This document shows positions 1 to 64,000 of a DNA stretch of 64,000 bases, in pieces. The stretch lies in the IMG/VR virus record IMGVR_UViG_3300028584_001240; one strand, written 5' to 3'. How positions within the stretch are numbered: the stretch's first letter is position 1; each line of letters opens with the position of its first letter. Below the pieces are notes generated by a model. The model worked only from the letters and a program-made list of their open reading frames with translations. It had not been told where the DNA came from and searched no databases. The DNA comes from a virus. Taxonomy: Duplodnaviria > Heunggongvirae > Uroviricota > Caudoviricetes. Made by a program: the position numbers and the translations under genes.

Positions 1-169
1 AAGAAAGAGCATAAAAAAATAATCTGTTTTCAACATATCAAGAAACATTACTTCATTTAATGTCTCTGCAAGTTCAGGTGTAATAAGATACTCTGTCAAA
101 GGTTTTTTAACATAGTCTTCTGGTTTAAATAATTTTTCAAATTTCATAAATCTCTCCAGTTGGATAATG

Positions 170-853
170 TTAACACATAGCCATTTCGATAAGAATCGCG
201 TCATCATCAGTAAATAAATTAACTAATTTCAAATAATCACTTTCAGCACTTACATCTATTTCTGGTCTGCCCAATGCATTTAACAGTTTGTTCAATGGAT
301 AGCATTTGTTATTTATAAAATATAAAACGTCTTTAATAATGCCTTTATTTAAACAAAAAGAAGATAAATAGCATTTTGAGTGAAGGCTATTATGAACAAC
401 AAATTGATAATAAATGCTGCCATCATTATAACGAGAGAATGAGGTTTTTTTAACTATATGAAAATCTTTATCACTTCTGTAAGTGATTTCATAAAAACTT
501 CCGTCATAATTAAATACGATGGATCGAACATCGCCCTCTTTGTAAGATATCATTAAAACAGTAAAAAGACGTTTATTATCTATGGTAACCTTTTGAAAAA
601 GGATAGTTGTCGTTTTGTTGGTGAATTTTAATGTAGTGCTTTTTGCTGGCATAACTGTCTTGTCTACCTGATATCCATGCATTTCCATGAATGGGCAAAA
701 TGTTTCTTTATCCATAGAAAAATAAAGATTATTAGACAACAACCTATCAGCACTCAATAAATAATCCAATGATGGAACAAATGCCCGATGATCTGTAATC
801 ATATTATTGGGCAAATGGTTCTCATTCATAATAGGTAATAGATTAGGTAACAT
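170..853 (-). CDS. Hypothetical protein with C-terminal LxxMxx(I/C) motif
   Basis: 227-aa ORF ending LIEMAMC; real start may be the ATG at 829. Confidence 0.7.
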   Translation of the reverse strand: MLPNLLPIMNENHLPNNMITDHRAFVPSLDYLLSADRLLSNNLYFSMDKETFCPFMEMHGYQVDKTVMPAKSTTLKFTNKTTTILFQKVTIDNKRLFTVLMISYKEGDVRSIVFNYDGSFYEITYRSDKDFHIVKKTSFSRYNDGSIYYQFVVHNSLHSKCYLSSFCLNKGIIKDVLYFINNKCYPLNKLLNALGRPEIDVSAESDYLKLVNLFTDDDAILIEMAMC

Positions 854-1007
854 CAGTAGGATTCTTTAAGGCACCTGAGCAGGGAACTTCAAGTTCTACC
901 CAGCCATCACGCGGCAAAGTAGCTTCCTTGACATCATAATCAAGATCTTCGATTTCTACTTCGGTCACAGAAGATTCAGCAATATCAGCCATCAATGATT
1001 TGTTCAT
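843..1007 (-). CDS. Small acidic hypothetical protein
   Basis: ORF MNKSLMADIAES..., part of track ORF 843..1058; start chosen at the internal ATG. Confidence 0.45.
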   Translation of the reverse strand: MNKSLMADIAESSVTEVEIEDLDYDVKEATLPRDGWVELEVPCSGALKNPTDVT

Positions 1008-1146
1008 AGTTTTAAAACTCCATCTGGTTATTAATATGTAGACACTATAATAACACAAGACAACCTAAATTTAAAGAGTTTTTTAAAAAAGATTGACTAT
1101 CTTTGAAGAATGTTGTATTTTATAAATCTTAATTATGAGGCGTATT

Positions 1147-2244
1147 ATGGATGGGAAAATAGTTTTTTGTAAAGATGGAATACTAAGGTTTCAATCAGAC
1201 GTTGATCACAAACGTCTTGTACCTATGCTCGCTATTCAAAAAGCACTAGGGCTGGATGGATATAAGTTCTTTATCCAGAATGTGAAGAAAGTCATTCTAC
1301 TGGAAAAAGGCACAACGTTGGGTTCATTCATGCTTTGCTTAGAGCCTTGGGCAGAAGCGGCTGGTGATATTCTCGCTATGGATGTAGAAGCGTATATCAA
1401 AGAAGCTCGTAAACTATCTGCAGCAAAAAATGCTTTTGACCGAATTGAAGTCAGACGTAACATGTCAGTGAGTCGTGAAGTTAATTTCGGTAAAATGCCA
1501 GAAGGCATGGATTTTATTGAGTGGCTTAACACACCAAAAGAACCTGAGTATCTTAATTTCTTCGAATTAGAATCATCTTTTGACATTAATGGTTACAAAG
1601 ATGGAGATCCAAGCAATTACTCAATGTCTATGACTAGCATTGATGAGCTTAAAAACGTTCCACTTATTCTTAACAGATCGGTTGTCTTCATAGAGTTTGA
1701 AAGCCGTAATGCTGAAGATAAAGGTTTAGTTATCAATAAAGAGACTGTTGGCGTTAATCATTACGATTACATTAACTATGTTGAAAGTTCAAAAGAAGAC
1801 AGCGTAACACTTCTTGAAATCATCCAAGCTGTTTTTAGTGATGGACTATGGAGCTATTCTCCACAAAGTGCTGCGATTCAAAAAGAAATGCTTATTGCTT
1901 CAATGGATGAACTCGATGCTCAACGTGAAGACGATAAAAAAGCTCAAGAAATTGAAGATTCCAAACCAAAGCTAAAAGTGGTTGCTTCCGATGGCGAACT
2001 TGTCAATGATGATGATGAAGAACTTGATGAAAATGGTGAAAAAAGAATGGAAGTTAAAGTGGCTGATGGTGCATTCAGTTCTATTGGTCAACATTATGAA
2101 CGAGAAGGTCAAGAGTGGGAATACATCACCAGTCTAGTGGACAAAAGCAATATTATGATTGGTGTGATAGATGAAGATCCTGTAAAAGATCGCCGTCTAC
2201 GTGGTTGTTTACTGGATGAAGAACCAAAACCAAGAGAGTATTAA
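1147..2244 (+). CDS. Acidic hypothetical protein
   Basis: Long ORF, GAGG RBS before ATG 1147, terminator downstream. Confidence 0.75.
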   Translation: MDGKIVFCKDGILRFQSDVDHKRLVPMLAIQKALGLDGYKFFIQNVKKVILLEKGTTLGSFMLCLEPWAEAAGDILAMDVEAYIKEARKLSAAKNAFDRIEVRRNMSVSREVNFGKMPEGMDFIEWLNTPKEPEYLNFFELESSFDINGYKDGDPSNYSMSMTSIDELKNVPLILNRSVVFIEFESRNAEDKGLVINKETVGVNHYDYINYVESSKEDSVTLLEIIQAVFSDGLWSYSPQSAAIQKEMLIASMDELDAQREDDKKAQEIEDSKPKLKVVASDGELVNDDDEELDENGEKRMEVKVADGAFSSIGQHYEREGQEWEYITSLVDKSNIMIGVIDEDPVKDRRLRGCLLDEEPKPREY

Positions 2245-2249
2245 AAGAT

Positions 2250-2276
2250 AAGAGCAACTAAGGTTGCTCTTTTTTT
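2250..2276. terminator. Bidirectional intrinsic terminator
   Basis: aagagcaac-taag-gttgctctt plus T-run between convergent genes. Confidence 0.8.
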
Positions 2277-2704
2277 ATCTTGTTATGAAGTGTTTTTGCT
2301 GTGGCTAACATGATGACTTCAAGCAAACCTACAATGACTGCAAACGTCTGCGATAAAGATCCTGCCTGCGGCAGAACAAATGGAAGCACTAGACCAATAA
2401 TCAATAACCAATGGTAGAACAAAAAGCTAAAATTAATAGTCAAAGCTTCTGGAATTGAAGACAATAGTGCATATTTTACTTGCTCCGAGGCACTGTCGAT
2501 GGTAGCCATACGATAAATCATCAAAGAAGACATTACCACAAAATAAACAGTCATAATAAGGTAAACACAACGAGCCAAATGGGAGTCATTAAAAAAATAT
2601 AAAAAAGCGGAACCTGAATAAAGTCCTGCGGCAAGATATCCAAGCACATCAGAGATGTATTTCAATTTTTTTTCAAAGACTAGGCTTTCAGTATTTGTCG
2701 TCAT
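2258..2704 (-). CDS. Membrane protein (about 4 TM), Lys-rich C-terminus
   Basis: Hydrophobic segments; ends KIKKEQP; start at MTTNTE. Confidence 0.65.
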   Translation of the reverse strand: MTTNTESLVFEKKLKYISDVLGYLAAGLYSGSAFLYFFNDSHLARCVYLIMTVYFVVMSSLMIYRMATIDSASEQVKYALLSSIPEALTINFSFLFYHWLLIIGLVLPFVLPQAGSLSQTFAVIVGLLEVIMLATAKTLHNKIKKEQP

Positions 2705-3408
2705 GATGCACTCCGTATTTATAGCTATTATAACATAAACATATTGAAAATGGTAGCCACTTCGAGACTTTAAAATGTACATTAAAAAGGAAAAACCATA
2801 TAAAAAGTATGCTTATTTGATATATGTCAATATCATGTAATATTGAAAAGTTAAGGTAAATGATAGATATAGAAAACCCCCTTTTAATAGAGTTTTTTTA
2901 CTAAAGTTTCATTTAAATTTATATATGTGTTTTGATATAATTATTTAAAAACTGTAACCTGTAAACACACGTTATTCAGGCTATTGATGTACAAATTTCC
3001 GTTAAAATATAAATAGCCATTTTTTAAATGAATGCAAAAAACAAGGCCAAAATTTTAAAAAATGTGATTTAATGTACATTTTTAAAGTTTTGTTATTCTT
3101 ATAATATGAAAATGTGTTATTTTTCCTATCTAATATAATTAAGATTGATTTTTTTATGAGAAAATTGTAGATGTAAAAAACCCACCAAGTGGTGGTGATA
3201 TTCTCCAATTTGGACAACGTTCAAATGAATTTTTCTGTAATGTGGTATAAGTTCGCGGATTCAGTCGATATGAGAAACTGCCACTATGCTTTTTTTTATA
3301 TACCACTAATATCAATATAGATATAATAAAATAAAAGTCAATAGTGAAAATAATAATTGAATAAAAAATAATTTAATGTATAATTTGAAGATTGCGTGAG
3401 GTGCTAAA

Positions 3409-4200
3409 ATGTGGGTTATTCAAAATAATTTAAACTTTGAAATTGGTATTGACAATATAAAAAACATCTTGAAATCTAACAATATTGAATTGGTCGAAAT
3501 TGATATTTACAAAAATGATGAAAATATGTATTTTAAAGACACTTTTGATAAATTTGACCCTGTGAACAAGAATAACATATTTGTGTTAGGTTCTTATCGA
3601 CTATCAAGAATGGCAACGGAGAAAGGTTTTTCACCCGGTTCATTTTCAAATGACCACTTTAACTATGCCAGTTGGACACAAAATTGGACAAAAGAATACA
3701 TGTTGAATGGTGAATACCTTAAACAAAAGGTAACCGATATCCAAATACCAGAAGATTGGGATTCTGTTTTTGCTCGTCCATTGGAAGATGATAAATTAAT
3801 CACAGGTGGATTATTTAAGAAAGAAGACTTATTGATGGCCCTTGCAACTAAAATAACTGATGCCCATAAAGATAAGTTCTTAATCATCTCTGAAAAGAAA
3901 ACCATATTGGCTGAGTACCGATTATTTGTTATTGATGGAAAGATAGTGACAGGCAGCCTATACAAAATACGTGGACAACTCATCACTTCGGATGCTATTG
4001 ACAAAGAAGCCTTGGCATTTGCACAGAAAATGGTTAATTTGTGGACGCCAAGCCAAGCGTTTGTTCTAGACATTGCTTTAACTGATAAAGGTCCGAAAAT
4101 CATTGAAGTGAATAACATTAGTTCGGCTGGTTTATATAAGTCTGATGTGAATAAGATAGTCACTGAAATGGAATTACTGCTAGAAAAATTAAAATGTTAA
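3409..4200 (+). CDS. ATP-grasp domain protein, R2K-clade-like (DUF4343-like)
   Basis: Motifs FARPLEDDKLITGG, EYRLFVIDGKIVTGSLY, FVLDIA...IIEVNNISSAGLY. Confidence 0.8.
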   Translation: MWVIQNNLNFEIGIDNIKNILKSNNIELVEIDIYKNDENMYFKDTFDKFDPVNKNNIFVLGSYRLSRMATEKGFSPGSFSNDHFNYASWTQNWTKEYMLNGEYLKQKVTDIQIPEDWDSVFARPLEDDKLITGGLFKKEDLLMALATKITDAHKDKFLIISEKKTILAEYRLFVIDGKIVTGSLYKIRGQLITSDAIDKEALAFAQKMVNLWTPSQAFVLDIALTDKGPKIIEVNNISSAGLYKSDVNKIVTEMELLLEKLKC

Positions 4201-4278
4201 ATATTATTTTTAAGTCTCATCCTTGATAAAAAACTACTTGGTGTTATAGTAATACGAATTAACATCAGGGGTTTATCA

Positions 4279-5115
4279 ATGAAAAATAAATTAGTACTAG
4301 GCATGGCACTATTAGGTGCCTTGACATTTAACGCACAGGCAGAATCAATAGACTTCTCAAAATTAACAGCACAAGACAAAGAAGAAATAGGTAAAATAGC
4401 CAGAGATTACATGGTAGCAAACCCAGAAGTATTGATTGAGATGTCAAATGGATTAAAGGCTAAACAAGAACAAGCACAGGCTTCTCAATTAAAAGATGCC
4501 GCACAAATCGCTATTGAATTACAAGACCAAGTATTAAACGATAAAGACACCCCATTTATCGGGCCTGAAAATGCAAAAATTGCTGTCATTGAATTTTTTG
4601 ACTATAACTGCATCTATTGCTCCAGAGTTGCACCAGAATTAAAAGTGATTATGAAAAACAACCCTGATATAAAGTTTGTATTTAAAGAGATGCCTATTTT
4701 TGAAGATAGCTTCCCAACCTCTAAATTAGCTGCACAATTAGCCAACAAAGTCTTACAAGAAAAAGGTAATGAAGCCTACCTTAAATACCATGATGCTATT
4801 TATGAAACAAAACATTTTGAAGGTGAGTTAACAGTGGCTGATGTTGAAAAGGCTGCAAAACTTGTTGGTGTAGATCCAAAATTAAAACCTAATGAATACA
4901 AAGATAAAATTGATAAGAATATGGAATTGGCTAAAAAAATTGGGATTCATGGAACACCAGCCTTTATATTTATGCCAACCAGTAATCAAAACGACGACAA
5001 TACACTGGTATTAATGCAAGCAGCCAGTAAAGAACAACTGCAAGATATTATCAATCAGTTAAGAGTTAAAATTGGTGATGGTGAAGTTATTGCAGAAACT
5101 CCAGCTAAAAAATAA
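4279..5115 (+). CDS. Periplasmic thioredoxin-fold oxidoreductase, ScsC/DsbA-like
   Basis: Signal peptide, N-terminal helical extension (YMVANPEVL), EFFDYNCIYC CxxC site, GIHGTPAF cis-Pro loop. Confidence 0.88.
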   Translation: MKNKLVLGMALLGALTFNAQAESIDFSKLTAQDKEEIGKIARDYMVANPEVLIEMSNGLKAKQEQAQASQLKDAAQIAIELQDQVLNDKDTPFIGPENAKIAVIEFFDYNCIYCSRVAPELKVIMKNNPDIKFVFKEMPIFEDSFPTSKLAAQLANKVLQEKGNEAYLKYHDAIYETKHFEGELTVADVEKAAKLVGVDPKLKPNEYKDKIDKNMELAKKIGIHGTPAFIFMPTSNQNDDNTLVLMQAASKEQLQDIINQLRVKIGDGEVIAETPAKK

Positions 5116-5129
5116 TAATTGAAATAAAT

Positions 5130-5155
5130 AAAAAGACCTGAAAAGGTCTTTTTTT
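5130..5155. terminator. Bidirectional intrinsic terminator
   Basis: aaaagacc-tgaaaa-ggtctttt inverted repeat between convergent genes. Confidence 0.75.
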
Positions 5156-5160
5156 GTTAA

Positions 5161-6219
5161 TCATATTGCCATCATTCTATAAAGCAAAATTGATTCGTTT
5201 GTGATCTCTTCCGGTGACACTCCAAGATTGAAAGTAATAAACGTTTTAATCCGATTTGAAATATAATTGTAGATCGCTTCATAACCCAATATATCAACTT
5301 TATCGTGTGTATAATGATCAATTTCAAGATACCTAAGAACATCTGTTTTAAATTGAAAGTAAAGTGTAACACTTAAATTTAAATCCTGTTCATATTCAAA
5401 AACTATGGAATACAAGAGAGTTGGAAGTATAAATTTATAATTAGAGAGATTGGTGTTAAATACCAACTCATAAGCAGCTCGATTATGTTTAAGGTTAGAT
5501 TCAAAACGAAGTAAAGCTTCAATCCTTTTAACTTGTTGCATAAGATTTTCACTAAATGCTCTTGTTAATGGAACAAAAAAATCTTCTGGCGGTCGTGAAA
5601 AACTATGAAAATAGGTTGCACAATCAGCTTTACTGCAATAAGTAAGGTCTTTGTTGTTCAAGTTTTCGTTTCTTATCTCATCAAGTGTTTTTTTATCTCG
5701 CTCATTAAATTCCTGAATGGTCATGTCTTTATCAATAAATAGAGCAAGTTTTTCTAATAATTCAGAATAATGGGCTTCAAATTTTTTGTTATCAATGCGT
5801 GAACTATCCTTCAAAAATAGTGAACTAAAATAAATATCTTCAGGCGTCGTTTTTGCTCTTTTTTCTATTGAAAAATAAAGAACATTTCCAAAAGAAACTT
5901 GCACAAGACCTCTGTCATTGGTGTCAGAAACATCATAAATCTCAATTCTTAACTGTTTGTTACTGATGGTTGAATATTCTGTGTCAACATGATGAAGTAA
6001 ATCATATAACGATGACATTTGTTTTATTTTTGAAATGTTATAATTAGCATGCTCAGGTTTAAAGAGATTCACCATAAATTGATAATCTCGTGGACTTCTA
6101 TTCAGTAAATAAACATTTGATCGACTGGCTCGAATAAAAGAACAATTATCTAAATCATAAAAGGATTTTATCTCTGATAAAAGTAAATCATAAGGTTGTG
6201 TCACTTTGAATTTCTCCAA
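5161..6219 (-). CDS. Hypothetical protein with C-terminal LxxMxxI motif
   Basis: 352-aa ORF, TTG start, ends LYRMMAI. Confidence 0.7.
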   Translation of the reverse strand: MEKFKVTQPYDLLLSEIKSFYDLDNCSFIRASRSNVYLLNRSPRDYQFMVNLFKPEHANYNISKIKQMSSLYDLLHHVDTEYSTISNKQLRIEIYDVSDTNDRGLVQVSFGNVLYFSIEKRAKTTPEDIYFSSLFLKDSSRIDNKKFEAHYSELLEKLALFIDKDMTIQEFNERDKKTLDEIRNENLNNKDLTYCSKADCATYFHSFSRPPEDFFVPLTRAFSENLMQQVKRIEALLRFESNLKHNRAAYELVFNTNLSNYKFILPTLLYSIVFEYEQDLNLSVTLYFQFKTDVLRYLEIDHYTHDKVDILGYEAIYNYISNRIKTFITFNLGVSPEEITNESILLYRMMAI

Positions 6220-6313
6220 TCTAAGAAAACAACCTTATTTTAACATAATTACCATAAAAAAGCCAACTATATCGCTATAGCTGGCTTAATATATTAAATA
6301 TTTGAATTGAACA

Positions 6314-7498
6314 TCAAGGTTTGAATTTTGGCTTCTTTGCTTGAACAGGAGCCGCCATCAACTTAACATCAATCACATTCAACCCTTTTTTACGGAAGCC
6401 TTCAATTACACGGTCAGTATCATCATAAACAGCTACAACACGTTCCAGTCCAATATATTTTGAAATCCAAGAAGGCTTAATGACATAATCGGGAACTCGG
6501 TTTTCTGGGCTACGCAATTTGATACGGTCATAACAAACACCATAATCTTCCATAGATTTAATTGTTTTGTCCATGATTCTATCTACTCGCCCACTCATCA
6601 ACCAAATTTCGAAACCTTTAGCACGATATTCTTTGGTCAAGTCAATAATGTGTTGAATAGGTGTATCCAAGTGACACAAGTCAAAATAGTTATCCCAATC
6701 TTTCACATCACGGTATTGAGCACGATGTTTCTCATCCAGCAAAGTACCATCAATATCGAATACAACCACGGGTGGCAAGATGATTTCTTTTTTACAATCG
6801 AAGACTTCACGCACACCTTGATAATCAGTTGCATACAATTCATGCTTTTCAACTTTACGAACAGTTTCTTTCAAGTAAGTGCCAAAATCAGCCCACATTT
6901 TTTGCAATGCGTCTACAGGTTCGCCTTCTTTACGCTGCAAGTAACCAGTCAACTCTGGGTAGTATTCAGCCACTGAGCTTTTAGTAAACAGTTCCACATT
7001 ATCTTTCAACAATGCCATAGTTTGACCTAACTGAAAGGCAAAGAACTTGTAGGTTTCAACCAACGACGATTTTTGATAGTCAGCCACATCACGCAAGTCA
7101 ATGCCAGCCAATACATCTAACTTGAACAACATATCAGCAGATTGCAATGCTTTTTTGACTTCTTCACGCTTTTCAGTGCGAGAATGATAAGACAGCAAAC
7201 CACGAACAGTACGAATCATTTTCAATGCATAAGAACGTGGTAAAGCTGCAGTGATTGGGTTCGCGGCGTCTTGTTTGTGCAGAGCATAGGTTGCCAGAAT
7301 AGAGTTGTTACACTCATCCACAGTACCTTTATAGCACCAGTTAACAACACCGTCTTTAACGCTCAAAAGATTGCCGTTCACTTCTTTGTAAGAATCGCAA
7401 AGCTTCTTGGCTTCTTGCATAGTAAGTGGTTCTGGAATGATGATATAGGCATCAATGTCCAAAGAATCTTCTGAGCCGTGTTTGATAACTGGATACAT
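6314..7498 (-). CDS. Nucleotidyltransferase-like domain fused to PNKP-type HAD phosphatase
   Basis: N-terminal HGSEDSLDID (hGS...DxD); C-terminal VFDIDGT, SGR, K and YDD HAD motifs as in the T4 PNK 3'-phosphatase; ends KKPKFKP. Confidence 0.75.
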   Translation of the reverse strand: MYPVIKHGSEDSLDIDAYIIIPEPLTMQEAKKLCDSYKEVNGNLLSVKDGVVNWCYKGTVDECNNSILATYALHKQDAANPITAALPRSYALKMIRTVRGLLSYHSRTEKREEVKKALQSADMLFKLDVLAGIDLRDVADYQKSSLVETYKFFAFQLGQTMALLKDNVELFTKSSVAEYYPELTGYLQRKEGEPVDALQKMWADFGTYLKETVRKVEKHELYATDYQGVREVFDCKKEIILPPVVVFDIDGTLLDEKHRAQYRDVKDWDNYFDLCHLDTPIQHIIDLTKEYRAKGFEIWLMSGRVDRIMDKTIKSMEDYGVCYDRIKLRSPENRVPDYVIKPSWISKYIGLERVVAVYDDTDRVIEGFRKKGLNVIDVKLMAAPVQAKKPKFKP

Positions 7499-7584
7499 AT
7501 TTAACTCCTTAATTTATTTTAATATTATATCAAAAAAAGATGATTAGGTCAACGAATATGAAATTGAATAATGAAATTCGTTTT

Positions 7585-8292
7585 TTAAAACATCATCATT
7601 TCAAGTAGTGTTATTTCTTCGGGCATCAAACTTTTATTCAAATTAATGCGGTCATAACCAACCAGTCGAGCCAAATCAGGATACAGTCGTTTTAAAGCAT
7701 GGAATTCAATAAAGCTAGTCGGAAATTTATCGTTATAATAGGTCACCTGCAATGGAGACATTGATTTATTATTAAACCGATATTGAGTAGCGTGCCATTT
7801 TTGTTTTTCGAACAGATAATCTTTAGTCGTTTTGGTTGATTTAACAGTGGTCAGATAAGCGTATTCTTTGCCATCAATAATAGTGATCGGTGGTGTTTTA
7901 CCATAGATTGCATAGTTTTCAATATAGGGTTTACCACTGCCATGATAACTAATGAACGCTGGCTGACTATTTTCTCTATGATAAACTTTCTTGGACGTTG
8001 AGAAAAAATGTTTATTAAACATATAAGCAATACCTGTACCCAACTTATCTGGATTACTGAATGAGATATAAATGGTTGTATCTGTCGATTTATCAATAAA
8101 ACGATAAGTGACTCCATTAAGCGTAATAGCATGATCAACACTTTCTCTACCTTGTAGTTTTTCAAAACCAAAAGATTCAATAATACTGATTTCTGAAGTA
8201 GCATCTTTGGAATTGGTCAATCGAACAGTATCCTTGTCAGAATAAACAATTGCCATGAATTCTTCTTTGGTTGTAAAATTTAAAAACGCCAT
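7585..8292 (-). CDS. Hypothetical protein with C-terminal LxxMxxF motif
   Basis: Ends LLEMMMF; weak resemblance to 170..853. Confidence 0.7.
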   Translation of the reverse strand: MAFLNFTTKEEFMAIVYSDKDTVRLTNSKDATSEISIIESFGFEKLQGRESVDHAITLNGVTYRFIDKSTDTTIYISFSNPDKLGTGIAYMFNKHFFSTSKKVYHRENSQPAFISYHGSGKPYIENYAIYGKTPPITIIDGKEYAYLTTVKSTKTTKDYLFEKQKWHATQYRFNNKSMSPLQVTYYNDKFPTSFIEFHALKRLYPDLARLVGYDRINLNKSLMPEEITLLEMMMF

Positions 8293-8380
8293 AAATATTC
8301 TCCACATTATTGGTGTCTCATAATATCACATGATAAGAAGATATGCTATCAAAAAATCATAAAAAAAAGCATAAATATGC

Positions 8381-8409
8381 TTGACTTAAGTGCTTTATGA
8401 GCGTATTAT
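8381..8409 (+). promoter_or_regulatory. sigma70-type promoter
   Basis: TTGACT-17-TATTAT with upstream A-tract, ahead of RBS AGGAG and ATG 8448. Confidence 0.75.
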
Positions 8410-8447
8410 TTGATGTTACATTAAATCAATTAGGAGAAATATTGAAC

Positions 8448-10844
8448 ATGATAAATACAAACACAATTCTTTTGGCAAACAATTTTGTGCAAGCAACTCG
8501 CGTTGTTTCCGGCACACTTGCGAGCAAAGAAGAACTGTCTACTGTATTTGCCAACATGGTTCACTATGGCTGGACTCCATCCAGAGAAGTCATCGAAAAC
8601 CTTCAAACCTATTCAGCACAAGATCTGGAATCATTCTGGTTGGCTGTGGAACCTGCTTTCAAAGAGGTGACTGCTTCTGATCGTGATATGGATTCGGCTG
8701 TTGTTTACAAAAACTTCCCGAAAGAAGTGCTTGATAAATCTGAAGCTGAATACTGGTTCTGCCAAATTTTGATGTATGTTGGTTTTAGCCCAGACTATTT
8801 CGCTGATGACAAAGTAGAGCGTCCAGCTCTCAAAGATCAAAAGAACTTGAAAGTTCTGCACCTTGAAAAAGAAGACACCTTGAACAACATCAAGGAAACA
8901 CTTGTTCAATCTAAAAACCGTTGGAATGATCAACAAAAGGATTTCGCTAGCCAGCTATTTACTAACCACACACAAGAAACTATCAATTTGAGCGATTTCG
9001 GCTTCAAAGAGAACGGTATCGTAATTATCAAGCAAGCGATTGAAAGCGGTCTTAATTTCGCCATTAAAGATGCTACCGATGTCATGCGTTTGGCTGCAGC
9101 AATGTCTGATGCGGATGTTTCACTTCGCACCAAAGTAAAATTCAAAAAATTCACTCGTAAAGAGCGTAAAGCTTTGTTGTCTTTGTTGAACAAGTCTAAT
9201 AACTTGGCTGAAGATGTGGCTATGCGTCAACAAGACTGGAAGAAATTTATGTTCCAGCTTCACCCAAAAGATTACAACTTCCCGAAAGTAACGGCTGTCT
9301 ATGGCACTTTGTGCAATGGTGAGCTTAAAAGCTTCAACGCCAAGGTTGAAAACAAAGTGTTGACCAAAGATGACACAGTGTTTGATATGCTTTCAAACCG
9401 TCAAGGTGACTTGATGCGTCGTTTCCACAAGCTTTACGAAGTATTTGGTGAGAAAGCTGTGGATGCGATTGTGGCTAAGATTGATCAATTTGATACGTTG
9501 CAACTGTTGAAGTTGAAAAAGTATGTGACCACTATTAATGACCGTCAGCACTTCATCTATGCCCCAAAAGGTAACTGGACAAATGCTCACTTCATCCAAC
9601 GTGTAGAGAAAGATACATCCGTTGAAAAAGCATTCGTAGCACCTGTGAAAGCCGAAAAGATTAAAAAAGTAAAAGCAATTGATGTTGTGGAACCAGCCAT
9701 TATCGAAGTGGTGAAAACTGAGGTTGAGCAACCGGCTGTTACAGAAGTTAAATCTGGCATTCCATCCAGTGACGCCTTAGCGATGTTGATTGAAAAGTTC
9801 AAAGGTAATCTTGAGCCTGCTCCTGAGCCTATGTTTATTCCTTCACCAAAGCCTGTGTATCAACGTTATGTAGCACCTGAGAAAAAAGTCTACAAGCCGA
9901 TTAAAAATGGTAAAGTCATGTTGTCTGCTGAAGCGGTAGGAACTATCGTAACTGCTGTCAATACAGAGATTGCTAAACGTATGGAAGTTCTCTTTCCAAA
10001 AGGCGTTATGCTGGATAAAGCTACAAGCAAGATTAAGCTTCAAACCAATGATCAAAACCTTGCGGCTAATTATGGTCGTGGTACCGTGTTTGATATACCT
10101 GCAAATATCAATTTCATTCGAAGTGCAAGTTACTGGCAGATGAAAGATTCGGGTAACATCTGGTTTGATAATAGCTGGAACTTCTTTGATGAAAACTGGG
10201 GTTCAAAAGGTGCCTGCTGCTGGAATGCTGCTTATTCTTATACAGGTCAAGATACCTATTTGACACAAGAGGCTGGGGCTGTGTTCTCAGGTGATCCTGT
10301 TATCAGTCAAGATACGCAAGGTCGTGGTTGCCAGATGATTGACTTGTATATCGACAAACTGGTTAATTCTGGTGTGCGTTATGCTGTTTGGAATATCTTG
10401 TCATTCAATAGCCAACCTTTCGATGCGGCTGATGATTTAGTCGGTACCTTGCAAATGGGTGAAAACGCTGAGGAAGGTAATTTATACGAACCGAGTCGTG
10501 CTCAATTTGTATTTGAAGTAAAAGGTAAGAATTTGACCAAGTATGTGGCTTACCTCGACTTGGTTGAAAGGAAAGTAGTTTACATGGATGCTAACTTGTA
10601 TGGTCATGTGCATTCAGCCGAAACAAACGGTTCACTGCTTTCTGAGAGAATGCCAGCATTTGTTGAGTATTTGAACACATTGCCATCAGTGTTTGATTTG
10701 TTTGAAAGTGTTAAAGTCGGTGAAACCCCGATATTGAACGACGATACAGATGTAACAATTACCACTGATAGTGCTTATGTATTTACCAGTAGAAATACAG
10801 AAAACAGTTACGAAAAGATTGAAATCAACTCACTGCTAAAGTGA
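8448..10844 (+). CDS. Large helical protein with C-terminal TerD-like domain
   Basis: C-terminal region FSGDP...GCQMIDLYIDKL...GVRYAVWNILSF resembles TerD (HSGD...E.I.IDL..L); low-complexity P/E/K/V linker near aa 400-500; start refined to ATG 8448. Confidence 0.65.
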   Translation: MINTNTILLANNFVQATRVVSGTLASKEELSTVFANMVHYGWTPSREVIENLQTYSAQDLESFWLAVEPAFKEVTASDRDMDSAVVYKNFPKEVLDKSEAEYWFCQILMYVGFSPDYFADDKVERPALKDQKNLKVLHLEKEDTLNNIKETLVQSKNRWNDQQKDFASQLFTNHTQETINLSDFGFKENGIVIIKQAIESGLNFAIKDATDVMRLAAAMSDADVSLRTKVKFKKFTRKERKALLSLLNKSNNLAEDVAMRQQDWKKFMFQLHPKDYNFPKVTAVYGTLCNGELKSFNAKVENKVLTKDDTVFDMLSNRQGDLMRRFHKLYEVFGEKAVDAIVAKIDQFDTLQLLKLKKYVTTINDRQHFIYAPKGNWTNAHFIQRVEKDTSVEKAFVAPVKAEKIKKVKAIDVVEPAIIEVVKTEVEQPAVTEVKSGIPSSDALAMLIEKFKGNLEPAPEPMFIPSPKPVYQRYVAPEKKVYKPIKNGKVMLSAEAVGTIVTAVNTEIAKRMEVLFPKGVMLDKATSKIKLQTNDQNLAANYGRGTVFDIPANINFIRSASYWQMKDSGNIWFDNSWNFFDENWGSKGACCWNAAYSYTGQDTYLTQEAGAVFSGDPVISQDTQGRGCQMIDLYIDKLVNSGVRYAVWNILSFNSQPFDAADDLVGTLQMGENAEEGNLYEPSRAQFVFEVKGKNLTKYVAYLDLVERKVVYMDANLYGHVHSAETNGSLLSERMPAFVEYLNTLPSVFDLFESVKVGETPILNDDTDVTITTDSAYVFTSRNTENSYEKIEINSLLK

Positions 10845-10853
10845 GTTTTTTTT
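10827..10853 (+). terminator. Intrinsic terminator
   Basis: aactcac-tgctaaa-gtgagtt plus T-run overlapping the stop codon. Confidence 0.7.
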
Positions 10854-10884
10854 ATAAACAAATAAATTATACGACAGGTTAATT

Positions 10885-11529
10885 ATGAAGACAAAAATTA
10901 AAAAATTACTAAACTTGATAAAAAAGAATAATGGCCGAGGCGTTGCCGCATTTTTCAAGAAAGAAAAAGATCTTTTAAAACTGGATGACATTGTTAAAAT
11001 CAAGTTGCCTCATAACTTTGAATATTCTTTTCATGGTACAAAAATAGAGAAAGTAAAAGACAAAGAAAAATCTTTTATACTCAGAGGCTTTTATTATGAG
11101 AGCGATACCAATGATGGGGCCATTAAAATCAAGCTATCGTTAAATGAGCCATCAAAGATCTTTGATAAGATGAGTGAGAACGAATGGAAGGTAAGATGCC
11201 TAATTATGGACAAAGATTCTATTGGTATCATAGCCGATGATATTAACGGTAATCTGATTTCATTAGTTGAAACTAATAAGATTAAGAAAATCAAAGAGAA
11301 GAAACTAAAACAATTGTTACCAGAAGATAAGAAGACGGATCACTCAGAAGAGTTTCCTCATTGTCCTATGGCTGACATCAATAAGCCTAAATCGAATTTA
11401 TTAAAGATTAAATCAATTGTAGAAGAACAAGAAAAAGAAGCCAAAGATAATCTGGTTATCAAACCACTAAGAAAGGCTCCTGTTAGGCGAGCAGTATCAA
11501 AAAATATGCAAAAAGAAACCCCCAACTAA
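10885..11529 (+). CDS. Basic hypothetical protein
   Basis: 214-aa ORF with AGG RBS and downstream terminator. Confidence 0.65.
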   Translation: MKTKIKKLLNLIKKNNGRGVAAFFKKEKDLLKLDDIVKIKLPHNFEYSFHGTKIEKVKDKEKSFILRGFYYESDTNDGAIKIKLSLNEPSKIFDKMSENEWKVRCLIMDKDSIGIIADDINGNLISLVETNKIKKIKEKKLKQLLPEDKKTDHSEEFPHCPMADINKPKSNLLKIKSIVEEQEKEAKDNLVIKPLRKAPVRRAVSKNMQKETPN

Positions 11530-11615
11530 GGGGTTTTTTATTATGTTAATGAAAAAAATCATTGATAAAAACATTACAATATGATAAAGTCTCATGATAA
11601 TTAAGGGGCCATAAC

Positions 11616-12890
11616 ATGAAAGAAAAACATTATGCATTAGCCATTGATACGACCCAATACACAGGTAACTTTCATCGTGAAATGTCGGCTTATGTAACCG
11701 GAAAGGTTGTTGATTCTTACAGGGGGTATGCATTTGCAAAGCAGGCTCATGGTAAAGTTAAACATCAAGAATGGCTTCATAAACATTTTGTTGAAAAAAT
11801 GGTGCGGTATGATGATATCACGAGATTTACCTATTCTGACATTTTTCAAAGACCTTATGCAGAATTACCAACAGACTTTTTATATCGCTGTCATACGAGC
11901 TATAATTCTATAGTTTTTTTCTTTGATGAAAATCCACCTTTAAAAGTTGTTAATGAGTTAGTAGAGAGATCTAAAGAATTTGCTGCTAATTTAAAGAGTG
12001 TTTATCAAGCGGCTGGACAATCGCACTCAATGGAACGAACATCCAGTGATTTTGCAGGTTACTACTCAAACTTAAAAGACACCTCGAAAACACTTGATAT
12101 TGTTGATGTTCGTTTTTTTGAAGTGCCCACATCGAATAAACTATTCAACGCTTCTACATCGAAATCTGATCCATTTGTTCCAATTGAACATGAATTTTCA
12201 TTTACCAGAACTGAAGAAAGTTTCATGAAAGAGCATAAATTAAAAAAAGCAACAACATCTGATGAGGTTTTGGCTTATACTTCTAATTTGAAAAAACTAG
12301 CTAAAAAAGAACGTACACTGGTGAGTGCTTATTTAAATAATTCCGTTGACGAATATAAAGGTAGAATTAATGAAGTAATGTTCTTGCTATATAAAATTGA
12401 TTATTTTTTAAATGATGGATTAACAATGGATGAACTAAATATTCACTATAAAGAATTCGGAGCTAAACTAGTCGCTCTGAAGGGTAAATGTGATCTTACA
12501 AAAAACATGTATGCACTACCTTACAACGGTGTGCAATATGCTATTAAACAAGAACCTAAAAATCATGAAATCAAAGAAAGACTTGATAAATATGAATTTG
12601 TAGTTAATGAACATCATAAAAAAATCAAAGAAGTAGTTGTTCACCTTGAATCCAAGGGGCTTAAAGATATTTGGGTGCATAATTATGTTAATGGTAGTAT
12701 AGAAGCTATTTTTGGTAATAGCACTGGCGTATTAGCGGTTTTAGAATTAGGTCGAGTGAAAAGTGTTTACGGCTTTGATAGGCCGGTTAAAATTCAAAAA
12801 GTATTAAATTTAATTGTTAGTAAAAAAATACAAGAGAAATACTTTGCTGATCATGACATTGATAATATTAGATTAAAAAATAAACAATAA
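11616..12890 (+). CDS. Hypothetical protein
   Basis: 424-aa ORF, GGGG RBS, own promoter. Confidence 0.7.
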   Translation: MKEKHYALAIDTTQYTGNFHREMSAYVTGKVVDSYRGYAFAKQAHGKVKHQEWLHKHFVEKMVRYDDITRFTYSDIFQRPYAELPTDFLYRCHTSYNSIVFFFDENPPLKVVNELVERSKEFAANLKSVYQAAGQSHSMERTSSDFAGYYSNLKDTSKTLDIVDVRFFEVPTSNKLFNASTSKSDPFVPIEHEFSFTRTEESFMKEHKLKKATTSDEVLAYTSNLKKLAKKERTLVSAYLNNSVDEYKGRINEVMFLLYKIDYFLNDGLTMDELNIHYKEFGAKLVALKGKCDLTKNMYALPYNGVQYAIKQEPKNHEIKERLDKYEFVVNEHHKKIKEVVVHLESKGLKDIWVHNYVNGSIEAIFGNSTGVLAVLELGRVKSVYGFDRPVKIQKVLNLIVSKKIQEKYFADHDIDNIRLKNKQ

Positions 12891-12912
12891 AAAAGTCCTT
12901 CGGGACTTTTTT
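12889..12912. terminator. Bidirectional terminator, cUUCGg loop
   Basis: aaaaagtcc-ttcg-ggacttttt. Confidence 0.85.
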
Positions 12913-12920
12913 GTTATCTA

Positions 12921-13682
12921 CTAAATAGTTTGCATTTCAATCAATTGGATTTCTCTTCGAACGTCTATAATGGGTTTATTCAATTTTTTACCAAGGTAGA
13001 GTACAAATAATTGACGTATTGATAACATATCAAATGAAGAATCATCAGTAAAATACCAACTAGATGAATCTTTGCTATCAAAGCTAAATGAAACCTTATT
13101 AATATCAATCCAAATAGATACACCAGCACTGAGAGAAAGAAGTTGAATTTCATTTGCCCCATTATTTAAAAAATTTAAGTCAAAGAAGGAAAATTTAACA
13201 CTTTCTTCAAAAAGTGAACGCTTAGAAAACACTTCTTTTAATTTACCCTCATAAAATAAGGCTTGATCAACGATATTAATGTTACTAACCATCGTATGCT
13301 GACTTAGATCTGTATAATTAATCCGCTGACCATGCCTGATATTAATATCAATCAGATGATCCAGTGTTCTAGCAATACGTTGAAAATTAAAATCTTCCCG
13401 AAGATCTATACTAAACATGACTAGACCGTTAATGAAGGGGTAAAGAGATTTAAATTCAAAATCAAGTATATGCCCTGTAATAGATACATTGAATATAACT
13501 TTGAAATCCTCCCCATAAACCATAACATCATCAACAATCATATTAATATATTGAATCATTTTAGAATGGTCAAAAGAAGTATGATTACCTTTAATAATGG
13601 AGATATATTTTAACTCACTAAGGTTTAACTCATAACTTCGAGCACTTTCAATTTCTATTTTTTTATTAGAATTTTCTACCAT
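12921..13682 (-). CDS. DD/YPF-repeat family paralog (1 unit), C-terminal LxxMxxI
   Basis: MIVDDVM...LYPF; ends REIQLIEMQTI. Confidence 0.75.
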   Translation of the reverse strand: MVENSNKKIEIESARSYELNLSELKYISIIKGNHTSFDHSKMIQYINMIVDDVMVYGEDFKVIFNVSITGHILDFEFKSLYPFINGLVMFSIDLREDFNFQRIARTLDHLIDINIRHGQRINYTDLSQHTMVSNINIVDQALFYEGKLKEVFSKRSLFEESVKFSFFDLNFLNNGANEIQLLSLSAGVSIWIDINKVSFSFDSKDSSSWYFTDDSSFDMLSIRQLFVLYLGKKLNKPIIDVRREIQLIEMQTI

Positions 13683-14710
13683 TAAATATGCTCCATTTCA
13701 ATTAGTTGTATTTCTCTTTTCAAGTCTAATATTTTTTTATCCAATTTCTTTTCAAGGTAAATTATAAACATTTTTCGAATGATAGAAACATCAGATGCCT
13801 CATCATCTGTAAATGTCCAAGAGAATTTATCATAATCACTAAATCCAATGAAAATATAATTAGACTCAATTTCAATAGTCATGTCTGTTTCTGATGAGTG
13901 AAGTGTTAGTTCTAAGAAACTCCTATTTTTCACTTCAAAATCAAAGAAAGAAAATTTTTCTTTCGTCTTGTAAATTGAACGATTAAGATAAACATCCTTT
14001 AATCTGCCATCATAACCCAGAGCCTTTTCAATAATATCAATACGGTTTAAAAACTTTTTTCCAACATCTAAGCTTACATAATAATTAACACGTTCAAGAT
14101 AAATATGATGTTTTCTAAGTTCATCCAATTGACTTGATATGTTATTAATATCAACTGGCTTGTTTAAATCGAACTTAAGTTCAATATAAGAACCAACAAA
14201 AGGATATGATTTCGTCATTTCAATAGTAAACATATTATTATTAACGCTAAGACTAAACTCAGTTTCAAAGTGCTCACCAAAAACCAATATGTCATCAACA
14301 ATCATACTTAAATATGCTGATATTTTCTGATTGGCTTCAATGCCAACAAATAAAACTTTTTGATATCTTAATTCATCTATCTCACATAAATATCGGGCAT
14401 TGTTCATCACGAGATCTTCTTCATTAAGATTTTCTAATACATTATTTTCATTGAATGGCTCATCAAGGTTAAAAGTTGCCATGAATGGAAATTTATCACA
14501 CAAATGGATGGTCATGAGATTAAGATCAATCGTAATGCAATACTGAATTTTGACATCTTTTATCTGTAACAGAGCCGAATCTACCAGAAGGTTAAGATAT
14601 CGTCCAATGTTTTCATTGTAATTGTTAGTATCATCAAAAAATTTCAAATTTTTTAACTCTGATATTAGTCCGTTAACCTTAGTTCCGCTTAAAATATACT
14701 TATCTGGCAT
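13682..14710 (-). CDS. DD/YPF-repeat family paralog (2 units), C-terminal LxxMxxI
   Basis: LLVDSAL...FPF and MIVDDIL...SYPF; ends REIQLIEMEHI; 1-nt stop/start overlap. Confidence 0.75.
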   Translation of the reverse strand: MPDKYILSGTKVNGLISELKNLKFFDDTNNYNENIGRYLNLLVDSALLQIKDVKIQYCITIDLNLMTIHLCDKFPFMATFNLDEPFNENNVLENLNEEDLVMNNARYLCEIDELRYQKVLFVGIEANQKISAYLSMIVDDILVFGEHFETEFSLSVNNNMFTIEMTKSYPFVGSYIELKFDLNKPVDINNISSQLDELRKHHIYLERVNYYVSLDVGKKFLNRIDIIEKALGYDGRLKDVYLNRSIYKTKEKFSFFDFEVKNRSFLELTLHSSETDMTIEIESNYIFIGFSDYDKFSWTFTDDEASDVSIIRKMFIIYLEKKLDKKILDLKREIQLIEMEHI

Positions 14711-15774
14711 TAAATAGACTCCATTTCAAGTAATTTTATTTCTCTTGCTAAATCTGTTATTTTATATCCAAGCCATTTTTCAAGATAAATAATAAAAAAT
14801 TGACTAACCATTAACGTATCATGTTCTATACAGTCCGTTCTGATCCATGTAAAACTATCTTTTTTACCAAAAAGAAAAGTAAGGCTAGATTGGCTAATCT
14901 GAATATCTAAAGCGAGGTCACCTTTAGATACCATTTCTAACGATAAGTGATGTCTTTTATGATCAATAGAAAGAAATGAAATTTCATTAATCGGTTTTAC
15001 AATAGAATTATTATAGTAAAGACTTGTTAATTGATTGCCAATCCCTAAAACATTTTCTAAAATTTTAATAGTTTCTAAAAATTTTAAACCATCTTTGATT
15101 AAAACAAAAAAGTTAGTTTTTGGATCTTTTAATTGTTCTTGAGCATAAACATTCAATTGTTCAACTATCAAAAGACTATTAAATTCTTGTTCAAAATCAA
15201 TTGTAAAACTAAGAAAGTCTGTCTCAAAAAAAGGATAAGCATTAGACAATAGCAAATCACACCTTGTTTCATGAAATGCAATATTATAATAAATTTTATT
15301 ATCTTCAACAAATGGCAAAACATCATCGGCAATAAATGATAAATACTCAGATAGCTTTTTATTCAATGCTTCAGTAATAAACAATACTTGCGTTTGCCTA
15401 AATTCATTTAAGGTGCCATCTCTCCCATTGCCACTCAGTACTAAATTAGTATTGTTCAAATAATCCAGCACACAAGACTTATTAAATGGCTGAGACAAAT
15501 CAAATCTTCCTATAAACGGATAAGCAGTACCAATACTTATATCGACAATATCATCATTAATATCCATCCTAATTTCTATTTTGAAGTCCGGTTTATTGTT
15601 AGACAAAGCATTATCAACTAACAAGCTTAAATACCTATTTAATAATGTTTTTTTATGTTCATCTTTTAATTTTTTAAATGTGGTTCTTTTTAAGTCTGTC
15701 ATCGAACACATGTAAAAATTATCGGCATTAAGCCAATGGGTATATTCAGTCATATCAAATGGTTTCCATTTCAA
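14710..15774 (-). CDS. DD/YPF-repeat family paralog (2 units), C-terminal LxxMxxI
   Basis: LLVDNAL...AYPF and FIADDVL...AYPF; ends REIKLLEMESI. Confidence 0.75.
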   Translation of the reverse strand: MKWKPFDMTEYTHWLNADNFYMCSMTDLKRTTFKKLKDEHKKTLLNRYLSLLVDNALSNNKPDFKIEIRMDINDDIVDISIGTAYPFIGRFDLSQPFNKSCVLDYLNNTNLVLSGNGRDGTLNEFRQTQVLFITEALNKKLSEYLSFIADDVLPFVEDNKIYYNIAFHETRCDLLLSNAYPFFETDFLSFTIDFEQEFNSLLIVEQLNVYAQEQLKDPKTNFFVLIKDGLKFLETIKILENVLGIGNQLTSLYYNNSIVKPINEISFLSIDHKRHHLSLEMVSKGDLALDIQISQSSLTFLFGKKDSFTWIRTDCIEHDTLMVSQFFIIYLEKWLGYKITDLAREIKLLEMESI

Positions 15775-16594
15775 TCAACAAAAGTTCACTTTTCAAATCA
15801 TGAATATCGTGATCTTTCTTTTTTTCAATAAACATTTTAATAAACATCTGCAACATATTAAAATCACGTTCAAAATTAGTCGTTGTTGTAAAAGTAAATG
15901 TATTATCCTTATCAAACGTAAATTTCACACCATCATTTTCAATTCTAATATCAAGGTAAGCGGAATTAACAAAAAGATCAGGTTCTCTTGTTCCCTGCAT
16001 CGTGAAGGTAAAGGATGATGAATCAATTCTTATATCATTGCCTGTGTATATGTTGTTATCATGAAAAGTCTTAACCAGTTGATTTTCAAAATAGAGTGCC
16101 TTATCAACAAGGCGAACATTACGCATCAGCCCACAACCATACTCAATAGTCATAGGTGGATAATCACTCAACATCAATTCATGATCATAACCAAAACTAC
16201 AGTCAATGTATTTCACAATATCATCTTTGTCATCCCAATGTTCCCTATCATCAGTGTCAAGATTAGAAAGTGCTCTCGCTAAACTTTGAATACTTGCTTT
16301 TTCTTTCAAATCAAAACAAAGAAAAATACAATCATCATAATAAGGATATGATTTTTCTAACATGATACTCATAAACATGTCATTAGGACTCATTGAAATT
16401 TCGACATCTAACTCAAAATCACCATTATAAATTAAAAGATCGTCAACAAGAAGATCAAAATAGGCTAACATCCTATTATTTTTTTGCTTGCTGATTCCTT
16501 CAATATTTACTCGACGTAAATGGGTTAACATAACAGTATAGTTATCATGATTGGAAAGCATAATAAGTTCGTCATCTTCTTTCGATTTAGCCAT
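15755..16594 (-). CDS. DD/YPF-repeat family paralog, C-terminal LxxMxxI
   Basis: LLVDDLL...SYPY; ends LLIEMETI. Confidence 0.75.
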   Translation of the reverse strand: MAKSKEDDELIMLSNHDNYTVMLTHLRRVNIEGISKQKNNRMLAYFDLLVDDLLIYNGDFELDVEISMSPNDMFMSIMLEKSYPYYDDCIFLCFDLKEKASIQSLARALSNLDTDDREHWDDKDDIVKYIDCSFGYDHELMLSDYPPMTIEYGCGLMRNVRLVDKALYFENQLVKTFHDNNIYTGNDIRIDSSSFTFTMQGTREPDLFVNSAYLDIRIENDGVKFTFDKDNTFTFTTTTNFERDFNMLQMFIKMFIEKKKDHDIHDLKSELLLIEMETI

Positions 16595-16719
16595 GTAAAA
16601 AGCCTCTAAAATAATGGCTTATTGTAGCATATCAAAACAATTAAATATACTTAATTTTTAATGAAGTCATAAAATTTATCGTAAAAATAAAGTATAAGTA
16701 ATACCGACAATAATATCAG

Positions 16720-17562
16720 TTATATGGCTATCATTTCCTGAAGTTTAATCCAGCGGGGTAAGTCATCATGGTCTGTATCATGTTGAATGTTGTAAAAACT
16801 TAAAAAGAATTGAGTAAATTTTTTAATATTAAAGTCTAGCGGATGTTTTTTATTCAAATTAAAATCCATCGAATCATATAAATATTCAAATCTAATCGTG
16901 TTATTGATAACTTTAATATAGAAATCATGATTAGTGAGTGTCAACTCAATATTATTTGAATTAAAGTTTCTAAACTCAAATATTGAGAACTCATCTTCTT
17001 CTGAAAATGGCTTTACATAGTAAATATTATTTTTAACCCGTTTGTACAGTGCTCCATCATAGCCTAGTGCCTGATCGATAATATCAAACACATAAAAAGT
17101 ATCCAATGCATTGACGTGAATAAACTGTTCCATTAAACCAGTTTTCGATTCTCTCTCATCATCATCATTAAATTTATACCAACCATCAGCTTTTAATTCA
17201 TCAAGGAATGTCGCCAACAATGTTGGCGTAATTAAATCTACTGGTAGAGTTAGATTTAAAAGAAAATAGACTCGATTCAATGATTTATTTATCTTAATAG
17301 GATGAGCATTGTTTAAAAATTCTAAAAAAGGATAAGAATAGTCTAGACATATAGAAAATACATCATCAACAATTTCTATAAAAGCATAAGTTTTCACATC
17401 ATCACGCATACACAAAATATCATCAGAAAGAATCGTTAAAAAACGAGAAATTTTTAAATTGTGTTCATCCTGAACGCCGATGATTCCAGCATTTTTTAAA
17501 TCAGATAACTTTATTAATTGCCTACCAGTTTTCAACTGATAAGGCAGATTTTCATTGAACAT
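16720..17562 (-). CDS. DD/YPF-repeat family paralog, C-terminal LxxMxxI
   Basis: ILSDDIL...SYPF; ends KLQEMIAI. Confidence 0.75.
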   Translation of the reverse strand: MFNENLPYQLKTGRQLIKLSDLKNAGIIGVQDEHNLKISRFLTILSDDILCMRDDVKTYAFIEIVDDVFSICLDYSYPFLEFLNNAHPIKINKSLNRVYFLLNLTLPVDLITPTLLATFLDELKADGWYKFNDDDERESKTGLMEQFIHVNALDTFYVFDIIDQALGYDGALYKRVKNNIYYVKPFSEEDEFSIFEFRNFNSNNIELTLTNHDFYIKVINNTIRFEYLYDSMDFNLNKKHPLDFNIKKFTQFFLSFYNIQHDTDHDDLPRWIKLQEMIAI

Positions 17563-17623
17563 CGAACCTCTCCATTATGTAAACACTTTAACAGTTTAAA
17601 ATCATTAAATCAAGAAAAAACGC

Positions 17624-17652
17624 TTGACTTTTTAGTTCGAATGTCATACTAT
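17624..17652 (+). promoter_or_regulatory. sigma70 promoter of ncRNA locus A
   Basis: TTGACT (17624-29), 17 nt, TACTAT (17647-52); A-tract upstream. Confidence 0.8.
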
Positions 17653-17658
17653 ATACAA

Positions 17659-17844
17659 ACGGTAAGGCTATGAAGTTGGTTCCTTCTAACTCATTCTAAG
17701 ATTCACCATTTCGATTTCCATACCAACTATTTCACCGAGGCTAGCATTAAGGTTCCTTCTAACTTAACTTGTAAATATTAAACTGATTAAACCTTGTCAA
17801 TTCCCTCAAATAAAACAAACTTGTAGCGATACAGGTTTTTTTTT
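17659..17844 (+). ncRNA. Novel structured ncRNA locus A (two tandem hairpin units)
   Basis: No ORF; AGGCTA-N7-GGTTCCTTCTAAC at 17665 and 17738 (73-nt period); bounded by a promoter and a GNRA-loop terminator; 5' end estimated. Confidence 0.75.
17817..17844 (+). terminator. Intrinsic terminator of ncRNA A
   Basis: aaacttgta-gcga-tacaggttt plus T-run. Confidence 0.8.
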
Positions 17845-17875
17845 GCCTAAAATAAATCAACAAAAAAAATGAAGA

Positions 17876-18646
17876 CTAAATAGCCTTCATTCTAATCAAT
17901 AGCAATAAATTTTTCATAGTGTCAGCTTCTGTCATTAACTCCATATTATACATATCTATAATAAGTTTTGCTAAGTTATCTTTTTTCTCCTGATAACTCC
18001 GTCTACTCTGCTTGGATATAGTCAAAATAGCGGAACCACCCATAATAGCAAAAGAAAATTCATCAGGTGAGATGCTGACCAGAAGATCTCCAAATTGAAT
18101 TTTTAACAGAGGGTGTTCACCACAATGTGCAAAAGAATTAAATGAATCGAATTTGACTTCTCGTGCCCCTAATGTAAAATCAATGTCTTGATAAAACGAA
18201 TAAAATTTGCCATCAAATTCAAATAAGTTGTCAATAAATCTAATATTTTCAAAGAAAGACCTAAAATCAACAAGAGTCAAATAACTTCCATAGGTTCGAT
18301 ATCTATCATTTTGATAAATTAAATCGTTCACATAATGATTAAGAGCCTTATTTTTAATTAAAGGTTCACATAATTCAAGATTAAAAGATGATTGTATTAA
18401 AAATGGATAAGAAGCGTCCATTTCAATCAAGAAACCTGATTGACGAATATAAAAATTCATACTGGTTTTAAAGTCTTCTGAGATTGACAATATATCGTTC
18501 GCTAACGCACGAACAGCTTCAATTAAAAACTGTTTGTCAATGACTGATAGTAGTTCACTGGCAAATGTCGTATCAACCTCAAATTTAGCCAAATCGCTAA
18601 TGTTAAATTGAACAGCCAGTAGAGGTGAATCATTTGTTAAAAGCAT
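17876..18646 (-). CDS. DD/YPF-repeat family paralog, C-terminal LxxMxxI
   Basis: ALANDIL...SYPF; ends LLIRMKAI. Confidence 0.75.
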   Translation of the reverse strand: MLLTNDSPLLAVQFNISDLAKFEVDTTFASELLSVIDKQFLIEAVRALANDILSISEDFKTSMNFYIRQSGFLIEMDASYPFLIQSSFNLELCEPLIKNKALNHYVNDLIYQNDRYRTYGSYLTLVDFRSFFENIRFIDNLFEFDGKFYSFYQDIDFTLGAREVKFDSFNSFAHCGEHPLLKIQFGDLLVSISPDEFSFAIMGGSAILTISKQSRRSYQEKKDNLAKLIIDMYNMELMTEADTMKNLLLLIRMKAI

Positions 18647-18662
18647 ATAATCACCTTATACG

Positions 18663-19058
18663 TTAGATGTATATCATGTTATGCAGGTCAATGAACTGCT
18701 CAATATTATCAAATTTTTGTTCTGAATTCATATTAATCAAAATAAGCAGTAACTGTTTAAATTGCTCTATTGTTGATGACGGTGATGGCTTAAATTGAAC
18801 ACCAAATCCTCCATAAAAACAAAAAACACTATTATTGTCAACACTTAATGTGAAATCATTTGCATAAAGATGAAAATTATAAATATCAGGATCTAGGCTA
18901 AAACTAAAACCATTATAGCCATCTTCACGATTAGTCTCATAATCACGTTGCATATCAAAGCAAATTTTATGGATGACTCCATTAGCTTTAAACAATTGGT
19001 CAACAATCATAATATTCTTTAAGACTGCTCTCTTATCAAATTCTTCGTAGTCGCTCAA
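18663..19058 (-). CDS. Short paralog (C-terminal half of DD/YPF family), C-terminal LxxMxxI
   Basis: NIMIVDQLF matches the family NI..VD.AL segment; TTG start after GAAGGA; ends DLHNMIYI. Confidence 0.65.
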   Translation of the reverse strand: MSDYEEFDKRAVLKNIMIVDQLFKANGVIHKICFDMQRDYETNREDGYNGFSFSLDPDIYNFHLYANDFTLSVDNNSVFCFYGGFGVQFKPSPSSTIEQFKQLLLILINMNSEQKFDNIEQFIDLHNMIYI

Positions 19059-19133
19059 AATAGTAATCCTTCAATTAAGTTTTTTAATAAAAATGATTTT
19101 AGCATAATTTAAAAGAAAAAACAAACAAAAGTA

Positions 19134-19161
19134 TTGACTTTTAAAAATAATATGCTAATAT
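19134..19161 (+). promoter_or_regulatory. sigma70 promoter of ncRNA locus B
   Basis: TTGACT (19134-39), 16 nt, extended -10 TGcTAATAT. Confidence 0.75.
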
Positions 19162-19167
19162 TGTATT

Positions 19168-19347
19168 TAGATAAGGCTATGAAGCAGGTTCCTTCTAAAC
19201 ATTCTTTTAAATGACGATTTACCTATTCGCTTTCCATATCTACTTATTCAAGGCTATGATTACGGTTCCTTCTAACTCTATTGGCTGATATACCTGATCG
19301 CTTCCCTTAAACTAAAAAGACCTAACAGCAATGTCAGGTCTTTTTTT
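19168..19347 (+). ncRNA. Novel structured ncRNA locus B (two tandem hairpin units)
   Basis: AGGCTA-N7-GGTTCCTTCTAA at 19174 and 19251 (77-nt period); same architecture as locus A; 5' end estimated. Confidence 0.75.
19314..19347 (+). terminator. Intrinsic (probably bidirectional) terminator of ncRNA B
   Basis: aaaaagacctaaca-gcaa-tgtcaggtc plus T7. Confidence 0.8.
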
Positions 19348-19372
19348 ATAGCTCAAATAAAAGCACTTTAAA

Positions 19373-20323
19373 CTAAATCGTGCTCATCCTGAATAATTTA
19401 ACATAGTCATCCATTTCTTTATCGTTTAAAGATGTGTAATATACGCCACACTCTGATAAAAATAGTTCAAAATCTGAACATGGATATTCTTTCAAAACGA
19501 CATCAATTGTTTTTTCAATTAACTCACCGACTGAATCACTATTCTCAATGGTGTTAACAGTAATCGGATTTTTTCTCTTATTTTTTTCGTAAATATAAGC
19601 TGCTGAATGATTCGGCTCTTTAAACACATGTTTGTGACTCACTGAATTATTCAACACAATTTCAAAATCATAAGTATTCACTAACAAACGAACAGTGTCC
19701 GCATTAATAGACTGATATATTAAAAAGCTGTATAAGTTATAATATTTTCTTAAATAAGCTATTTTATCAAAATATTTTTTATATTCATCACTGCCAAAAT
19801 ATTGATTAGTGTATAATCCAAAAGAAAACAAGATTTCACCATTCACAATTTTATAAAAAGATTTATCCTTATATTTTTGTTCTTTCAAACACACATACAC
19901 GATATTGATATTCTGATCACCATTATAATCAATAACTTTTTCAGACAGTCTATCGAAATAGACAATACAGTCTTTGCCTTTTGTGTTGATTTCATTAATA
20001 AAAAAATAAAAATGTTCTGGTATTAATGTCATGAAGGGCAATCCATCAAAAATCTTGAAGATATCTGAATTATAAGAGTGATCACCGACATACGTCAAAA
20101 CGACAACATCATTAACGTATACAGTAAAATAGCGAGACGTTGAAACACTAATGGGTTCAAAATCGTCAAAGGCTCGAATAATGATAGATTGATCGTGATT
20201 TGAACAATAATAATCATCATAGATTTTTTTCACATAAAAGTTTCGCTCACTATTTGTATAAACAATAGGGAGTTCTGACATATTTAAGTAACCTTTAATC
20301 TCTTCAATCGTAAGCATAATCAC
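19373..20323 (-). CDS. Hypothetical protein with C-terminal LxxMxxI motif
   Basis: 316 aa; ends KLFRMSTI. Confidence 0.7.
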   Translation of the reverse strand: MIMLTIEEIKGYLNMSELPIVYTNSERNFYVKKIYDDYYCSNHDQSIIIRAFDDFEPISVSTSRYFTVYVNDVVVLTYVGDHSYNSDIFKIFDGLPFMTLIPEHFYFFINEINTKGKDCIVYFDRLSEKVIDYNGDQNINIVYVCLKEQKYKDKSFYKIVNGEILFSFGLYTNQYFGSDEYKKYFDKIAYLRKYYNLYSFLIYQSINADTVRLLVNTYDFEIVLNNSVSHKHVFKEPNHSAAYIYEKNKRKNPITVNTIENSDSVGELIEKTIDVVLKEYPCSDFELFLSECGVYYTSLNDKEMDDYVKLFRMSTI

Positions 20324-20444
20324 TTATCCACTTCAATTTAATGCTGATATTATAGCATAATTTATCAATAAAACCAATGAAATAACATAATTTAAGGTAA
20401 AAAAAGACCCAACATGAGTTAGGTCTTTTATTGTTGTCTACAAG

Positions 20445-20849
20445 TCAACTGTTAACACGACAAACGCCATAAGTCACAGAATAGTAATCAACCATTTTCT
20501 GTTCACCACGCTTATAGGTAATACCATTAAAAATGACTTCTGTAGCATCATTGATATGAGATTGACTATTATAGTCATAAAGCGTTGTTCCATTCCAACT
20601 GACATGAGCGACTTGTCTTGGCCCATCATTAGTAACAACCATCCAGTAAAGACCATTTAAACGATCATAATCGCAAGTATCTGCAATGGGTGCTGCATCT
20701 GGAACGGTTTCAATAGGTGCTGCTCTCATAATAATAGAGCTATCATCCATTATCCCGCGAGGGCCAGTAAGTGGAGATGTTAAAATAAATTCAGCTTGCG
20801 TTAAAGAAAAAAAACTTGTTGTTATTAATATCAAAGCTATTTTTTTAAT
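20445..20849 (-). CDS. Secreted protein with Cys-bounded beta-rich domain (adhesin-like)
   Basis: Signal peptide (I)KKIALILITTSFFSLTQA from a probable ATT start at 20849; domain C...W...WNGT...NGITYKRG...YGVCRVN shared with the neighbouring gene. Confidence 0.65.
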   Translation of the reverse strand: MKKIALILITTSFFSLTQAEFILTSPLTGPRGIMDDSSIIMRAAPIETVPDAAPIADTCDYDRLNGLYWMVVTNDGPRQVAHVSWNGTTLYDYNSQSHINDATEVIFNGITYKRGEQKMVDYYSVTYGVCRVNS

Positions 20850-21032
20850 AGTTGTCTCAAAGTGGTTTGCTTATATTAAAATATTAGCATATTTTTGAAA
20901 ATAATATATAGATAACTAATAATAAATAAGACTATTTAATGAACGTTTATCGGATTTTAAAAATATAAATAATTATATCATTTAAAATAAAAAAAAACTT
21001 AAACTAAGTTAAGCTTTTTATTAAACTTTTAA

Positions 21033-21983
21033 TTAGTGATTCACACGACATATTCCATAAGATTGACCGTAAACCACAACTGGATATCCAGCACTTAATT
21101 CACCAAGATAATTACCTCTTTTATAAGTTACACCATTATAAGTAAATGTAGTAACATTGCCTAATTGTTGGTTAGCTGATAATGTATTACCCATCCAAGA
21201 AATATAACTAACATTATTATTATCTGTTAAATCTACAACCCATGATGTTGAACTATAAGCCACGTTCACACAACTTTCAGCATCAGTAGTAGTATCAGTG
21301 CCTGCAACTGTTCTTGTTGGGTTTTCATCGCTATCAATATCTCTATTTAGATTGGTAGGTGAACCTACGTTTCTAATAGCTAACGTAGAATCATTCTGTT
21401 CTCTTGCTTGTGATGTGCTTACTTGTTTCTGTTTACAATTAATACCTGTTTGGTCTACTGACTGGCTTGGTAGATAATTATTTGAATCAGGTGTCCATGT
21501 ACAATTATAAGCTGATCCTGAGTTTGTCCATGCAGTGACAACAGGAGCTATACTAACCCATGATCCGCCATTAAAATCTCCCGGTATATTTCTACATAGG
21601 CCAAAGTTGTTGTTTGGTCCTTGGGGCACTGCTGTTGTTGTTTCATCTTTTGTATAAACAATGCCATTAGGGCCAGCTACTGATGTTGCTCCTGATGCGA
21701 AAGTGCTTACAGTTGTTCCATTCCAAATAGCAGCCCCCGCCCCATTAGTTCTATTTACTCGCCAAGCATAAACACCTGCTGATGCGGGCATACATTCATC
21801 TTTTGCTACTGGAGGAGTGACAGGAACTTCTGGCACAACCGGAGGTGTTCCACCTGTAAAGGTAATACTACCATTTTGTAACGATCCACCATTGTTTACT
21901 TCCATTGGCACAGACATCCGATAATCAGCAACGGAAATACCAAATGTTGAAGCTATAAAGAGTACTAACATATTTTTTTTCAT
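21033..21983 (-). CDS. Secreted protein with two Cys-bounded repeat domains (adhesin-like)
   Basis: Signal peptide, Pro/Thr linker, two copies of the C..W..W.G...NG..Y.....G.CR domain. Confidence 0.7.
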   Translation of the reverse strand: MKKNMLVLFIASTFGISVADYRMSVPMEVNNGGSLQNGSITFTGGTPPVVPEVPVTPPVAKDECMPASAGVYAWRVNRTNGAGAAIWNGTTVSTFASGATSVAGPNGIVYTKDETTTAVPQGPNNNFGLCRNIPGDFNGGSWVSIAPVVTAWTNSGSAYNCTWTPDSNNYLPSQSVDQTGINCKQKQVSTSQAREQNDSTLAIRNVGSPTNLNRDIDSDENPTRTVAGTDTTTDAESCVNVAYSSTSWVVDLTDNNNVSYISWMGNTLSANQQLGNVTTFTYNGVTYKRGNYLGELSAGYPVVVYGQSYGICRVNH

Positions 21984-22177
21984 TTTTGATACATCTTAAC
22001 TTGTTTATATAATATTATTGTATCACTAGAAAAAACAAAAAAAATAGCATTTTTTAAATATTTATTTAATACACAACTGTATTATTTTACGTTTATGTCA
22101 GGAAAATATGAAATAATACAGTTCACAAATAATAAAAAGGGTGATATAATAGCGGAAATTAAATGAAGAGGTTTACC

Positions 22178-23005
22178 ATGAAAGCAATTACTCCAATGAA
22201 GCGTTATAAAACAGCCATTGATCACTTGCGTTCGCAAGTTCGTGGACATTCTCATGAGTTCACCTTAAACAAAGCAGAATCAAGAAGAATTCCGTGGGTT
22301 TTTGCACGCGGTGACAAATACGAAACCAAAGGCGTGGAATGTGATTTCATCATGATCTTCGAATCCTTAGAAAATAAAGGTTTCTCATTTGCTTTAACCT
22401 TTACTTATATGGACAAAGCACAAGAAGAACAACTGGTCTGTGGTTCTGTTAAATTTGGTGATGAGTTGGAGCAAACTCGTTATGGTGAACCTATGCCACT
22501 TGAAAAATTTAAAGAATCATTGAATGCATTAAACAAAAAGCTAACAGCTCTTGAAAACAAAAACTACGATGAAATCATCAACGTGTTCAGTGAAGTCTTC
22601 TTGCAAACGACCTTCAGCTTGGCCGATGATATCGAAAAAGCAAGTGCAGAAATAAAACAATTCGTAGCTGAAAAAACTGCTGAGCTTGTTATTAAAGAGG
22701 CAGAAGATGTTGCAAAGATCGCTCGTGAAGCACATTCAACTGCTACAGCTAATGTGGATGCAGCTTTGAAAGCTTCCGAAGCTTACAAAGAACGTGAAGA
22801 GTTGTTAGAGCGTCTTGCACGTTTGGATAAAGTACTAACTAACAAAAAAGTATTACTGAATAAAAAAGAAGATGTGGCTGTGAAAGAAAAGGCGAAAAAG
22901 AAGGCTGAGGAAACTTTGCAGTCTAAAAAATTAACACTGTCCATGCAGTTGAACAAAAAACTATTGGATTATCCAAAAGCAATCCGCACTCGAATCGTAA
23001 ATTAA
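22178..23005 (+). CDS. Coiled-coil hypothetical protein
   Basis: Ala/Glu/Lys-rich heptads in the C-terminal half; GAGG RBS. Confidence 0.7.
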   Translation: MKAITPMKRYKTAIDHLRSQVRGHSHEFTLNKAESRRIPWVFARGDKYETKGVECDFIMIFESLENKGFSFALTFTYMDKAQEEQLVCGSVKFGDELEQTRYGEPMPLEKFKESLNALNKKLTALENKNYDEIINVFSEVFLQTTFSLADDIEKASAEIKQFVAEKTAELVIKEAEDVAKIAREAHSTATANVDAALKASEAYKEREELLERLARLDKVLTNKKVLLNKKEDVAVKEKAKKKAEETLQSKKLTLSMQLNKKLLDYPKAIRTRIVN

Positions 23006-23021
23006 AAGGAGAATTAAAGAA

Positions 23022-23621
23022 ATGAACATTAAAAAATATTTGGTAACCCTGCTATTACTCGTGCCAATGATGTCGTCAGCGAGTGATGTAGCAAATATTA
23101 ACCCCAAAGTTATGTATGATTTTATACCCTACATAGGTGCTGTAGCACCTGAGTGGATTTTAAACCTAAACGAACAAGAAAAAAAGTCAAACAAGGTAGT
23201 TAAGACTATTGACTATAAAGAACTTAATTCTAATTTGGACTATAGGTACACTATCTTTAATAACATCCTTTATTCCGTTGAAGTTCGAATTGGCTCTTAT
23301 GACAAACCAAGATGGTCAATTGAAGATCAGTATGAAAAACTTTCCATTGCTGCAGGTATAGCGGACAGTTTAACAGCAAATGGCTTTCTAATGACAAATG
23401 ATAAAGTTAATAAGAAAATTAGACATTTCGAAAAGATGAGCGTTTTTATTACAATAGATAATTATCAAACTCAATATCTTAACAACAGCACAGAGTCAGC
23501 CATTTTGTTAACATTCACCGCTCCAAAATTTACTGAGCAAGTTAAGCAAAATCGGTTAGAAATACTTAATAAGATGTCTATTGAAAACAAAGATAAGTAT
23601 AAAGATTTAATTGGAAAATGA
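23022..23621 (+). CDS. Secreted hypothetical protein
   Basis: N-terminal signal peptide; AGGAG RBS. Confidence 0.7.
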   Translation: MNIKKYLVTLLLLVPMMSSASDVANINPKVMYDFIPYIGAVAPEWILNLNEQEKKSNKVVKTIDYKELNSNLDYRYTIFNNILYSVEVRIGSYDKPRWSIEDQYEKLSIAAGIADSLTANGFLMTNDKVNKKIRHFEKMSVFITIDNYQTQYLNNSTESAILLTFTAPKFTEQVKQNRLEILNKMSIENKDKYKDLIGK

Positions 23622-23681
23622 TTTCTTGTTTAATTTTTGTGGATAGGTTATAATAGAAGTATACCAATTAGGAGATATTTT

Positions 23682-24248
23682 ATGGCTTTTGAAAACGAAA
23701 GAAAATTCTTATTAAAGAATGATAACTGGAAAAAGGGTGTCTCTAACAAAGATGATATTCATCAAGGTTATATTGATTTGAGCAAAGTTAAAATCTCTGT
23801 CAAACCTAACTGGCTTATCTTAGATTTTGGCTTTACTATCCTGCGTAAACCCATTACACCAGAAGATACTGCCCAATTGATTGAACACTTAGATAAGCCA
23901 GAAAAAGTGCTGCGTATCCGAGATAAATCTGGCAAATTTAAGATTACGCTTAAAATTGACATTGGTGTTGTAGACAGCAAAGTGGAAGTAGAGCCAAGCC
24001 TATCGAAAGAAGAATATGAGATGTTATTGCCATTGTGCGATAGTTTCATTTCGAAAATTCGTAGCTATGTAAAAGTAGGTGACTACGTTTACGAAGTCGA
24101 TGTTTTCACTGGCAAACATGCACATCTTGAACCTATTGCTGAAGTTGAATACAAAACACCGGGTGAAGTTATTGAAATACCAGAGTGGGCAGGAACAGAA
24201 GTGACGGGGGTTGACAAGTATTACAACGCCAACCTTGCAAAACTGTAA
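23682..24248 (+). CDS. CYTH (triphosphate tunnel metalloenzyme) domain protein
   Basis: ENERKFL, LRIR, ITLK, ISKIR, YEVDVF, AEVE, EVTG..KYYNANL; start refined to ATG 23682. Confidence 0.88.
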   Translation: MAFENERKFLLKNDNWKKGVSNKDDIHQGYIDLSKVKISVKPNWLILDFGFTILRKPITPEDTAQLIEHLDKPEKVLRIRDKSGKFKITLKIDIGVVDSKVEVEPSLSKEEYEMLLPLCDSFISKIRSYVKVGDYVYEVDVFTGKHAHLEPIAEVEYKTPGEVIEIPEWAGTEVTGVDKYYNANLAKL

Positions 24249-24356
24249 CAAATATAAATAAAATAGAAAAGGCACTTTGGTGTCTTTTTTTTAACTTCAT
24301 ATTTTTCAATATGTTATATTAAATTTATGATAAAATAAAATAAAACTATACAGGAG

Positions 24357-25493
24357 TTGAATGTGATTACTACAATAGCCCATAAGATAATTAATTCTAT
24401 TGATAGTTATATTGATTCTAAAAACATTGAAAATAGATATAACAGCCATCAAAAGATACCAGAAACTGTCGATAATTTCTTTATGAGATTTTACATGGAC
24501 ATAAATCATACTGAATATTTAGTAATTAAGCACACTGATATTAATTACTTGGATGATATTTTATTTTCTAATGACGCACTTAAAATAAATTTTGAAGCAT
24601 TTAAAATTTTCTGTACACAATTGCTATACGGAAATAATAACAAAACCAACACCCATATGATATTAATTGAATATTCGAACACAAAAGACGCAATAATTTC
24701 TGTCAAATGCCAATGGAATGAATCCGGTATATGGCTTGAATTGTATGAGAAAAATCTAATATTATCTGTGAATGATGGTAACCTTAGATGGCAAACAAGA
24801 AACTATAATTGCAATGATATAAATAACTGTTTTCAAGATATGCTTGATGAAATGAAAGGCATTCTCATATCAAAAGCAGGTTATGCAGTAAATGATGAAT
24901 ATTCAGAAGATTTTAAAACATTCAAAAACAAAAGTATAAGAGAAGTTGCCAATGAACAATTTTCAACTAAAAAATACAATTATAAAAGCCAAGAAGAATT
25001 GGTTGAAATTGTTAATAAGCAATTAACAAGAAATTTTGTTAAAGCTGGAATATTTACTTTTAAAGACGATCATGAAAAAAAAGTTCTAACCATATTTGAT
25101 GAATTAATAAAATCAAAAAACGAACGACAATTAATGAGACAATTAATGAGTTTAATGATATTTTATTTTAAAATAAAAAATCAATCACCTACAATATACT
25201 TTGACTGTTCTAATGATGTAGGTAAAGTAAATAAATTAAAAAAACTAGATGGTATTTTTTATGTCTACTGTTTTGATAATCTATTGGAATTGTTTATTGG
25301 TAAAGATAAACATACTTTTACTTATAAGTCACCATTGCGAAATGATGAATGCGAAAAAACATCAGAGACGCTTAACGATGTTTATATTTACTTACTTGAA
25401 AGTATTCGTGAAGATATTAATAAAAAACTTATGAATGGTGACAACACTATTACATTAAATCACTTGAAAGTTTATGAGATGATACATATATGA
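24357..25493 (+). CDS. Hypothetical protein, paralog pair member, C-terminal VxxMxxI
   Basis: IKHTDINYLDDIL...FKIFCTQLLYG matches the next gene; ends KVYEMIHI. Confidence 0.75.
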   Translation: MNVITTIAHKIINSIDSYIDSKNIENRYNSHQKIPETVDNFFMRFYMDINHTEYLVIKHTDINYLDDILFSNDALKINFEAFKIFCTQLLYGNNNKTNTHMILIEYSNTKDAIISVKCQWNESGIWLELYEKNLILSVNDGNLRWQTRNYNCNDINNCFQDMLDEMKGILISKAGYAVNDEYSEDFKTFKNKSIREVANEQFSTKKYNYKSQEELVEIVNKQLTRNFVKAGIFTFKDDHEKKVLTIFDELIKSKNERQLMRQLMSLMIFYFKIKNQSPTIYFDCSNDVGKVNKLKKLDGIFYVYCFDNLLELFIGKDKHTFTYKSPLRNDECEKTSETLNDVYIYLLESIREDINKKLMNGDNTITLNHLKVYEMIHI

Positions 25494-26644
25494 TTAAAGA
25501 TATTGAAAAAAAAATAACAGATAATATAGATAATTATATAAGATGTCAAAATATAAAAAATATCTGTATGAATATATCACAAGTCTATGAAAAAAATAAA
25601 GCTTATTTTTACGACAAAGTTTCTCGATATGATGAAATAATGTTGATAAAACATGATAATATCAATTATATAGAAGACATCTTAGACATGAATACGCAAT
25701 CAAAACTTAAATTAAAAGAGTTTAAGACATTTTGTAATTTCATGTTATACGGATATGACCAAGAAACAACTATTAACCAAATAAATTTTGTGAGAAATAT
25801 AAATATCTCATTTGTTGATGAAATTGAAATGAGCTGGCCTGAAATTGGTTTGTTGTTTAAATTAACAAATGATTATATTGAAATTAGAATAAGAAGTTGT
25901 AAAAAAGGAAATTACATACTTTCCTCAAATCAGCATAATAACAATAACATCAATATAAATTTAGGAAAAATGATCGATGAATTGAAATTAACAATGTTAA
26001 AAGAGGTTGATTTAGGTCACTACAAAGAAAATCATCCAGAAGTAATATCCTTCAAAAATAAGAGTATTTTTGATATTATAACTGAACACTTTTCTCAACT
26101 GAACTTTGAATATTTTAATGCAGAATATCTTGTTAAATACATAAATAAAAATATCAATAAAAATTTTTTTATCACTAATAAAGAAACTGACTCATTAACT
26201 ATTTCATTGGACTCGAAGGAAAATAAAAAAATTGCTCTTATGTTATATGATAAAATAATGAAATCTCATTTCAGAGAGTCATCCGAAATGGCACAGTTAA
26301 TTAATTTAATAATATTTTATTGTGAATTATCGAATAAAGACCCCATACTAAGTGTAGATATTAGTAATATACCAGTAAATTATACAAAATTAAATAATTT
26401 AAAAAAAATGACCATATATAGTTTTAATTTTGGAAATTGTTTAATAATTGATATTGGTGGTCATGAAAAAACAATAACTTGTAAAATAGTTATTGACAAT
26501 TACGCCTATATTGACACTGAAAGTTTGGCTGTCTTGTATGATGCTTTTTTAAATATAATAAAACAACATGTTAATGAAACAATTAAAAATGATGATCCAT
26601 TAACTTTGGATCATTTAGAATTATATAAGATGGTCAAAATATGA
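25490..26644 (+). CDS. Hypothetical protein, paralog pair member, C-terminal LxxMxxI
   Basis: IKHDNINYIEDIL...FKTFCNFMLYG; ATGA overlap; ends ELYKMVKI. Confidence 0.75.
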   Translation: MIKDIEKKITDNIDNYIRCQNIKNICMNISQVYEKNKAYFYDKVSRYDEIMLIKHDNINYIEDILDMNTQSKLKLKEFKTFCNFMLYGYDQETTINQINFVRNINISFVDEIEMSWPEIGLLFKLTNDYIEIRIRSCKKGNYILSSNQHNNNNININLGKMIDELKLTMLKEVDLGHYKENHPEVISFKNKSIFDIITEHFSQLNFEYFNAEYLVKYINKNINKNFFITNKETDSLTISLDSKENKKIALMLYDKIMKSHFRESSEMAQLINLIIFYCELSNKDPILSVDISNIPVNYTKLNNLKKMTIYSFNFGNCLIIDIGGHEKTITCKIVIDNYAYIDTESLAVLYDAFLNIIKQHVNETIKNDDPLTLDHLELYKMVKI

Positions 26645-26647
26645 TAA

Positions 26648-26677
26648 AAAAACAGCCTCCGAAGAGGCTGCTTTCAT
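26648..26677. terminator. Bidirectional terminator
   Basis: aaaaacagcctc-cgaa-gaggctgcttt between convergent genes. Confidence 0.8.
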
Positions 26678-26687
26678 TTTCATCACA

Positions 26688-28583
26688 TTACTTTTGTTCT
26701 TCAAACTCAGCGTCAATATAATCATTATCTTGGCTATTGCCTTGATTTTGACCTTGTTGCTGTTGAGCTTGATCAGGCTGGTATTGCTTGGAAGTAATAC
26801 CATGAAGAACTTTTTCAAGGCTGGCATAGCGAGAATCAAGTTCTGCCTTAGATCCTGATTTAATCAAACCGGCTAAATCGGAAATAGCGTTTTCAAGATT
26901 CAATCTATCAGTGCTATCCAAGTTTGGCTCATTCATCACTTTACGAGCTTCGTGAACCAAATGGTCAGCCTTGTTACGGCTATCAGCTAATGCAGCAAAC
27001 TTCTCATCATCTGATTTGTTCTTTTCAGCGTCATTAATCATTTGTTGAATTTCAGCTTCACTCAAACCAGAGTTGGCTTTAATAACAACAGATTGAGACT
27101 TACCAGTATTCTTGTCCTTGGCAGACACATTCAAAATGCCGTTCGCATCAATATCAAAAGTAATCTCAATTTGAGGTTGACCTTTCGGTGCAGGTGCAAT
27201 ATCTCTCAAGTCAAAACGACCCAAAGATTTATTTCCAGACGCTTGTTTACGTTCACCTTGCAATACATGAACAGTTACTGCAGTTTGATTGTCGTCCGCT
27301 GTTGAACACATTTCTGTCTTCTTCGTTGGAATAGTAGTGTTCTTAGGAATCAATGGAGTAAATACACCACCCATTGTTTCAATACCTAACGTCAATGGCG
27401 TCACGTCTAACAACAATACGTCAGTCACAGCACCTGTGATAACACCTGCTTGAATAGCCGCACCAATAGCCACAGCTTCATCAGGGTTTACATCTTTACG
27501 TGGTTCTTTACCAAAAAATTCGGTAACACGTTTTTGCACAAGTGGCATACGAGTCTGACCACCAACCAAGATAACTTCATCAATAGCTGACAATTCAATA
27601 CCTGCATCTTTTAGAGCTGTTTTACATGGAAGAATAGTTCTTTCCACCAACTCTTCTACCAAACCTTCGAACTTAGCTCTGGTGATAATAACGTTCAAGT
27701 GCTTTGGACCAGAACTATCAGCCGTTACATAAGGTAAGTTCACATCAGTTTGTTGAGTTGAGGACAACTCAATTTTAGCTTTCTCAGCCGCATCTCTAAT
27801 ACGTTGCATAGCGAGTGGGTCTTGTTTAATATCAATACCACTTTCTTTCTTAAACTCATTGACAATATATTCAATGAGTACGTTGTCAAAGTCTTCACCA
27901 CCAAGGAATGTATCACCATTGGTTGCAAGCACTTCGAACTGAGATTCACCATCAACACCTGCAATCTCAATAACGGATACGTCAAAAGTACCACCACCCA
28001 AGTCATAAACTATGATAGTGCTATCTTTCTTAAACTTATCCATGCCATAAGCTAATGCAGCCGCTGTAGGTTCGTTAATAATACGTTTTACATCTAAACC
28101 AGCGATACGACCCGCATCTTTTGTGGCTTGTCTTTGACTATCATTGAAGTAAGCAGGCACAGTAATAACAGCTTCTGTTACTGGTTCACCCAAATAGTCT
28201 TCTGCAGTCTTCTTCATTTTCATCAAAATTTCGGCTGAGATTTGTTGTGGTGAAGTCTTCTTGCCTTTAACTTCTACCCATGCATCACCATTGTCAGCCT
28301 TCACAATTTTATAAGGGACAAGCTTGATGTCTTTTTGTACAGCCTCTTCATCAAATTTACGACCAATAAGTCGTTTGATGGCATGGAACGTTTGTGTTGG
28401 GTTGGTGATAGATTGTCTTTTTGCTGGTTGCCCAACCAAAGTTTCACCTTCTTTGCTATAAGAGACGATAGATGGAGTAGTTCTTGCTCCTTCTGCATTC
28501 TCAATTACTTTTTGTTTACCATTTTCGAATATAGATACACAAGAATTTGTTGTACCCAAGTCAATACCAATTACTTTACTCAT
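26688..28583 (-). CDS. dnaK: Molecular chaperone DnaK (Hsp70)
   Basis: [41 protein letters not shown] linker, DAEFEE tail; start refined to MSKVIG. Confidence 0.98.
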
Positions 28584-28655
28584 TTTTAATACCCCCATTC
28601 GGCAGATTTAGTTTAGTTTATTGTAAAGAACTCCGAAGACATTCTTCAATCAATA

Positions 28656-28683
28656 AGTATATATTTTTTTAAAAAGATGTCAA
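28656..28683 (-). promoter_or_regulatory. sigma70-type promoter of dnaK
   Basis: TTGACA-16-TATACT on the minus strand; no sigma32 CCCCATnT -10 seen upstream. Confidence 0.65.
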
Positions 28684-28914
28684 GAGTCTCTAATTAACAG
28701 TTTGTATTTTATTATAACGGGTTTATGTCAAAATGTTACAAAAAAAACCAAGACATAGCGAATTGTCTTGGCTAGAACGGTTTTTTACAAGTAGTCGATA
28801 TGTCGATAGAACGGATTTATACAGTCTACTTTTTTAATGCAATAGAACAAAAAAATAGAAAGCACAACTATATTTCGCCTTTGTATGTAATATAACGGAT
28901 TCTTGGTAAAATCA

Positions 28915-29601
28915 TTAAATAGATACAGCTTCAAATAAAAACTTCATCTCATCAGTTAAGTCAACGTTTAAATTAAAGAAGTCTTCTAATGTGGGTGTAG
29001 TTACGCACAGCTCAGTCCAAATAGTCCTCAGTGGTTCACCTGATCGAATAACACCATCAAGCATGACTTCTATATAATTAAGATGACCTAATTCAAATGA
29101 GACATTCGAAATGTAAAAATCATTATCCGACGACATTTTCAACGTCATTCTATCGACATTCAGGAAATAAGACAATTTCTTCTTATCTTTATTGTCATCA
29201 TGATAAGTATAATCAAGCTGATTCAAGTGATACATGATCATCGTTGGTTTTTTTATATCAAGCGATGGTTGTATGTATTCTAGAAAATTATCAAAAATGT
29301 CGTCATTCATTTTAAGCTTTTCAATCAGTTTTTCACTTTTCAATAATTTATACTTTTCTCGGACTTCATAAATAACCGAATCTTTGGTTCTTAACAAAAT
29401 AAAGAAAATAAAATCGTCTTCAATTTTGTAAAATTTTGGATTCTGGCTAAACACTTTCATTTCAGAAGGTGTGTAAGCTGCAAAACCTATTTCTTGAAGC
29501 CACCCCATGTTTGTTTGATGAACACTAATGAACACTTCATTTTGATAAAGGTATCGTTTCAGATCAGATGCAGATTGTGCTGTTGCTGTATATTGACTCA
29601 T
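28915..29601 (-). CDS. Hypothetical protein, paralog pair member, C-terminal LxxAxxI
   Basis: WLQEIGF, YKIEDD, FYISNV.F..G.L..IEV shared with the next gene; ends FLFEAVSI. Confidence 0.7.
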   Translation of the reverse strand: MSQYTATAQSASDLKRYLYQNEVFISVHQTNMGWLQEIGFAAYTPSEMKVFSQNPKFYKIEDDFIFFILLRTKDSVIYEVREKYKLLKSEKLIEKLKMNDDIFDNFLEYIQPSLDIKKPTMIMYHLNQLDYTYHDDNKDKKKLSYFLNVDRMTLKMSSDNDFYISNVSFELGHLNYIEVMLDGVIRSGEPLRTIWTELCVTTPTLEDFFNLNVDLTDEMKFLFEAVSI

Positions 29602-29659
29602 ATGATTGATAACCTCCAAATTAGAATTTTAAATTGTCACGTAACGTACAAACATAAGT

Positions 29660-30352
29660 TTAAATGACCAATGCAGAGTAAAGGAATTTCATATTCTGTG
29701 TAAACTGTTTATCATAGTCAAAAAAATCATAAATATCAGGCATTTTAGAAATAAATTCACCAAGTGAATAGCCGGGTCTTGTGATATTATCAGTCGTGAC
29801 TTCAATCTTGGAAAGATTCCCATCCCTGAACTCTACACAAGAAAGATAAAAATCAGATTTACTGTATTGGTTGAATTCAAGTTTATCAATATTAATATAT
29901 TCGCTAATTTTCTTATAATCACCACTAATATCATAATAAAAGCTTTCAATTCGAATACTTAAGTAAGACAGCATACTAGGCATATCAATATTATCACTTT
30001 TCACAAAATAATCTTTAACATCAATTCCATAAGGGGCATTTATAAAACTAGCAGGTGAAGTAATATATTTAATGACTTCTTCATTATTAATAAGTCTCAT
30101 TTTTTTTCGAATATCAAATTTACCTACTAATAAATCCTGAGTTCTTAGGTTTAACATAAGTATTTCATCACCAAATATTTTATAATAATGCCTTGAGTCT
30201 TTGTTTTCTTCTGAATATATGGTACATTCAATAAAACCAAGCTCTTTAATCCACGGCAAATCATTTCGCATGAGGCTGGTAAATTTAGTAGGATCATTCA
30301 TATACTTATTCAACTCATCACGACTTTTAGCTATGATTTGATAATTAGACAT
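29660..30352 (-). CDS. Hypothetical protein, paralog pair member, C-terminal LxxAxxI
   Basis: WIKELGF, YKIFGD, FYLSCV.F..G.L..IEV; ends FLYSALVI. Confidence 0.7.
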   Translation of the reverse strand: MSNYQIIAKSRDELNKYMNDPTKFTSLMRNDLPWIKELGFIECTIYSEENKDSRHYYKIFGDEILMLNLRTQDLLVGKFDIRKKMRLINNEEVIKYITSPASFINAPYGIDVKDYFVKSDNIDMPSMLSYLSIRIESFYYDISGDYKKISEYINIDKLEFNQYSKSDFYLSCVEFRDGNLSKIEVTTDNITRPGYSLGEFISKMPDIYDFFDYDKQFTQNMKFLYSALVI

Positions 30353-30365
30353 TGTAATACTGCTC

Positions 30366-31217
30366 CTATTTAACAACAGACATTGAATGTTTTAATACAA
30401 ATAAGTTAATCAAGGCAAATAACTCCATTTCATCAACATTACTGGTATAAAAGGTGTCAAACATGTAATTGAACAAATCACTTGGAATAGCCCATAGATG
30501 TTCAGCAATATTACCAGCCACACAAGCAATCGTATCGGTATCACCACCTACATAACAACAAAGCTTCATGACTTCTTCAAAAGAATTGCTTTCTAATACA
30601 ATCGTCAAAGCTTGCTTAAACGTCACCAACGCATTCATATCAAATGTTTTATTAGCATGAAGCGTTTCTACCGTTTCAGTCCACCCGGCTTTTTCAAGAT
30701 AAGCAGCAATCACATTCTTTTTATCTTCAAGTTCAATAAACTTCAAGTTTTCAACTAAAAGAACAAAATCAAGAACGGCTGTTGTGCTGTCTTCGTGGTT
30801 ATGAGAAATAACAGTGTAATCGTAAGCCAAATCGAGTTTATCTTGAAGTTGTAAATCAAGATGGTTAATGAAACCAATCCTCATAATGGAACCGTTTGCA
30901 TAAGAACCATAAGGTACAGGATTATCTAACCACTTTGTAAAATTACCACCAAAACCAGTCGCTTCTGTGGCGTATTTCTTACATAAACGAACCAACTCAT
31001 CTACTGGGCTTCTTTTATTGATATAGGCTGAGAAAAGGGCAAGTGTGCATAAGCTATCATCTGTCCAACCCGGCGTAGTACGAACCCATTTGGTATTCTT
31101 TAATACATCAGAGACATCAGTAAAGGGAAATTCTTGAAACAAAGGAAGATCGCGTTTGTCCCATTGTTTACCTTCGTAAACTGAACCGATAATATCACCA
31201 ATAATTCCACCAATCAT
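30366..31217 (-). CDS. ADP-ribosylglycohydrolase (ARH/DraG family)
   Basis: GGIIGDIIGS, WTDD, ANGSIMR, SHNH, GGDTDTIA. Confidence 0.92.
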   Translation of the reverse strand: MIGGIIGDIIGSVYEGKQWDKRDLPLFQEFPFTDVSDVLKNTKWVRTTPGWTDDSLCTLALFSAYINKRSPVDELVRLCKKYATEATGFGGNFTKWLDNPVPYGSYANGSIMRIGFINHLDLQLQDKLDLAYDYTVISHNHEDSTTAVLDFVLLVENLKFIELEDKKNVIAAYLEKAGWTETVETLHANKTFDMNALVTFKQALTIVLESNSFEEVMKLCCYVGGDTDTIACVAGNIAEHLWAIPSDLFNYMFDTFYTSNVDEMELFALINLFVLKHSMSVVK

Positions 31218-31290
31218 AATTAATCTCCAAGTAGTTTGATCAAAAGAAGCCCTCTGCAGGCTTCCATTTTAATGCATTTACACCGCCATC

Positions 31291-32496
31291 TTAACTAGGT
31301 TTAAACTTTTTAACACGTTTCATAACATAAGCATCGGGTTCCGATGGAGCTTGAATAGGATTACCGACAATGGTTCGCCATTCTCTCACATTAGCTCGAT
31401 CTTTGAAAGACTCTATCATGATATCGCCCATTTCACGACTGCCAGCATTAATAGCGTTCATTTTCATATGAAGTTCATGAGCTTTATTCATTTTAATGTA
31501 ATCAAGAGCTGTTTTTACAACAATTCTACACACTTCATCTTTTACATTTCCATAACCACGATCCATATGATCAGTGCTTAAAAAGTAATGAGCACTAAAT
31601 CCATCATCTGATGTTTGTTCTGTGTCTAGTTCTTTTGGAAATGGTTTCATTTCTTTAAACGTTTTCAACGCTTTCATGGTATCACAAAACAAGTAACGCT
31701 CATCCAGTATTTTACCAACAGCTTCATGGTAATCATTCACTTTAACTTCACGAAGAGAATCTTTAACTTCACGAGCACCTGTATCATTTCTATCAATGGC
31801 AGTGTCCACACTATACATATGTGGGTAATGCTCTGAATGAAAGTTCATCATAGCGTTATGACCAAGCTTCAACGTAAAATCAAAAGCTTCATACACCATA
31901 GAACGAACAGGGTCTTCGGTAAGGAATGCGGATATCATGGTACCTAAGTCAACAGAATCCTTAATAGTAACAATCAAAGCATCACAAAATTCAGACTTAA
32001 AGTTAGGTGAAATCAATTTTTCTTCAAAAGCAAAAAGATTTTGTTGGTATTCTTCTGTCCTAATGTGATCGCTAATATTCTTAGCTTCTTCACCCGTTAC
32101 ATATTTAGAAGAATAAACATGGCTAACACCAGATTTACAAACATCTGCATACGTCACTGGATGATCGGGTAGACGGCCAAAAGCAACATCATAAAAAACA
32201 TCAGAGGATTGTTTTTTCACTTTTTCCATAAACTTTAACAGTTCATCAGCATCATCTTCTTTAAGTGGGGCAGTATGATAACGTAGCGTTTTTTCTGTTT
32301 CATTAACCAACTCAAAACCCAAAGCAACCATATCTGGCAACATACCTTGCATTAGCTCATTTCGCTTATCAAACGATAATGTAACAAAATATTCTCGTTC
32401 AATAGGTTTTGGTTGTTCTTTCGCAACAACAGCAGGTTGAGGCTTTTCTGCGTCTAAACGCTCTGTTAGTTGCTTAATTTTATCTTTTAAGTCCAT
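31291..32496 (-). CDS. Hypothetical protein, Lys-rich C-terminus
   Basis: 401 aa; ends KRVKKFKPS. Confidence 0.7.
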   Translation of the reverse strand: MDLKDKIKQLTERLDAEKPQPAVVAKEQPKPIEREYFVTLSFDKRNELMQGMLPDMVALGFELVNETEKTLRYHTAPLKEDDADELLKFMEKVKKQSSDVFYDVAFGRLPDHPVTYADVCKSGVSHVYSSKYVTGEEAKNISDHIRTEEYQQNLFAFEEKLISPNFKSEFCDALIVTIKDSVDLGTMISAFLTEDPVRSMVYEAFDFTLKLGHNAMMNFHSEHYPHMYSVDTAIDRNDTGAREVKDSLREVKVNDYHEAVGKILDERYLFCDTMKALKTFKEMKPFPKELDTEQTSDDGFSAHYFLSTDHMDRGYGNVKDEVCRIVVKTALDYIKMNKAHELHMKMNAINAGSREMGDIMIESFKDRANVREWRTIVGNPIQAPSEPDAYVMKRVKKFKPS

Positions 32497-32635
32497 TGTT
32501 AGGCTCCACTAATGAATAAAACCATTATAGCACAATCATCAATGTCTGTCGATGAAATATTATTGCTCTACTATCTTGATTTTTCTGCAAAAAATGGTCA
32601 AATAGAAGATATTAATTTAAAAAAGAGGATATTTC

Positions 32636-33541
32636 ATGAATAAAGTTATATACGTTGTAGCTGGATTAGCAATTGCAGTAGGTGGCGGTTTATACTATGC
32701 TAACCTAAAAGTAGAAAATGAGTTGAATGCTTCAATTAAAAAAGCAAACGAATCAAGTTACGGAACCAAAGTTGAAGGTGATGTATCCACTAACATTGTG
32801 TTGGGAACCTTAAAAATAGATAATATGAAGATCAAATCAGGTGAAGTGACCCAAGAAGGTAATTTGGCTATTACAGGTTTGAAGTTCTACAACAAAGAAA
32901 ACGTATTTTCTGATAAAGTCGAAATCACTTTAAACGATTACAAATCAACGGCTGATCAGAAATACACATCCAACAACTCGTTCGGAATTTCAAAATCCGG
33001 TGAAGGTAAAATTGATCTCAAAGCGACATCTGCTTTTCTTGGTTCAGAAACACAAGGAAATATTTCGCAAGAATATAACGCTAACATCAGTGGCGTAGGT
33101 GATTTGTATGAAACACTTACCAAAGATCTTTCAAGATCCTTAGTGCATAACACACCACCAGAAAATCCAATGGCTTACATTGGTAAAGTGAGTGGGGCTA
33201 AACTTGATACGTTGACATTGAAAGTAAATAATGATCGTTTCCTTAAAAGTACATTAATGGAATCGGCTAAGTCACAAGATCCAAGCATGAACGATGGCGA
33301 ACTTGCGACCAGAATGAATGAATATGTTGAAGCTCAAATCAAACAGAACGTCCCAGAGGCGGGTGGTGCTCAAGCCAAAGTATTAGATTTCTACAAAACT
33401 GACAAATCAACATTGGTTGTTAACTTCACTAACAAAACAAACAAGCCATTGATTGATGCTTACACCGCTATGATTTCATCTGGCAATACGGCTGCAGTTA
33501 TTGCTGAAAACTATGACATTAAAATAGACTTGGTTAAATAA
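32636..33541 (+). CDS. Membrane-anchored exported protein
   Basis: N-terminal TM/signal anchor; beta-rich body. Confidence 0.7.
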   Translation: MNKVIYVVAGLAIAVGGGLYYANLKVENELNASIKKANESSYGTKVEGDVSTNIVLGTLKIDNMKIKSGEVTQEGNLAITGLKFYNKENVFSDKVEITLNDYKSTADQKYTSNNSFGISKSGEGKIDLKATSAFLGSETQGNISQEYNANISGVGDLYETLTKDLSRSLVHNTPPENPMAYIGKVSGAKLDTLTLKVNNDRFLKSTLMESAKSQDPSMNDGELATRMNEYVEAQIKQNVPEAGGAQAKVLDFYKTDKSTLVVNFTNKTNKPLIDAYTAMISSGNTAAVIAENYDIKIDLVK

Positions 33542-33596
33542 GCCAAAGTCATACAGAGTAAAACAAAAAAGCCCATCAAGGGCTTTTTTTGTTCCA

Positions 33597-34241
33597 TCAA
33601 TTTAATGGAAAAGGTTTGCTGCGAAGAACACTTTCAAATGAGCTTACTTTGTCTTCTAAATCACTAAACTCAAACTTATTCCTTGCCCGTCTTAAAACCA
33701 AGCCAGAATACGCTAAATAATGATGAATAAAGTCAGTAATAAACACATGAGCACCCACCCATGAAAGATTGCCAACTGTCAATCTATATTTATCATGTAA
33801 CATTTTAAACATTGATTTTTGAAAATGAAAATCTCTCATTACTTCGGGTAGGTACATACAGTCTTTACGATATTTGTCTAAATTACGACTATACACCAAG
33901 CCATCCGCAATCATATCATAATCGTTAACAGTTGATCCTCGACAAGCGATCTTAACATAGTCATTTTCAATAAGTCGTTCAACTATGATATCCAAAGGCA
34001 ATCCAGTAAAACCACTTTTCAATCTGACAGGTGACAATCGGTAACCATGCATAAACATTTCTTTAAAGTAAACTTCAAAGGTAAAGTAAGCAAAATCAAC
34101 TAATCTAACATTTTCAAAAAGGTATGCCATTTCTTTATTATTCGTTTTATAAAAAAACGATGTAAAATGCAATTGAGCTTCTTGGGTTCTCAAAGGTTCA
34201 GGTAAATGTAAGTTAGCTTCTAAATATTCATTGATATTCAC
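33597..34241 (-). CDS. Hypothetical protein with internally duplicated phage-type domain
   Basis: LPEPLRT..Q..F...Y.LSPVR and LPEVMRDFHFQK.MF...GLVLRRAR halves resemble each other. Confidence 0.6.
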   Translation of the reverse strand: MNINEYLEANLHLPEPLRTQEAQLHFTSFFYKTNNKEMAYLFENVRLVDFAYFTFEVYFKEMFMHGYRLSPVRLKSGFTGLPLDIIVERLIENDYVKIACRGSTVNDYDMIADGLVYSRNLDKYRKDCMYLPEVMRDFHFQKSMFKMLHDKYRLTVGNLSWVGAHVFITDFIHHYLAYSGLVLRRARNKFEFSDLEDKVSSFESVLRSKPFPLN

Positions 34242-34393
34242 GGGGTCGTACCTATGTTAATAATTATGTTATTTTATCACATAAATCAAAACAATTCAAC
34301 GTAAAAATATAGGTGATTAAAGGTAAAAAATAAGCCTTTTAAAAAAGATAAAAAATGCTATAATGAAGGAATGAATAGACAAATGGTGAATTT

Positions 34394-35554
34394 ATGACTG
34401 AAGTGAAAAAATTACTACAAGCAATAACTGAGCGATATGAGACAGTCGATGACTTATCCAATAAAGTGATGTTTGTTGTCTTCAAAAAAGACAGTAAACT
34501 TGTGGATGACTTCGTAAAGACGTTTAAAGACTATAACTTTGAAAATCTTGGAAATGGAGCTTTTGTCTCACAAGACCTTGATAAAACTAAAATGAACTCA
34601 TTAAAAGAAAAAATTAATGAATACAGCACTAAAAATTATAAATACATTCCAGACACTGATAAAGATTACTATAATAAGTGCATTGATGCGGCTGCGTATA
34701 ACTTCGGCTTGTCAGAAGTAGTGAATTCAGAATTGAAAGCTGATAAAATAGAACAACTCTCCAAAATGAGAAACTATGAAAAGGACTTAGAAACTTATCA
34801 CAATAAGATATTGAAAAAAGATTTTAGTAAAAACTATAAAGCAGAAATGGTTAACTTTTTATCACAGATTGTGAATGCTGATCAATTCAAGAAATCAAAC
34901 GGTGTCGAATTGAAAACATTAGTTGATGACATCTATGCTATTGCATTGAAAGCCGCTGATAGAAATGGTTTTGATTTCTCAGTGATTAATGATCACAGTG
35001 TCAGTATGAGATTTGCTATCGGTCAAATTGCTAAAAAAATAATCACTCCATCTGGACGTTATGATGTAGAGACTTCATTTGCTTTTGACAGTCAATACTC
35101 CATGCAATCCAAAGGGTTTAGTGAAAAAGCAATTGCTGACATTATTAGGGCTAAATACAAAGACGTTGATACCATTGAAGCCATTAAATTTGACCATGAA
35201 ATTGCACCACTTGAAGATAAACTAACACAAAGATTTATTGCAAAGAATCCTATCATGAAAGGGTTCACATTCAGTAAATCGCGTCAACAAACATCTGATA
35301 AGAATGCGTTTGAAATTATTGTCGAAGAACTTTCAAAAGGAGCTATTAACGAAGCTAAAGTAACCTGTGGTGTTGAGTTGCATAACGTGTTAAAAGCCGC
35401 CAGCCCTGATAAGAGTATGTATCAAATTGCTTACACATTAAACGATTTTATGAAAGGGCGATTAAATCTTAAGAATGAATTGGTTGATGAGTTGAATAAA
35501 GACAAACCCGTAGAGAAAGTAGAAAAGAAAAAAATTAAAAAGTCAAAACCTTAA
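34394..35554 (+). CDS. Hypothetical protein, Lys-rich C-terminus
   Basis: 386 aa; ends KKKIKKSKP. Confidence 0.7.
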   Translation: MTEVKKLLQAITERYETVDDLSNKVMFVVFKKDSKLVDDFVKTFKDYNFENLGNGAFVSQDLDKTKMNSLKEKINEYSTKNYKYIPDTDKDYYNKCIDAAAYNFGLSEVVNSELKADKIEQLSKMRNYEKDLETYHNKILKKDFSKNYKAEMVNFLSQIVNADQFKKSNGVELKTLVDDIYAIALKAADRNGFDFSVINDHSVSMRFAIGQIAKKIITPSGRYDVETSFAFDSQYSMQSKGFSEKAIADIIRAKYKDVDTIEAIKFDHEIAPLEDKLTQRFIAKNPIMKGFTFSKSRQQTSDKNAFEIIVEELSKGAINEAKVTCGVELHNVLKAASPDKSMYQIAYTLNDFMKGRLNLKNELVDELNKDKPVEKVEKKKIKKSKP

Positions 35555-35588
35555 AACAAATAAAAAGAGCACCGAAGTGCTCTTTTTT

Positions 35589-35957
35589 TTAATCTACGGC
35601 TTCTAAAATATACAACTCTTTATGATACTTGTTAGCAGATGTTGCTTTCACTACATAGTTAAAATCACCAAAAGTGCCTTTTGCCAAAATATAAAGCACA
35701 GCTCCTTTATCTTCTTTGTCGTATTCCAAAACAACAGTATCTCGATTCTTGAAGAATTCTTTAATTGTATCAGGTGCTCTCATGCTGGCAACATTAAAGA
35801 GATCCACCACAAACTTACAAAAATCACCATTGCGAACTTTTGGATTGGTTCCAAAATATTCAACACAAGAGTATTCAACATCTTGTTCTGGATGTTTTTG
35901 AAGTTCTTCGGTAGCATTGGTATACACTTCTCCGAAAATATCAGTTACTCGGCTCAT
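35589..35957 (-). CDS. Hypothetical protein
   Basis: 122 aa, GAGG RBS. Confidence 0.6.
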   Translation of the reverse strand: MSRVTDIFGEVYTNATEELQKHPEQDVEYSCVEYFGTNPKVRNGDFCKFVVDLFNVASMRAPDTIKEFFKNRDTVVLEYDKEDKGAVLYILAKGTFGDFNYVVKATSANKYHKELYILEAVD

Positions 35958-36066
35958 ATAATATTCCTCATTGATTATTTAATGAATCCTGATTATAGCA
36001 TAATATTAAAATTTAAGCAATAAAAAAGCACCTACGAATAGATGCCTTTGAACATAACGAACAGAT

Positions 36067-36318
36067 TTAAAGAATAAGAATGATCAAGAACAATAGAACA
36101 AGGACACCACCACCTAGTGCGTAAACAGGGTGAATACCATATTGCTTTGTATGCGGCTCAATCTTTGATAACACACCAGACAATGCTGGATGGCTGGCGG
36201 CTTTTTCAGTGTATCTTGTAATAATGTTGTTAGTTGGATTCTTCTTATAATCCAAATACAATGGAACACCAGCTAAAAATGCAAGTAAAACGAATAGAAT
36301 AACCATAACAACCTCCAT
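36067..36318 (-). CDS. Small two-TM membrane protein
   Basis: Hydrophobic termini. Confidence 0.6.
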   Translation of the reverse strand: MEVVMVILFVLLAFLAGVPLYLDYKKNPTNNIITRYTEKAASHPALSGVLSKIEPHTKQYGIHPVYALGGGVLVLLFLIILIL

Positions 36319-36439
36319 TAAGTATGTTGAGTATATAATACCAAGATAAAGCAGAAAATGAAAGCCCTATTGAAAAATATATTTGAAAATAGTGTTGCTT
36401 AATGTTATAATTTTCTGTGGTCATTTAAAGGAGTAAAAA

Positions 36440-37201
36440 ATGAGTGTCAACGAACTGTTTGTAAAACATGGTAGAGCCATGCTCAAAAACAAAGATTTTC
36501 TAAACCTATTTGATAATTTTGAAATGTTAAAACACTATGCAGTGTTCCCAGTCAGTGATAAAAATGAAATGTATACAATTACAGCCAAGAAGTCTGCAGC
36601 ATTTCCAGCCGATAGTAACCAGAAATATCGTCATATCATCAGTAGACTTAATGATCAAATTACATTGATGCCCAAAGAAATGGAACAAAAAATTATTGAT
36701 GTTGTTTTTAATACCTATATTAAAATGGGATTGATTAAACATAGTCAAGCTGAGATTGATTTTTACAAGAGTGATATCATGCTCAGTAGTCATTTTGTTG
36801 ATAATGATGTCTATCAACTTAAAACAAAAACAACTGGAAAATCTTATTACAATAAACCAATGAGAATTTTCAAATACTTTTATATGAATGAAAATGAATT
36901 TACTATTGTTAATTCAATTGTTCAAGAAATTCAAAAACATAAATTTACAGTAGCCTATCATCTCAAAGGTGACAAAGTTGTAGTGTTTACAACCGATCCC
37001 CATGCTCGCTCAAAAACAGTATTGAAAGACGAGTTCAATAGCATAGAAGAAGCCAGTGAATTTATTAGAATATACTTTGAAAAAATCATATTTCATTTTT
37101 GCTGGAGAAAGGAACTGCAGGTATTCTTCTCAAACAACGAGTATGAATATGAAAGCTTTGAACAAAATCACCTTGACCTTTATTTTGCCTACTTAATCTA
37201 G
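36440..37201 (+). CDS. Hypothetical protein, C-terminal LxxAxxI
   Basis: AGGAG RBS; ends DLYFAYLI. Confidence 0.7.
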   Translation: MSVNELFVKHGRAMLKNKDFLNLFDNFEMLKHYAVFPVSDKNEMYTITAKKSAAFPADSNQKYRHIISRLNDQITLMPKEMEQKIIDVVFNTYIKMGLIKHSQAEIDFYKSDIMLSSHFVDNDVYQLKTKTTGKSYYNKPMRIFKYFYMNENEFTIVNSIVQEIQKHKFTVAYHLKGDKVVVFTTDPHARSKTVLKDEFNSIEEASEFIRIYFEKIIFHFCWRKELQVFFSNNEYEYESFEQNHLDLYFAYLI

Positions 37202-37211
37202 TAGGCTTTTC

Positions 37212-38216
37212 TTATTTAAGTTTTGGAGCGTAGGTTTTTCTGCGTTCTAATGCTAACACTTCTTTTACCTGAGATTTAAACAACATAGCCGTATAATGAG
37301 AATCATTGCCCGCATTGTGCATGTTTTTTGAGATGATCATATTGTCATCCAAGAAGGCTTTAAGTTTTTTTCCCATTCCTTCTTGACCGACAGGAGCAAG
37401 GTGTTTTTTATAAATTTCTTGGGTGTCATAAATTCTATGTTTATCTAAATTCATATTGTTTTCTTCAAAATGCTTTACATCACAGGATTGCTCATGAAAG
37501 ACAAGGTGCTGAACTTTTGTTAAAGCGTCTTCCATAATGGCCCTAACGTCATCACTTGAAATAAACTGACTAACACCAAAATTAAAAGAATCTTGGAGAG
37601 TCTTTCGCTTGTCTGTTTTATTTTCTCTATGCTCATTAACAATGTAGTGTTCAGTTGTAATAGTTTTACCATTGATGTAACTTAACCCCATTTCTGTAAT
37701 ATGTTTTAAATCAAATACATCAGAAACATTGGGATTAAATTCAAAGTCGATAGATAAATAAGTGTTTTTATCAAAATCAACATCTTTAATATCACCATAA
37801 GTATCAAGAACAGCTCGTTTCGATGCTTTTGTTTTTTCAGCTCTCATCTTCTCGATAAGGTGAGATGGAGTTGAAATAACAATTTTCCTACAAGTATCTA
37901 AATCTCGTGGTGTATTATAATCAAAAGTCATAATGTTATCTGATTTATAAATAGCTTTTTCAATAATATTATCGGGGATGACAAACCTTTTATCTTTCAT
38001 CATAAGGTAAAGGTTTATTTTTGATATTTGATCTTCATCAAACAAGTTTCTAACATCAGATCCGCCACCAATATGAATGGTATTAAATCCTAATACTTCA
38101 TTAAGATGTACAATGTTAAAAAATTGACTGAAAGGTGTGCGTTCTTCTTTGGTTAGGGTTTTAAATAAGAGAAGATTCATGTTTCCCTTAATGCTATTAA
38201 TCGCGTAATATTTCAT
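37212..38216 (-). CDS. DEDDh 3'-5' exonuclease (QIP/Gfd2-like C-terminal domain)
   Basis: SIDFE, VFHEQSCD, HNAGND. Confidence 0.8.
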   Translation of the reverse strand: MKYYAINSIKGNMNLLLFKTLTKEERTPFSQFFNIVHLNEVLGFNTIHIGGGSDVRNLFDEDQISKINLYLMMKDKRFVIPDNIIEKAIYKSDNIMTFDYNTPRDLDTCRKIVISTPSHLIEKMRAEKTKASKRAVLDTYGDIKDVDFDKNTYLSIDFEFNPNVSDVFDLKHITEMGLSYINGKTITTEHYIVNEHRENKTDKRKTLQDSFNFGVSQFISSDDVRAIMEDALTKVQHLVFHEQSCDVKHFEENNMNLDKHRIYDTQEIYKKHLAPVGQEGMGKKLKAFLDDNMIISKNMHNAGNDSHYTAMLFKSQVKEVLALERRKTYAPKLK

Positions 38217-38289
38217 CTATAAGTCTCTTGTTCTTATATCATTATATCACGAGTTTAAAAAGAATAAAAAACTGGCCGAAGCCAGTTGA

Positions 38290-39300
38290 TTATGGCTGAA
38301 TAGCATGTATCTTAATTGATTTTTTAGTCTGATTTAATATCTCATGAACTTGTGCTTTAAATACCATAGAGGTATAGTGAGCGTCATTACCAGCATTATG
38401 AGTGTTTTTAGAGCTAATCATATTATCATCTAAAAAATCTTTAAGTCTTTTACTGTTACTCGATTCACCATCTGGGGAAATATTGTATTTGTAGACTGCT
38501 TGTGTGTCATAAATTCTATGATTGTCCAATGATATCTTATTTCGTTCGAAGTATCTAATATCACATGATTTATCATGAAAAACAAGGTTACCTGATTTAG
38601 TTAATGCGTCCTCCAAAATGCCAATGACATCAGCACTGTCAATAAACTTACTTGTTCCAAAGTTAAAAGAATCTTGAAGTTTCTTTTTTCTATCTGATTT
38701 TGAATCTCTATGTTCATTGACAATATAGTGCTCAGTTGTTATATCGTCACCATTAATATAACTTAATCCTACCTCAACAATTTGTCTAATATGAAACTTA
38801 TCAACAGACATAGGATTAAATTCAAAATCAATAGAAAGATAAGTCTTATTATCAAAATCAACATCATTAATATTACCAGAAATGGCATACAATGCTTTCT
38901 TCTCAGCAGCAATTTGTTCTTCTTTTAATTGATTGATTACATAATCAGGTGATTGTTCGGCAGCTATTCTGGCAGTTATTAAGTCTTCTGGAGTTTGATA
39001 TTCAAATGTCATAATGTTATCTTGTTTATAGATAGCTTTTTTAAGTGTCTTTTCTGGAATTAAAAAAGCTTTGTTTTTCATCATCAAGTATAAATTGACT
39101 TTTTCCATTTGGTCTTCATCAAATACATTTCTTATATCCGAACCTGCACCTAAATGAATTTTATCAAAACCTAATACTTCGTTCAAGTGAACAAGATTAA
39201 TGAGGTCGTTAAATTGTCTTCTTTCTTCTTTACTTATGTTATTTTTAAAAAACACTTCATTCATGTGTCCTTTAATCATATTGATGGCATAGTATTTCAT
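38290..39300 (-). CDS. DEDDh 3'-5' exonuclease, tandem paralog
   Basis: SIDFE, VFHDKSCD, HNAGND; close paralog of 37212..38216. Confidence 0.8.
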   Translation of the reverse strand: MKYYAINMIKGHMNEVFFKNNISKEERRQFNDLINLVHLNEVLGFDKIHLGAGSDIRNVFDEDQMEKVNLYLMMKNKAFLIPEKTLKKAIYKQDNIMTFEYQTPEDLITARIAAEQSPDYVINQLKEEQIAAEKKALYAISGNINDVDFDNKTYLSIDFEFNPMSVDKFHIRQIVEVGLSYINGDDITTEHYIVNEHRDSKSDRKKKLQDSFNFGTSKFIDSADVIGILEDALTKSGNLVFHDKSCDIRYFERNKISLDNHRIYDTQAVYKYNISPDGESSNSKRLKDFLDDNMISSKNTHNAGNDAHYTSMVFKAQVHEILNQTKKSIKIHAIQP

Positions 39301-39389
39301 AATATTGTCCGATATTCTATTAACAGTATACCATAACTTTTTTGAATGAAAAAAAAACTGGCCGAAGCCAGTCTTAATTGTTATGTAGG

Positions 39390-39587
39390 TTAGCTGACAA
39401 TGAGTTCGTCAACTTCTTTTTCATCAACTTCTGTGTCAATCACTGCGTCAGTAAACATCATAAAATGCTCAACCTTATCGCTGCAATGAGAGTCAAGATA
39501 AGTTAACAAAATTGATAGTTTATCGGCGTCAGTCCAACCAGTAATATCAGCACTCGCATTGAGTATGCTATCAAAAGTGTTACGCAT
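39390..39587 (-). CDS. Small acidic hypothetical protein
   Basis: 65 aa, GAGG RBS. Confidence 0.55.
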   Translation of the reverse strand: MRNTFDSILNASADITGWTDADKLSILLTYLDSHCSDKVEHFMMFTDAVIDTEVDEKEVDELIVS

Positions 39588-39599
39588 GTTATATACCTC

Positions 39600-40031
39600 T
39601 TAATTTAAATTTGTAAAAGCTTCAAAAACTTTGTTGAAACTTTTAGCACAATGAGTTGGAACGTCATCAAAAGCGACATATTTAAAATCGTCAACTTCTG
39701 GTTTTTCTCTTTTTGTATACGGACAAGTAAACGTAGACACACATTCACACGCCGATGGCAAAGGATAATCACTACCAGTATAAAGGAAAACGTGCATGTT
39801 TTTACGATTGTTATAGACAAAAACACCCAAGTCTTTGAGGTCTTCAGCCACAAAATCAATACCCACTTCTTCCTTCAACTCACGAATAGCTGATTGAACT
39901 GGGGTTTCATCGCCTTCTGCACCACCTTTTGGAACATCCCAAAAGTTATTGCCAGTTGAGTGGGCCATAAACAAGTGTTTAACACCGTTGACCACTTTAA
40001 CAATGAATACTGCATACGTTAATTCTTTCAT
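39600..40031 (-). CDS. Nudix hydrolase
   Basis: Nudix box KGGAEGDETPVQSAIRELKEEVG. Confidence 0.92.
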   Translation of the reverse strand: MKELTYAVFIVKVVNGVKHLFMAHSTGNNFWDVPKGGAEGDETPVQSAIRELKEEVGIDFVAEDLKDLGVFVYNNRKNMHVFLYTGSDYPLPSACECVSTFTCPYTKREKPEVDDFKYVAFDDVPTHCAKSFNKVFEAFTNLN

Positions 40032-40046
40032 AATAATATCCTTTTT

Positions 40047-40385
40047 TTAAATGAACTCAATATCTGGGATAGTGAACTCAATATTTTTTCTTTTTACGAT
40101 TTTTGAGATTTCCTCAACATATTCCCATTCCGGGTCAAAAAGACCTTGCGTGAAAAAGAATTTTTCAATTTCTTTGAAACTAGCTTCTTTAACATTCAAT
40201 AGATCTTTTGTCGATTTACCTTCTAAAACAACTTTACTTTTTTTAATAGGTAGACCACGAATGATTTTGTCTTTCAGTTCACCAATCTCTACTTGACGGT
40301 TACCAACGGAGTGAACAAAAAAATAGTTGCCATCTTTTAATTGAACAATGGTATATGGAGTTATTTTCATAGGAAACCTCTGCAA
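40047..40385 (-). CDS. Hypothetical protein
   Basis: ORF; real start probably MKITPY. Confidence 0.55.
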   Translation of the reverse strand: MQRFPMKITPYTIVQLKDGNYFFVHSVGNRQVEIGELKDKIIRGLPIKKSKVVLEGKSTKDLLNVKEASFKEIEKFFFTQGLFDPEWEYVEEISKIVKRKNIEFTIPDIEFI

Positions 40386-40494
40386 ATTGATAAATCCATT
40401 ATAGCAAAATATCGAGGTTTTTACAACAACTTTTAGACAGAAAACAGAAATGAAAAAACACTGAAAGATTCAGTGTTTTTTGTAGTAAAAAACT

Positions 40495-40971
40495 TTAAAT
40501 CTTTAAGAAAGACAACTCAACCGTAACATCTTTAAGGGAAGCAATTTCCAGCACAGCCTTGTCATAGAAGTAATCAACAGTGCCTTTCTTGGTTTCATAG
40601 AGTCCACCAATATAACCATTTTCAAAATAGATGCCTAGAATACGAGTTTTGTTATCATATAACTTTTCAATACTTTTTGATGGAGATGATGTAACAAATA
40701 CGATATTCGCACGACCTAGTTCTTCACCATCTTTAAAGAACGGACAAGAAATTTCAAACGAACAATTCTTTTTATAACAATTCTTAACTCTTGAACCTAA
40801 TGTTTTATAAGTAAATTCACGAACACGAGGATCAGATGATGCTTGTTCATGGACGGTGCTATTGAAAGAGTTAACAAGTAATTCATTGTCTTTTTTAAAT
40901 TGTTCATATTTCAATGAGTTTTTTGATTCCTCATTAAAAAAACCAGCCATTTGTTTTAGAAACTTTTTCAT
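40495..40971 (-). CDS. Hypothetical protein
   Basis: 158 aa, AGGTG RBS. Confidence 0.6.
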   Translation of the reverse strand: MKKFLKQMAGFFNEESKNSLKYEQFKKDNELLVNSFNSTVHEQASSDPRVREFTYKTLGSRVKNCYKKNCSFEISCPFFKDGEELGRANIVFVTSSPSKSIEKLYDNKTRILGIYFENGYIGGLYETKKGTVDYFYDKAVLEIASLKDVTVELSFLKI

Positions 40972-41042
40972 AAATCACCTGTTTATTTTTTTAATTATAC
41001 AACTATAACGAGTAAAAAGCAATAAAAAATAAGGTTTAAACC

Positions 41043-41237
41043 TTATTTTTTGGATTTGCTGTCTTTTTCCATTATCACTTCAATTTCAGCTTTTAATTTG
41101 TTGTATTCTTTGGTGTCGTTTGGCTTGATATTGTATTTCTTAACGTTTTCATCATATTCTTTCATGGTTTCTGTTAACAATGCAACCAACATTTTTGCTT
41201 TGGGTACCAGTTTCATAATGCTTAGCGGGTCTAACAT
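41043..41237 (-). CDS. Small hypothetical protein
   Basis: 64 aa, AGGAG RBS. Confidence 0.55.
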   Translation of the reverse strand: MLDPLSIMKLVPKAKMLVALLTETMKEYDENVKKYNIKPNDTKEYNKLKAEIEVIMEKDSKSKK

Positions 41238-41312
41238 CTCATTCTCCTTTGTTTGTGTAAATGATGAAGTCAGTTTAGCTTAAAAGAAAAGAAAATCAAT
41301 GTTATTATAATA

Positions 41313-41933
41313 TTATTCATTATACATTGAGCAGCTAAAAGCATCCACAATCACCAGTTGTCCAGTGCTTGGTCTAATCATGAAATTGTTAAAATGAAGA
41401 TCCAAACTAAATATGGTGTCACCTTGCTGGCGAGCAATTTTACGCAAATCTTTAAGCAATGTAACAAAAAAATCTTCAAAATCTGTACCAATACGCTTAC
41501 AAAAGTGAGTAGATTGATAAATTCGCTCTAAAATAATAGAAATATCATGATCGCTCAACTCGATGAATGCTTTAGCAATATAGCCATCAAAAATAGATTT
41601 AATTTCAGCAATTAATTCAACACCCACATCAACAAGCTTTTCAGAGTCAATGCAGAACAAGGATTTTTTATCGAATTTATAAATTTTACAGGAATTTAAT
41701 TGTGGAAGGTAATTAAAATGTTGATGGTCAAGACAATAGCGTGTCCAATATTTGATCTCTTTAATTTGTTCACTACCACAACTGAGTGATTGAACTTTAA
41801 AAATATGATTAGTTCCAATATCTTCAAACACATTAAAGCAAATCCCCTGATTGACATGTCGCCATTCAGGGTTATTTCTCAAAAAGTAAGAACTAGGCTC
41901 AATGCCATTCACAATTACTTCTGTTATGTCCAA
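41313..41933 (-). CDS. T7 gp0.7-like Ser/Thr protein kinase
   Basis: NQG..FNVF, IFK, YCL...NYLPQL, DLHFNNFM, IVDAF. Confidence 0.7.
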   Translation of the reverse strand: MDITEVIVNGIEPSSYFLRNNPEWRHVNQGICFNVFEDIGTNHIFKVQSLSCGSEQIKEIKYWTRYCLDHQHFNYLPQLNSCKIYKFDKKSLFCIDSEKLVDVGVELIAEIKSIFDGYIAKAFIELSDHDISIILERIYQSTHFCKRIGTDFEDFFVTLLKDLRKIARQQGDTIFSLDLHFNNFMIRPSTGQLVIVDAFSCSMYNE

Positions 41934-42000
41934 TTATGTATTTCCTTTCTAATTAATAATAATGATTATACCATATTCCAATAGTCTTTAACATCATTAT

Positions 42001-42699
42001 TTAATAGAATGGATCATTTAATATCAAATTAACAGCAGGTCCATCCAGCCTAAACATAATATTCTTGGAATGTAAGTCTAAAGTATAATAAGCAAACTTA
42101 GTGGAAATATCGGCTATTAGCTCTTTGAGTAAGTTATATTCGATAAAGTCAGAAAACATCTCAGAAGGGGTATCTGCAAGTTCATATTCGTAGTCATAAT
42201 TAATATTAGACTTTATATGTGAATGAATATTGATACAAAGTTCACTAGCAAACTCATATATTCGATAATCATTAAGTCGATTAAGATGAAATAAACGCTC
42301 ACATTTTATAATATAAGAAAAATGTTCTGGGTCGATAGTAACTTCATATACTTTCGGTAAGTGTTTATTCTTACTGCAGTTTTCCAAACAATAATAAGCC
42401 CAATCAAGATTCGTCTTAAAGATGTATTCAGTCAATGCTTGTTTAACCTGTTCTGAGTCATCCAAGATGTCATTAAAGACTTGATAAAATAACTCTTCTG
42501 CATCTTCACCAATCAGTAACGAATGCTTCTTATCTTTCATGACAGAGAGTTTAAAGGCTTTGATAACCACATCATTCTTTTCATCATAGTAAGAGGTAAG
42601 AAACTTACCAGATCCTAGGACTTGGTAAGTTCTCTTTAATCGACTATGGAGTGCTCTATTACGTTTATAGGCTAATTTCAGTAGGTCAATGCTTTCCAT
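42001..42699 (-). CDS. T7 gp0.7-like Ser/Thr protein kinase
   Basis: LGSGKF, VIKAF, YCL...KHLPKVY, DLHSKNIMF, LNDPF mirror the T7 kinase LGNGHF/VIKV/IPNVY/DMHSGNIMF/ITDPV. Confidence 0.8.
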   Translation of the reverse strand: MESIDLLKLAYKRNRALHSRLKRTYQVLGSGKFLTSYYDEKNDVVIKAFKLSVMKDKKHSLLIGEDAEELFYQVFNDILDDSEQVKQALTEYIFKTNLDWAYYCLENCSKNKHLPKVYEVTIDPEHFSYIIKCERLFHLNRLNDYRIYEFASELCINIHSHIKSNINYDYEYELADTPSEMFSDFIEYNLLKELIADISTKFAYYTLDLHSKNIMFRLDGPAVNLILNDPFY

Positions 42700-42994
42700 A
42701 TACAGTGTCCGTGAAATTTACAGCAACTGCTTCTTTTTCAAGATACAGAGCCATCGAAAAATAATGACCAACATAACATTCTGGAAGTGGTGATTTACCA
42801 TTAAAAGTATACTTTTTACCTTTGTAATCAATCGTTGTAGGCCAATCTTTGGAATAACTCAAAAAATCACTAACAACCACAAGTTCCTTATTGTTATCAA
42901 CATGGATACCTTGAATAAAATAATCGACATCTTTTTGCATCAACATAGTTACTTCTCCATGTAAATTGTGATTGTATCGCCTACAACGGTGCAT
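42686..42994 (-). CDS. Hypothetical protein
   Basis: ORF in a co-directional run; real start probably MLMQKD. Confidence 0.5.
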   Translation of the reverse strand: MHRCRRYNHNLHGEVTMLMQKDVDYFIQGIHVDNNKELVVVSDFLSYSKDWPTTIDYKGKKYTFNGKSPLPECYVGHYFSMALYLEKEAVAVNFTDTVYGKH

Positions 42995-43176
42995 TTGAAC
43001 ATGCTTTCAAGCTCATGAAGCTTGTCATCTGCCATTTCTACTTGTGATACAAAATGCGATGAATACTCACGATAAACGTGATTGTTCAAAATAACCTTTA
43101 CACCAAAAGATTCCAACTTAGCCGCTTCTTTCTCATCAAGAAATTGACGGTGTTTTACCTTAACCGAATAAAGCAT
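42949..43176 (-). CDS. Small hypothetical protein
   Basis: 75 aa, AGGAG RBS. Confidence 0.55.
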   Translation of the reverse strand: MLYSVKVKHRQFLDEKEAAKLESFGVKVILNNHVYREYSSHFVSQVEMADDKLHELESMFKCTVVGDTITIYMEK

Positions 43177-43185
43177 AACGTCTCC

Positions 43186-43386
43186 TTATGCGGAACCTAC
43201 GGATGTGCGACGGAAAGACGACTTATCACCAAAGGTACGCTGGTCTTTGCCATCAAGTGAACGAGCTACATACATCGGCTTGCCTTCATCAAAATAACGG
43301 CAACAAATTTTACCAACAAAATCAAGACTTGCTACCAAGTCACCATTGCCCATTTTATGAGTCATCTTAGGGTTTTCGCCAATCAT
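43186..43386 (-). CDS. Small hypothetical protein
   Basis: 66 aa, AGGAG RBS. Confidence 0.55.
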   Translation of the reverse strand: MIGENPKMTHKMGNGDLVASLDFVGKICCRYFDEGKPMYVARSLDGKDQRTFGDKSSFRRTSVGSA

Positions 43387-43453
43387 ATTAAATCTCCTAT
43401 TGTTTATTAGTTAATGTGATAATTATATCATTTCATGCTGAGTAAATCAACTA

Positions 43454-44011
43454 TTAAATAAAACACATGTCGATAAGATCTTTGTTCAATTCATCTACAT
43501 TGCCAAACATTGTTTTAATATCATAATGACAATTTTTTAGCAAGAAATATTCTTTAAGATTGTCAACTCTTTTATCGCCAAGACCTGCAATATAAAATCC
43601 GTCATCATTCGAAACAACCGTAAAGTTGACATCATAAAACTCATCCTTACCGAAGACTTTGATATCCAGTGGAAAACGACCTTTATTATTTTTTATGTAA
43701 GTTGTATAAAAAGAAACTTTATTATCATTTTTTTTATCAACAGCAATATAATGAGTAATACTGTATTGTTGCAAAAATGTTTTTTGATTAAAAGCAAATA
43801 ATCCATCAATGGTCTTCAAAACAGATTCCTGATGCTCAGCAACTCTTTGCTTAAAAGGATTAAGTTTTTGTGAATACTTAAAAACAACTACCGAATCTTC
43901 ATACCGAGCTAACTTAACTCGTAGATTACCAATAAGACCACAATAATTCTCAATCGTATATTCAGTTTTTCCAAAATACTTAGCGATAGCTGCAATTTGT
44001 GTGTTCATCAT
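43454..44011 (-). CDS. Hypothetical protein, C-terminal LxxMxxI
   Basis: Ends DLIDMCFI. Confidence 0.7.
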   Translation of the reverse strand: MMNTQIAAIAKYFGKTEYTIENYCGLIGNLRVKLARYEDSVVVFKYSQKLNPFKQRVAEHQESVLKTIDGLFAFNQKTFLQQYSITHYIAVDKKNDNKVSFYTTYIKNNKGRFPLDIKVFGKDEFYDVNFTVVSNDDGFYIAGLGDKRVDNLKEYFLLKNCHYDIKTMFGNVDELNKDLIDMCFI

Positions 44012-44165
44012 ATACTCTCATTAGGTTTAATAGCACTATTATACTACAAGTTGAGCATGGTGGTCAACGAATAATATTGAATAGATGGAATGATTTCAAT
44101 CTTTTTTTAATTAGTAAATACACGAAGTTTAAACTACCCACAACATAATATCCATACTCGTAAAA

Positions 44166-44825
44166 TTAGAACACCAGCATAGCAAGTATTTTAATATTAT
44201 CATCAAAATTCTCAACAAACTTATCAATGCTTTCGAACTGTTCTTCAATCTGTTTGCGGAAATTATTGGCAATAAACACAATAGTCAACAAATTAGTTGA
44301 ATAATATTTTCCTGTATATTTGAAATCAAGAGCCGACTCTGAATAATAGTTATAATTGCAAGGAACTTTAATTAAATCAAATTTAACAGTGCATTCTGAT
44401 GGTTCTCTTTCATCAATAGGTATACGGTAACAAATGCTCACAACTTCTTTTTGTCCATTTTTTCCTTTAAATTCAAAATGGTTTGAATAAAGAACAAAAA
44501 TCTTATTTTTGTTAATAAACTGAAATTCAATTTCTTCACGAACCAAATCAATTTTTGACCTTAACAATTTAAATGTCTTATGATGAGTATAACCATTAGT
44601 GAAATTATTGTTAAAAGCAGTCACAAATTGATGATAACTTTCAACCGCTTCATTGTGAAGACGAATGATTAAAGGATCTTCACATTTTTTAATAATGAAT
44701 GAGTCGCTAGCGGTCTTCTTTTTGATAGAACCGAAGCCAGTAAGAGACTGAAAGCCAGTTTCCATGTCATCAGGAAACTGAACCGTATCATCAAGGTTAA
44801 AGAATTTCTTAAAAAGAATATGCAT
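44166..44825 (-). CDS. Hypothetical protein, C-terminal IxxMxxF
   Basis: AGGAG RBS before MHILF; ends KILAMLVF. Confidence 0.7.
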   Translation of the reverse strand: MHILFKKFFNLDDTVQFPDDMETGFQSLTGFGSIKKKTASDSFIIKKCEDPLIIRLHNEAVESYHQFVTAFNNNFTNGYTHHKTFKLLRSKIDLVREEIEFQFINKNKIFVLYSNHFEFKGKNGQKEVVSICYRIPIDEREPSECTVKFDLIKVPCNYNYYSESALDFKYTGKYYSTNLLTIVFIANNFRKQIEEQFESIDKFVENFDDNIKILAMLVF

Positions 44826-44920
44826 TGTGGCTCCTAATAATTTGAAGAGTATACTACATTTAAAAAATTGAATCAACAAAAAATAGCCCGAAGGCTATTT
44901 TAATATAACAACTGTATTGC

Positions 44921-45304
44921 TTACTTGACTTGTTCTACTGGCACGGCTGGAACAACTTTGTCTGTTGATGGTGTTGGATGGCCTTCATGTCCACCTTTAC
45001 GACCTTTAAAACCTTCATGGTTCTTTTTCATCGTTTCCATCTTAGCTTTTTGTTCTGGTGTCAATACTGCGTTAAACTCTGCTCTTTCGGCTTCTCTGTT
45101 AGCCTTTCCTTTTGCTTTAATGTCAGCCAACTTAGCTTTTTGAGCATCAGTCAAACCAAGTTCTTCTGCAAATTTTGCTTCGTGCTTAGCTCTCATTTCG
45201 GCTCTATCAAACCCCCCTTCTTTTTTAACTTCTGGTGTTCCTGCCATTGCCATAGAGAACGGAAGTAATGAAGCGATGATAATTGATAATGTTATTTTTT
45301 TCAT
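44921..45304 (-). CDS. Spy/CpxP-like periplasmic protein (LTxxQ motifs)
   Basis: Signal peptide; LGLTDAQK and VLTPEQK. Confidence 0.8.
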   Translation of the reverse strand: MKKITLSIIIASLLPFSMAMAGTPEVKKEGGFDRAEMRAKHEAKFAEELGLTDAQKAKLADIKAKGKANREAERAEFNAVLTPEQKAKMETMKKNHEGFKGRKGGHEGHPTPSTDKVVPAVPVEQVK

Positions 45305-45429
45305 AAATATAACTCCTAAATTGTCTTATTAGATATGTTATCAGAAAAAACGACAAACGGAAGTATAGGAAGTGAAAGGTTTTTGTAAAGTTTGTGAAAG
45401 TAAATGCAACAAAACCTGCATTGCAGGTT

Positions 45430-45957
45430 TTATTTAGTGTTAAAAGCGATTATTTTAAAGTATTTTTCTGGATGGAATAATTCGAGATAAGAATAATCCA
45501 CTGTCTTGATATATTTTGAACGATTAGAATCTTCACACATTGAACCAAAATGTTTATAGTCTTCGAGTGTTGATTGACTAAAATCAAAAGGACGGCTCAT
45601 ACAATCATACACAGAACCTACCATGTAAAGTCTACGCTCATTCTCCTTCATGCCGACAACAGAACGGCACATGAATCTAAAATCTTTACTTTCTACTTTA
45701 ACAGTGTAAACGGTATTATTATCATCAGCAGGAGAGTAGTAATCACCCAAGACAGTGCAAGGGGCACTTTCCACTGTGAAGTCATAGTCTTCAAAGACTT
45801 TTAACTGTTCTGGATTAACATAATCAAATTCAGCAACTAACGTGCCATCATTGACCAAATATTTAACACCACCCAGTTTTTCAGCATCAGTCATAACAGG
45901 ATTTGCATATGAAAAGCCTGAAAAAATAGCGATTAAAAATATAAGAGTTTGCTTCAT
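45430..45957 (-). CDS. Secreted hypothetical protein with 4 Cys
   Basis: Signal peptide MKQTLIFLIAIFSGFSYA. Confidence 0.65.
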   Translation of the reverse strand: MKQTLIFLIAIFSGFSYANPVMTDAEKLGGVKYLVNDGTLVAEFDYVNPEQLKVFEDYDFTVESAPCTVLGDYYSPADDNNTVYTVKVESKDFRFMCRSVVGMKENERRLYMVGSVYDCMSRPFDFSQSTLEDYKHFGSMCEDSNRSKYIKTVDYSYLELFHPEKYFKIIAFNTK

Positions 45958-46005
45958 GTTGTTTCTCCAAGATTTCACAAATAATACCATAAAGTACACT
46001 AAAAA

Positions 46006-46488
46006 TCAAGCATATTTCAACAGATAATTCCTAAATTTGAACTCTAAATCAAGGGTGTTATTATCAAGTGCAACCTTAATATTAACAAGCTTTTCAAGTT
46101 CATTTTTCTTAATGGCGGCAATACCCAAAACAAGTTCTTCAGGTGTTGGAATTCTTCGCCATTTGGCATAAGCATTCTCAATATCTACAACGAAAGCCAC
46201 TACATCAGTCGATACTTTATTCCAACTGTCCCACAATGATTTATTCGGGAACATTTGAAATTTATAAATCTTATCCCATTTCTCATGGGTGGGTTCATTA
46301 AGATAAGACAAAATCTCTTTACGTTTTTCGGCTGATAGTTTTGTACCATCATTAGAGTGACAAGCAGAAAAAATAGTGCGGTCAGCATGTTCTTCAAACA
46401 TTTTAATACGATTGCCAATCACTGTGGAGTTTTTTAATAGATTTCTATGTTGAGCAATGACTTTAAAATCAGGAAATTGATAAATCAT
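46006..46488 (-). CDS. Hypothetical protein (phage/plasmid PT...W...LW...W..IP type)
   Basis: EPTHEKWDKI...SLWDSW...WRRIPT; start refined to MIYQF. Confidence 0.6.
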   Translation of the reverse strand: MIYQFPDFKVIAQHRNLLKNSTVIGNRIKMFEEHADRTIFSACHSNDGTKLSAEKRKEILSYLNEPTHEKWDKIYKFQMFPNKSLWDSWNKVSTDVVAFVVDIENAYAKWRRIPTPEELVLGIAAIKKNELEKLVNIKVALDNNTLDLEFKFRNYLLKYA

Positions 46489-46498
46489 ATAATTATCC

Positions 46499-46891
46499 TT
46501 ACTTCTGCACGCAAAAGATTTGACTAGGCTTGGATAAACGACTGTCAGAACCATCATTAAAAACAGTCGAATAAGTGTATTGAATGTTTTCAGCCTTTAC
46601 AACAGTGCCGTCAAGTTTTGGTTTGATAACACAAGAAGATAATTTAAGTGCGTAAGTCGTTTCATTGTCTTTATAACGATAGTAAACATTATATTTACCA
46701 TCAACATTTTGCTTCATTACTTTAATAATATTAAGTTCAACAGGCGTGGTTGAAACAATGGTTTCTTTATAAGTAGCAAGATATCCAATAAAATAACCCA
46801 CGGCTCCAAGGAAGAGAAGTATCATGACAACAAGGATTGCCATAGGTTTACTAAACAGTGCGGTTTTAAGTGAATCTTTTAAAATTGACAT
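46499..46891 (-). CDS. Single-TM membrane protein
   Basis: TM segment near the N-terminus; two Cys. Confidence 0.6.
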   Translation of the reverse strand: MSILKDSLKTALFSKPMAILVVMILLFLGAVGYFIGYLATYKETIVSTTPVELNIIKVMKQNVDGKYNVYYRYKDNETTYALKLSSCVIKPKLDGTVVKAENIQYTYSTVFNDGSDSRLSKPSQIFCVQK

Positions 46892-46940
46892 AATACTAAT
46901 CTCCAAAATTTGTGTTAGTATTATATCAAAATTAGACTAT

Positions 46941-47918
46941 TTAAGCAACAGATTTCATTAACATCTTCATCCTTTTGTCGCAACGATTATGCATTTCAGC
47001 AAACAGTTTTAATGTGAAGTCAGCATCATTACCACTGTTATGCATATTGGATGGCTCAATATCAAAAACATGTAACATACGTTTCAATGTAAGAGCGTCA
47101 CCTTGTTCTGGATTAAAGTACTTCTTGTAATAAAGAATAGTGTCCATGATTTTCATCTTTTCTTCTTTTTCCATATCCAGACCGTATTTCCTGAGAATTA
47201 AATAATCATTACTGTGACCATGAAGCAAAAGATAATCAGCCTCTGCCAGATGCTCTTTAATTACGGAAGCAATAGAAGCTTCTGGAATAATTGTGGTGTC
47301 TCCAAAATTAAACATAAATTGCAATTCTGGTTTTGTTTTCTTTTTTACATAGTTTTCTTTAATCAAATAATGATAGCTTGATTGTTGACCATTCTCATAG
47401 ACAGAGATGCCCAACTCAAAAATATCAAGGTTGATGTATTCAAAATCAATAGAGACTGTTTTCTTCTTGTGAAAGCTTTTGTCATAATCATTATTAATAC
47501 GTGAACGCAAGATTTCTTTTTTAACTGCCGCTTCCCGAAGCGATTCTTTTTTCAATCGAATAATTTTCTGAATATGATCCTGCCGCATATGATCTTTAAT
47601 GATAGCTGTCACATCGTGTGGATTATTGATTTTGAATTTTGTGAACTCATCCTCATTATAAACACAAGCTTCTTTTGAGATCTCAGCAAGGCTTGTATGT
47701 TTGCCAAATTTCATTTTAGAAAACAACTGAATTTTTGACAAGCCGTCTTCGTCAATCAAAATAGAATTGATGTGGTGTGTGCTCATATACAAATTTTCAA
47801 TGTGAAGATTTGAAAAGAGACTTTGTAGATGAAAAAATGGAGCAGCAATTTTCCTGAGTTCAGGAGAGAACTGCTTCATAAAGACATCTTTGATTGAGTA
47901 AATTCGATATAGGTTCAT
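46941..47918 (-). CDS. DEDDh 3'-5' exonuclease paralog
   Basis: SIDFE, LLHGHSND, HNSGND. Confidence 0.8.
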   Translation of the reverse strand: MNLYRIYSIKDVFMKQFSPELRKIAAPFFHLQSLFSNLHIENLYMSTHHINSILIDEDGLSKIQLFSKMKFGKHTSLAEISKEACVYNEDEFTKFKINNPHDVTAIIKDHMRQDHIQKIIRLKKESLREAAVKKEILRSRINNDYDKSFHKKKTVSIDFEYINLDIFELGISVYENGQQSSYHYLIKENYVKKKTKPELQFMFNFGDTTIIPEASIASVIKEHLAEADYLLLHGHSNDYLILRKYGLDMEKEEKMKIMDTILYYKKYFNPEQGDALTLKRMLHVFDIEPSNMHNSGNDADFTLKLFAEMHNRCDKRMKMLMKSVA

Positions 47919-47983
47919 AATTAATTTTTCTTAAACTGGATAGTATTATTATACTAAAACTATCAATTAATTACAACCTTAAT

Positions 47984-48991
47984 TTACATTTGATTTGAGC
48001 TTTTAACCTTTTTTACTCGATGATTTGAGACAGTTAATCCATTTTCAATGGCGTGATCCATCTTCATTAAAAGTTCTAATGTGTAGTGAGCATCATTACC
48101 AGCATTATGCAAATGCTTATAATCAACACTGAAACGATTTAAGATATCCAACAAGGTGGAGTTGTCTTGGCTGTTGTTATTGAAATACTTAGGATAGAAA
48201 TGATAAGTATCCAACACTTTAATATTAGGAAAATCTTCCAGTTTAATATTAAAACGATTTAAGAGAGCAATATCATTATAGCCACCGTGAAGAAGCAAGT
48301 AATCAGCCTGAGATAGATATTGTGTCAGTGTATTCACCATTGTGTGGATAGGCACAATATTGGTTTCACCAAATTGAAATTGAAACTGATTATCACGGCT
48401 GCCTGTTTTAAGGTTCGTAATTAGATACTTATCAAAGATAACCCCATTGTCAGACACACTGAATCCAAGCTCATAAATCTGGTCTTGGTCATACTCAAAG
48501 TCAAGTGAAAGAACTTTACTGGTTTTAATGTCGTTTGGGAAATCGTCCATCATAATGGAATTGAAATAAGATTTACGTTCTTTATCAATACGCACTGCTT
48601 CTTTTTTCAACGTAATCAAATGTTGAATACTTTCATTCATGTAATGATTTTCAACAATTTCGTTGTAGTTGACAGGATAGCTATCGACTTTATAGACATG
48701 ATATTGTTCAGGCTGAAATTCATCAGCAAACTTCATAACTTTATGAGCAGCGACATTTTGATTAAATTTAAGGTTAAAATTCAAGACGTGTTTCATCATG
48801 TCATCTTCATTGACAAGGAATGAAGTCATGTAATGATTTTCGAAAAACATTTCTTTCATTTCATAACGATCAACCATGTAACTAGGAGAAAAGAAGTCAG
48901 ATACTTCTTTCCTAGCTTCCGTAGTAATGTAGGGTTTATTGTATTTAGAAACAACGTAGTTTCTAATTGCGTCTAGCCTATATAATAACAT
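47984..48991 (-). CDS. DEDDh 3'-5' exonuclease paralog
   Basis: SLDFE, LLHGGYND, HNAGND; start refined to MLLYRL. Confidence 0.8.
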   Translation of the reverse strand: MLLYRLDAIRNYVVSKYNKPYITTEARKEVSDFFSPSYMVDRYEMKEMFFENHYMTSFLVNEDDMMKHVLNFNLKFNQNVAAHKVMKFADEFQPEQYHVYKVDSYPVNYNEIVENHYMNESIQHLITLKKEAVRIDKERKSYFNSIMMDDFPNDIKTSKVLSLDFEYDQDQIYELGFSVSDNGVIFDKYLITNLKTGSRDNQFQFQFGETNIVPIHTMVNTLTQYLSQADYLLLHGGYNDIALLNRFNIKLEDFPNIKVLDTYHFYPKYFNNNSQDNSTLLDILNRFSVDYKHLHNAGNDAHYTLELLMKMDHAIENGLTVSNHRVKKVKSSNQM

Positions 48992-49066
48992 TAAATTCAA
49001 CCTTCTATATCTTATACAGGCATTATAACACAAACAATAAAAATATGAAAGATTTAAACTGTTAGC

Positions 49067-49303
49067 TTAAATCGTAACAGGTATGTCTTGTTGTTCTGGT
49101 AGATACTGTTCGATATCCTTACGAAAAACATAAGAAACCTTCCCAGTCACCGTAACGGCCATCACTTCTTGATTTTTAGTAGGTCTAACACGTTCAATAA
49201 GGAAAATATTTACGAAATTATCGACCTTGTATTGTGGTTCAGCGTTCCCTTCAGCAACGGAGCCTTTATAAGATACTTCTTGAATTAGAATTGGTTGCTG
49301 CAT
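49067..49303 (-). CDS. Small hypothetical protein
   Basis: 78 aa, AGGAG RBS. Confidence 0.55.
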   Translation of the reverse strand: MQQPILIQEVSYKGSVAEGNAEPQYKVDNFVNIFLIERVRPTKNQEVMAVTVTGKVSYVFRKDIEQYLPEQQDIPVTI

Positions 49304-49400
49304 ATAAACTCCTTAGTTATGTTTGTAGCGAATTATTATAACATTTAATACTAGAATATCAATACTTTTTTAGTAATAATCTATATTGAGTACTGTTTTT

Positions 49401-50144
49401 TTAATAATTTTGGTGATATTGAATATAGGCTAATCTAACAATAGCGGAACCTTCGCCATACGCTTTTTCAATCGTTTTTATTCCTTGCTTGCAAATTTTT
49501 GATTTTTTGAATTGTTCGACAAATTCATCAAAGTCAGGATCTTCAATAAATATACATGTAGTTAAGTTTGATTTTTCAGCATAGATTGCAAGTATTTTCT
49601 TAGCTCTCTTCAATTCAAAAATACTGTAAATGTCTTTGTCATTGTGAACCTTATTTTTTTTACCGCACTCAGCACAATAATCATGTGTAAAGGGAGCACA
49701 TTCATCAAATTCTTCACAATCTTTATTTTGACAATATTTACCTAATTCCACATTAGCTGAAATACCATATAGGCATTCTTCCATAAAATATGGAGCATAA
49801 ACAGCTTCATCATCAGCCAAATTAAGGGATTCATTGAAAACAGATACACCATTCGAGTGTTTTTTATTGATGAGTACATAATGTTGATCAAACGATTTAT
49901 CAATACTTAGCGGATAGACTTCATATTGAACACCAGTATTAGCCATCACATAATCTATGGCAGAACCACATTTAACGCAATAGTTACTATAATAGGAAGG
50001 GCCATCTTTACCATGCTCACTGCATTTTTTATTGGTGCAAGTGCTGATGTTACGCTTTTCATCTTTGTATTGAATAGTTTTCTTTTTTACGAAAATGACA
50101 GGGCCAATGTAGTTAACAAGGTATTCTAAGTTGCGATCTGACAT
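49401..50144 (-). CDS. Cys-rich protein with two putative zinc-ribbon units
   Basis: CTNKKC...CVKC and CQNKDC...CAEC. Confidence 0.65.
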   Translation of the reverse strand: MSDRNLEYLVNYIGPVIFVKKKTIQYKDEKRNISTCTNKKCSEHGKDGPSYYSNYCVKCGSAIDYVMANTGVQYEVYPLSIDKSFDQHYVLINKKHSNGVSVFNESLNLADDEAVYAPYFMEECLYGISANVELGKYCQNKDCEEFDECAPFTHDYCAECGKKNKVHNDKDIYSIFELKRAKKILAIYAEKSNLTTCIFIEDPDFDEFVEQFKKSKICKQGIKTIEKAYGEGSAIVRLAYIQYHQNY

Positions 50145-50268
50145 AATATCTCCACGATGAGTAGGAATGTGTCAATCGACTACTATCAATAACAGATGAT
50201 AAATATTTGAATTACATTCCGAATGGTTATGATATCAAAATCAAGGATTGTTGTCAATATAACTGTAT

Positions 50269-50610
50269 TTAAACAAGCCCTTCAAGAGAATTAAGAAAGT
50301 TGGCATAGAACTCACCATGACAATCCGTTAAATCGGTTGCAAAAGCGTCTTGGTCGGAACGGCATTTTTTACAAGTGCAGCCCAGTCTTTTACCACGTAA
50401 GGCTAAAACATCAGCTCTAAATTCTTTGTCAAGAATAAGCTTTTTGGAGATTTCATATTCAAATGTAAACATAGATTGTTCAAGTGTATACTCACCTGTA
50501 TAAATACTGAATGGGTTTCCAAACTTAGATCCCCGTCCAATATAGACATCAAAGGGTTCAAGCTTTTTATTTACTGCTATGGTTGGGATTTTGACTTTTT
50601 TTTTAACAGC
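50269..50610 (-). CDS. DUF4326-like domain in the -1 frame of the NADAR gene (no canonical start)
   Basis: DVYIGRGSKFGNPF...LRGKRLGCTCK...CHG; frame is open from 50610 with no ATG/GTG/TTG before the conserved motif. Confidence 0.7.
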   Translation of the reverse strand, partial: AVKKKVKIPTIAVNKKLEPFDVYIGRGSKFGNPFSIYTGEYTLEQSMFTFEYEISKKLILDKEFRADVLALRGKRLGCTCKKCRSDQDAFATDLTDCHGEFYANFLNSLEGLV

Positions 50611-51137
50611 TTAGCGATCTCTGGTTTGTAATCAAGCAGGTCTTTTCCATCACGAAGTTCTTGCCTTAGTTTCATAATGATAATCCCAAGGTTGTTAAAA
50701 CCTTCACCGGATGGCAAAGCACCCCAGAAAACATCACCCCAACTGTTCGTTTCTTCAATGAAGATATCACGAGTAGCAAGCAGGAATTCTTTAAATTTAG
50801 GTTGTGAGAACTTACGGCGAAGGGCGAACTCCATCACTTCAAGCTTAATGTAATCCCAATCATCACGAACTACAAACTTCAAATTGTGAGAAGACGCATA
50901 ACGTTTTGATTTATTCGGTGTCATGGCTGCGATAAGTTTACGTTCTTCCTTATCTTTTGTTTTCATCGCCTGATAATAGTTTTCAGTGGTAAAGTATTGG
51001 ATACCATCATATTCAAAGGGTTCAATAGGAAAAAAGTTAGACAACCATCTAAAATCACCAGAAAACCCACGAATTTCGGAGATCTCTGAAGCTTTTTCGA
51101 GCATGATTTTTTCGCCTATTTCTTCCGCTTCAAACAT
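50577..51137 (-). CDS. NADAR family protein (YbiA-like)
   Basis: WLSNF, TTENYYQAMK, ALRRKFSQ, EETNSWGDVFWG, NNLG..IMKLR. Confidence 0.9.
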   Translation of the reverse strand: MFEAEEIGEKIMLEKASEISEIRGFSGDFRWLSNFFPIEPFEYDGIQYFTTENYYQAMKTKDKEERKLIAAMTPNKSKRYASSHNLKFVVRDDWDYIKLEVMEFALRRKFSQPKFKEFLLATRDIFIEETNSWGDVFWGALPSGEGFNNLGIIIMKLRQELRDGKDLLDYKPEIAKLLKKKSKSQP

Positions 51138-51211
51138 AAGACACCCCAAAAGTTAATCTTAATATTATACCATAATTAAATGCAAAACTGAAGGTTATTT
51201 TGGAAATAAAT

Positions 51212-51835
51212 TCAAATTTTCAGCATTTCAATTGCTTTAAACGTGTCTTGATTAATCTTTGTGATGGGTACGTTGAGCATTTTAAATTGATAAGAAGACA
51301 ATGAGATATAGTCATCTTTATTTTTGATAACCAAAAACCCACCAAATTTAATGTGACCCATCGTTGATTGTGTAAGACTTTCTTTAAATAATTGCAATTT
51401 TGTCTTATCCATTGCTTCAAATGAAGAATCGGGTTCACCAAAGAAAACAGTAAGACCGTCTTGCTTAAAAAAGAAAGTATCGGACACTTGGTCAGTAGAA
51501 CAGAAATTCCTCACCTTCCAGTGCAAGTAAAATAATGCGTCTGTGGTGTTTTTATTAAATCCTTGTTTTTTAGATTCTTTAAAAATATAGATATACTTAA
51601 AAACAGTGCCCATAGACGCAATAAACAATAAACCCAAACAGACTGCTAAGAAATATGTGAAATAATAAGCACCTGATAGAAAGTATTCCAAGAATGCCAA
51701 TCCAGACAATAGGCAGACTGGAAGCCATCGTTTCAACATTTGAGTCATATTTAACGATTTCGGATATTTAAACTCCAAAACGCCATGAAGGCATTGAAGA
51801 ATAGAAGTAATAGCGAGCATGAATGAAAAAGTCAT
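51212..51835 (-). CDS. Membrane protein paralog, C-terminal xxxMxxI
   Basis: Three N-terminal TM segments; ends KAIEMLKI. Confidence 0.7.
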   Translation of the reverse strand: MTFSFMLAITSILQCLHGVLEFKYPKSLNMTQMLKRWLPVCLLSGLAFLEYFLSGAYYFTYFLAVCLGLLFIASMGTVFKYIYIFKESKKQGFNKNTTDALFYLHWKVRNFCSTDQVSDTFFFKQDGLTVFFGEPDSSFEAMDKTKLQLFKESLTQSTMGHIKFGGFLVIKNKDDYISLSSYQFKMLNVPITKINQDTFKAIEMLKI

Positions 51836-51907
51836 CAAAATATCCTCTAAATAAGTGCCATTATTATACCAAATAACAACAATCCATTCAAGCATTATAA
51901 TACGAAG

Positions 51908-52525
51908 TTATATTTTTAACATTCTCAACAAATCAAAATGATTTCTATCCATATTGAATATATCCACATCAATCAGTTGCAAATCAGCAGAAGACACCGA
52001 AAGATAGTTATCATCACAATTCAATACTAAGAAATTCTCAAATGAAACACTTTTTGATTTTTCTTCTTTGATGTTGTCTTTAAATCGACTAAGGTAATCG
52101 TCTGACAAAGACTTAAAGTCATCACTATTTGCGTCAAAATAAATATTAACGCCATTGTTCTTGAAGAAATAGATATTAGGATTTTCTGATTTAAAAAGTG
52201 TTCTCATTTTGAAACGAGTAAAAAATAAGGCAAACGTTGCATACTCTCTTTTATCAAGTTTTTTTGTGAAAGCAATAAAGCCAATAATACCTAGCACCGT
52301 TATGAGTTGCAGTAACTCCCAAGCAATAAAACACGTAAAAACAATGCCCATTGCTAATGAGTTAAAATAAAAATATTCAGCAAAGGTTAACCCAACCAGA
52401 ATAGATTGTCCAGCCAACTTTCTATACAAGTAAGCATTAGTGAATTGAGACGCAAACTTATAATTCCAAAACAAAGAAACAGGTAAACCTACAAAGAGAA
52501 CAATCAGAAATGTTTCAAGTGACAT
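51908..52525 (-). CDS. Membrane protein paralog, C-terminal LxxMxxI
   Basis: NIYFFKNNGVNIYFD; ends DLLRMLKI. Confidence 0.7.
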   Translation of the reverse strand: MSLETFLIVLFVGLPVSLFWNYKFASQFTNAYLYRKLAGQSILVGLTFAEYFYFNSLAMGIVFTCFIAWELLQLITVLGIIGFIAFTKKLDKREYATFALFFTRFKMRTLFKSENPNIYFFKNNGVNIYFDANSDDFKSLSDDYLSRFKDNIKEEKSKSVSFENFLVLNCDDNYLSVSSADLQLIDVDIFNMDRNHFDLLRMLKI

Positions 52526-52545
52526 AATAACCTCTCTCCGTAATG

Positions 52546-53166
52546 TTAAATTTTTATCATCTGCAGTAAATCAAAATGTTCTTTGGTTATTTTCTCAATA
52601 GGAACATCGAGCGTTTTTAGTTCTTCTGAGGAAACAGACATGAACCTTTCCTTAACATTAAGGATGACAAATTTATTAAGCTCTATTTTATTATAGGTTT
52701 TATCAACAAGCGAGTTAGCAAAATAAGTCACATGGGCATTTGAAAGTGTATCAAAATCAGAACTGTGTTTATCAAAGTAAATATTCACACCACCGTTGTT
52801 AATAAAATAAATATTAGAGTTGCCTTTCGAAAAATAAAAGCTTCTCACTTTAAGGTTCTTTAAAAACAACTTCAAGGAGGGAAGGCTGTCAATATCAACT
52901 TGCTGAGTAAAGATAACAAACCATGTTATGGCTGCAAACATTAAGAATTTAAGAAAGATATACCCCATTGCAAAGGCAAAGAGCAAAGCAAACACTGTGC
53001 TCGTAAAATACGTGTATTCAACTATTGCAGCAATTGCCAACGCAACAGTAATGACAAGACTTTTAATCAAATAGGCATTTGAAAAGTCAGGCGACAGTTT
53101 GTAATTCAATAGCAAGTGCATTGGAAGTGTAATGCAGGCAAACACAACAAATAAGAATAGTGACAT
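52546..53166 (-). CDS. Membrane protein paralog, C-terminal LxxMxxI
   Basis: NIYFINNGGVNIYFD; ends DLLQMIKI. Confidence 0.7.
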   Translation of the reverse strand: MSLFLFVVFACITLPMHLLLNYKLSPDFSNAYLIKSLVITVALAIAAIVEYTYFTSTVFALLFAFAMGYIFLKFLMFAAITWFVIFTQQVDIDSLPSLKLFLKNLKVRSFYFSKGNSNIYFINNGGVNIYFDKHSSDFDTLSNAHVTYFANSLVDKTYNKIELNKFVILNVKERFMSVSSEELKTLDVPIEKITKEHFDLLQMIKI

Positions 53167-53225
53167 AATAAAAAAGCCTCTTTAAAAAGATGGCTTATTT
53201 TAACATAGATAGGTATTGTTTACAA

Positions 53226-53609
53226 TCAATTTCTAGATCCACCAGTAGGCACTAACCAATAACTGCTGTTTTCATAATTAACTTTGTAAACGGCTTTTTT
53301 AACGCCTCTGAATGACTCAGGGAATTCGTCAGTGATAGGGAATATAACAAGGTCACCCGTTTTTCTTACGTGTTCTCTTTCAACAATTTTACACTTTGAC
53401 TGCTTAATAGAATTACCTAATATCAAAGCTTGATCACCTTTACCACTGGCAGTAAATCCCATTTTTACAAGCCTAGTAGCTTCTTCTTGTTGGTAACAAA
53501 TAACTTCCTTACCTTTTATTGCATGTAAATTATACATAGTGGTATTGACCTGATTACTTGAACAACCAGCCAATAAGACTAAGAGAGATCCGCCGATTAT
53601 ATTTTTCAT
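53226..53609 (-). CDS. Lipoprotein
   Basis: Lipobox LLAGC. Confidence 0.75.
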   Translation of the reverse strand: MKNIIGGSLLVLLAGCSSNQVNTTMYNLHAIKGKEVICYQQEEATRLVKMGFTASGKGDQALILGNSIKQSKCKIVEREHVRKTGDLVIFPITDEFPESFRGVKKAVYKVNYENSSYWLVPTGGSRN

Positions 53610-53881
53610 TCCATTAATAATATAGTTGTTTTATTCATATTATCATTATTGCTATAAAATAAAAGAGATAGTTAAAAAATAAAATCAACCATTAAATATT
53701 GAAAAGGATAAAATATAGTGTAAATTTTAAGAATGCAACTGATATTTGCACGCTTGATAGTCTTAGGCACAATTCGTTTGAATATTATCATTAAAACCAA
53801 AATCACACAATTCCAACCAAAAAAGTCGGTTGGCGTTTGCTATCACGACATAATCGACTTATATAATTGGAGGAATTTACA

Positions 53882-54712
53882 ATGAACTACATTACTATTG
53901 CCGATCTAAAAAAACAGGCAAAGAAAGAAAGAAGAAATAACAACTCAATCAAAAATCATGCTGACTCATTAAATATTGTTGCAAAGCAAAACAATTTCGA
54001 TAGCTGGTCAGATCTCATTGATAAATCGGTCATCTTAAAAAAAGAAAACATACTCACACAATCAGAAAGATTAAGTATGTTAAAAACCTTTATCAATGAC
54101 GCCACTGTTCATCTAAACGAGTTAACAACTATTTTTAAAATAGAAAATCATGATGTCTTGTCTATAAAAATGACAAAATACTTTCTAGATTCAATAGAGG
54201 AATATAGCAATGGAGATACGCTTTGGAGAGAAAGGGCTATCTTGTGGCTAGACAGCTTGTGTTTCATTTTTGTTAAGTCTGACATTCCAAAAACATTTAA
54301 AGGATTTAGAAGTATGATGAGCTTTACTGATCTATTAAAAGTCATTTATCGAAACCATTTACAACACGAAGAACAGGTTGAAAATTTATTCGATATGATG
54401 TATTATGAGTATGATTTAGAAGAAATTAAAGAACCTAGCTACGATGTTTTACAACAATATGGATATTGCTCAATGCAGGGAATACGCAAATTTGGATTTA
54501 CTGAAAATTTGTTCAAATTTATTAATCTAAACGAAAATATAACTAAAGATCATGTAAAAAATATGATACTGCATAATACAGAATTATTTACAATGACCTT
54601 TTATGCTAAATCTAATATGTTAGATCCTCATCAAATTTTTAAAAGGTATAAAGATTCCTTTAACAATAAAGCTGATTTTAAAGTTGCATTAAAAAATGAT
54701 TTATATCCATAA
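53882..54712 (+). CDS. Protein with N-terminal 'glyoxalase superfamily'-type helical domain
   Basis: LKKQAKKER...HADSLNIVAKQNNFDSW pattern; GGAGG RBS. Confidence 0.55.
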   Translation: MNYITIADLKKQAKKERRNNNSIKNHADSLNIVAKQNNFDSWSDLIDKSVILKKENILTQSERLSMLKTFINDATVHLNELTTIFKIENHDVLSIKMTKYFLDSIEEYSNGDTLWRERAILWLDSLCFIFVKSDIPKTFKGFRSMMSFTDLLKVIYRNHLQHEEQVENLFDMMYYEYDLEEIKEPSYDVLQQYGYCSMQGIRKFGFTENLFKFINLNENITKDHVKNMILHNTELFTMTFYAKSNMLDPHQIFKRYKDSFNNKADFKVALKNDLYP

Positions 54713-54759
54713 GATTAATTTAAAGCCACTTGTGTGGCTTTTTTATCCACTGAAAATTA

Positions 54760-55416
54760 TCAAATAGCAAACATTTCTTTCGTCATCATTGTGTTCTTTA
54801 AGTCATCGACACGTTCATCAAACGTCTTTTGTTGACCATCATGCTCAAAAAATTCATCAATCTTTGCAATGTAAGCGGCATAATCATTAATCAAGTATTC
54901 ACCAAACTGTTTAGCGGTGATTTCAGCACCAGCATAGTTCACACGGCCATCAGCATGAACGATAACATACGATAGTCGTTCACTCCCTGTGGTGGATACC
55001 CAAAAGCCTACACTTGGCTTATACTCACTCTGGAAGTCTTCTAGACGCCCTTCAAAAGCATGAATAACAAAATCAATGACCTTGATACGAGAAATAGTTT
55101 GGTTATCATTGCTCACAACATCATACTTCAAACCGTTAATGTCACGAATGGCATTAAAAATAAAATCAACAACCTTCTGGTTTTTAATGAAGTTTTTTGT
55201 CAAGCTCTGGCTATTGGATGAAATTGAATAGTGGAATACGTCTTTACCAGCACCAATCAAAGGACGGCGAGACACTTCCAACAAATCAGAACCACACATG
55301 AAGTAAGATTTTGCTTTGCCTTGTGTGTAGCCGATTTTTTCATAGCCATAGTTGGTCATCAGAAAATCACCGATTTTCTTTTGTGTGGCCTTGTCAATCT
55401 TGCTGATTTCTTTCAT
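54760..55416 (-). CDS. Hypothetical protein, C-terminal xxxMxxI
   Basis: AGGTG RBS before MKEISK; ends TKEMFAI. Confidence 0.7.
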   Translation of the reverse strand: MKEISKIDKATQKKIGDFLMTNYGYEKIGYTQGKAKSYFMCGSDLLEVSRRPLIGAGKDVFHYSISSNSQSLTKNFIKNQKVVDFIFNAIRDINGLKYDVVSNDNQTISRIKVIDFVIHAFEGRLEDFQSEYKPSVGFWVSTTGSERLSYVIVHADGRVNYAGAEITAKQFGEYLINDYAAYIAKIDEFFEHDGQQKTFDERVDDLKNTMMTKEMFAI

Positions 55417-55521
55417 CAATGCACCTTTTAGTATCATTTTAGATGGTGTGATTATACCATAATGCTTTTTCTTAGGCAATAAAAAAGTCGCCTGAAAGCG
55501 ACCTTTTTTGTAACTCAAACC

Positions 55522-57006
55522 TTAGTAGGCTTGTTGTGAACGCGGTTTGTAGCGAATTGTTGCACCGTATTCTTTTGGAATAATCACTTCGGTGTTGACC
55601 ACATAAATGGTATCACAGAAGTTCGGCACGCCAAAACCATCACCAGTGTAACCGTCAGTGAACATAATGAAAAGCTTCGGTTTGATACGCTTTTCACGCA
55701 TGAACGCCCAATTCGCAAGGAAAGATGTGCCACCACCACCAAAGAACTCGTATTTAGGCAAACTACGAATGTTTGAAGGCGTATACTCTTTCAAGCTCTG
55801 AGGATACACTTTACCATCAAATGTCCAAATGCGAAGCTTAAAGTCACGCTTGTATTGCTGAGTAATACCGGCAATCTCTGACAAGAAGTCTGCCATTTCC
55901 ACTTCACCAATGGAACCGGAACAGTCGATTGCAATGTGAATGTCCACTTTTTCAATTTGACGGAAACCCGGCATAATGAATTCGCCATCGAAAGAACGGC
56001 GTGACGGACGGCTCCAGTCGTCGCTCTCGCGGAACAATGAAGTAATACGAGTGCGGATGTATTGACGCCAGTTAATCTCTGGACGACGCATACGCTCAAT
56101 CAAACGCTCCAAGTCAGCAGGCATTGAGCCAGCGTCCGAACCATTGGTGGAACGGCGAGCTTCTTCGTTATCCTTGTGCTGGTCGTAGGCGTTAATCATA
56201 CGATCTTTGAAGTCACGCATAATTTCTTCACGTTCTTCTGGTGTCAAATCACGAGGTTTGAAGTCAGCACCACCTTCGCTCTTTTCTGGCCCTTCGCCTT
56301 CACCTTGACCTTCGCCATCACCATTAGGGTCAGCTTTACGTTTTTGGTTGCCTTCTTCCGCAACACCTGTACCAACCGAGTGGTCATCAAGTGTAGTGCC
56401 GTTCTGGCCCGCGTTAGGGTCTTTCAACAAGTCTTTGTAAATTTCTTCCATGCTCATGTCGTCATACTTTTTATCGTAGAACAATTTGATAACTTCTTTA
56501 CGAATCAAGGTACCCACTTTGCAAGTAACCAAGTCGCGGTTTACACAGAAGTCAGCGGCAATGTTAGCCAATTTCGCATGAAGGCGAATTTTTTCATCAA
56601 ACGTCATATCATTATCGGCATAGTGTTCGTAGTCGTTCACGGTCGCAATAGCACGGCCAAAGTGGTCGTAAGCAACGTGAAGGATTTCGTGACCATACAC
56701 GAACTGAATTTCTTCTGGCTCAAGCAACAGGAAGAAACCTACGTTGTAGTAGAAGTGCTTGCCATCGGTAGCAGCCGTTACAAGCCATTTGGACGCATCC
56801 ACAAGCTCAAGGTTCATCGCCATGATACCGAAGAACGGTTGACGCATAAGAAAGTTCGAACGTGCCTGATAGATTTTGTCTTCAACAATAGCAATTTCTT
56901 CCGGTGTATACGGCTTAGTACGTTCCTTTACGGCCTGCAAAATGGGGGAAAGTTCTTCACCCTTTTCGCTGACTTCATCTTTCTTTTTTCCTTTGAGAAT
57001 TGACAT
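55522..57006 (-). CDS. DUF2201-type putative metallopeptidase plus vWA domain protein
   Basis: AATDG, HEILH (HExxH), NIAADFCVN, IAIDCSGSI MIDAS, GGGTSF, FTDG. Confidence 0.88.
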   Translation of the reverse strand: MSILKGKKKDEVSEKGEELSPILQAVKERTKPYTPEEIAIVEDKIYQARSNFLMRQPFFGIMAMNLELVDASKWLVTAATDGKHFYYNVGFFLLLEPEEIQFVYGHEILHVAYDHFGRAIATVNDYEHYADNDMTFDEKIRLHAKLANIAADFCVNRDLVTCKVGTLIRKEVIKLFYDKKYDDMSMEEIYKDLLKDPNAGQNGTTLDDHSVGTGVAEEGNQKRKADPNGDGEGQGEGEGPEKSEGGADFKPRDLTPEEREEIMRDFKDRMINAYDQHKDNEEARRSTNGSDAGSMPADLERLIERMRRPEINWRQYIRTRITSLFRESDDWSRPSRRSFDGEFIMPGFRQIEKVDIHIAIDCSGSIGEVEMADFLSEIAGITQQYKRDFKLRIWTFDGKVYPQSLKEYTPSNIRSLPKYEFFGGGGTSFLANWAFMREKRIKPKLFIMFTDGYTGDGFGVPNFCDTIYVVNTEVIIPKEYGATIRYKPRSQQAY

Positions 57007-57090
57007 ATATTTATTTCCTCATGTTCTGTTTTAGTGAAACTATTATACCAAAAAAATTATTAGAGAGCAATCATTATTTTAAAATAATTG

Positions 57091-57576
57091 CTATATTTCT
57101 CGAAGTTTGTAAAGAGTTGGATTTTCATCTATCAGATGCTTATATTTTTTAAACGAATCTAAAATAAGTCTTGATTGTGGTGTGTTCAAGCTTGTATGAA
57201 CCCTACATTTACGCACCATACAAATAACCGCTGCTTCAAAAAATTGAAAATCTGTAAAATTACTATAAATAAAATCAATGTAATTACAAATGGCAAGATT
57301 AAAGAACTCTCGATTATTGGCTGATGTGCCAGTATCAATTGCCGATTTAAACTCAATCAATTCTTTTTCAAAAAGATGAATAAAATGAATAGGGAAAACG
57401 TTACGATCAACCAATGCACCACGACCTTTCAGAATAAGCCTCAAATGCGTATTCTCGACTAATTTATCAATGTAATCAAAAAAAGCCGCTGTGTTATTAG
57501 TAAATAATTTGACTGATATATGAGTTTGAACATATGGTACATTAGGCAAATAAGACTGATTAACGGAAAGACTCAT
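57091..57576 (-). CDS. Hypothetical protein
   Basis: AGGAG RBS; ends LYKLREI (variant of the C-terminal motif). Confidence 0.6.
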   Translation of the reverse strand: MSLSVNQSYLPNVPYVQTHISVKLFTNNTAAFFDYIDKLVENTHLRLILKGRGALVDRNVFPIHFIHLFEKELIEFKSAIDTGTSANNREFFNLAICNYIDFIYSNFTDFQFFEAAVICMVRKCRVHTSLNTPQSRLILDSFKKYKHLIDENPTLYKLREI

Positions 57577-57639
57577 TTAAAAAACTCCTTTATTTTGAAA
57601 GTAATGTATTATAACACAATTGCCAAAAAGAAGCAATAA

Positions 57640-57663
57640 AAAAAGCCCCTTTCGGGGCTTTGG
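57640..57663 (-). terminator. Intrinsic terminator after the AAA gene
   Basis: aaaaagcccc-tttc-ggggcttt. Confidence 0.75.
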
Positions 57664-57690
57664 CTTTCGCCAGTTACACACTCGACTGTG

Positions 57691-59025
57691 TTAGTTTTTA
57701 AGGCGAGCCGCGTTGAACTCGGTAGCCACAAGGTCAAACACTGCTTTTTTCATGTGGTTAGGCATTGGCATAACCTTGTAACGCTTCAACATCACGGTGA
57801 TGATACCGAAGACGAACAACTCACGAGCAAAGTGTTCCTTGGCGAACAAGATGTAGTTTTCCATGCTTGTCACGTAGGACTTCAACACTTTTTCATACTC
57901 AGCAGTCTTATCACCGCTTTCTTTCTTAACTTCTTCCAACTTCGTTTTCATTTCTTTCAGTGCGTGAGAGCAATCGTTCGCAATGAAGTATTGTGCGGAA
58001 GTCTTAGCCTTCATGTTCGCAACAGTCATCTTCTTACCATCAAGAATGTCGCGGGCTTTTGGCAAGTCCATACCTTCCTTCACGAAACCAGCAAACTCTA
58101 CCGCAATACCGCTACCAACACAAGATGCAGCGATTACAGAAATGTCGTTTTCGTTGATTTTATCGTCTTCTTCGTAGACGTTAAATTCTTCGCTTTCTTC
58201 TGCAAGCGTTTTGTGTGTAGCAGTCGCTTGATGCTCACCGTAAGCTGCGAACAACGCCTTGCTCAACATTTCCCATGAACGTGGGGTTGCGAACGCTTTT
58301 TCGTCGGAAGCCAACAGGCGGTCAACGTTAAAGTCTTGCAACTTGCTACCGTTCGCACCGATTGACAGGTAAGCCAACACGTAAGGGTGCATACCAGCCT
58401 CAGAAGCGAAGTTCAACCATTGTTCGGTGTTCACGTCCATCAAGTAGTGACGGAAACGGTTAGCCAAAGGCAACGGCATGGAGTTAGTCACACCACCATC
58501 GGATTCCAAGTTACCAGCCGCAAAAACCACGTCCTGAGAACCGAGTTCGAAGCAACCGATGCGACGGTCGTTGATGAACTGGTAAGCAGCAGCCATTGTC
58601 GCAGGTGAACCGGAGTTCAATTCGTCGAAGAAGTAAGCCGTTGGCTTCTTGTATTTATCCCATTGTTCTTTCGCACGGCGAAGGAAGTCAGGCATTGCCC
58701 AAGTTACGGTAGTTTCTTTACCGTTGGAGAACATGAGTTCGCCTTTGTCATTGGTTTTTTGTTTACCGTCATCACCCATTACTGGAACAGCGATAACTTT
58801 TTCATCTTTTGCTGGCAGACCACGAAGGTCAACGCTTTCGATTTGAGACAAGCGAATGTCTTCAAAGTGGAAACCCATTTTCTCAACAAGAGCTTGCAGG
58901 ATGCGAGACTTACCGATACCCGGATTACCCCAAACGAAGAATGGCGTCTGAGAGTGGATGCAGTTCAGTGCATGTTTACGCAGTGCTTTTGGGGAAACTT
59001 TAATCATTGTGCTGTTAGTAGTCAT
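57691..59025 (-). CDS. MoxR/dynein-related AAA+ ATPase
   Basis: Walker A GNPGIGKS, DIRLSQ..VDLRGLP, Walker B FFDELN, AAGN, PLANRF, TPRSW. Confidence 0.9.
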   Translation of the reverse strand: MTTNSTMIKVSPKALRKHALNCIHSQTPFFVWGNPGIGKSRILQALVEKMGFHFEDIRLSQIESVDLRGLPAKDEKVIAVPVMGDDGKQKTNDKGELMFSNGKETTVTWAMPDFLRRAKEQWDKYKKPTAYFFDELNSGSPATMAAAYQFINDRRIGCFELGSQDVVFAAGNLESDGGVTNSMPLPLANRFRHYLMDVNTEQWLNFASEAGMHPYVLAYLSIGANGSKLQDFNVDRLLASDEKAFATPRSWEMLSKALFAAYGEHQATATHKTLAEESEEFNVYEEDDKINENDISVIAASCVGSGIAVEFAGFVKEGMDLPKARDILDGKKMTVANMKAKTSAQYFIANDCSHALKEMKTKLEEVKKESGDKTAEYEKVLKSYVTSMENYILFAKEHFARELFVFGIITVMLKRYKVMPMPNHMKKAVFDLVATEFNAARLKN

Positions 59026-59056
59026 TCTGTGAATCTCCTATCGAGTGTGTTTAGTT

Positions 59057-59365
59057 AGTATATCAAAGTTTATTTCTTTTTACAACAAGTTTTTTCGTTT
59101 TTCCTTGATTAAGTCGGACTTTACTTCTAATCCGTCTCTCTCGTTTGTGTGTCTATTATAGTCTATCTGGCTACCCATCGTCAAGCTTTTTTTTCATTTC
59201 GTTCAACTTTAATTTCTTTCAAGTTGTTCGTTGCTTTCGATGTGTAATCTTAACTCATTTCGTCATTCGGTGCAAGCTTTATTTTAAACTGTGTTCAACT
59301 TCGTTTTCTAAGCTGTTCATCGTTTCAAGGTGGCTAGTATATGCTAAATGTGGTCGTTAGGTCAA
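59057..59365 (-). promoter_or_regulatory. Array of four tandem sigma70 promoters
   Basis: Minus strand: TTGACC-18-TATACT (59365..59336), TTGCAC-17-TAAGAT (59275..59247), TTGACG-18-TATAAT (59184..59155), TTGTAA-17-TATACT (59085..59057). Confidence 0.75.
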
Positions 59366-59443
59366 GCACTAATTTCAATTATTTTAAAACTTTTTAGCTG
59401 AAACGATTAAGCACTGATTAGGGCACTGAAATGCCCAACCAGA

Positions 59444-59920
59444 TTAAGCTACTAAAGGAAGATAAGCAATTTTACTAGCAACAAATGCTTCAAAACTATC
59501 CAGAACAATAGTCTGTTCATTTAATAGGATAGAGGTTTTCGTTAATACATCAAAAGCATCTGCTGGAGTAATACGGTTACTACGCAAATAATCACCAGCC
59601 GCCACAATGCGATCACTGGCAACAAACGTAACAACAGTGCAAGAGCCACACAAATCATCTTGACCTTCATTAAACTTAGCGGACGGCAAAGTACTAATAG
59701 AAGAAAGAGCCAAATACAGTTCTTCCAGATCTTTGTGATTACCACCCTGCAAGATTACTTCTGTTTCTGACGTGTTAACCCATTCAGAAAAAAGAGCATC
59801 TGCTGCTGGTGTCATTGTTGCTTTATTTGCCCACAAACGATTAAGTCCGTGACAAACCTGTGGTGTGACATTGCTGCCACGAATATAGAAATTGAGAATA
59901 CTGTATCTTTTGGATTTCAT
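59444..59920 (-). CDS. Putative peptidyl-tRNA hydrolase II-like protein
   Basis: Q.CHG, EW...EVILQGG...L..L, F.E...L....T pattern of phage PTH2-like proteins. Confidence 0.45.
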   Translation of the reverse strand: MKSKRYSILNFYIRGSNVTPQVCHGLNRLWANKATMTPAADALFSEWVNTSETEVILQGGNHKDLEELYLALSSISTLPSAKFNEGQDDLCGSCTVVTFVASDRIVAAGDYLRSNRITPADAFDVLTKTSILLNEQTIVLDSFEAFVASKIAYLPLVA

Positions 59921-60076
59921 GATAACACCTCCTATTTCAAATCATTACGCCAGATTAACAGAAACGGAAAAATAAGTCTACAAATATTTTCAAATTTATC
60001 TATTTTTATGGCCTTGATTTCTTTTCTGCTTTCATGTACTATGGAAGAAATTCTGAAAGATTAAAAGGAGCGGCAC

Positions 60077-60301
60077 ATGTACATCTGTTTATGTAATGGT
60101 TACAAAACATCGGATTTGAAAAGAGATGTTGCCAATAATAAGACCGTCAAGGATATTATTGCTGAGAACAACATTGATGCCGGATGTAAGAAGTGTTGCA
60201 AAATCCTTAAAGCAGAATACAAGAGTTGTCTTGAGTCTGTTGTTGGAACGACATATATTGAAATCAAGGAAGATATTCTAGAGCTAGCCGTGGCGGTTTG
60301 A
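60077..60301 (+). CDS. Bfd-like [2Fe-2S] ferredoxin
   Basis: MYICLCNG...CKKC. Confidence 0.8.
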   Translation: MYICLCNGYKTSDLKRDVANNKTVKDIIAENNIDAGCKKCCKILKAEYKSCLESVVGTTYIEIKEDILELAVAV

Positions 60302-60348
60302 TTCTAGATTTTAATTTGGTATAATAATACTATGATAAGGAGATTGGT

Positions 60349-60765
60349 ATGTTAGGTAATCAAAAGCTTGAAATGCCCGAAAGAAAGTTTGTGAAACACC
60401 CTGAAAGTATCCAGATAATTGTAGAAGAGTTAGCTGAGCAGGATGATATCTCACCGATAAGTCATGAAACCTGTCATGGCCTCATATTTAATTATACAAG
60501 TTATCTTCAACAAAATAAAAAAGTCAGAATAGATATAAAATTAGACGATATGATGTTTAGTGGTAATTCTGTAGTGACCAGTTGTCGAAAAGTTAACAGA
60601 GGTTATGAAGTGAAGGTTGAGTTTTTATCAAGTTGCGAAGAGTTTAAAGTCAAGATGGCATTGCAAGTGTGTCAAATTAAAGATTTTCTAATGTCAAAAC
60701 AACAATGTCAAAATGAAAATGAAACAGCACTTAAATGGATTAATTCAAATGCTGCTAAGTTCTAA
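60349..60765 (+). CDS. Degenerate PilZ-like domain protein
   Basis: RKFVKHP, SC...GYEVKVEF, FKVKM..QVCQI, W...NAAKF; c-di-GMP motifs RxxxR and DxSxxG not intact. Confidence 0.6.
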   Translation: MLGNQKLEMPERKFVKHPESIQIIVEELAEQDDISPISHETCHGLIFNYTSYLQQNKKVRIDIKLDDMMFSGNSVVTSCRKVNRGYEVKVEFLSSCEEFKVKMALQVCQIKDFLMSKQQCQNENETALKWINSNAAKF

Positions 60766-60774
60766 AAATACCAA

Positions 60775-61005
60775 TTAAGAAATATACAAATCAAAACCTA
60801 CTTCTTCATGTTCCAGAGTTTCTAAAAACCCTGTAATCGCCTTCTTAGCTTCTTCATTATGATCAAAGTTCTTTACAAAAGTATTATTAATAAATAATCG
60901 CCCCTCTTTCACACTGATGTCTATATCATCAAAGCGATCTATCGTCATTACAAATGTGTCACCACAAAAAACATCATCATTTTCTAATACTAAATTTGTC
61001 GTCAT
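60775..61005 (-). CDS. Small acidic hypothetical protein
   Basis: 76 aa, AGGAG RBS. Confidence 0.55.
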   Translation of the reverse strand: MTTNLVLENDDVFCGDTFVMTIDRFDDIDISVKEGRLFINNTFVKNFDHNEEAKKAITGFLETLEHEEVGFDLYIS

Positions 61006-61098
61006 TTTACTTCTCCTTTAAACTATGTATAGTATATAATAGAATATAATAAAATCAACAGTTTTATGCGTTTTTCGTCAATTGGAGGAATAAAAAAA

Positions 61099-61482
61099 AT
61101 GTTATTGAAATACCGTTTGGAATTGATACTTATTGTGTTAATAGGAATGCTAATGCACGCTAACCATATTGTCCTCACTTGTCTCTTTTTAGGATTAGTA
61201 TTTATTCAATTAGCAATGAGCATTGTGATCTACAAAAACTTGATTGGAAATCCAAAAAGACTAGAATCATTACTCAACGAGCAACTAGAATTCAAAGCAA
61301 AAAAGAAAACAACCAGAGAGAAGCTGGTAAAGTTTGAATTTTGGATTGTATTGATGGCTATATTAGGAACAGCCATCATCACAAAGAGCATCTTTATTAT
61401 CATTTTCTCCATCCTTGTTGTTTCATTAGAATTAGGGAAAATATACATCTTCAAAAAACTACAAAAAGAAAGCCTTCAATGA
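61099..61482 (+). CDS. Four-TM membrane protein
   Basis: GGAGG RBS; hydrophobic segments. Confidence 0.6.
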   Translation: MLLKYRLELILIVLIGMLMHANHIVLTCLFLGLVFIQLAMSIVIYKNLIGNPKRLESLLNEQLEFKAKKKTTREKLVKFEFWIVLMAILGTAIITKSIFIIIFSILVVSLELGKIYIFKKLQKESLQ

Positions 61483-61485
61483 AGG

Positions 61486-61860
61486 CTATTTTTTTAAAAC
61501 AGTTTTATTTCGTATCACTGTTGTGCTGTCAACAATGACTGACTGCAGATTCATCATAACATCTTCTAACTTCGCGGCAAGATTACGACTATTCTCTGTA
61601 TCATTAATCACATTGTTAATATGCTTCAATGACAAATTGATTTCTTCCTGAATATTGCTAATCACTTCAAAGATCTCTTTCACAGCACTTTCAGTATTTT
61701 GAGATAAATTTCTAACTTCCTGTGCTACCACTGAGAAACCACGACCAGCATCACCGGCTCTTGCTGCTTCGATTGCCGCATTCAATGCCAACAAGTTTGT
61801 TTGAACTGAAATCTTGTTAATCGTATCAACAATGGAGTTTATTTTATTATAAAGTGGAAG
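61486..61860 (-). CDS. Isolated MCP signalling-hairpin domain (mini-MCP or remnant; start unclear)
   Basis: [43 protein letters not shown]; frame is open to 61860 with no ATG. Confidence 0.7.
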
Positions 61861-62496
61861 TTATATTTTAATCATATCTAAGACAGTAATAATATCTTCA
61901 TCAACATGGGTGACTTCATATCCCAATAATTGAGAGATAATGTCCTTATAAGAATTTAACATAGGAAGAATCATTTTATCCACTTTTTTATGATTAACAC
62001 AAATGACAATCATGGACTGATGCTCAAAATTACGACCATCTAACTCAGCAATTTCATAGGAAGCTTCAACATCAGATAAGTAGGCACAAAAATGAAAAGT
62101 CGTATATCCTGTTTTACCGCCTTTGCCTCTCAACACAAATGAAATACTTTCAATGTCTAACAGGCTTGTATAGTGAAGGTTCAGTTCAATATCAGTGGAA
62201 ACTGACGTGTCAAAAAATTCTATATCCAAATTTAATAATTTTGAATACTTTAAAATAATTTTTTTCATTTTTTTTATGAAAGCAGTATGCTTAAATTGTT
62301 TAACATGCTGTAAGAAGAAATCCTTTAATTCTTCTGCATTATCGAGATTGCCAGTTGAAACAGCATCATCTAGTTTATTATTTTCCCTGAGCACAAAGTG
62401 CGGACTAAAATGAGTTTGTTTAGGTGTTAGTTCAGTCCCTTCAAGAAAGTTAATGAAAGACTGTTTAAATAATTTACGTTTTTCAAAATAATCCAT
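61861..62496 (-). CDS. Hypothetical protein, C-terminal VxxMxxI
   Basis: GGAG RBS; ends TVLDMIKI. Confidence 0.7.
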   Translation of the reverse strand: MDYFEKRKLFKQSFINFLEGTELTPKQTHFSPHFVLRENNKLDDAVSTGNLDNAEELKDFFLQHVKQFKHTAFIKKMKKIILKYSKLLNLDIEFFDTSVSTDIELNLHYTSLLDIESISFVLRGKGGKTGYTTFHFCAYLSDVEASYEIAELDGRNFEHQSMIVICVNHKKVDKMILPMLNSYKDIISQLLGYEVTHVDEDIITVLDMIKI

Positions 62497-62554
62497 AATG
62501 TCTCCAACATAATAAGGTGCAGCAAAAAGAGGCCGAAGCCTCTTTCATTTCACA

Positions 62555-62878
62555 TCAATCTGGAACTTTTACATACTTAGAACCATTGATTTCGACAACT
62601 TCTGGTTCTTGAATTGAGTCATCAATAATACTTTTTCGACCGCTGACTACATGTTGCACGGTTTTACCTGATTTGAAACTGGTATCAGTCATAGCATTAG
62701 GACAATGCGTCACATAGATACTGGAATAACTTAAACCACCCCCACGAAGATAGAAAATTTGACAACCTTTCATTTCTTTAGGCAATACATATTCGGGTGT
62801 AATGTCAGTTGAACTTGCACCAAAAGCAGTGACAGATACAACCATCATAAAGACAATAGCCAGCATTTTATTAATCAT
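62555..62878 (-). CDS. Small secreted protein with 2 Cys
   Basis: Signal peptide; GC.IF.L...I.VTHCPN. Confidence 0.65.
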   Translation of the reverse strand: MINKMLAIVFMMVVSVTAFGASSTDITPEYVLPKEMKGCQIFYLRGGGLSYSSIYVTHCPNAMTDTSFKSGKTVQHVVSGRKSIIDDSIQEPEVVEINGSKYVKVPD

Positions 62879-62971
62879 TCATTTCTCCAAATTATCAAGT
62901 TAAGCTTATATTATAACAAAAAGGTGACACATTGTCACCTTTTTTATTTAAAAAAGAGAAAGGCCGAAGCC

Positions 62972-64000
62972 TTACTCAAAGTTTTTCATATCATGTTTCG
63001 GTGAATCTTTTGGAATTAAACGTGTGTTGTGATATGGTGTCAAAATCCAATGCCACATTTTTGGACGTTCTGGACTAAAAGCGTCACCATCACCATCAGA
63101 AAGCACAAAAACAGCGTCAGGGTGTTTTCGTTTAGCAGTAATTTCACGAATTTTTTGATCCAAAATATGGAAATAAGTACCACCACCACCACGAACATGG
63201 CCTGTTTTCAAATCAATTGGATAAAGATGACAGTCAAACGCATACGCTTCAATTTCAAATTTGTCTTCTGGAATTGTTTGCAACATCTTCACAAACCGTT
63301 TTGCATAAGAATAACAAGAGCCAGAAGTGTCAAGAAAGAACACCACTCTGTAACGCTCTTTTGAAGGAACTTCTTCGTTCCAGTGACCTTGAATGAGAAT
63401 ATCATCACCAAGGCACATTGTACGACGATCTCGTGATATCCAAGAAGGCTTTTCAACCGTGTCATAACGAATACCAGACTTCAAGTGATGTTTAACGACT
63501 TCTTCCCACTTCTTTTTCTTCTTAGGTGGATTTGGATCAATACTGATATAAGCCCCTAATGGAATCGTACCCGCTGGACTACCCGCCGCATCTTTAATTT
63601 CAGCTTCAAGCTCTTTTGCCAAATCATACTTTTCTTTATCACTCAATCTTGGATTGATTTCTTCTTGAAGTGCTTGTGCAGCTTCTGAACCAGCTTGTTG
63701 AGCCTGATCCATCAAATCTTGAATAGCTGGGTCAAGACCTTCGAGTCCATTACCACGAGCGTGCTGGTCAACGGTTGATTGTTCATTTTGTTTATTCGTC
63801 TTACCCATCAAATCAAGATAGTAATGGAATGAACCACGAGTATGAATACCGTGTTCAATAATTTCAGCCTGATCAAAGACGGTACCCACGAAACAAAATT
63901 TATCCCAATCAACAATATCAAATTTGTTGAAACCAAAACTGTTTACCAACATTTCATTGATCACAATATCTTGTGCAATGTTGACACTTTCATGATCAGG
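62972..64000 (-). CDS. Second DUF2201-type vWA protein (5' end outside the window)
   Basis: NIAQDIVINE, FFLDTSGS MIDAS, GGGTYF, LSDG; frame is open to the window edge. Confidence 0.85.
   Translation of the reverse strand, partial: PDHESVNIAQDIVINEMLVNSFGFNKFDIVDWDKFCFVGTVFDQAEIIEHGIHTRGSFHYYLDLMGKTNKQNEQSTVDQHARGNGLEGLDPAIQDLMDQAQQAGSEAAQALQEEINPRLSDKEKYDLAKELEAEIKDAAGSPAGTIPLGAYISIDPNPPKKKKKWEEVVKHHLKSGIRYDTVEKPSWISRDRRTMCLGDDILIQGHWNEEVPSKERYRVVFFLDTSGSCYSYAKRFVKMLQTIPEDKFEIEAYAFDCHLYPIDLKTGHVRGGGGTYFHILDQKIREITAKRKHPDAVFVLSDGDGDAFSPERPKMWHWILTPYHNTRLIPKDSPKHDMKNFE

Follow-up and report, generated by a model that had tools for sequence, protein, structure and literature searches.

The window analysed here is a 64,000-nt stretch of the virus IMGVR_UViG_3300028584_001240, from which we took 82 non-overlapping ORFs. 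Twenty-four of them encode proteins with a common C-terminal tail, once Ala or Leu is permitted at position −4. They lie in the window as follows, together with a neighbouring AAA+/peptidase gene pair:

170–853, minus strand: tail carrier, singleton; ends LIEMAMC; no Pfam match
5161–6219, minus strand: tail carrier, singleton; ends LLYRMMAI
7585–8307, minus strand: tail carrier, singleton; ends LLEMMMF
12921–18646, minus strand: F1 tandem array of six paralogs (12921–13682, 13682–14710, 14710–15774, 15755–16594, 16720–17562, 17876–18646), all ending L-h-x-M-x-x-I
18663–19058, minus strand: short F1-related carrier of 131 aa; ends DLHNMIYI
19373–20323, minus strand: tail carrier, singleton; ends LFRMSTI
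24357–26644, plus strand: two F2 paralogs (24357–25493, 25490–26644), ending VYEMIHI and LYKMVKI
28915–30376, minus strand: two F3 paralogs (28915–29619, 29660–30376), Ala at −4
36440–37201, plus strand: carrier with Ala at −4; ends LYFAYLI
43454–44011, minus strand: tail carrier; ends LIDMCFI
44166–44879, minus strand: tail carrier; ends ILAMLVF
51212–53166, minus strand: three F4 paralogs (51212–51895, 51908–52525, 52546–53166) with the tail and two to three N-terminal membrane-like segments
54760–55518, minus strand: tail carrier; the AAA+/metallopeptidase-VWA genes lie immediately upstream
55522–59025: conserved AAA+ / HExxH-peptidase-VWA pair, with an intact MIDAS site (DCSGS...T...D)
57091–57576, minus strand: weak carrier, lying between the AAA+ and VWA genes; ends LYKLREI, with Leu at −4
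61861–62496, minus strand: tail carrier

Frequency, extent and coding level of the tail

A sequence-only reading had listed these 24 ORFs, and all of them exist with the tails it described: position −4 is Met in 20 (every carrier above other than the four marked), Ala in ORFs 28915, 29660 and 36440, and Leu in 57091. Its count of a terminal Ile in 20 of the 23 Met or Ala carriers was also recovered, the rest ending in Cys or Phe. ORF 41313 also has a Met −4, a chance occurrence without the other motif residues.

The strict form of the tail, [LIVMF]xxMxx[IVFLC]$, is present on 18 of the 82 ORFs; the rate at which it occurs at 18,600 internal positions predicts 0.16 (binomial p ~1e-31). As a composition-matched control, we scored all six-frame stop codons and found the strict pattern at about 0.5% of them. 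The tail family is absent from the cultured Xanthomonas jumbo phage XacN1, which has a few genes in common. These three comparisons rule out a composition artefact, and the tail on the ORFs is confirmed.

The seven-residue pattern first proposed stood, but the conserved stretch is longer than claimed, at about 14 residues (h-[TSD]-x-[DEN]-x-h-x-[LVI]-h-[EK]-M-h-x-I-COOH). In a profile weighted over the 60 sequence clusters described below, Met occupies −4 in 93% of clusters, −1 is Ile in 57% and Phe in 7%, and −3 varies between I, L and Y. The register is fixed relative to the stop codon: among 48 F1 relatives, only 2 have the motif followed by one extra residue.

The Leu, Ile and stop codons of the tail vary synonymously, and the 30 nt 3' of the stop have zero information content across carriers. 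We conclude, as had been claimed, that selection acts on the tail peptide and not on the DNA. The varying wobble positions and stop codons, together with the uninformative downstream sequence, rule out a DNA repeat or recombination site. An overlapping start codon was likewise rejected as the origin of Met −4, because the overlap between array genes is one base long and falls on the stop (TAATG), not on the Met codon, and because singletons outside any array also bear the tail.

Carriers as a fast-evolving class of orphan proteins

Collapsing the window paralogs by BLAST left 4 arrays and 10 or 11 singletons, and 83 carriers trimmed of their tails formed 60 BLAST clusters without excess similarity between clusters; the enrichment thus persists after paralog collapse. 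Pairwise z-scores were no higher between carriers than between carriers and non-carriers. Using hhalign on tail-trimmed carriers, we obtained no cross-family match except for 18663, which joins the F1 array by profile only (hhalign E 0.0034; F1 profile E 4.5e-15), and an enlarged F1 profile matched no other carrier even at E 10. F1 itself has only 48 relatives among 1.84 billion representatives, and its last 80 residues hold seven columns that are invariant or nearly so, four of which belong to the tail. A language-model search for look-alikes of 61861 gave no match, and that for 25490 gave unnamed clusters and one GapS4b label at 26%.

Known domains were searched in 77 carriers (57 at E ≤ 0.001 and 20 more at E ≤ 0.01), and none had a Pfam domain, one sub-threshold Snu56 match aside; PHROGs gave no match for 57 carriers. 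By contrast, 74 large non-carriers comprised 56 Pfam families. The claim that no recognisable enzyme carries the tail is borne out. Carriers have a median length of 254 aa (5th–95th percentile, 188–369 aa). Membrane-like N-terminal segments, one to three per protein, occur in 12 of the 83 (14%), and some of these membrane carriers have only ~100 soluble residues. Body architectures are unlike, ranging from soluble repeat proteins to proteins with two or three membrane segments. The carriers are a coherent class of orphan proteins and not a random protein sample.

The element appears phage-like. In a related 437-kb viral contig (G001), the tail is found on 59 to 92 of 551 ORFs; a C-terminal PWM built without this contig placed 59 of the 551 above the null's 99.9th percentile, where 0.55 would be expected. 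Searches of this relative, which may be a fragment, gave no match to clamp profiles (PF00712, PF02768, PF09116, the PF09116 control matching in no genome), family B polymerase or terminase.

Carriers diverge and turn over faster than neighbouring genes. Their orthologs in G001 have a median identity of 33%, compared with 51% for other genes (p 0.004), and 8 of 24 carriers had a reciprocal best match there, compared with 38 of the 58 remaining genes (p 0.014). All eight retain the tail. The G001 ortholog of 5161–6219 is 52% identical and shares 10 of 14 tail residues, and that of 36440–37201 ends LLEAYRV. Ala at −4 of F3 is also found in the G001 ortholog, and the position of 54760–55518 next to the AAA+/VWA genes is kept there. 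An ortholog of 44166–44879 has 34% identity and matches it at 9 of 14 tail positions, and one of 43454–44011 was found in L001/G001 at 30% identity. For 61861–62496, we identified 14 orthologs (48–93% identity), every one ending VLDM-x-K-I/V. Carriers are also gained and lost between relatives: the F2 pair is missing at the syntenic locus L002, and L001 lacks the F4 paralogs and 57091–57576. When RNA-library contigs from four runs were compared with positions 43000–62999, mainly the AAA+ and VWA genes were covered, at 90–99% likeness, and the carriers were left mostly uncovered; this carries no weight, because the carriers of relatives are too diverged to map.

Tail structure and comparison with known systems

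The tail had been proposed to be a C-terminal helix, and AF2 models of two families agree: in both F1 (13682–14710, pLDDT 82) and 61861–62496 (pLDDT 69), it is modelled as a helix at the exact C-terminus, with a block pLDDT of 82–88. Both models close with the same order of elements, namely sheet, long helix, short loop and tail helix. The tail helix has 12 residues and is N-capped, with T/S/D at −13 and D/N/E at −11, the cap following a hydrophobic residue. Its hydrophobic arc spans ~220 degrees, so a large part of the helix surface must be buried somewhere. In the cluster-weighted profile, the helix shows two stripes: −9, −6 and −3 are generically hydrophobic, and L−7, M−4 and I−1 are sequence-specific. 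We found no convincing known fold for the carriers: Foldseek against the PDB returned nothing at E ≤ 0.001 (top rows, beta-clamps at E 0.01 and TM 0.09), and a shape search of the ESM Atlas returned TM ≤ 0.46.

None of the 77 carriers has a known domain, lengths are narrow and the two AF2 models agree in how their elements are ordered at the end; the carriers may therefore belong to a single, strongly diverged superfamily, in which the tail would be the structural element kept best. The bodies are dissimilar by sequence, but the unrelated families and portable sorting tag proposed by the sequence-only reading are not established for this orphan class.

No phage counterpart of the shared tail is described in the literature that we searched, and several known systems resemble it in part. 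Poxvirus ankyrin/PRANC proteins form large, fast-evolving viral families in which variable bodies are plugged into one host machine by a constant C-terminal helical module. PRANC, however, is a domain of ~40–50 residues that binds eukaryotic Skp1, whereas the carrier tail has 14 residues and a bacterial setting, and no PRANC or F-box profile from Pfam matched the 77 carriers. The C-terminal ClpX-binding peptide of SspB and the ssrA tag are short, and each is read at the exact C-terminus by one machine, the free carboxylate being important in ssrA. These peptides are disordered and follow flexible linkers, while a short loop leads into the tail, an amphipathic and capped helix without sequence similarity to them; the AF2 models show it as helical, and its M-h-x-I ending is unlike a disordered LAA-like one. 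Dot/Icm (type IVB) effectors number hundreds, and are orphan and paralog-rich like the carriers, with a C-terminal signal that involves Glu and hydrophobic residues near −3/−4. That signal is loose and statistical, with a disordered E-block and small polar residues, whereas the tail is a fixed-register, nearly invariant helix in a phage-like element.

The register of the tail recurs in the sliding-clamp-binding C-terminal motif of RB69/T4, by which several different proteins dock on one hub (PMC6212786). It too lies at the extreme C-terminus, and in the RB69 genome gp43 ends ...KKASLFDMFDF, such that SLFDMFDF aligns with the tail consensus L-h-[EK]-M-h-x-I (Leu −7, acidic −5, Met −4, hydrophobic −1) in the register L(−7)..[DE](−5) M/L(−4)..h(−1). 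In contrast, RB69 gp55 ends ...SLDFLYEDDN, out of register with the tail. The RB69/T4 motifs (LDFLF type) depend on a Phe at each of −3 and −1, whereas carriers take any hydrophobic residue at −3 and Ile at −1, and the pocket-filling aromatics of the clamp motif are lacking from the cluster-weighted profile. Carriers also differ from the users of this motif in number (dozens to hundreds) and in apparently not being replication or transcription proteins. Finally, Theileria Tpr is a hypervariable multigene family in which, as in the carriers, only the C-terminal part is conserved, but it is eukaryotic and its membrane-associated domain is far longer than 14 residues (PMC10730637).

A candidate docking handle and its alternatives

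The best explanation, to which we assign a little less than an even chance, is that the tail is a docking handle plugging hyper-variable accessory proteins into one common receptor. Giant phage-like elements of one family would then possess a lineage-specific class of accessory proteins that has expanded greatly and evolves fast, the tail being its single constant module. The −9/−6/−3 stripe, which takes any bulky residue, probably packs onto the carrier's own last domain, while the fixed stripe (Leu/Val/Ile −7, Met −4, Ile −1) beside the free carboxylate would form the docking surface. We infer that the fixed stripe faces a partner, that the receptor is single and that the logic is that of an adaptor: every carrier would be plugged into the same conserved receptor, and the variable bodies would provide differing specificities. 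The receptor could belong to the element or be a host hub, for instance a clamp or an AAA+ unfoldase/protease. In favour of the handle are the enrichment, the selection on the peptide, the persistence of the tail where bodies diverge, the dissimilarity of those bodies, and the modelled helix with its two stripes. Against it, no receptor came to light; a confidently modelled monomer helix would also fit a helix packed on its own domain; known domains should now and then bear a tag that is freely portable, yet none of the 77 carriers has one; the narrow carrier lengths are as expected for one architecture; and the wide hydrophobic arc requires much of the helix to be buried.

A bolder version, which we regard as rather unlikely, is that the tail and a dedicated element-encoded reader constitute an undescribed protein-addressing system of giant phages, the reader localising, remodelling or destroying the carriers or their holdings. 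One receptor would then read the Leu/Met/Ile stripe and free carboxylate on hundreds of hyper-variable proteins. The AAA+ / HExxH-peptidase-VWA pair would be a candidate reader, as its MIDAS could coordinate the terminal carboxylate; when the 55 C-terminal residues of 54760 were co-folded, without controls, with the metallopeptidase-VWA protein, Mg and Zn, the scores were 0.44, 0.00 and 0.00, which says nothing either way about binding.

The tail could instead be purely structural, without a reader: the core-packing last helix of one ancestral fold (sheet, long helix, tail helix) whose bodies diverged past recognition. The contrast in Pfam and PHROGs matches between carriers and large non-carriers, the narrow length distribution and the shared, confidently modelled ending all favour this. 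However, a core helix normally tolerates L/I/V/F/M swaps, whereas Met is kept in nearly all clusters beside a stripe that is free to vary; packing does not demand a chain end exactly three residues past Met; and some carriers are membrane proteins with little soluble sequence. We consider it unlikely. Self-association, in which the C-terminal helix hairpins of different carriers would zip through the Leu/Met/Ile stripe into homo- or hetero-oligomers, accords with the helix-loop-helix ending of both models and with two hydrophobic stripes, of which one does not differ between families, as mutual compatibility would need. Helix zippers have no need of a fixed chain end, however, and we find this reading quite improbable.

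A timing degron, by which the non-polar C-terminus and free carboxylate mark carriers for an AAA+ protease (host ClpXP, ClpAP or FtsH, or a machine of the element) so that takeover proteins are cleared jointly, is in our view improbable. In its strict C-terminal placement and its non-polar final residues, the tail follows the same broad logic as bacterial C-terminal degrons such as those of ssrA and MuA, membrane-anchored carriers would be accessible to FtsH, and an AAA+ gene and an HExxH-peptidase/VWA gene adjoin carriers. Yet known degrons are short and disordered, whereas the tail is a well-formed, N-capped and largely hydrophobic helix with no likeness to LAA-type tags. We see very little likelihood in an export or packaging signal addressing carriers to a T4SS-like secretion system, or to the capsid interior, from which they would be injected together with the DNA. 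A common terminal signal on large orphan arsenals that evolve fast does recall Dot/Icm effectors, T4 internal proteins and encapsulin cargo, and the gain and loss of carriers between relatives fits, but a share of 11–29% of ORFs is very high for cargo, the T4SS signals known are disordered and loose, and the membrane-like segments suit neither a capsid interior nor most T4SS substrates. Among the mechanisms that the sequence-only reading had listed, T4SS export and capsid packaging are less likely because of carriers with N-terminal membrane segments, and hub docking or a degron remain; overall, its interpretation is partly supported.

If the tail is only the last helix of one fold, it would define a new, very large and fast-evolving superfamily with a searchable signature. 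If the docking handle is true, its one receptor would be the functional entry to a large share of the unannotated genes of giant phage-like elements, the tail being on 11–29% of ORFs, and the handle would reveal the way in which an accessory arsenal that evolves rapidly is organised in these elements. At 14 residues, the tag would also be short enough for a portable tool.

The C-terminal tail and its extent

Every ORF listed by the sequence-only reading ends as it had stated. The strict pattern [LIVMF]xxMxx[IVFLC] was found at the C-terminus of 18 of the 82 window ORFs (a gene set built by greedy choice of the longest non-overlapping ORFs), against 0.16 terminal matches predicted from its rate of 0.19% at 18,600 positions inside these proteins (p ~1e-31). 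A six-frame count, which also allowed Tyr as the last residue, found the pattern at 40 of 4,529 window stop codons, about half of which belong to real carriers (proteins with the tail), giving a background of about 0.5%. These two nulls are independent and both show an excess of tails. Counting back from the C-terminus, residue -4 is Met in 21 window ORFs, and Met makes up merely 3% of all residues; in ORF 41313 this Met is there by chance, the rest of the motif being missing.

The seven-residue motif originally described, Leu/Ile/Val-x-x-Met-x-x-Ile, was confirmed, but its extent had been drawn too short. Hydrophobic residues are enriched at -9, -7, -6, -4, -3 and -1, and the conserved stretch continues upstream with D/N/E at -11 and, at -14/-13, hydrophobic residues and a T/S/D cap. 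Leu in the tail is encoded by CTT, TTG, CTA, TTA or CTG and Ile by ATT, ATA or ATC, carriers stop with TAA, TAG or TGA, and the 30 nt past the stop codon hold zero information among carriers; selection therefore acts on the peptide and not on the DNA, as had been argued from codon variation.

C-terminal matrix scoring, suggested earlier as a check of the motif, was run on G001, a 437-kb IMG/VR contig (IMGVR_UViG_3300031133_000383) syntenic with window positions 42–64 kb, and revealed a large excess of tails. The 14-position matrix was built from window carriers only, with one vote per family. Among 551 G001 ORFs, 59 scored above the 99.9th percentile of internal windows (0.55 expected) and 92 above the 99th (5.5 expected); Met stands at -4 in 102, and the carriers are distributed over the entire contig. 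The Xanthomonas jumbo phage XacN1 (384 kb), with which just 22 of the 551 G001 ORFs are shared, has no excess of Met at -4 and one strict match among 515 ORFs. We conclude that the tail is specific to this lineage. The window's R2K ATP-grasp protein (3409–4200) ends ...IVTEMELLLEKLKC and scores just over the matrix threshold with Lys at -4; we take this to be a chance near-match and not a carrier.

A second C-terminal tail class, rich in Lys and ending ...K-x-K-[FIMS]-K-P(S)-COOH, was also observed, in the following window ORFs:

2258–2782, ORF with Lys-rich tail
6314–7498, ORF with Lys-rich tail
31291–32496, ORF with Lys-rich tail
34394–35554, ORF with Lys-rich tail
37212–38216, ORF with Lys-rich tail
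50577–51149, ORF with Lys-rich tail

This class accounts for 6 of 82 window ORFs (0.19 expected) and 17 of 551 G001 ORFs (1.7 expected). Its bearers are recognisable enzymes (PNKP-HAD, DEDDh_C, NADAR) and some unknowns, and in the window and G001 it never shares a protein with the Met tail.

The source element and its relatives

The window (64 kb, 32% G+C) encodes recognisable products that are enzymes or chaperones throughout, according to domain searches:

3409–4200, R2K ATP-grasp protein
4279–5115, ScsC/DsbA-like oxidoreductase
24357–28598 region, DnaK chaperone
37212–39300 and 46941–49033, four DEDDh_C exonuclease paralogs
55522–59025, minus strand, AAA+ ATPase adjoining a DUF2201 metallopeptidase/VWA protein
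elsewhere in the window, PNKP-type HAD phosphatase
elsewhere in the window, ADP-ribosylglycohydrolase
elsewhere in the window, NADAR protein
elsewhere in the window, CYTH protein

Several hundred phage records contain homologs of the AAA+ protein; the matches of greatest length are to jumbo phages of the Rak2-like group and to a 469-kb Sinorhizobium phage. Besides G001, a 1.84-Mb ENA contig shows synteny, with window positions 3–28 kb (locus L002), and contigs of 0.5, 0.77 and 1.86 Mb bear family members. Near-identical DNA is present in 10 studies (food, freshwater, groundwater and peat metagenomes), and the window's DnaK is about 70% identical to DnaK genes in records labelled Pseudomonas and Salmonella. 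From these relatives, this distribution and the DnaK likeness, we conclude that the source is a giant phage-like element that is widespread and uncultured and encodes a DnaK of gammaproteobacterial type.

The element's dnaK gene (24357–28598 region) has neither grpE nor dnaJ beside it. The DEDDh_C proteins (Pol III epsilon-like C-terminal; 325–349 aa) form two tandem pairs, and G001 likewise has four. An 815-aa protein of unknown function (8397–10844), kept in L002 and G001, matches PHROG 33734 and has counterparts at 45% identity in two Xanthomonas jumbo phages, XacN1 and Xoo-sp13. The oxidoreductase, of periplasmic thiol-disulfide type with a signal-peptide-like N-terminus, is kept in L002. 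In its gene content G001 departs from what is usual in phages, with MFS transporters, an MCP signalling-domain protein, a TolC-like OEP protein, an M3 peptidase, NAPRTase, GatA/GatB, class I and II tRNA synthetases, NAD-dependent DNA ligases, a T4-type RNA ligase and TnpB/IS605 copies. Its largest ORF is just 778 aa, and none of the ORFs of this 437-kb contig, possibly a fragment, matched Terminase_6N, family B polymerase or beta-clamp.

Carrier families and their evolution

The 24 window carriers were grouped by BLAST into eleven singletons and four paralog arrays:

12921–18646, F1, six tandem genes
24357–26644, F2
28915–30376, F3, with Ala at -4
51212–53166, F4

Profile comparison added a sole carrier, 18663, to F1; hhalign, run on sequences lacking their last 15 residues, gave no other link between families of window carriers, and adding 48 database relatives to the F1 profile brought no match to any further carrier, even at E 10. 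Pooled with those of G001, the carriers (n = 83, tail trimmed) fell into 60 BLAST clusters, and the enrichment outlasts the collapse of the paralog arrays, which had been noted to inflate the count. Shuffle-normalised local alignment scores showed no excess similarity among cluster representatives (mean z 0.21, against 0.24 with size-matched non-carriers). The Ala -4 variant is passed on to orthologs and is thus a stable subclass.

Carriers are devoid of known domains. Pfam gave no match that counts for 20 window carriers (one sub-threshold match, E 0.008), and none of 57 G001 carriers matched Pfam (E <= 0.001) or PHROGs. Overall, a Pfam domain was found in 0 of 77 carriers, whereas clear domains were present in half of the 30 non-carriers tested from the window, and the 74 largest G001 non-carriers matched 56 Pfam and 43 PHROG families. 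Carrier lengths range from 188 to 369 aa (5th–95th percentile; median 254), against 82–492 aa (median 189) for the rest. Twelve of the 83 carriers begin with 1–3 membrane-like segments, after which come a soluble part of about 100 residues and then the tail.

Reciprocal best hits in G001 were obtained for 8 of the 24 carriers, as against 38 of the 58 remaining genes (p 0.014), with a median identity to the ortholog of 33% and 51%, respectively (p 0.004). Carriers thus evolve and turn over faster than other genes; the tail is kept in all eight with a reciprocal best hit. Arrays are gained or lost, F4 being absent from the G001 locus L001 and F2 from L002. In the window (24357–28598) the F2 pair separates CYTH from dnaK; it is absent from the 1.84-Mb relative (L002 1–1234) and is thus a recent insertion or loss.

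Possible readings of the tail

On a helical wheel, the hydrophobic residues of the cluster-weighted profile fall into two stripes. The first, at -9, -6 and -3, may hold L, I, F, Y or V, as would be expected of a face packing on a variable body. The second, at -7, -4 and -1, is fixed in identity (-7 is L/V/I in 86% of clusters, -4 is Met in 93%, -1 is Ile in 57%) and ends at the free carboxylate. Because a generic face, a sequence-specific face and a fixed chain end are combined, we tentatively favour the view that the tail is a docking element and that one conserved surface reads it in all carriers.

The main rival, that carriers are one superfamily diverged beyond recognition with the tail as its best-kept core helix, would account for the narrow spread of lengths and for the fact that known domains are entirely absent; the near-invariant Met, where a core would take any large hydrophobic residue, and the fixed chain end make it unlikely. 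The AlphaFold2 models bear on this question. The F1 alignment (model of 13682–14710, pLDDT 82) gave two beta-alpha-beta-beta-beta modules in the N-terminal half, followed by helices, a sheet of six strands, a long helix (304–323), a six-residue loop and the tail helix (330–341). Carrier 61861 with 14 orthologs (pLDDT 69) gave two helices, a sheet of five strands, a helix (178–191), a loop and the tail helix (200–208), all downstream of an N-terminus that is modelled poorly. Sheet, long helix, loop and tail helix follow in the same order in both models, a likeness of order alone that may reflect a shared fold, and their structural neighbours differ and are weak. The F1 beta-alpha-beta-beta-beta unit is duplicated, with a second profile match at residues 7–97. 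Foldseek against PDB returned bacterial beta sliding clamps for the F1 model in the top 11 rows and most of the top 50 (E 0.01, TM 0.09), a possible likeness that we treat as a lead only.

A degron is improbable, and a self-association module slightly more so. Least probable is an export or packaging signal: the T4SS export and capsid packaging options raised by the sequence-only reading are disfavoured by the membrane-anchored carriers, which speak against capsid cargo and most secretion substrates.

The closest verified sequence analogue is the tail with which RB69 DNA polymerase binds the sliding clamp (...SLFDMFDF, checked in the RB69 genome); it shares the register, with Leu at -7, Asp at -5, Met at -4 and a hydrophobic residue at the end. 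The RB69 motif depends on Phe residues that are absent from the carrier tail, carriers are not replication proteins, and no clamp gene was found in the searched parts of the lineage (the 437-kb relative, possibly a fragment). Nearest in logic are poxvirus ankyrin/PRANC families, AAA+ unfoldase-docking adaptor tails and Dot/Icm effector signals, none of which fits as a family.

A conserved gene string running from the AAA+ ATPase through a HEILH/VWA protein to a tail carrier is found in the window (54760–59025, minus strand) and in G001 (159692–163367). The carrier directly follows the AAA+/VWA pair in both, and the window has an additional weak carrier, 57091, which interrupts the pair. The pair are the best-kept window genes in this part (72% identity to the L001 ortholog for the AAA+ ATPase, 77% for the zinc-peptidase/VWA protein) and are covered by RNA-library contigs of four runs. 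In the zinc-peptidase/VWA protein, an acidic/Gly-rich linker lies between the HEILH motif and the VWA domain, whose MIDAS (DCSGS..T..D) is intact. As a lead rather than a finding, the MIDAS metal could in principle read the terminal carboxylate of the tail.

What the first reader, a model, noticed from the sequence alone, without database searches (positions are those of the whole stretch)
17659..19347. Two new ncRNA genes holding four copies of a covarying hairpin (Y RNA-like architecture)
Seen: loci 17659-17844 and 19168-19347 each have a sigma70 promoter, two ~75-nt units and a GNRA-loop terminator. All four units keep AGGCTA-N7-GGTTCCTTCTAA (at 17665, 17738, 19174, 19251) and a downstream ACC-N3-TC(G/A)(A/C)TT(T/C)CC. 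The ends pair with compensatory changes. Closing stem: ggtaAgg/ccAtacc, tagataAgg/ccAtatcta, gagg/cctc, aagg/cctt. Then an internal loop CUA versus (A/C)UU(U/C), helix UGAA/UUCG or UGAU/AUCG (weak in the 17738 unit), helix GGU/ACC, and a variable apical loop starting UCCUUCUAA. Invariant loops with covarying stems imply a protein-bound RNA. Inference: a long end-paired stem with bulges and a pyrimidine-rich loop resembles Y RNAs. Alternatives are decoy RNAs for a host RNA-binding defence protein (type III toxin-antitoxin antitoxin mimic or RNA anti-CRISPR) or multimeric sRNA precursors.
Basis: partly seen in the sequence, partly recalled or inferred. Interest (0 to 1): 0.9.

Follow-up and report, generated by a model that had tools for sequence, protein, structure and literature searches.

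The report
New RNA family partnered with TerD protein
The four repeated hairpins are real small-RNA modules of a widespread, previously uncatalogued RNA family that almost always sits beside the gene for one large uncharacterised TerD-domain protein in giant phages and many bacteria, which points to an unknown RNA-protein machine loosely resembling the Ro60/Y RNA pair.

Summary
Observation confirmed. Two small-RNA genes (about 17660-17844 and 19168-19347, + strand) each carry a sigma70-type promoter, two ~70-nt hairpin units and an intrinsic terminator. The motif occurs exactly 4 times in the window (0.04 expected).

The units belong to a large structured-RNA family absent from Rfam 15. Each has a closing stem P1 ending in GG/CC, an internal loop C(U/C)A versus (C/A)UUU, a covarying helix P2, and an apical region that starts with UUCCUUCU. 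That 8-mer is invariant in 82 of 82 aligned members from phages and bacteria. Covariation is strong: 87.7% of cells paired, against 41-53% in slid controls.

The family is tightly linked to one protein family, represented in the window by the 815-aa ORF 8397-10844 (helical N-domain plus TerD-fold C-domain):
- 33 of 35 bacterial loci encoding the protein have an RNA hit, nearly all beside the gene.
- In Xanthomonas phages XacN1 and Xoo-sp13 the only genome-wide hits lie just upstream of that gene.
- 9 of 10 further RNA-bearing phage records encode the protein.

Some relatives carry a YrlA-like tRNA module at the apex.

Best reading: the RNA is the partner of a TerD-helical protein, analogous to Y RNA but not a member of that family. 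The earlier scan had flagged the protein in another genome, but not the RNA.

The parts
17624..17652 (+). sigma70-type promoter of sRNA gene 1 (TTGACT-17-TACTAT)
   Evidence: The -10 hexamer ends 7-8 nt before unit 1. The close relative L002 has the same layout.
17660..17725 (+). RNA unit 1 (P1 GGUAAGG/CCAUACC, internal loop, P2, loop starting UUCCUUCUAA)
   Evidence: Model R1 scores it 61.3 bits, E 5e-13. Fold.
17733..17811 (+). RNA unit 2 (most degenerate P2)
   Evidence: R1 53.1 bits, E 6e-11.
17819..17844 (+). intrinsic terminator of gene 1 (7-bp stem, GCGA loop, U-run)
   Evidence: Read directly from the sequence. It falls below the scan tool's G-C threshold.
19134..19161 (+). sigma70-type promoter of sRNA gene 2 (TTGACT-16-TAATAT, extended -10 TG)
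19169..19241 (+). RNA unit 3
   Evidence: R1 60.5 bits, E 8.5e-13. A cDNA-library contig starts at 19168 (weak evidence).
19246..19312 (+). RNA unit 4
   Evidence: R1 54.9 bits, E 2e-11.
19314..19347 (+). intrinsic terminator of gene 2 (arms 19314-19327/19332-19345, GCAA loop, U-run)
   Evidence: Inverted repeat I13, 93% complementary. An adapter-flanked cDNA insert ends at 19340 (weak evidence).
8397..10844 (+). gene of the inferred protein partner: 815 aa with a helical N-domain (~18-412), a disordered linker (414-501) and a TerD-fold C-domain (~557-756)
   Evidence: AF2 model with pLDDT 84. TerD fold at Z 14.5. Its homologues are flanked by this RNA family in phages and bacteria.

Best explanation
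The two loci are independent small-RNA genes, each transcribed from its own promoter to its own terminator as a ~180-nt RNA holding two modules of one RNA family.

Each module has a fixed scaffold: P1 ending in G-C, G-C; an asymmetric internal loop C(U/C)A versus (C/A)UUU; helix P2; and a single-stranded invariant UUCCUUCU at the 5' side of the apex. I infer that this scaffold is the docking site for the phage's own 815-aa helical+TerD protein (8397-10844), so that the two form a ribonucleoprotein.

The apical region is a free adapter. It is short in this window, a small hairpin in bacteria, and a YrlA-type tRNA-like domain in some phages. By analogy with Ro60/Y RNA it would tether or gate the protein towards other RNAs or tRNA-handling enzymes.

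Shown: the RNA family, its structure, its own transcription signals, and its gene linkage to the protein family. Inferred: direct binding, and any downstream activity of the complex.
For: 1. Structure:
- 30-sequence seed: 82.7% of cells paired against 41-52% with slid partners, and 148 double-change cells against 52 in shuffles.
- 82 sequences from phages and bacteria: 87.7% paired against 41-53% slid, and covariation score 0.749 against 0.196.
- UUCCUUCU, C9, A11, the GG/CC pairs and the 3' U's are invariant or nearly so.

2. Linkage:
- XacN1 has 3 hits in 385 kb and Xoo-sp13 has 2 in 309 kb. All lie directly upstream of the homologue of the 815-aa gene.
- Units abut the gene within a few hundred nt in L002, L003, G004, G006, G007, G008, G010 and G013, and lie about 1 kb away in G009.
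- 9 of 10 tested RNA-bearing phage records encode the protein. The exception is a fragment estimated 27% complete.
- 33 of 35 bacterial loci found through the protein have an R1 hit (E <= 0.021), nearly all within about 100-300 nt of the gene and on the same strand. Three of 6 further loci also have one.

3. Independent genes, not UTRs:
- A promoter and a terminator bracket the RNAs in the window, in L002 and in Mesorhizobium L152.
- Each copy in cyanobacterial L172 has its own promoter.
- A terminator separates the RNAs from the gene in XacN1 and Xoo-sp13.

4. Protein: a confident two-domain model with a TerD fold at Z 12.5-14.5. Ro60 chains are the only matches that align over both domains (315-334 residues), although Z is only 4.9-5.1.

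5. Modularity: the apex of L036:7192-7329 is a permuted tRNA-like domain that matches Rfam YrlA at 38.4 bits, E 2e-7.

6. Weak expression hint: contigs from RNA/cDNA libraries cover mainly the two sRNA loci. One starts at 19168 and one ends at 19340.
Against: No binding experiment or RNA-protein modelling was possible.

In this window the RNAs lie 7-8.5 kb from the protein gene rather than beside it. Three of 6 extra loci (L185, L191, L192) had no RNA within 6-8 kb.

The N-domain has no sequence-detectable RNA-binding family. Its similarity to Ro60 lies within the noise range for helical repeats (Z about 5; hhalign probability 0.06%).

Gene adjacency would also fit regulation of the gene's mRNA, or a shared but indirect function.

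The expression evidence comes from assembled contigs of libraries that may contain DNA.
Confidence: 0.6

Rival explanations
1. Operator plus sponge (Csr-like logic). The hairpin is the binding site through which the TerD-helical protein controls its own mRNA when the element lies in the 5' or 3' UTR. The free-standing multi-unit RNAs of giant phages titrate the protein.
For: Units lie 10-170 nt from the start or stop of the partner gene in most bacteria and many phages. L001 and L003 show units immediately 5' of an ORF with no obvious terminator. Multi-unit arrays occur in L036, L104 and L049.
Against: The position flips between upstream and downstream. Terminators separate the RNA from the gene in XacN1, Xoo-sp13 and L152, and the RNAs have their own promoters. 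In the window and in several phages the units are kilobases away or inside tRNA operons. A tRNA-like apical domain has no role in an operator.
Confidence: 0.15
2. Base-pairing sRNA. The invariant UUCCUUCU is a seed that pairs with purine-rich targets such as Shine-Dalgarno-like GGAGG/GAAGGAA, or with a universal RNA such as the GGAAGGAA stretch of SRP RNA. The linked protein acts as chaperone or effector.
For: The 8-mer is single-stranded in every fold and 100% conserved. It is complementary, with one G-U pair, to AGGAGGAA, which is present in the ribosome-binding site just downstream of the L001 unit. The SRP RNA match comes from my own knowledge of the E. coli 4.5S sequence and was not tested here.
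Against: Absolute conservation of an 8-mer together with a conserved internal loop and helix geometry, across phyla with GC content from 19% to 69%, is more typical of protein recognition. No target search was done. Seeds of trans-acting sRNAs normally drift with their targets.
Confidence: 0.12
3. A genuine Y RNA that works with a canonical Ro60/Rsr, either the host's or a divergent one. On this reading the TerD-helical protein is a highly diverged Ro60.
For: The architecture is end-paired stem plus variable apex. The YrlA-like tRNA module appears in relatives. Ro60 chains from three PDB clusters appear among the top 12 fold matches with the longest alignments: Z 5.7, 5.1 and 4.7 with 185-214 residues. 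The full-length model aligns over both domains at Z 5.1 with 315 residues. Four of 5 bacterial carriers also encode a TROVE protein elsewhere in the genome.
Against: No Rfam Y_RNA or YrlA hit at gathering on the window or on 22 related loci. The GNCGAA(N)G Rsr motif described in PMC4201824 is absent. Pfam TROVE is absent from 5 related phage records. Profile-profile comparison with a Ro60 alignment gives probability 0.06%. The second domain has a TerD fold, not vWA. The RNA is linked to the TerD-helical gene, not to the TROVE genes.
Confidence: 0.06
4. Counter-defence decoy: a mimic of the tRNA-Arg(UCU) anticodon loop (CUUCUAA), of a type III antitoxin, or of a CRISPR repeat, that soaks up a host nuclease.
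For: In phage copies the loop reads CUUCUAA, identical to the anticodon loop of tRNA-Arg(UCU); a true tRNA in L095 was picked up by the same pattern. Units often sit in phage tRNA clusters.
Against: In bacteria only UUCCUUCU is kept and the next bases vary (UCC, UAU, UCG and others), so the anticodon-loop match is not conserved. No local anticodon stem forms. The family is chromosomal or ICE-borne in many bacteria with the same partner gene. There are no PADLOC hits nearby. No toxin gene lies downstream on the same strand. The CRISPR-DR similarity is noise, 19 bits against a gathering score of 50.
Confidence: 0.03

Closest known systems
Bacterial Y RNAs (YrlA, Rfam RF02553) with Ro60/Rsr
   Same: The ncRNA gene is encoded next to the gene of a large helical-repeat protein with a second globular domain. 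The 5' and 3' ends pair into a stem that carries the conserved, presumably protein-binding, nucleotides. The apex is modular, and in some relatives (L036:7217-7313) it is a permuted tRNA-like domain with a T arm, a closed acceptor stem and a D arm that scores 38.4 bits on the YrlA model. Several RNA copies occur per genome. The RNAs are found in bacteria and large phages.
   Different: The conserved nucleotides differ: GGC(U/C)A, UUCCUUCU and (C/A)UUUCC instead of GNCGAA(N)G. No Rfam hit reaches gathering. The window's four units have no tRNA-like domain. The partner has no TROVE sequence signature and carries a TerD fold in place of vWA. Canonical Ro60 genes coexist elsewhere in 4 of 5 carrier genomes.
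TerD-domain proteins of tellurite-resistance (ter) systems
   Same: The C-terminal domain of the partner protein has the TerD beta-sandwich fold (Z 12.5-14.5 to 3ibz, 2qng, 2qz7 and 2kxt).
   Different: There is no Pfam TerD sequence match and no ter operon around it. It is fused to a ~400-aa helical domain. No RNA partner has been reported for TerD proteins in the literature I could search.
NCBIfam NF041916 MXAN_6230/SCO0854 RING-domain family, and AFDB clusters named 'ZorC EH domain', 'RING finger family' and 'DUF4132'
   Same: The helical and TerD regions are homologous at sequence level to NF041916 (E 1e-46 to 1e-56, below the curated cut-off). They match these AFDB clusters at fold level (E 1e-20 to 1e-6).
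   Different: The window protein lacks the RING domain. The names are automatic annotations and none of these families has a known function or a known RNA.
T4 stable RNAs C and D (tRNA-cluster small RNAs of unknown function)
   Same: They are small stable RNAs encoded within or beside phage tRNA clusters, and their function is unknown.
   Different: Model R1 gives no hit on the T4 tRNA region, and the sequences lack the motif.

Membership tests
Y RNA / YrlA (Rfam RF00019, RF02553) | Match to the Rfam covariance model at gathering score | tested here: not met
   No hit at gathering on the window or on 22 related loci. Only the apical insert of L036 reaches 38.4 bits, against a gathering score of 69.
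Y RNA / YrlA (Rfam RF00019, RF02553) | Ro60/Rsr-binding motif GNCGAA(N0-1)G (bacteria) or GGUCCGA (metazoa) in the 5' strand of the basal stem (PMC4201824) | tested here: not met
   The consensus of 82 members is GGC(U/C)AU followed by variable P2. The motif is absent.
Y RNA / YrlA (Rfam RF00019, RF02553) | Encoded within a few kb of a TROVE (Ro60) gene and bound by it | tested here: not met
   PF05731 is absent from 5 related phage records. In bacteria the RNA abuts the TerD-helical gene, while TROVE genes lie elsewhere. Binding itself cannot be tested with these tools.
Y RNA / YrlA (Rfam RF00019, RF02553) | Basal stem formed by 5' and 3' ends plus a tRNA-like apical domain | tested here: inconclusive
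   The basal stem is present in all members. The tRNA-like domain is present only in the L035/L036/L097/L100 variants and not in the window's units.
Type III toxin-antitoxin antitoxin RNA (ToxI-like) | Tandem ~36-nt repeats directly upstream of, and co-transcribed with, an endoribonuclease toxin gene | tested here: not met
   The units are 66-79 nt, two per transcript, and are followed by a terminator and then genes on the opposite strand. There are no PADLOC or Pfam toxin hits in the neighbours.
RNA anti-CRISPR / solitary CRISPR repeat units | Sequence and fold of a CRISPR repeat | tested here: not met
   The only CRISPR-DR similarity is 19.2 bits against a gathering score of 50, and it lies on the opposite strand. 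The conserved 3' element lies in what would be the spacer.
tRNA / tRNA-Arg(UCU) mimic | Cloverleaf, or at least an anticodon stem-loop with conserved CUUCUAA | tested here: not met
   ARAGORN finds none in the window. The bases after UUCCUUCU vary in bacteria and no local stem forms.
TerD family (partner protein, C-domain) | TerD beta-sandwich fold | tested here: met
   Foldseek probability 1.0. VIA Z 14.5, rmsd 2.7, 155 residues aligned to 3ibz. The Pfam PF02342 sequence model does not hit.
Ro60 / TROVE (partner protein, N-domain) | TROVE sequence profile and HEAT-repeat ring closed by a second domain | tested here: inconclusive
   No Pfam TROVE hit. hhalign probability 0.06%. Fold matches to Ro60 are Z 4.7-5.7 over 185-214 residues and Z 5.1 over 315 residues spanning both domains, which is within the noise range for helical repeats.

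The most novel reading that the evidence does not exclude
This is a previously unrecognised, widespread class of ribonucleoprotein: a TerD-domain/helical-repeat protein with a dedicated ~70-nt RNA whose invariant UUCCUUCU and internal loop are its docking site. It is carried mainly by mobile elements (giant phages, ICEs) and by large-genome bacteria. It is built on the same modular principle as Ro60/Y RNA, including exchange of a YrlA-type tRNA-like module, but with an unrelated or extremely diverged protein. That would give TerD-domain proteins an RNA-linked function for the first time.
Probability: 0.5. Interest if true: 0.9.

Novelty: new variant of a known kind. Interest (0 to 1): 0.85.

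Why it matters
TerD-domain proteins are abundant in bacteria and phages, yet their molecular function is still unclear. A dedicated, highly conserved RNA encoded beside one large subfamily gives a direct experimental handle on that function, through pull-downs, structures and mutants.

It would also be a second, independent example of the Ro60/Y RNA design: a protein-docking stem plus an exchangeable tRNA-like or other adapter. That would suggest this architecture is a general solution for RNA surveillance or for conflicts between mobile elements and hosts.

For RNA annotation, it adds a family with well over 100 members and unusually clean covariation that current databases miss. XacN1 and Xoo-sp13 are cultured phages and several bacterial carriers are cultured strains, so the hypothesis can be tested now.

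Tried and rejected
- **Rfam.** No family at gathering on the window or on related phage and bacterial loci. Hits at E <= 10 on 17600-19400 are terminator-driven noise.
- **Nucleotide and tblastn searches.** Searches of the region and of ORF 17876-18646 against the GenBank phage collection found nothing.
- **Neighbouring ORFs.** The minus-strand ORFs from 12921 to 21983 have no credible Pfam, PADLOC or PHROG hit (one marginal PADLOC match, E 0.009) and showed no general link to the RNA.
- **tRNA-Arg(UCU) anticodon-loop mimic.** Rejected, because only UUCCUUCU is conserved in bacteria.
- **Box C/D-like or k-turn reading** of AUGAUUA...CUGA in the second units. It holds only for one subtype and was dropped (by eye).
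- **T4 rnaC/rnaD.** Not the same family.
- **HAD_PNKP fusion gene (6314-7498) as a universal third partner.** It is found next to the TerD-helical gene in the window, L185, L191 and G001, but is absent or distant in most other carriers.
- **Ro60 homology of the N-domain by sequence.** No Pfam TROVE hit, and hhalign probability 0.06%.
- **Foldseek of the N-domain alone against the PDB.** No match at E <= 0.001.
- **Literature searches** for TerD plus ncRNA, TROVE plus TerD, SCO0854/MXAN_6230, and the motif itself found nothing relevant.
- **Read laying.** Only assembled contigs were available, so depth, strand and ends cannot be trusted. Parts without cover say nothing.
- **Complex prediction.** Not used, because it cannot model RNA.
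Full report
**1. The observation**

The region 17400-19600 was read directly. The motif AGGCTA-N7-GGTTCCTTCTAA occurs at 17665, 17738, 19174 and 19251 on the + strand and nowhere else in the 64-kb window, even with 3 mismatches allowed. Dinucleotide shuffles give a mean of 0.04 matches, and none of 100 reaches 4. All four copies also carry the 3' element ACC-N3-TC(G/A)(A/C)TT(T/C)CC.

Each pair of units is preceded by a promoter-like site: TTGACT-17-TACTAT ending at 17652, and TTGACT-16-TAATAT with an upstream TG ending at 19161. Each pair is followed by a hairpin with a GNRA loop and a U-run, at 17819-17844 and 19314-19347.

All flanking ORFs are on the opposite strand. These are therefore two free-standing transcription units of about 180 nt.

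**2. A real structured-RNA family, not a local repeat**

Pattern scans of IMG/VR found the same unit in other large viral contigs. Many of the loose-pattern matches are chance hits. Scoring for a closing stem and an inner helix separated out about 57 distinct candidate units.

A 30-sequence alignment (A2) with the structure P1 (7 bp) plus P2 (10 bp) gave:
- 82.7% of cells paired, against 41-52% when the 3' partners are slid by 1-3 columns;
- 148 cells with changes on both sides, against 52 in shuffles.

The covariance model R1 built from this alignment scores the four window units at 53-61 bits and finds no other credible copy in the window. It found 83 hits in 50 viral loci, often as tandem arrays.

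An 82-sequence alignment drawn from phages and bacteria (A5) gave:
- 87.7% of cells paired, against 41-53% slid;
- covariation score 0.749, against 0.196 in shuffles.

In that alignment UUCCUUCU is invariant in 82 of 82 sequences. The GG/CC pairs that close P1, C9 and A11 of the 5' bulge C(U/C)A, and the 3' bulge (C/A)UUU are invariant or nearly so. GC content ranges from 19% to 69%.

The region after UUCCUUCU is variable. It is a short loop in the window, a small hairpin in most bacteria, and a long insert in some phages.

**3. It is not in Rfam**

cmscan at gathering found nothing on the window. On ten related viral loci it found only tRNAs, and on twelve bacterial or phage loci it found nothing. 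At E <= 10 only terminator-like noise appears. ARAGORN finds no tRNA in the window.

**4. The genome**

No whole genome is held for this window. The window encodes a DnaK homologue, PHROG families of unknown function, and many ORFs with no Pfam match. Earlier notes on the same genome describe a huge-phage-like element. L002, a 437-kb viral contig estimated 98% complete, is a close relative with five units arranged as two 2-unit genes plus one singleton.

**5. The decisive finding: linkage to one protein family**

While reading L002 and L003 I saw that the units lie directly after, or directly before, a gene homologous to the window's 815-aa ORF 8397-10844. I tested the idea systematically.

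Cultured Xanthomonas phages:
- XacN1 (385 kb) has only three R1 hits in the whole genome. All lie immediately upstream of ORF396, the homologue of the 815-aa gene.
- Xoo-sp13 (309 kb) has two R1 hits, immediately upstream of Xoosp13_353.

IMG/VR records:
- Units abut the gene on both sides in G004/L036 and G006/L104.
- Units abut it upstream in G007, G008 and G010.
- Units lie downstream in G013 (abutting) and in G009 (about 1 kb away).
- Units lie 10-22 kb from the gene in G005 and G012.
- Nine of ten RNA-bearing records tested encode the protein. The exception is a fragment estimated 27% complete.

Going the other way, a scan of one genome per prokaryotic species with the protein alignment returned 35 bacterial loci. 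They come from Dactylosporangium, Virgisporangium, Myxococcota, cyanobacteria, rhizobia, Leptospiraceae, Chloroflexota and beta- and gamma-proteobacteria. R1 hits 33 of the 35, nearly always within about 10-170 nt (at most about 300 nt) of the gene's start or stop and on the same strand. Three of six further loci reached through identical-protein look-ups also have a unit directly upstream.

Chance cannot produce this pattern.

**6. The RNAs are genes of their own**

- In Mesorhizobium (L152) the RNA has a TTGACG-17-TATATA promoter ending 7 nt before P1 and its own terminator, ahead of the protein's ribosome-binding site.
- In a cyanobacterium (L172) two copies downstream of the gene each carry a duplicated promoter.
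- In XacN1 and Xoo-sp13 a promoter drives a tRNA-like RNA ending in CCA, followed by two or three units and then a terminator, all before the protein gene.
- The window and L002 have the same promoter-units-terminator layout.
- In several phages the units sit inside tRNA clusters.

Contigs from RNA/cDNA libraries of wastewater and pig samples cover mainly the two sRNA loci. One 151-nt record begins at 19168, which is the predicted start. One adapter-flanked insert ends at 19340, inside the terminator. These are assembled contigs from libraries that may hold DNA, so I count them only as a weak hint of expression.

**7. The protein**

The family has hundreds of members of about 700-aa, all annotated as hypothetical and with no Pfam domain.

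An AlphaFold2 model built with 36 homologues has mean pLDDT 84 and pTM 0.82. It shows an all-helical N-domain (about 18-412), a disordered linker (414-501) and a beta-rich C-domain.

The C-domain has the TerD fold: Foldseek probability 1.0 and VIA Z 14.5, rmsd 2.7 over 155 residues to 3ibz.

Results for the N-domain:
- It has no confident PDB match by Foldseek.
- An exhaustive VIA search put Ro60 chains from three different clusters among the top 12, and these were the only rows aligning about 200 residues: Thermus phage phiLo Ro60 at Z 5.7 (207 residues), Deinococcus Rsr at Z 5.1 (214) and Xenopus Ro at Z 4.7 (185).
- The full-length model aligns to Ro60 over both domains, with 315-334 residues at Z 4.9-5.1.
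- These Z values lie within the tool's stated noise range for helical repeats.
- A profile-profile comparison with a Ro60 alignment taken from carrier genomes gave probability 0.06%.
- Pfam TROVE is absent from five related phage records.

I therefore call the Ro60 relationship inconclusive.

At sequence level the protein is related to NCBIfam NF041916, the MXAN_6230/SCO0854 RING-domain family (E 1e-46, below the curated cut-off). At fold level it matches AFDB clusters automatically named 'ZorC EH domain', 'TerD family', 'RING finger family' and 'DUF4132'. None of these has a known function.

**8. Link to Y RNAs**

In L035, L036, L097 and L100 one unit keeps P1, P2 and UUCCUUCU but has about 90 extra nucleotides in its apex. 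These fold into a T arm, an acceptor-like stem closed by a loop, and a D arm. This is the permuted tRNA-like module described for bacterial YrlA Y RNAs (PMC4201824). The insert matches Rfam YrlA over the whole model at 38.4 bits, E 2e-7 for that small search, below the gathering score of 69.

The same apical module is therefore mounted on two different basal stems: the Rsr-binding stem of YrlA and the stem of this family. This supports the functional analogy of a docking stem plus an adapter. It does not make the window's RNAs Y RNAs, because the defining Rsr motif, the Rfam match and the TROVE neighbour are all missing.

**9. Mechanism**

My best-supported reading, at about 0.6, is as follows:
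- Each unit is a docking module for the TerD-helical protein.
- The window's two transcripts each deliver two such modules.
- The complex acts in trans.

Binding itself, and whatever the complex does, are inferred and not shown.

Rivals:
- an operator/sponge system for the protein's own mRNA (about 0.15);
- a seed-pairing sRNA that uses UUCCUUCU (about 0.12);
- a true Ro60-dependent Y RNA (about 0.06);
- a counter-defence decoy (about 0.03).

The decoy and tRNA-Arg anticodon-mimic ideas fail because bacteria conserve only UUCCUUCU, not CUUCUAA, and because the pair is chromosomal or ICE-borne in many bacteria.

Carriers are mostly mobile elements or large genomes: giant phages, Dot/Icm-type conjugative elements, actinomycetes and myxobacteria. 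A PNKP-type HAD phosphatase fusion sits next to the protein gene in the window (6314-7498), in G001, in L185 and in L191, but not in most other carriers. A link to RNA-end repair is therefore only a lead.

**10. Novelty**

I found no Rfam family and no paper in the searchable library that describes this RNA or an RNA partner for TerD-domain proteins. The library does not hold most subscription-journal papers, so a prior description cannot be excluded.

I rate it a new variant of a known kind: a protein-partnered, Y RNA-like modular ncRNA. There is a substantial chance that it is a new RNP class in its own right.

The earlier scan had flagged the protein in this window and in one other genome (e1-5398839, e1-1922566). 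It had not reported the RNA on other DNA.

Noticed in passing
L036:7192-7329 (also L035:2139-2276, L097:1479-1616 and a copy in L100): A family member whose apical loop holds a permuted tRNA-like domain (T arm, closed acceptor stem, D arm). It matches Rfam YrlA at 38.4 bits, below gathering, which shows exchange of modules between this family and bacterial Y RNAs.
   Followed up: partly
L121:5650-5735 (XacN1) and L122:5690-5768 (Xoo-sp13): Unannotated tRNA-like RNAs ending in CCA sit in the same promoter-to-terminator unit as the hairpin RNAs, upstream of the TerD-helical gene. Rfam tRNA does not call them at gathering.
   Followed up: no
window 6314-7498 (-) and 7585-8307 (-): A 394-aa protein with a PNKP-type HAD phosphatase domain (PF25109, E 4e-17) and an adjacent ~240-aa unknown ORF lie head-to-head with the TerD-helical gene. 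The same trio recurs in L185 and L191 but not in most other carriers.
   Followed up: partly
window 26688-28598 (-): A full-length DnaK/Hsp70 homologue, about 70% identical to gammaproteobacterial DnaK by tblastn, encoded by a huge-phage-like genome.
   Followed up: no
window 23637-24248 (+); L183:13881-14408; L194:11485-11964: A CYTH-domain protein lies in the window about 13 kb from the TerD-helical gene. CYTH proteins also lie within a few kb of the TerD-helical gene on rhizobial Dot/Icm-type conjugative elements. This may be coincidence.
   Followed up: no
G014, G015, G016, G018 (genomes of L162, L152, L168, L148): Four of five bacterial genomes that carry the TerD-helical gene and its RNA also encode a canonical TROVE/Ro60 protein elsewhere. 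The two systems coexist rather than replace each other.
   Followed up: partly
L001:2260-2428 (- strand): Upstream of a dCMP-deaminase-like ORF there are three units in a row, two of them degenerate, with no obvious terminator before the ORF. This is a possible cis-acting use of the element.
   Followed up: no
window 12921-19058 and L191:8384-13444: An array of ~260-280-aa paralogous ORFs with no known domains lies on the opposite strand, downstream of the TerD-helical gene, both here and in a related contig. In the window the sRNA genes are interleaved with this array.
   Followed up: no
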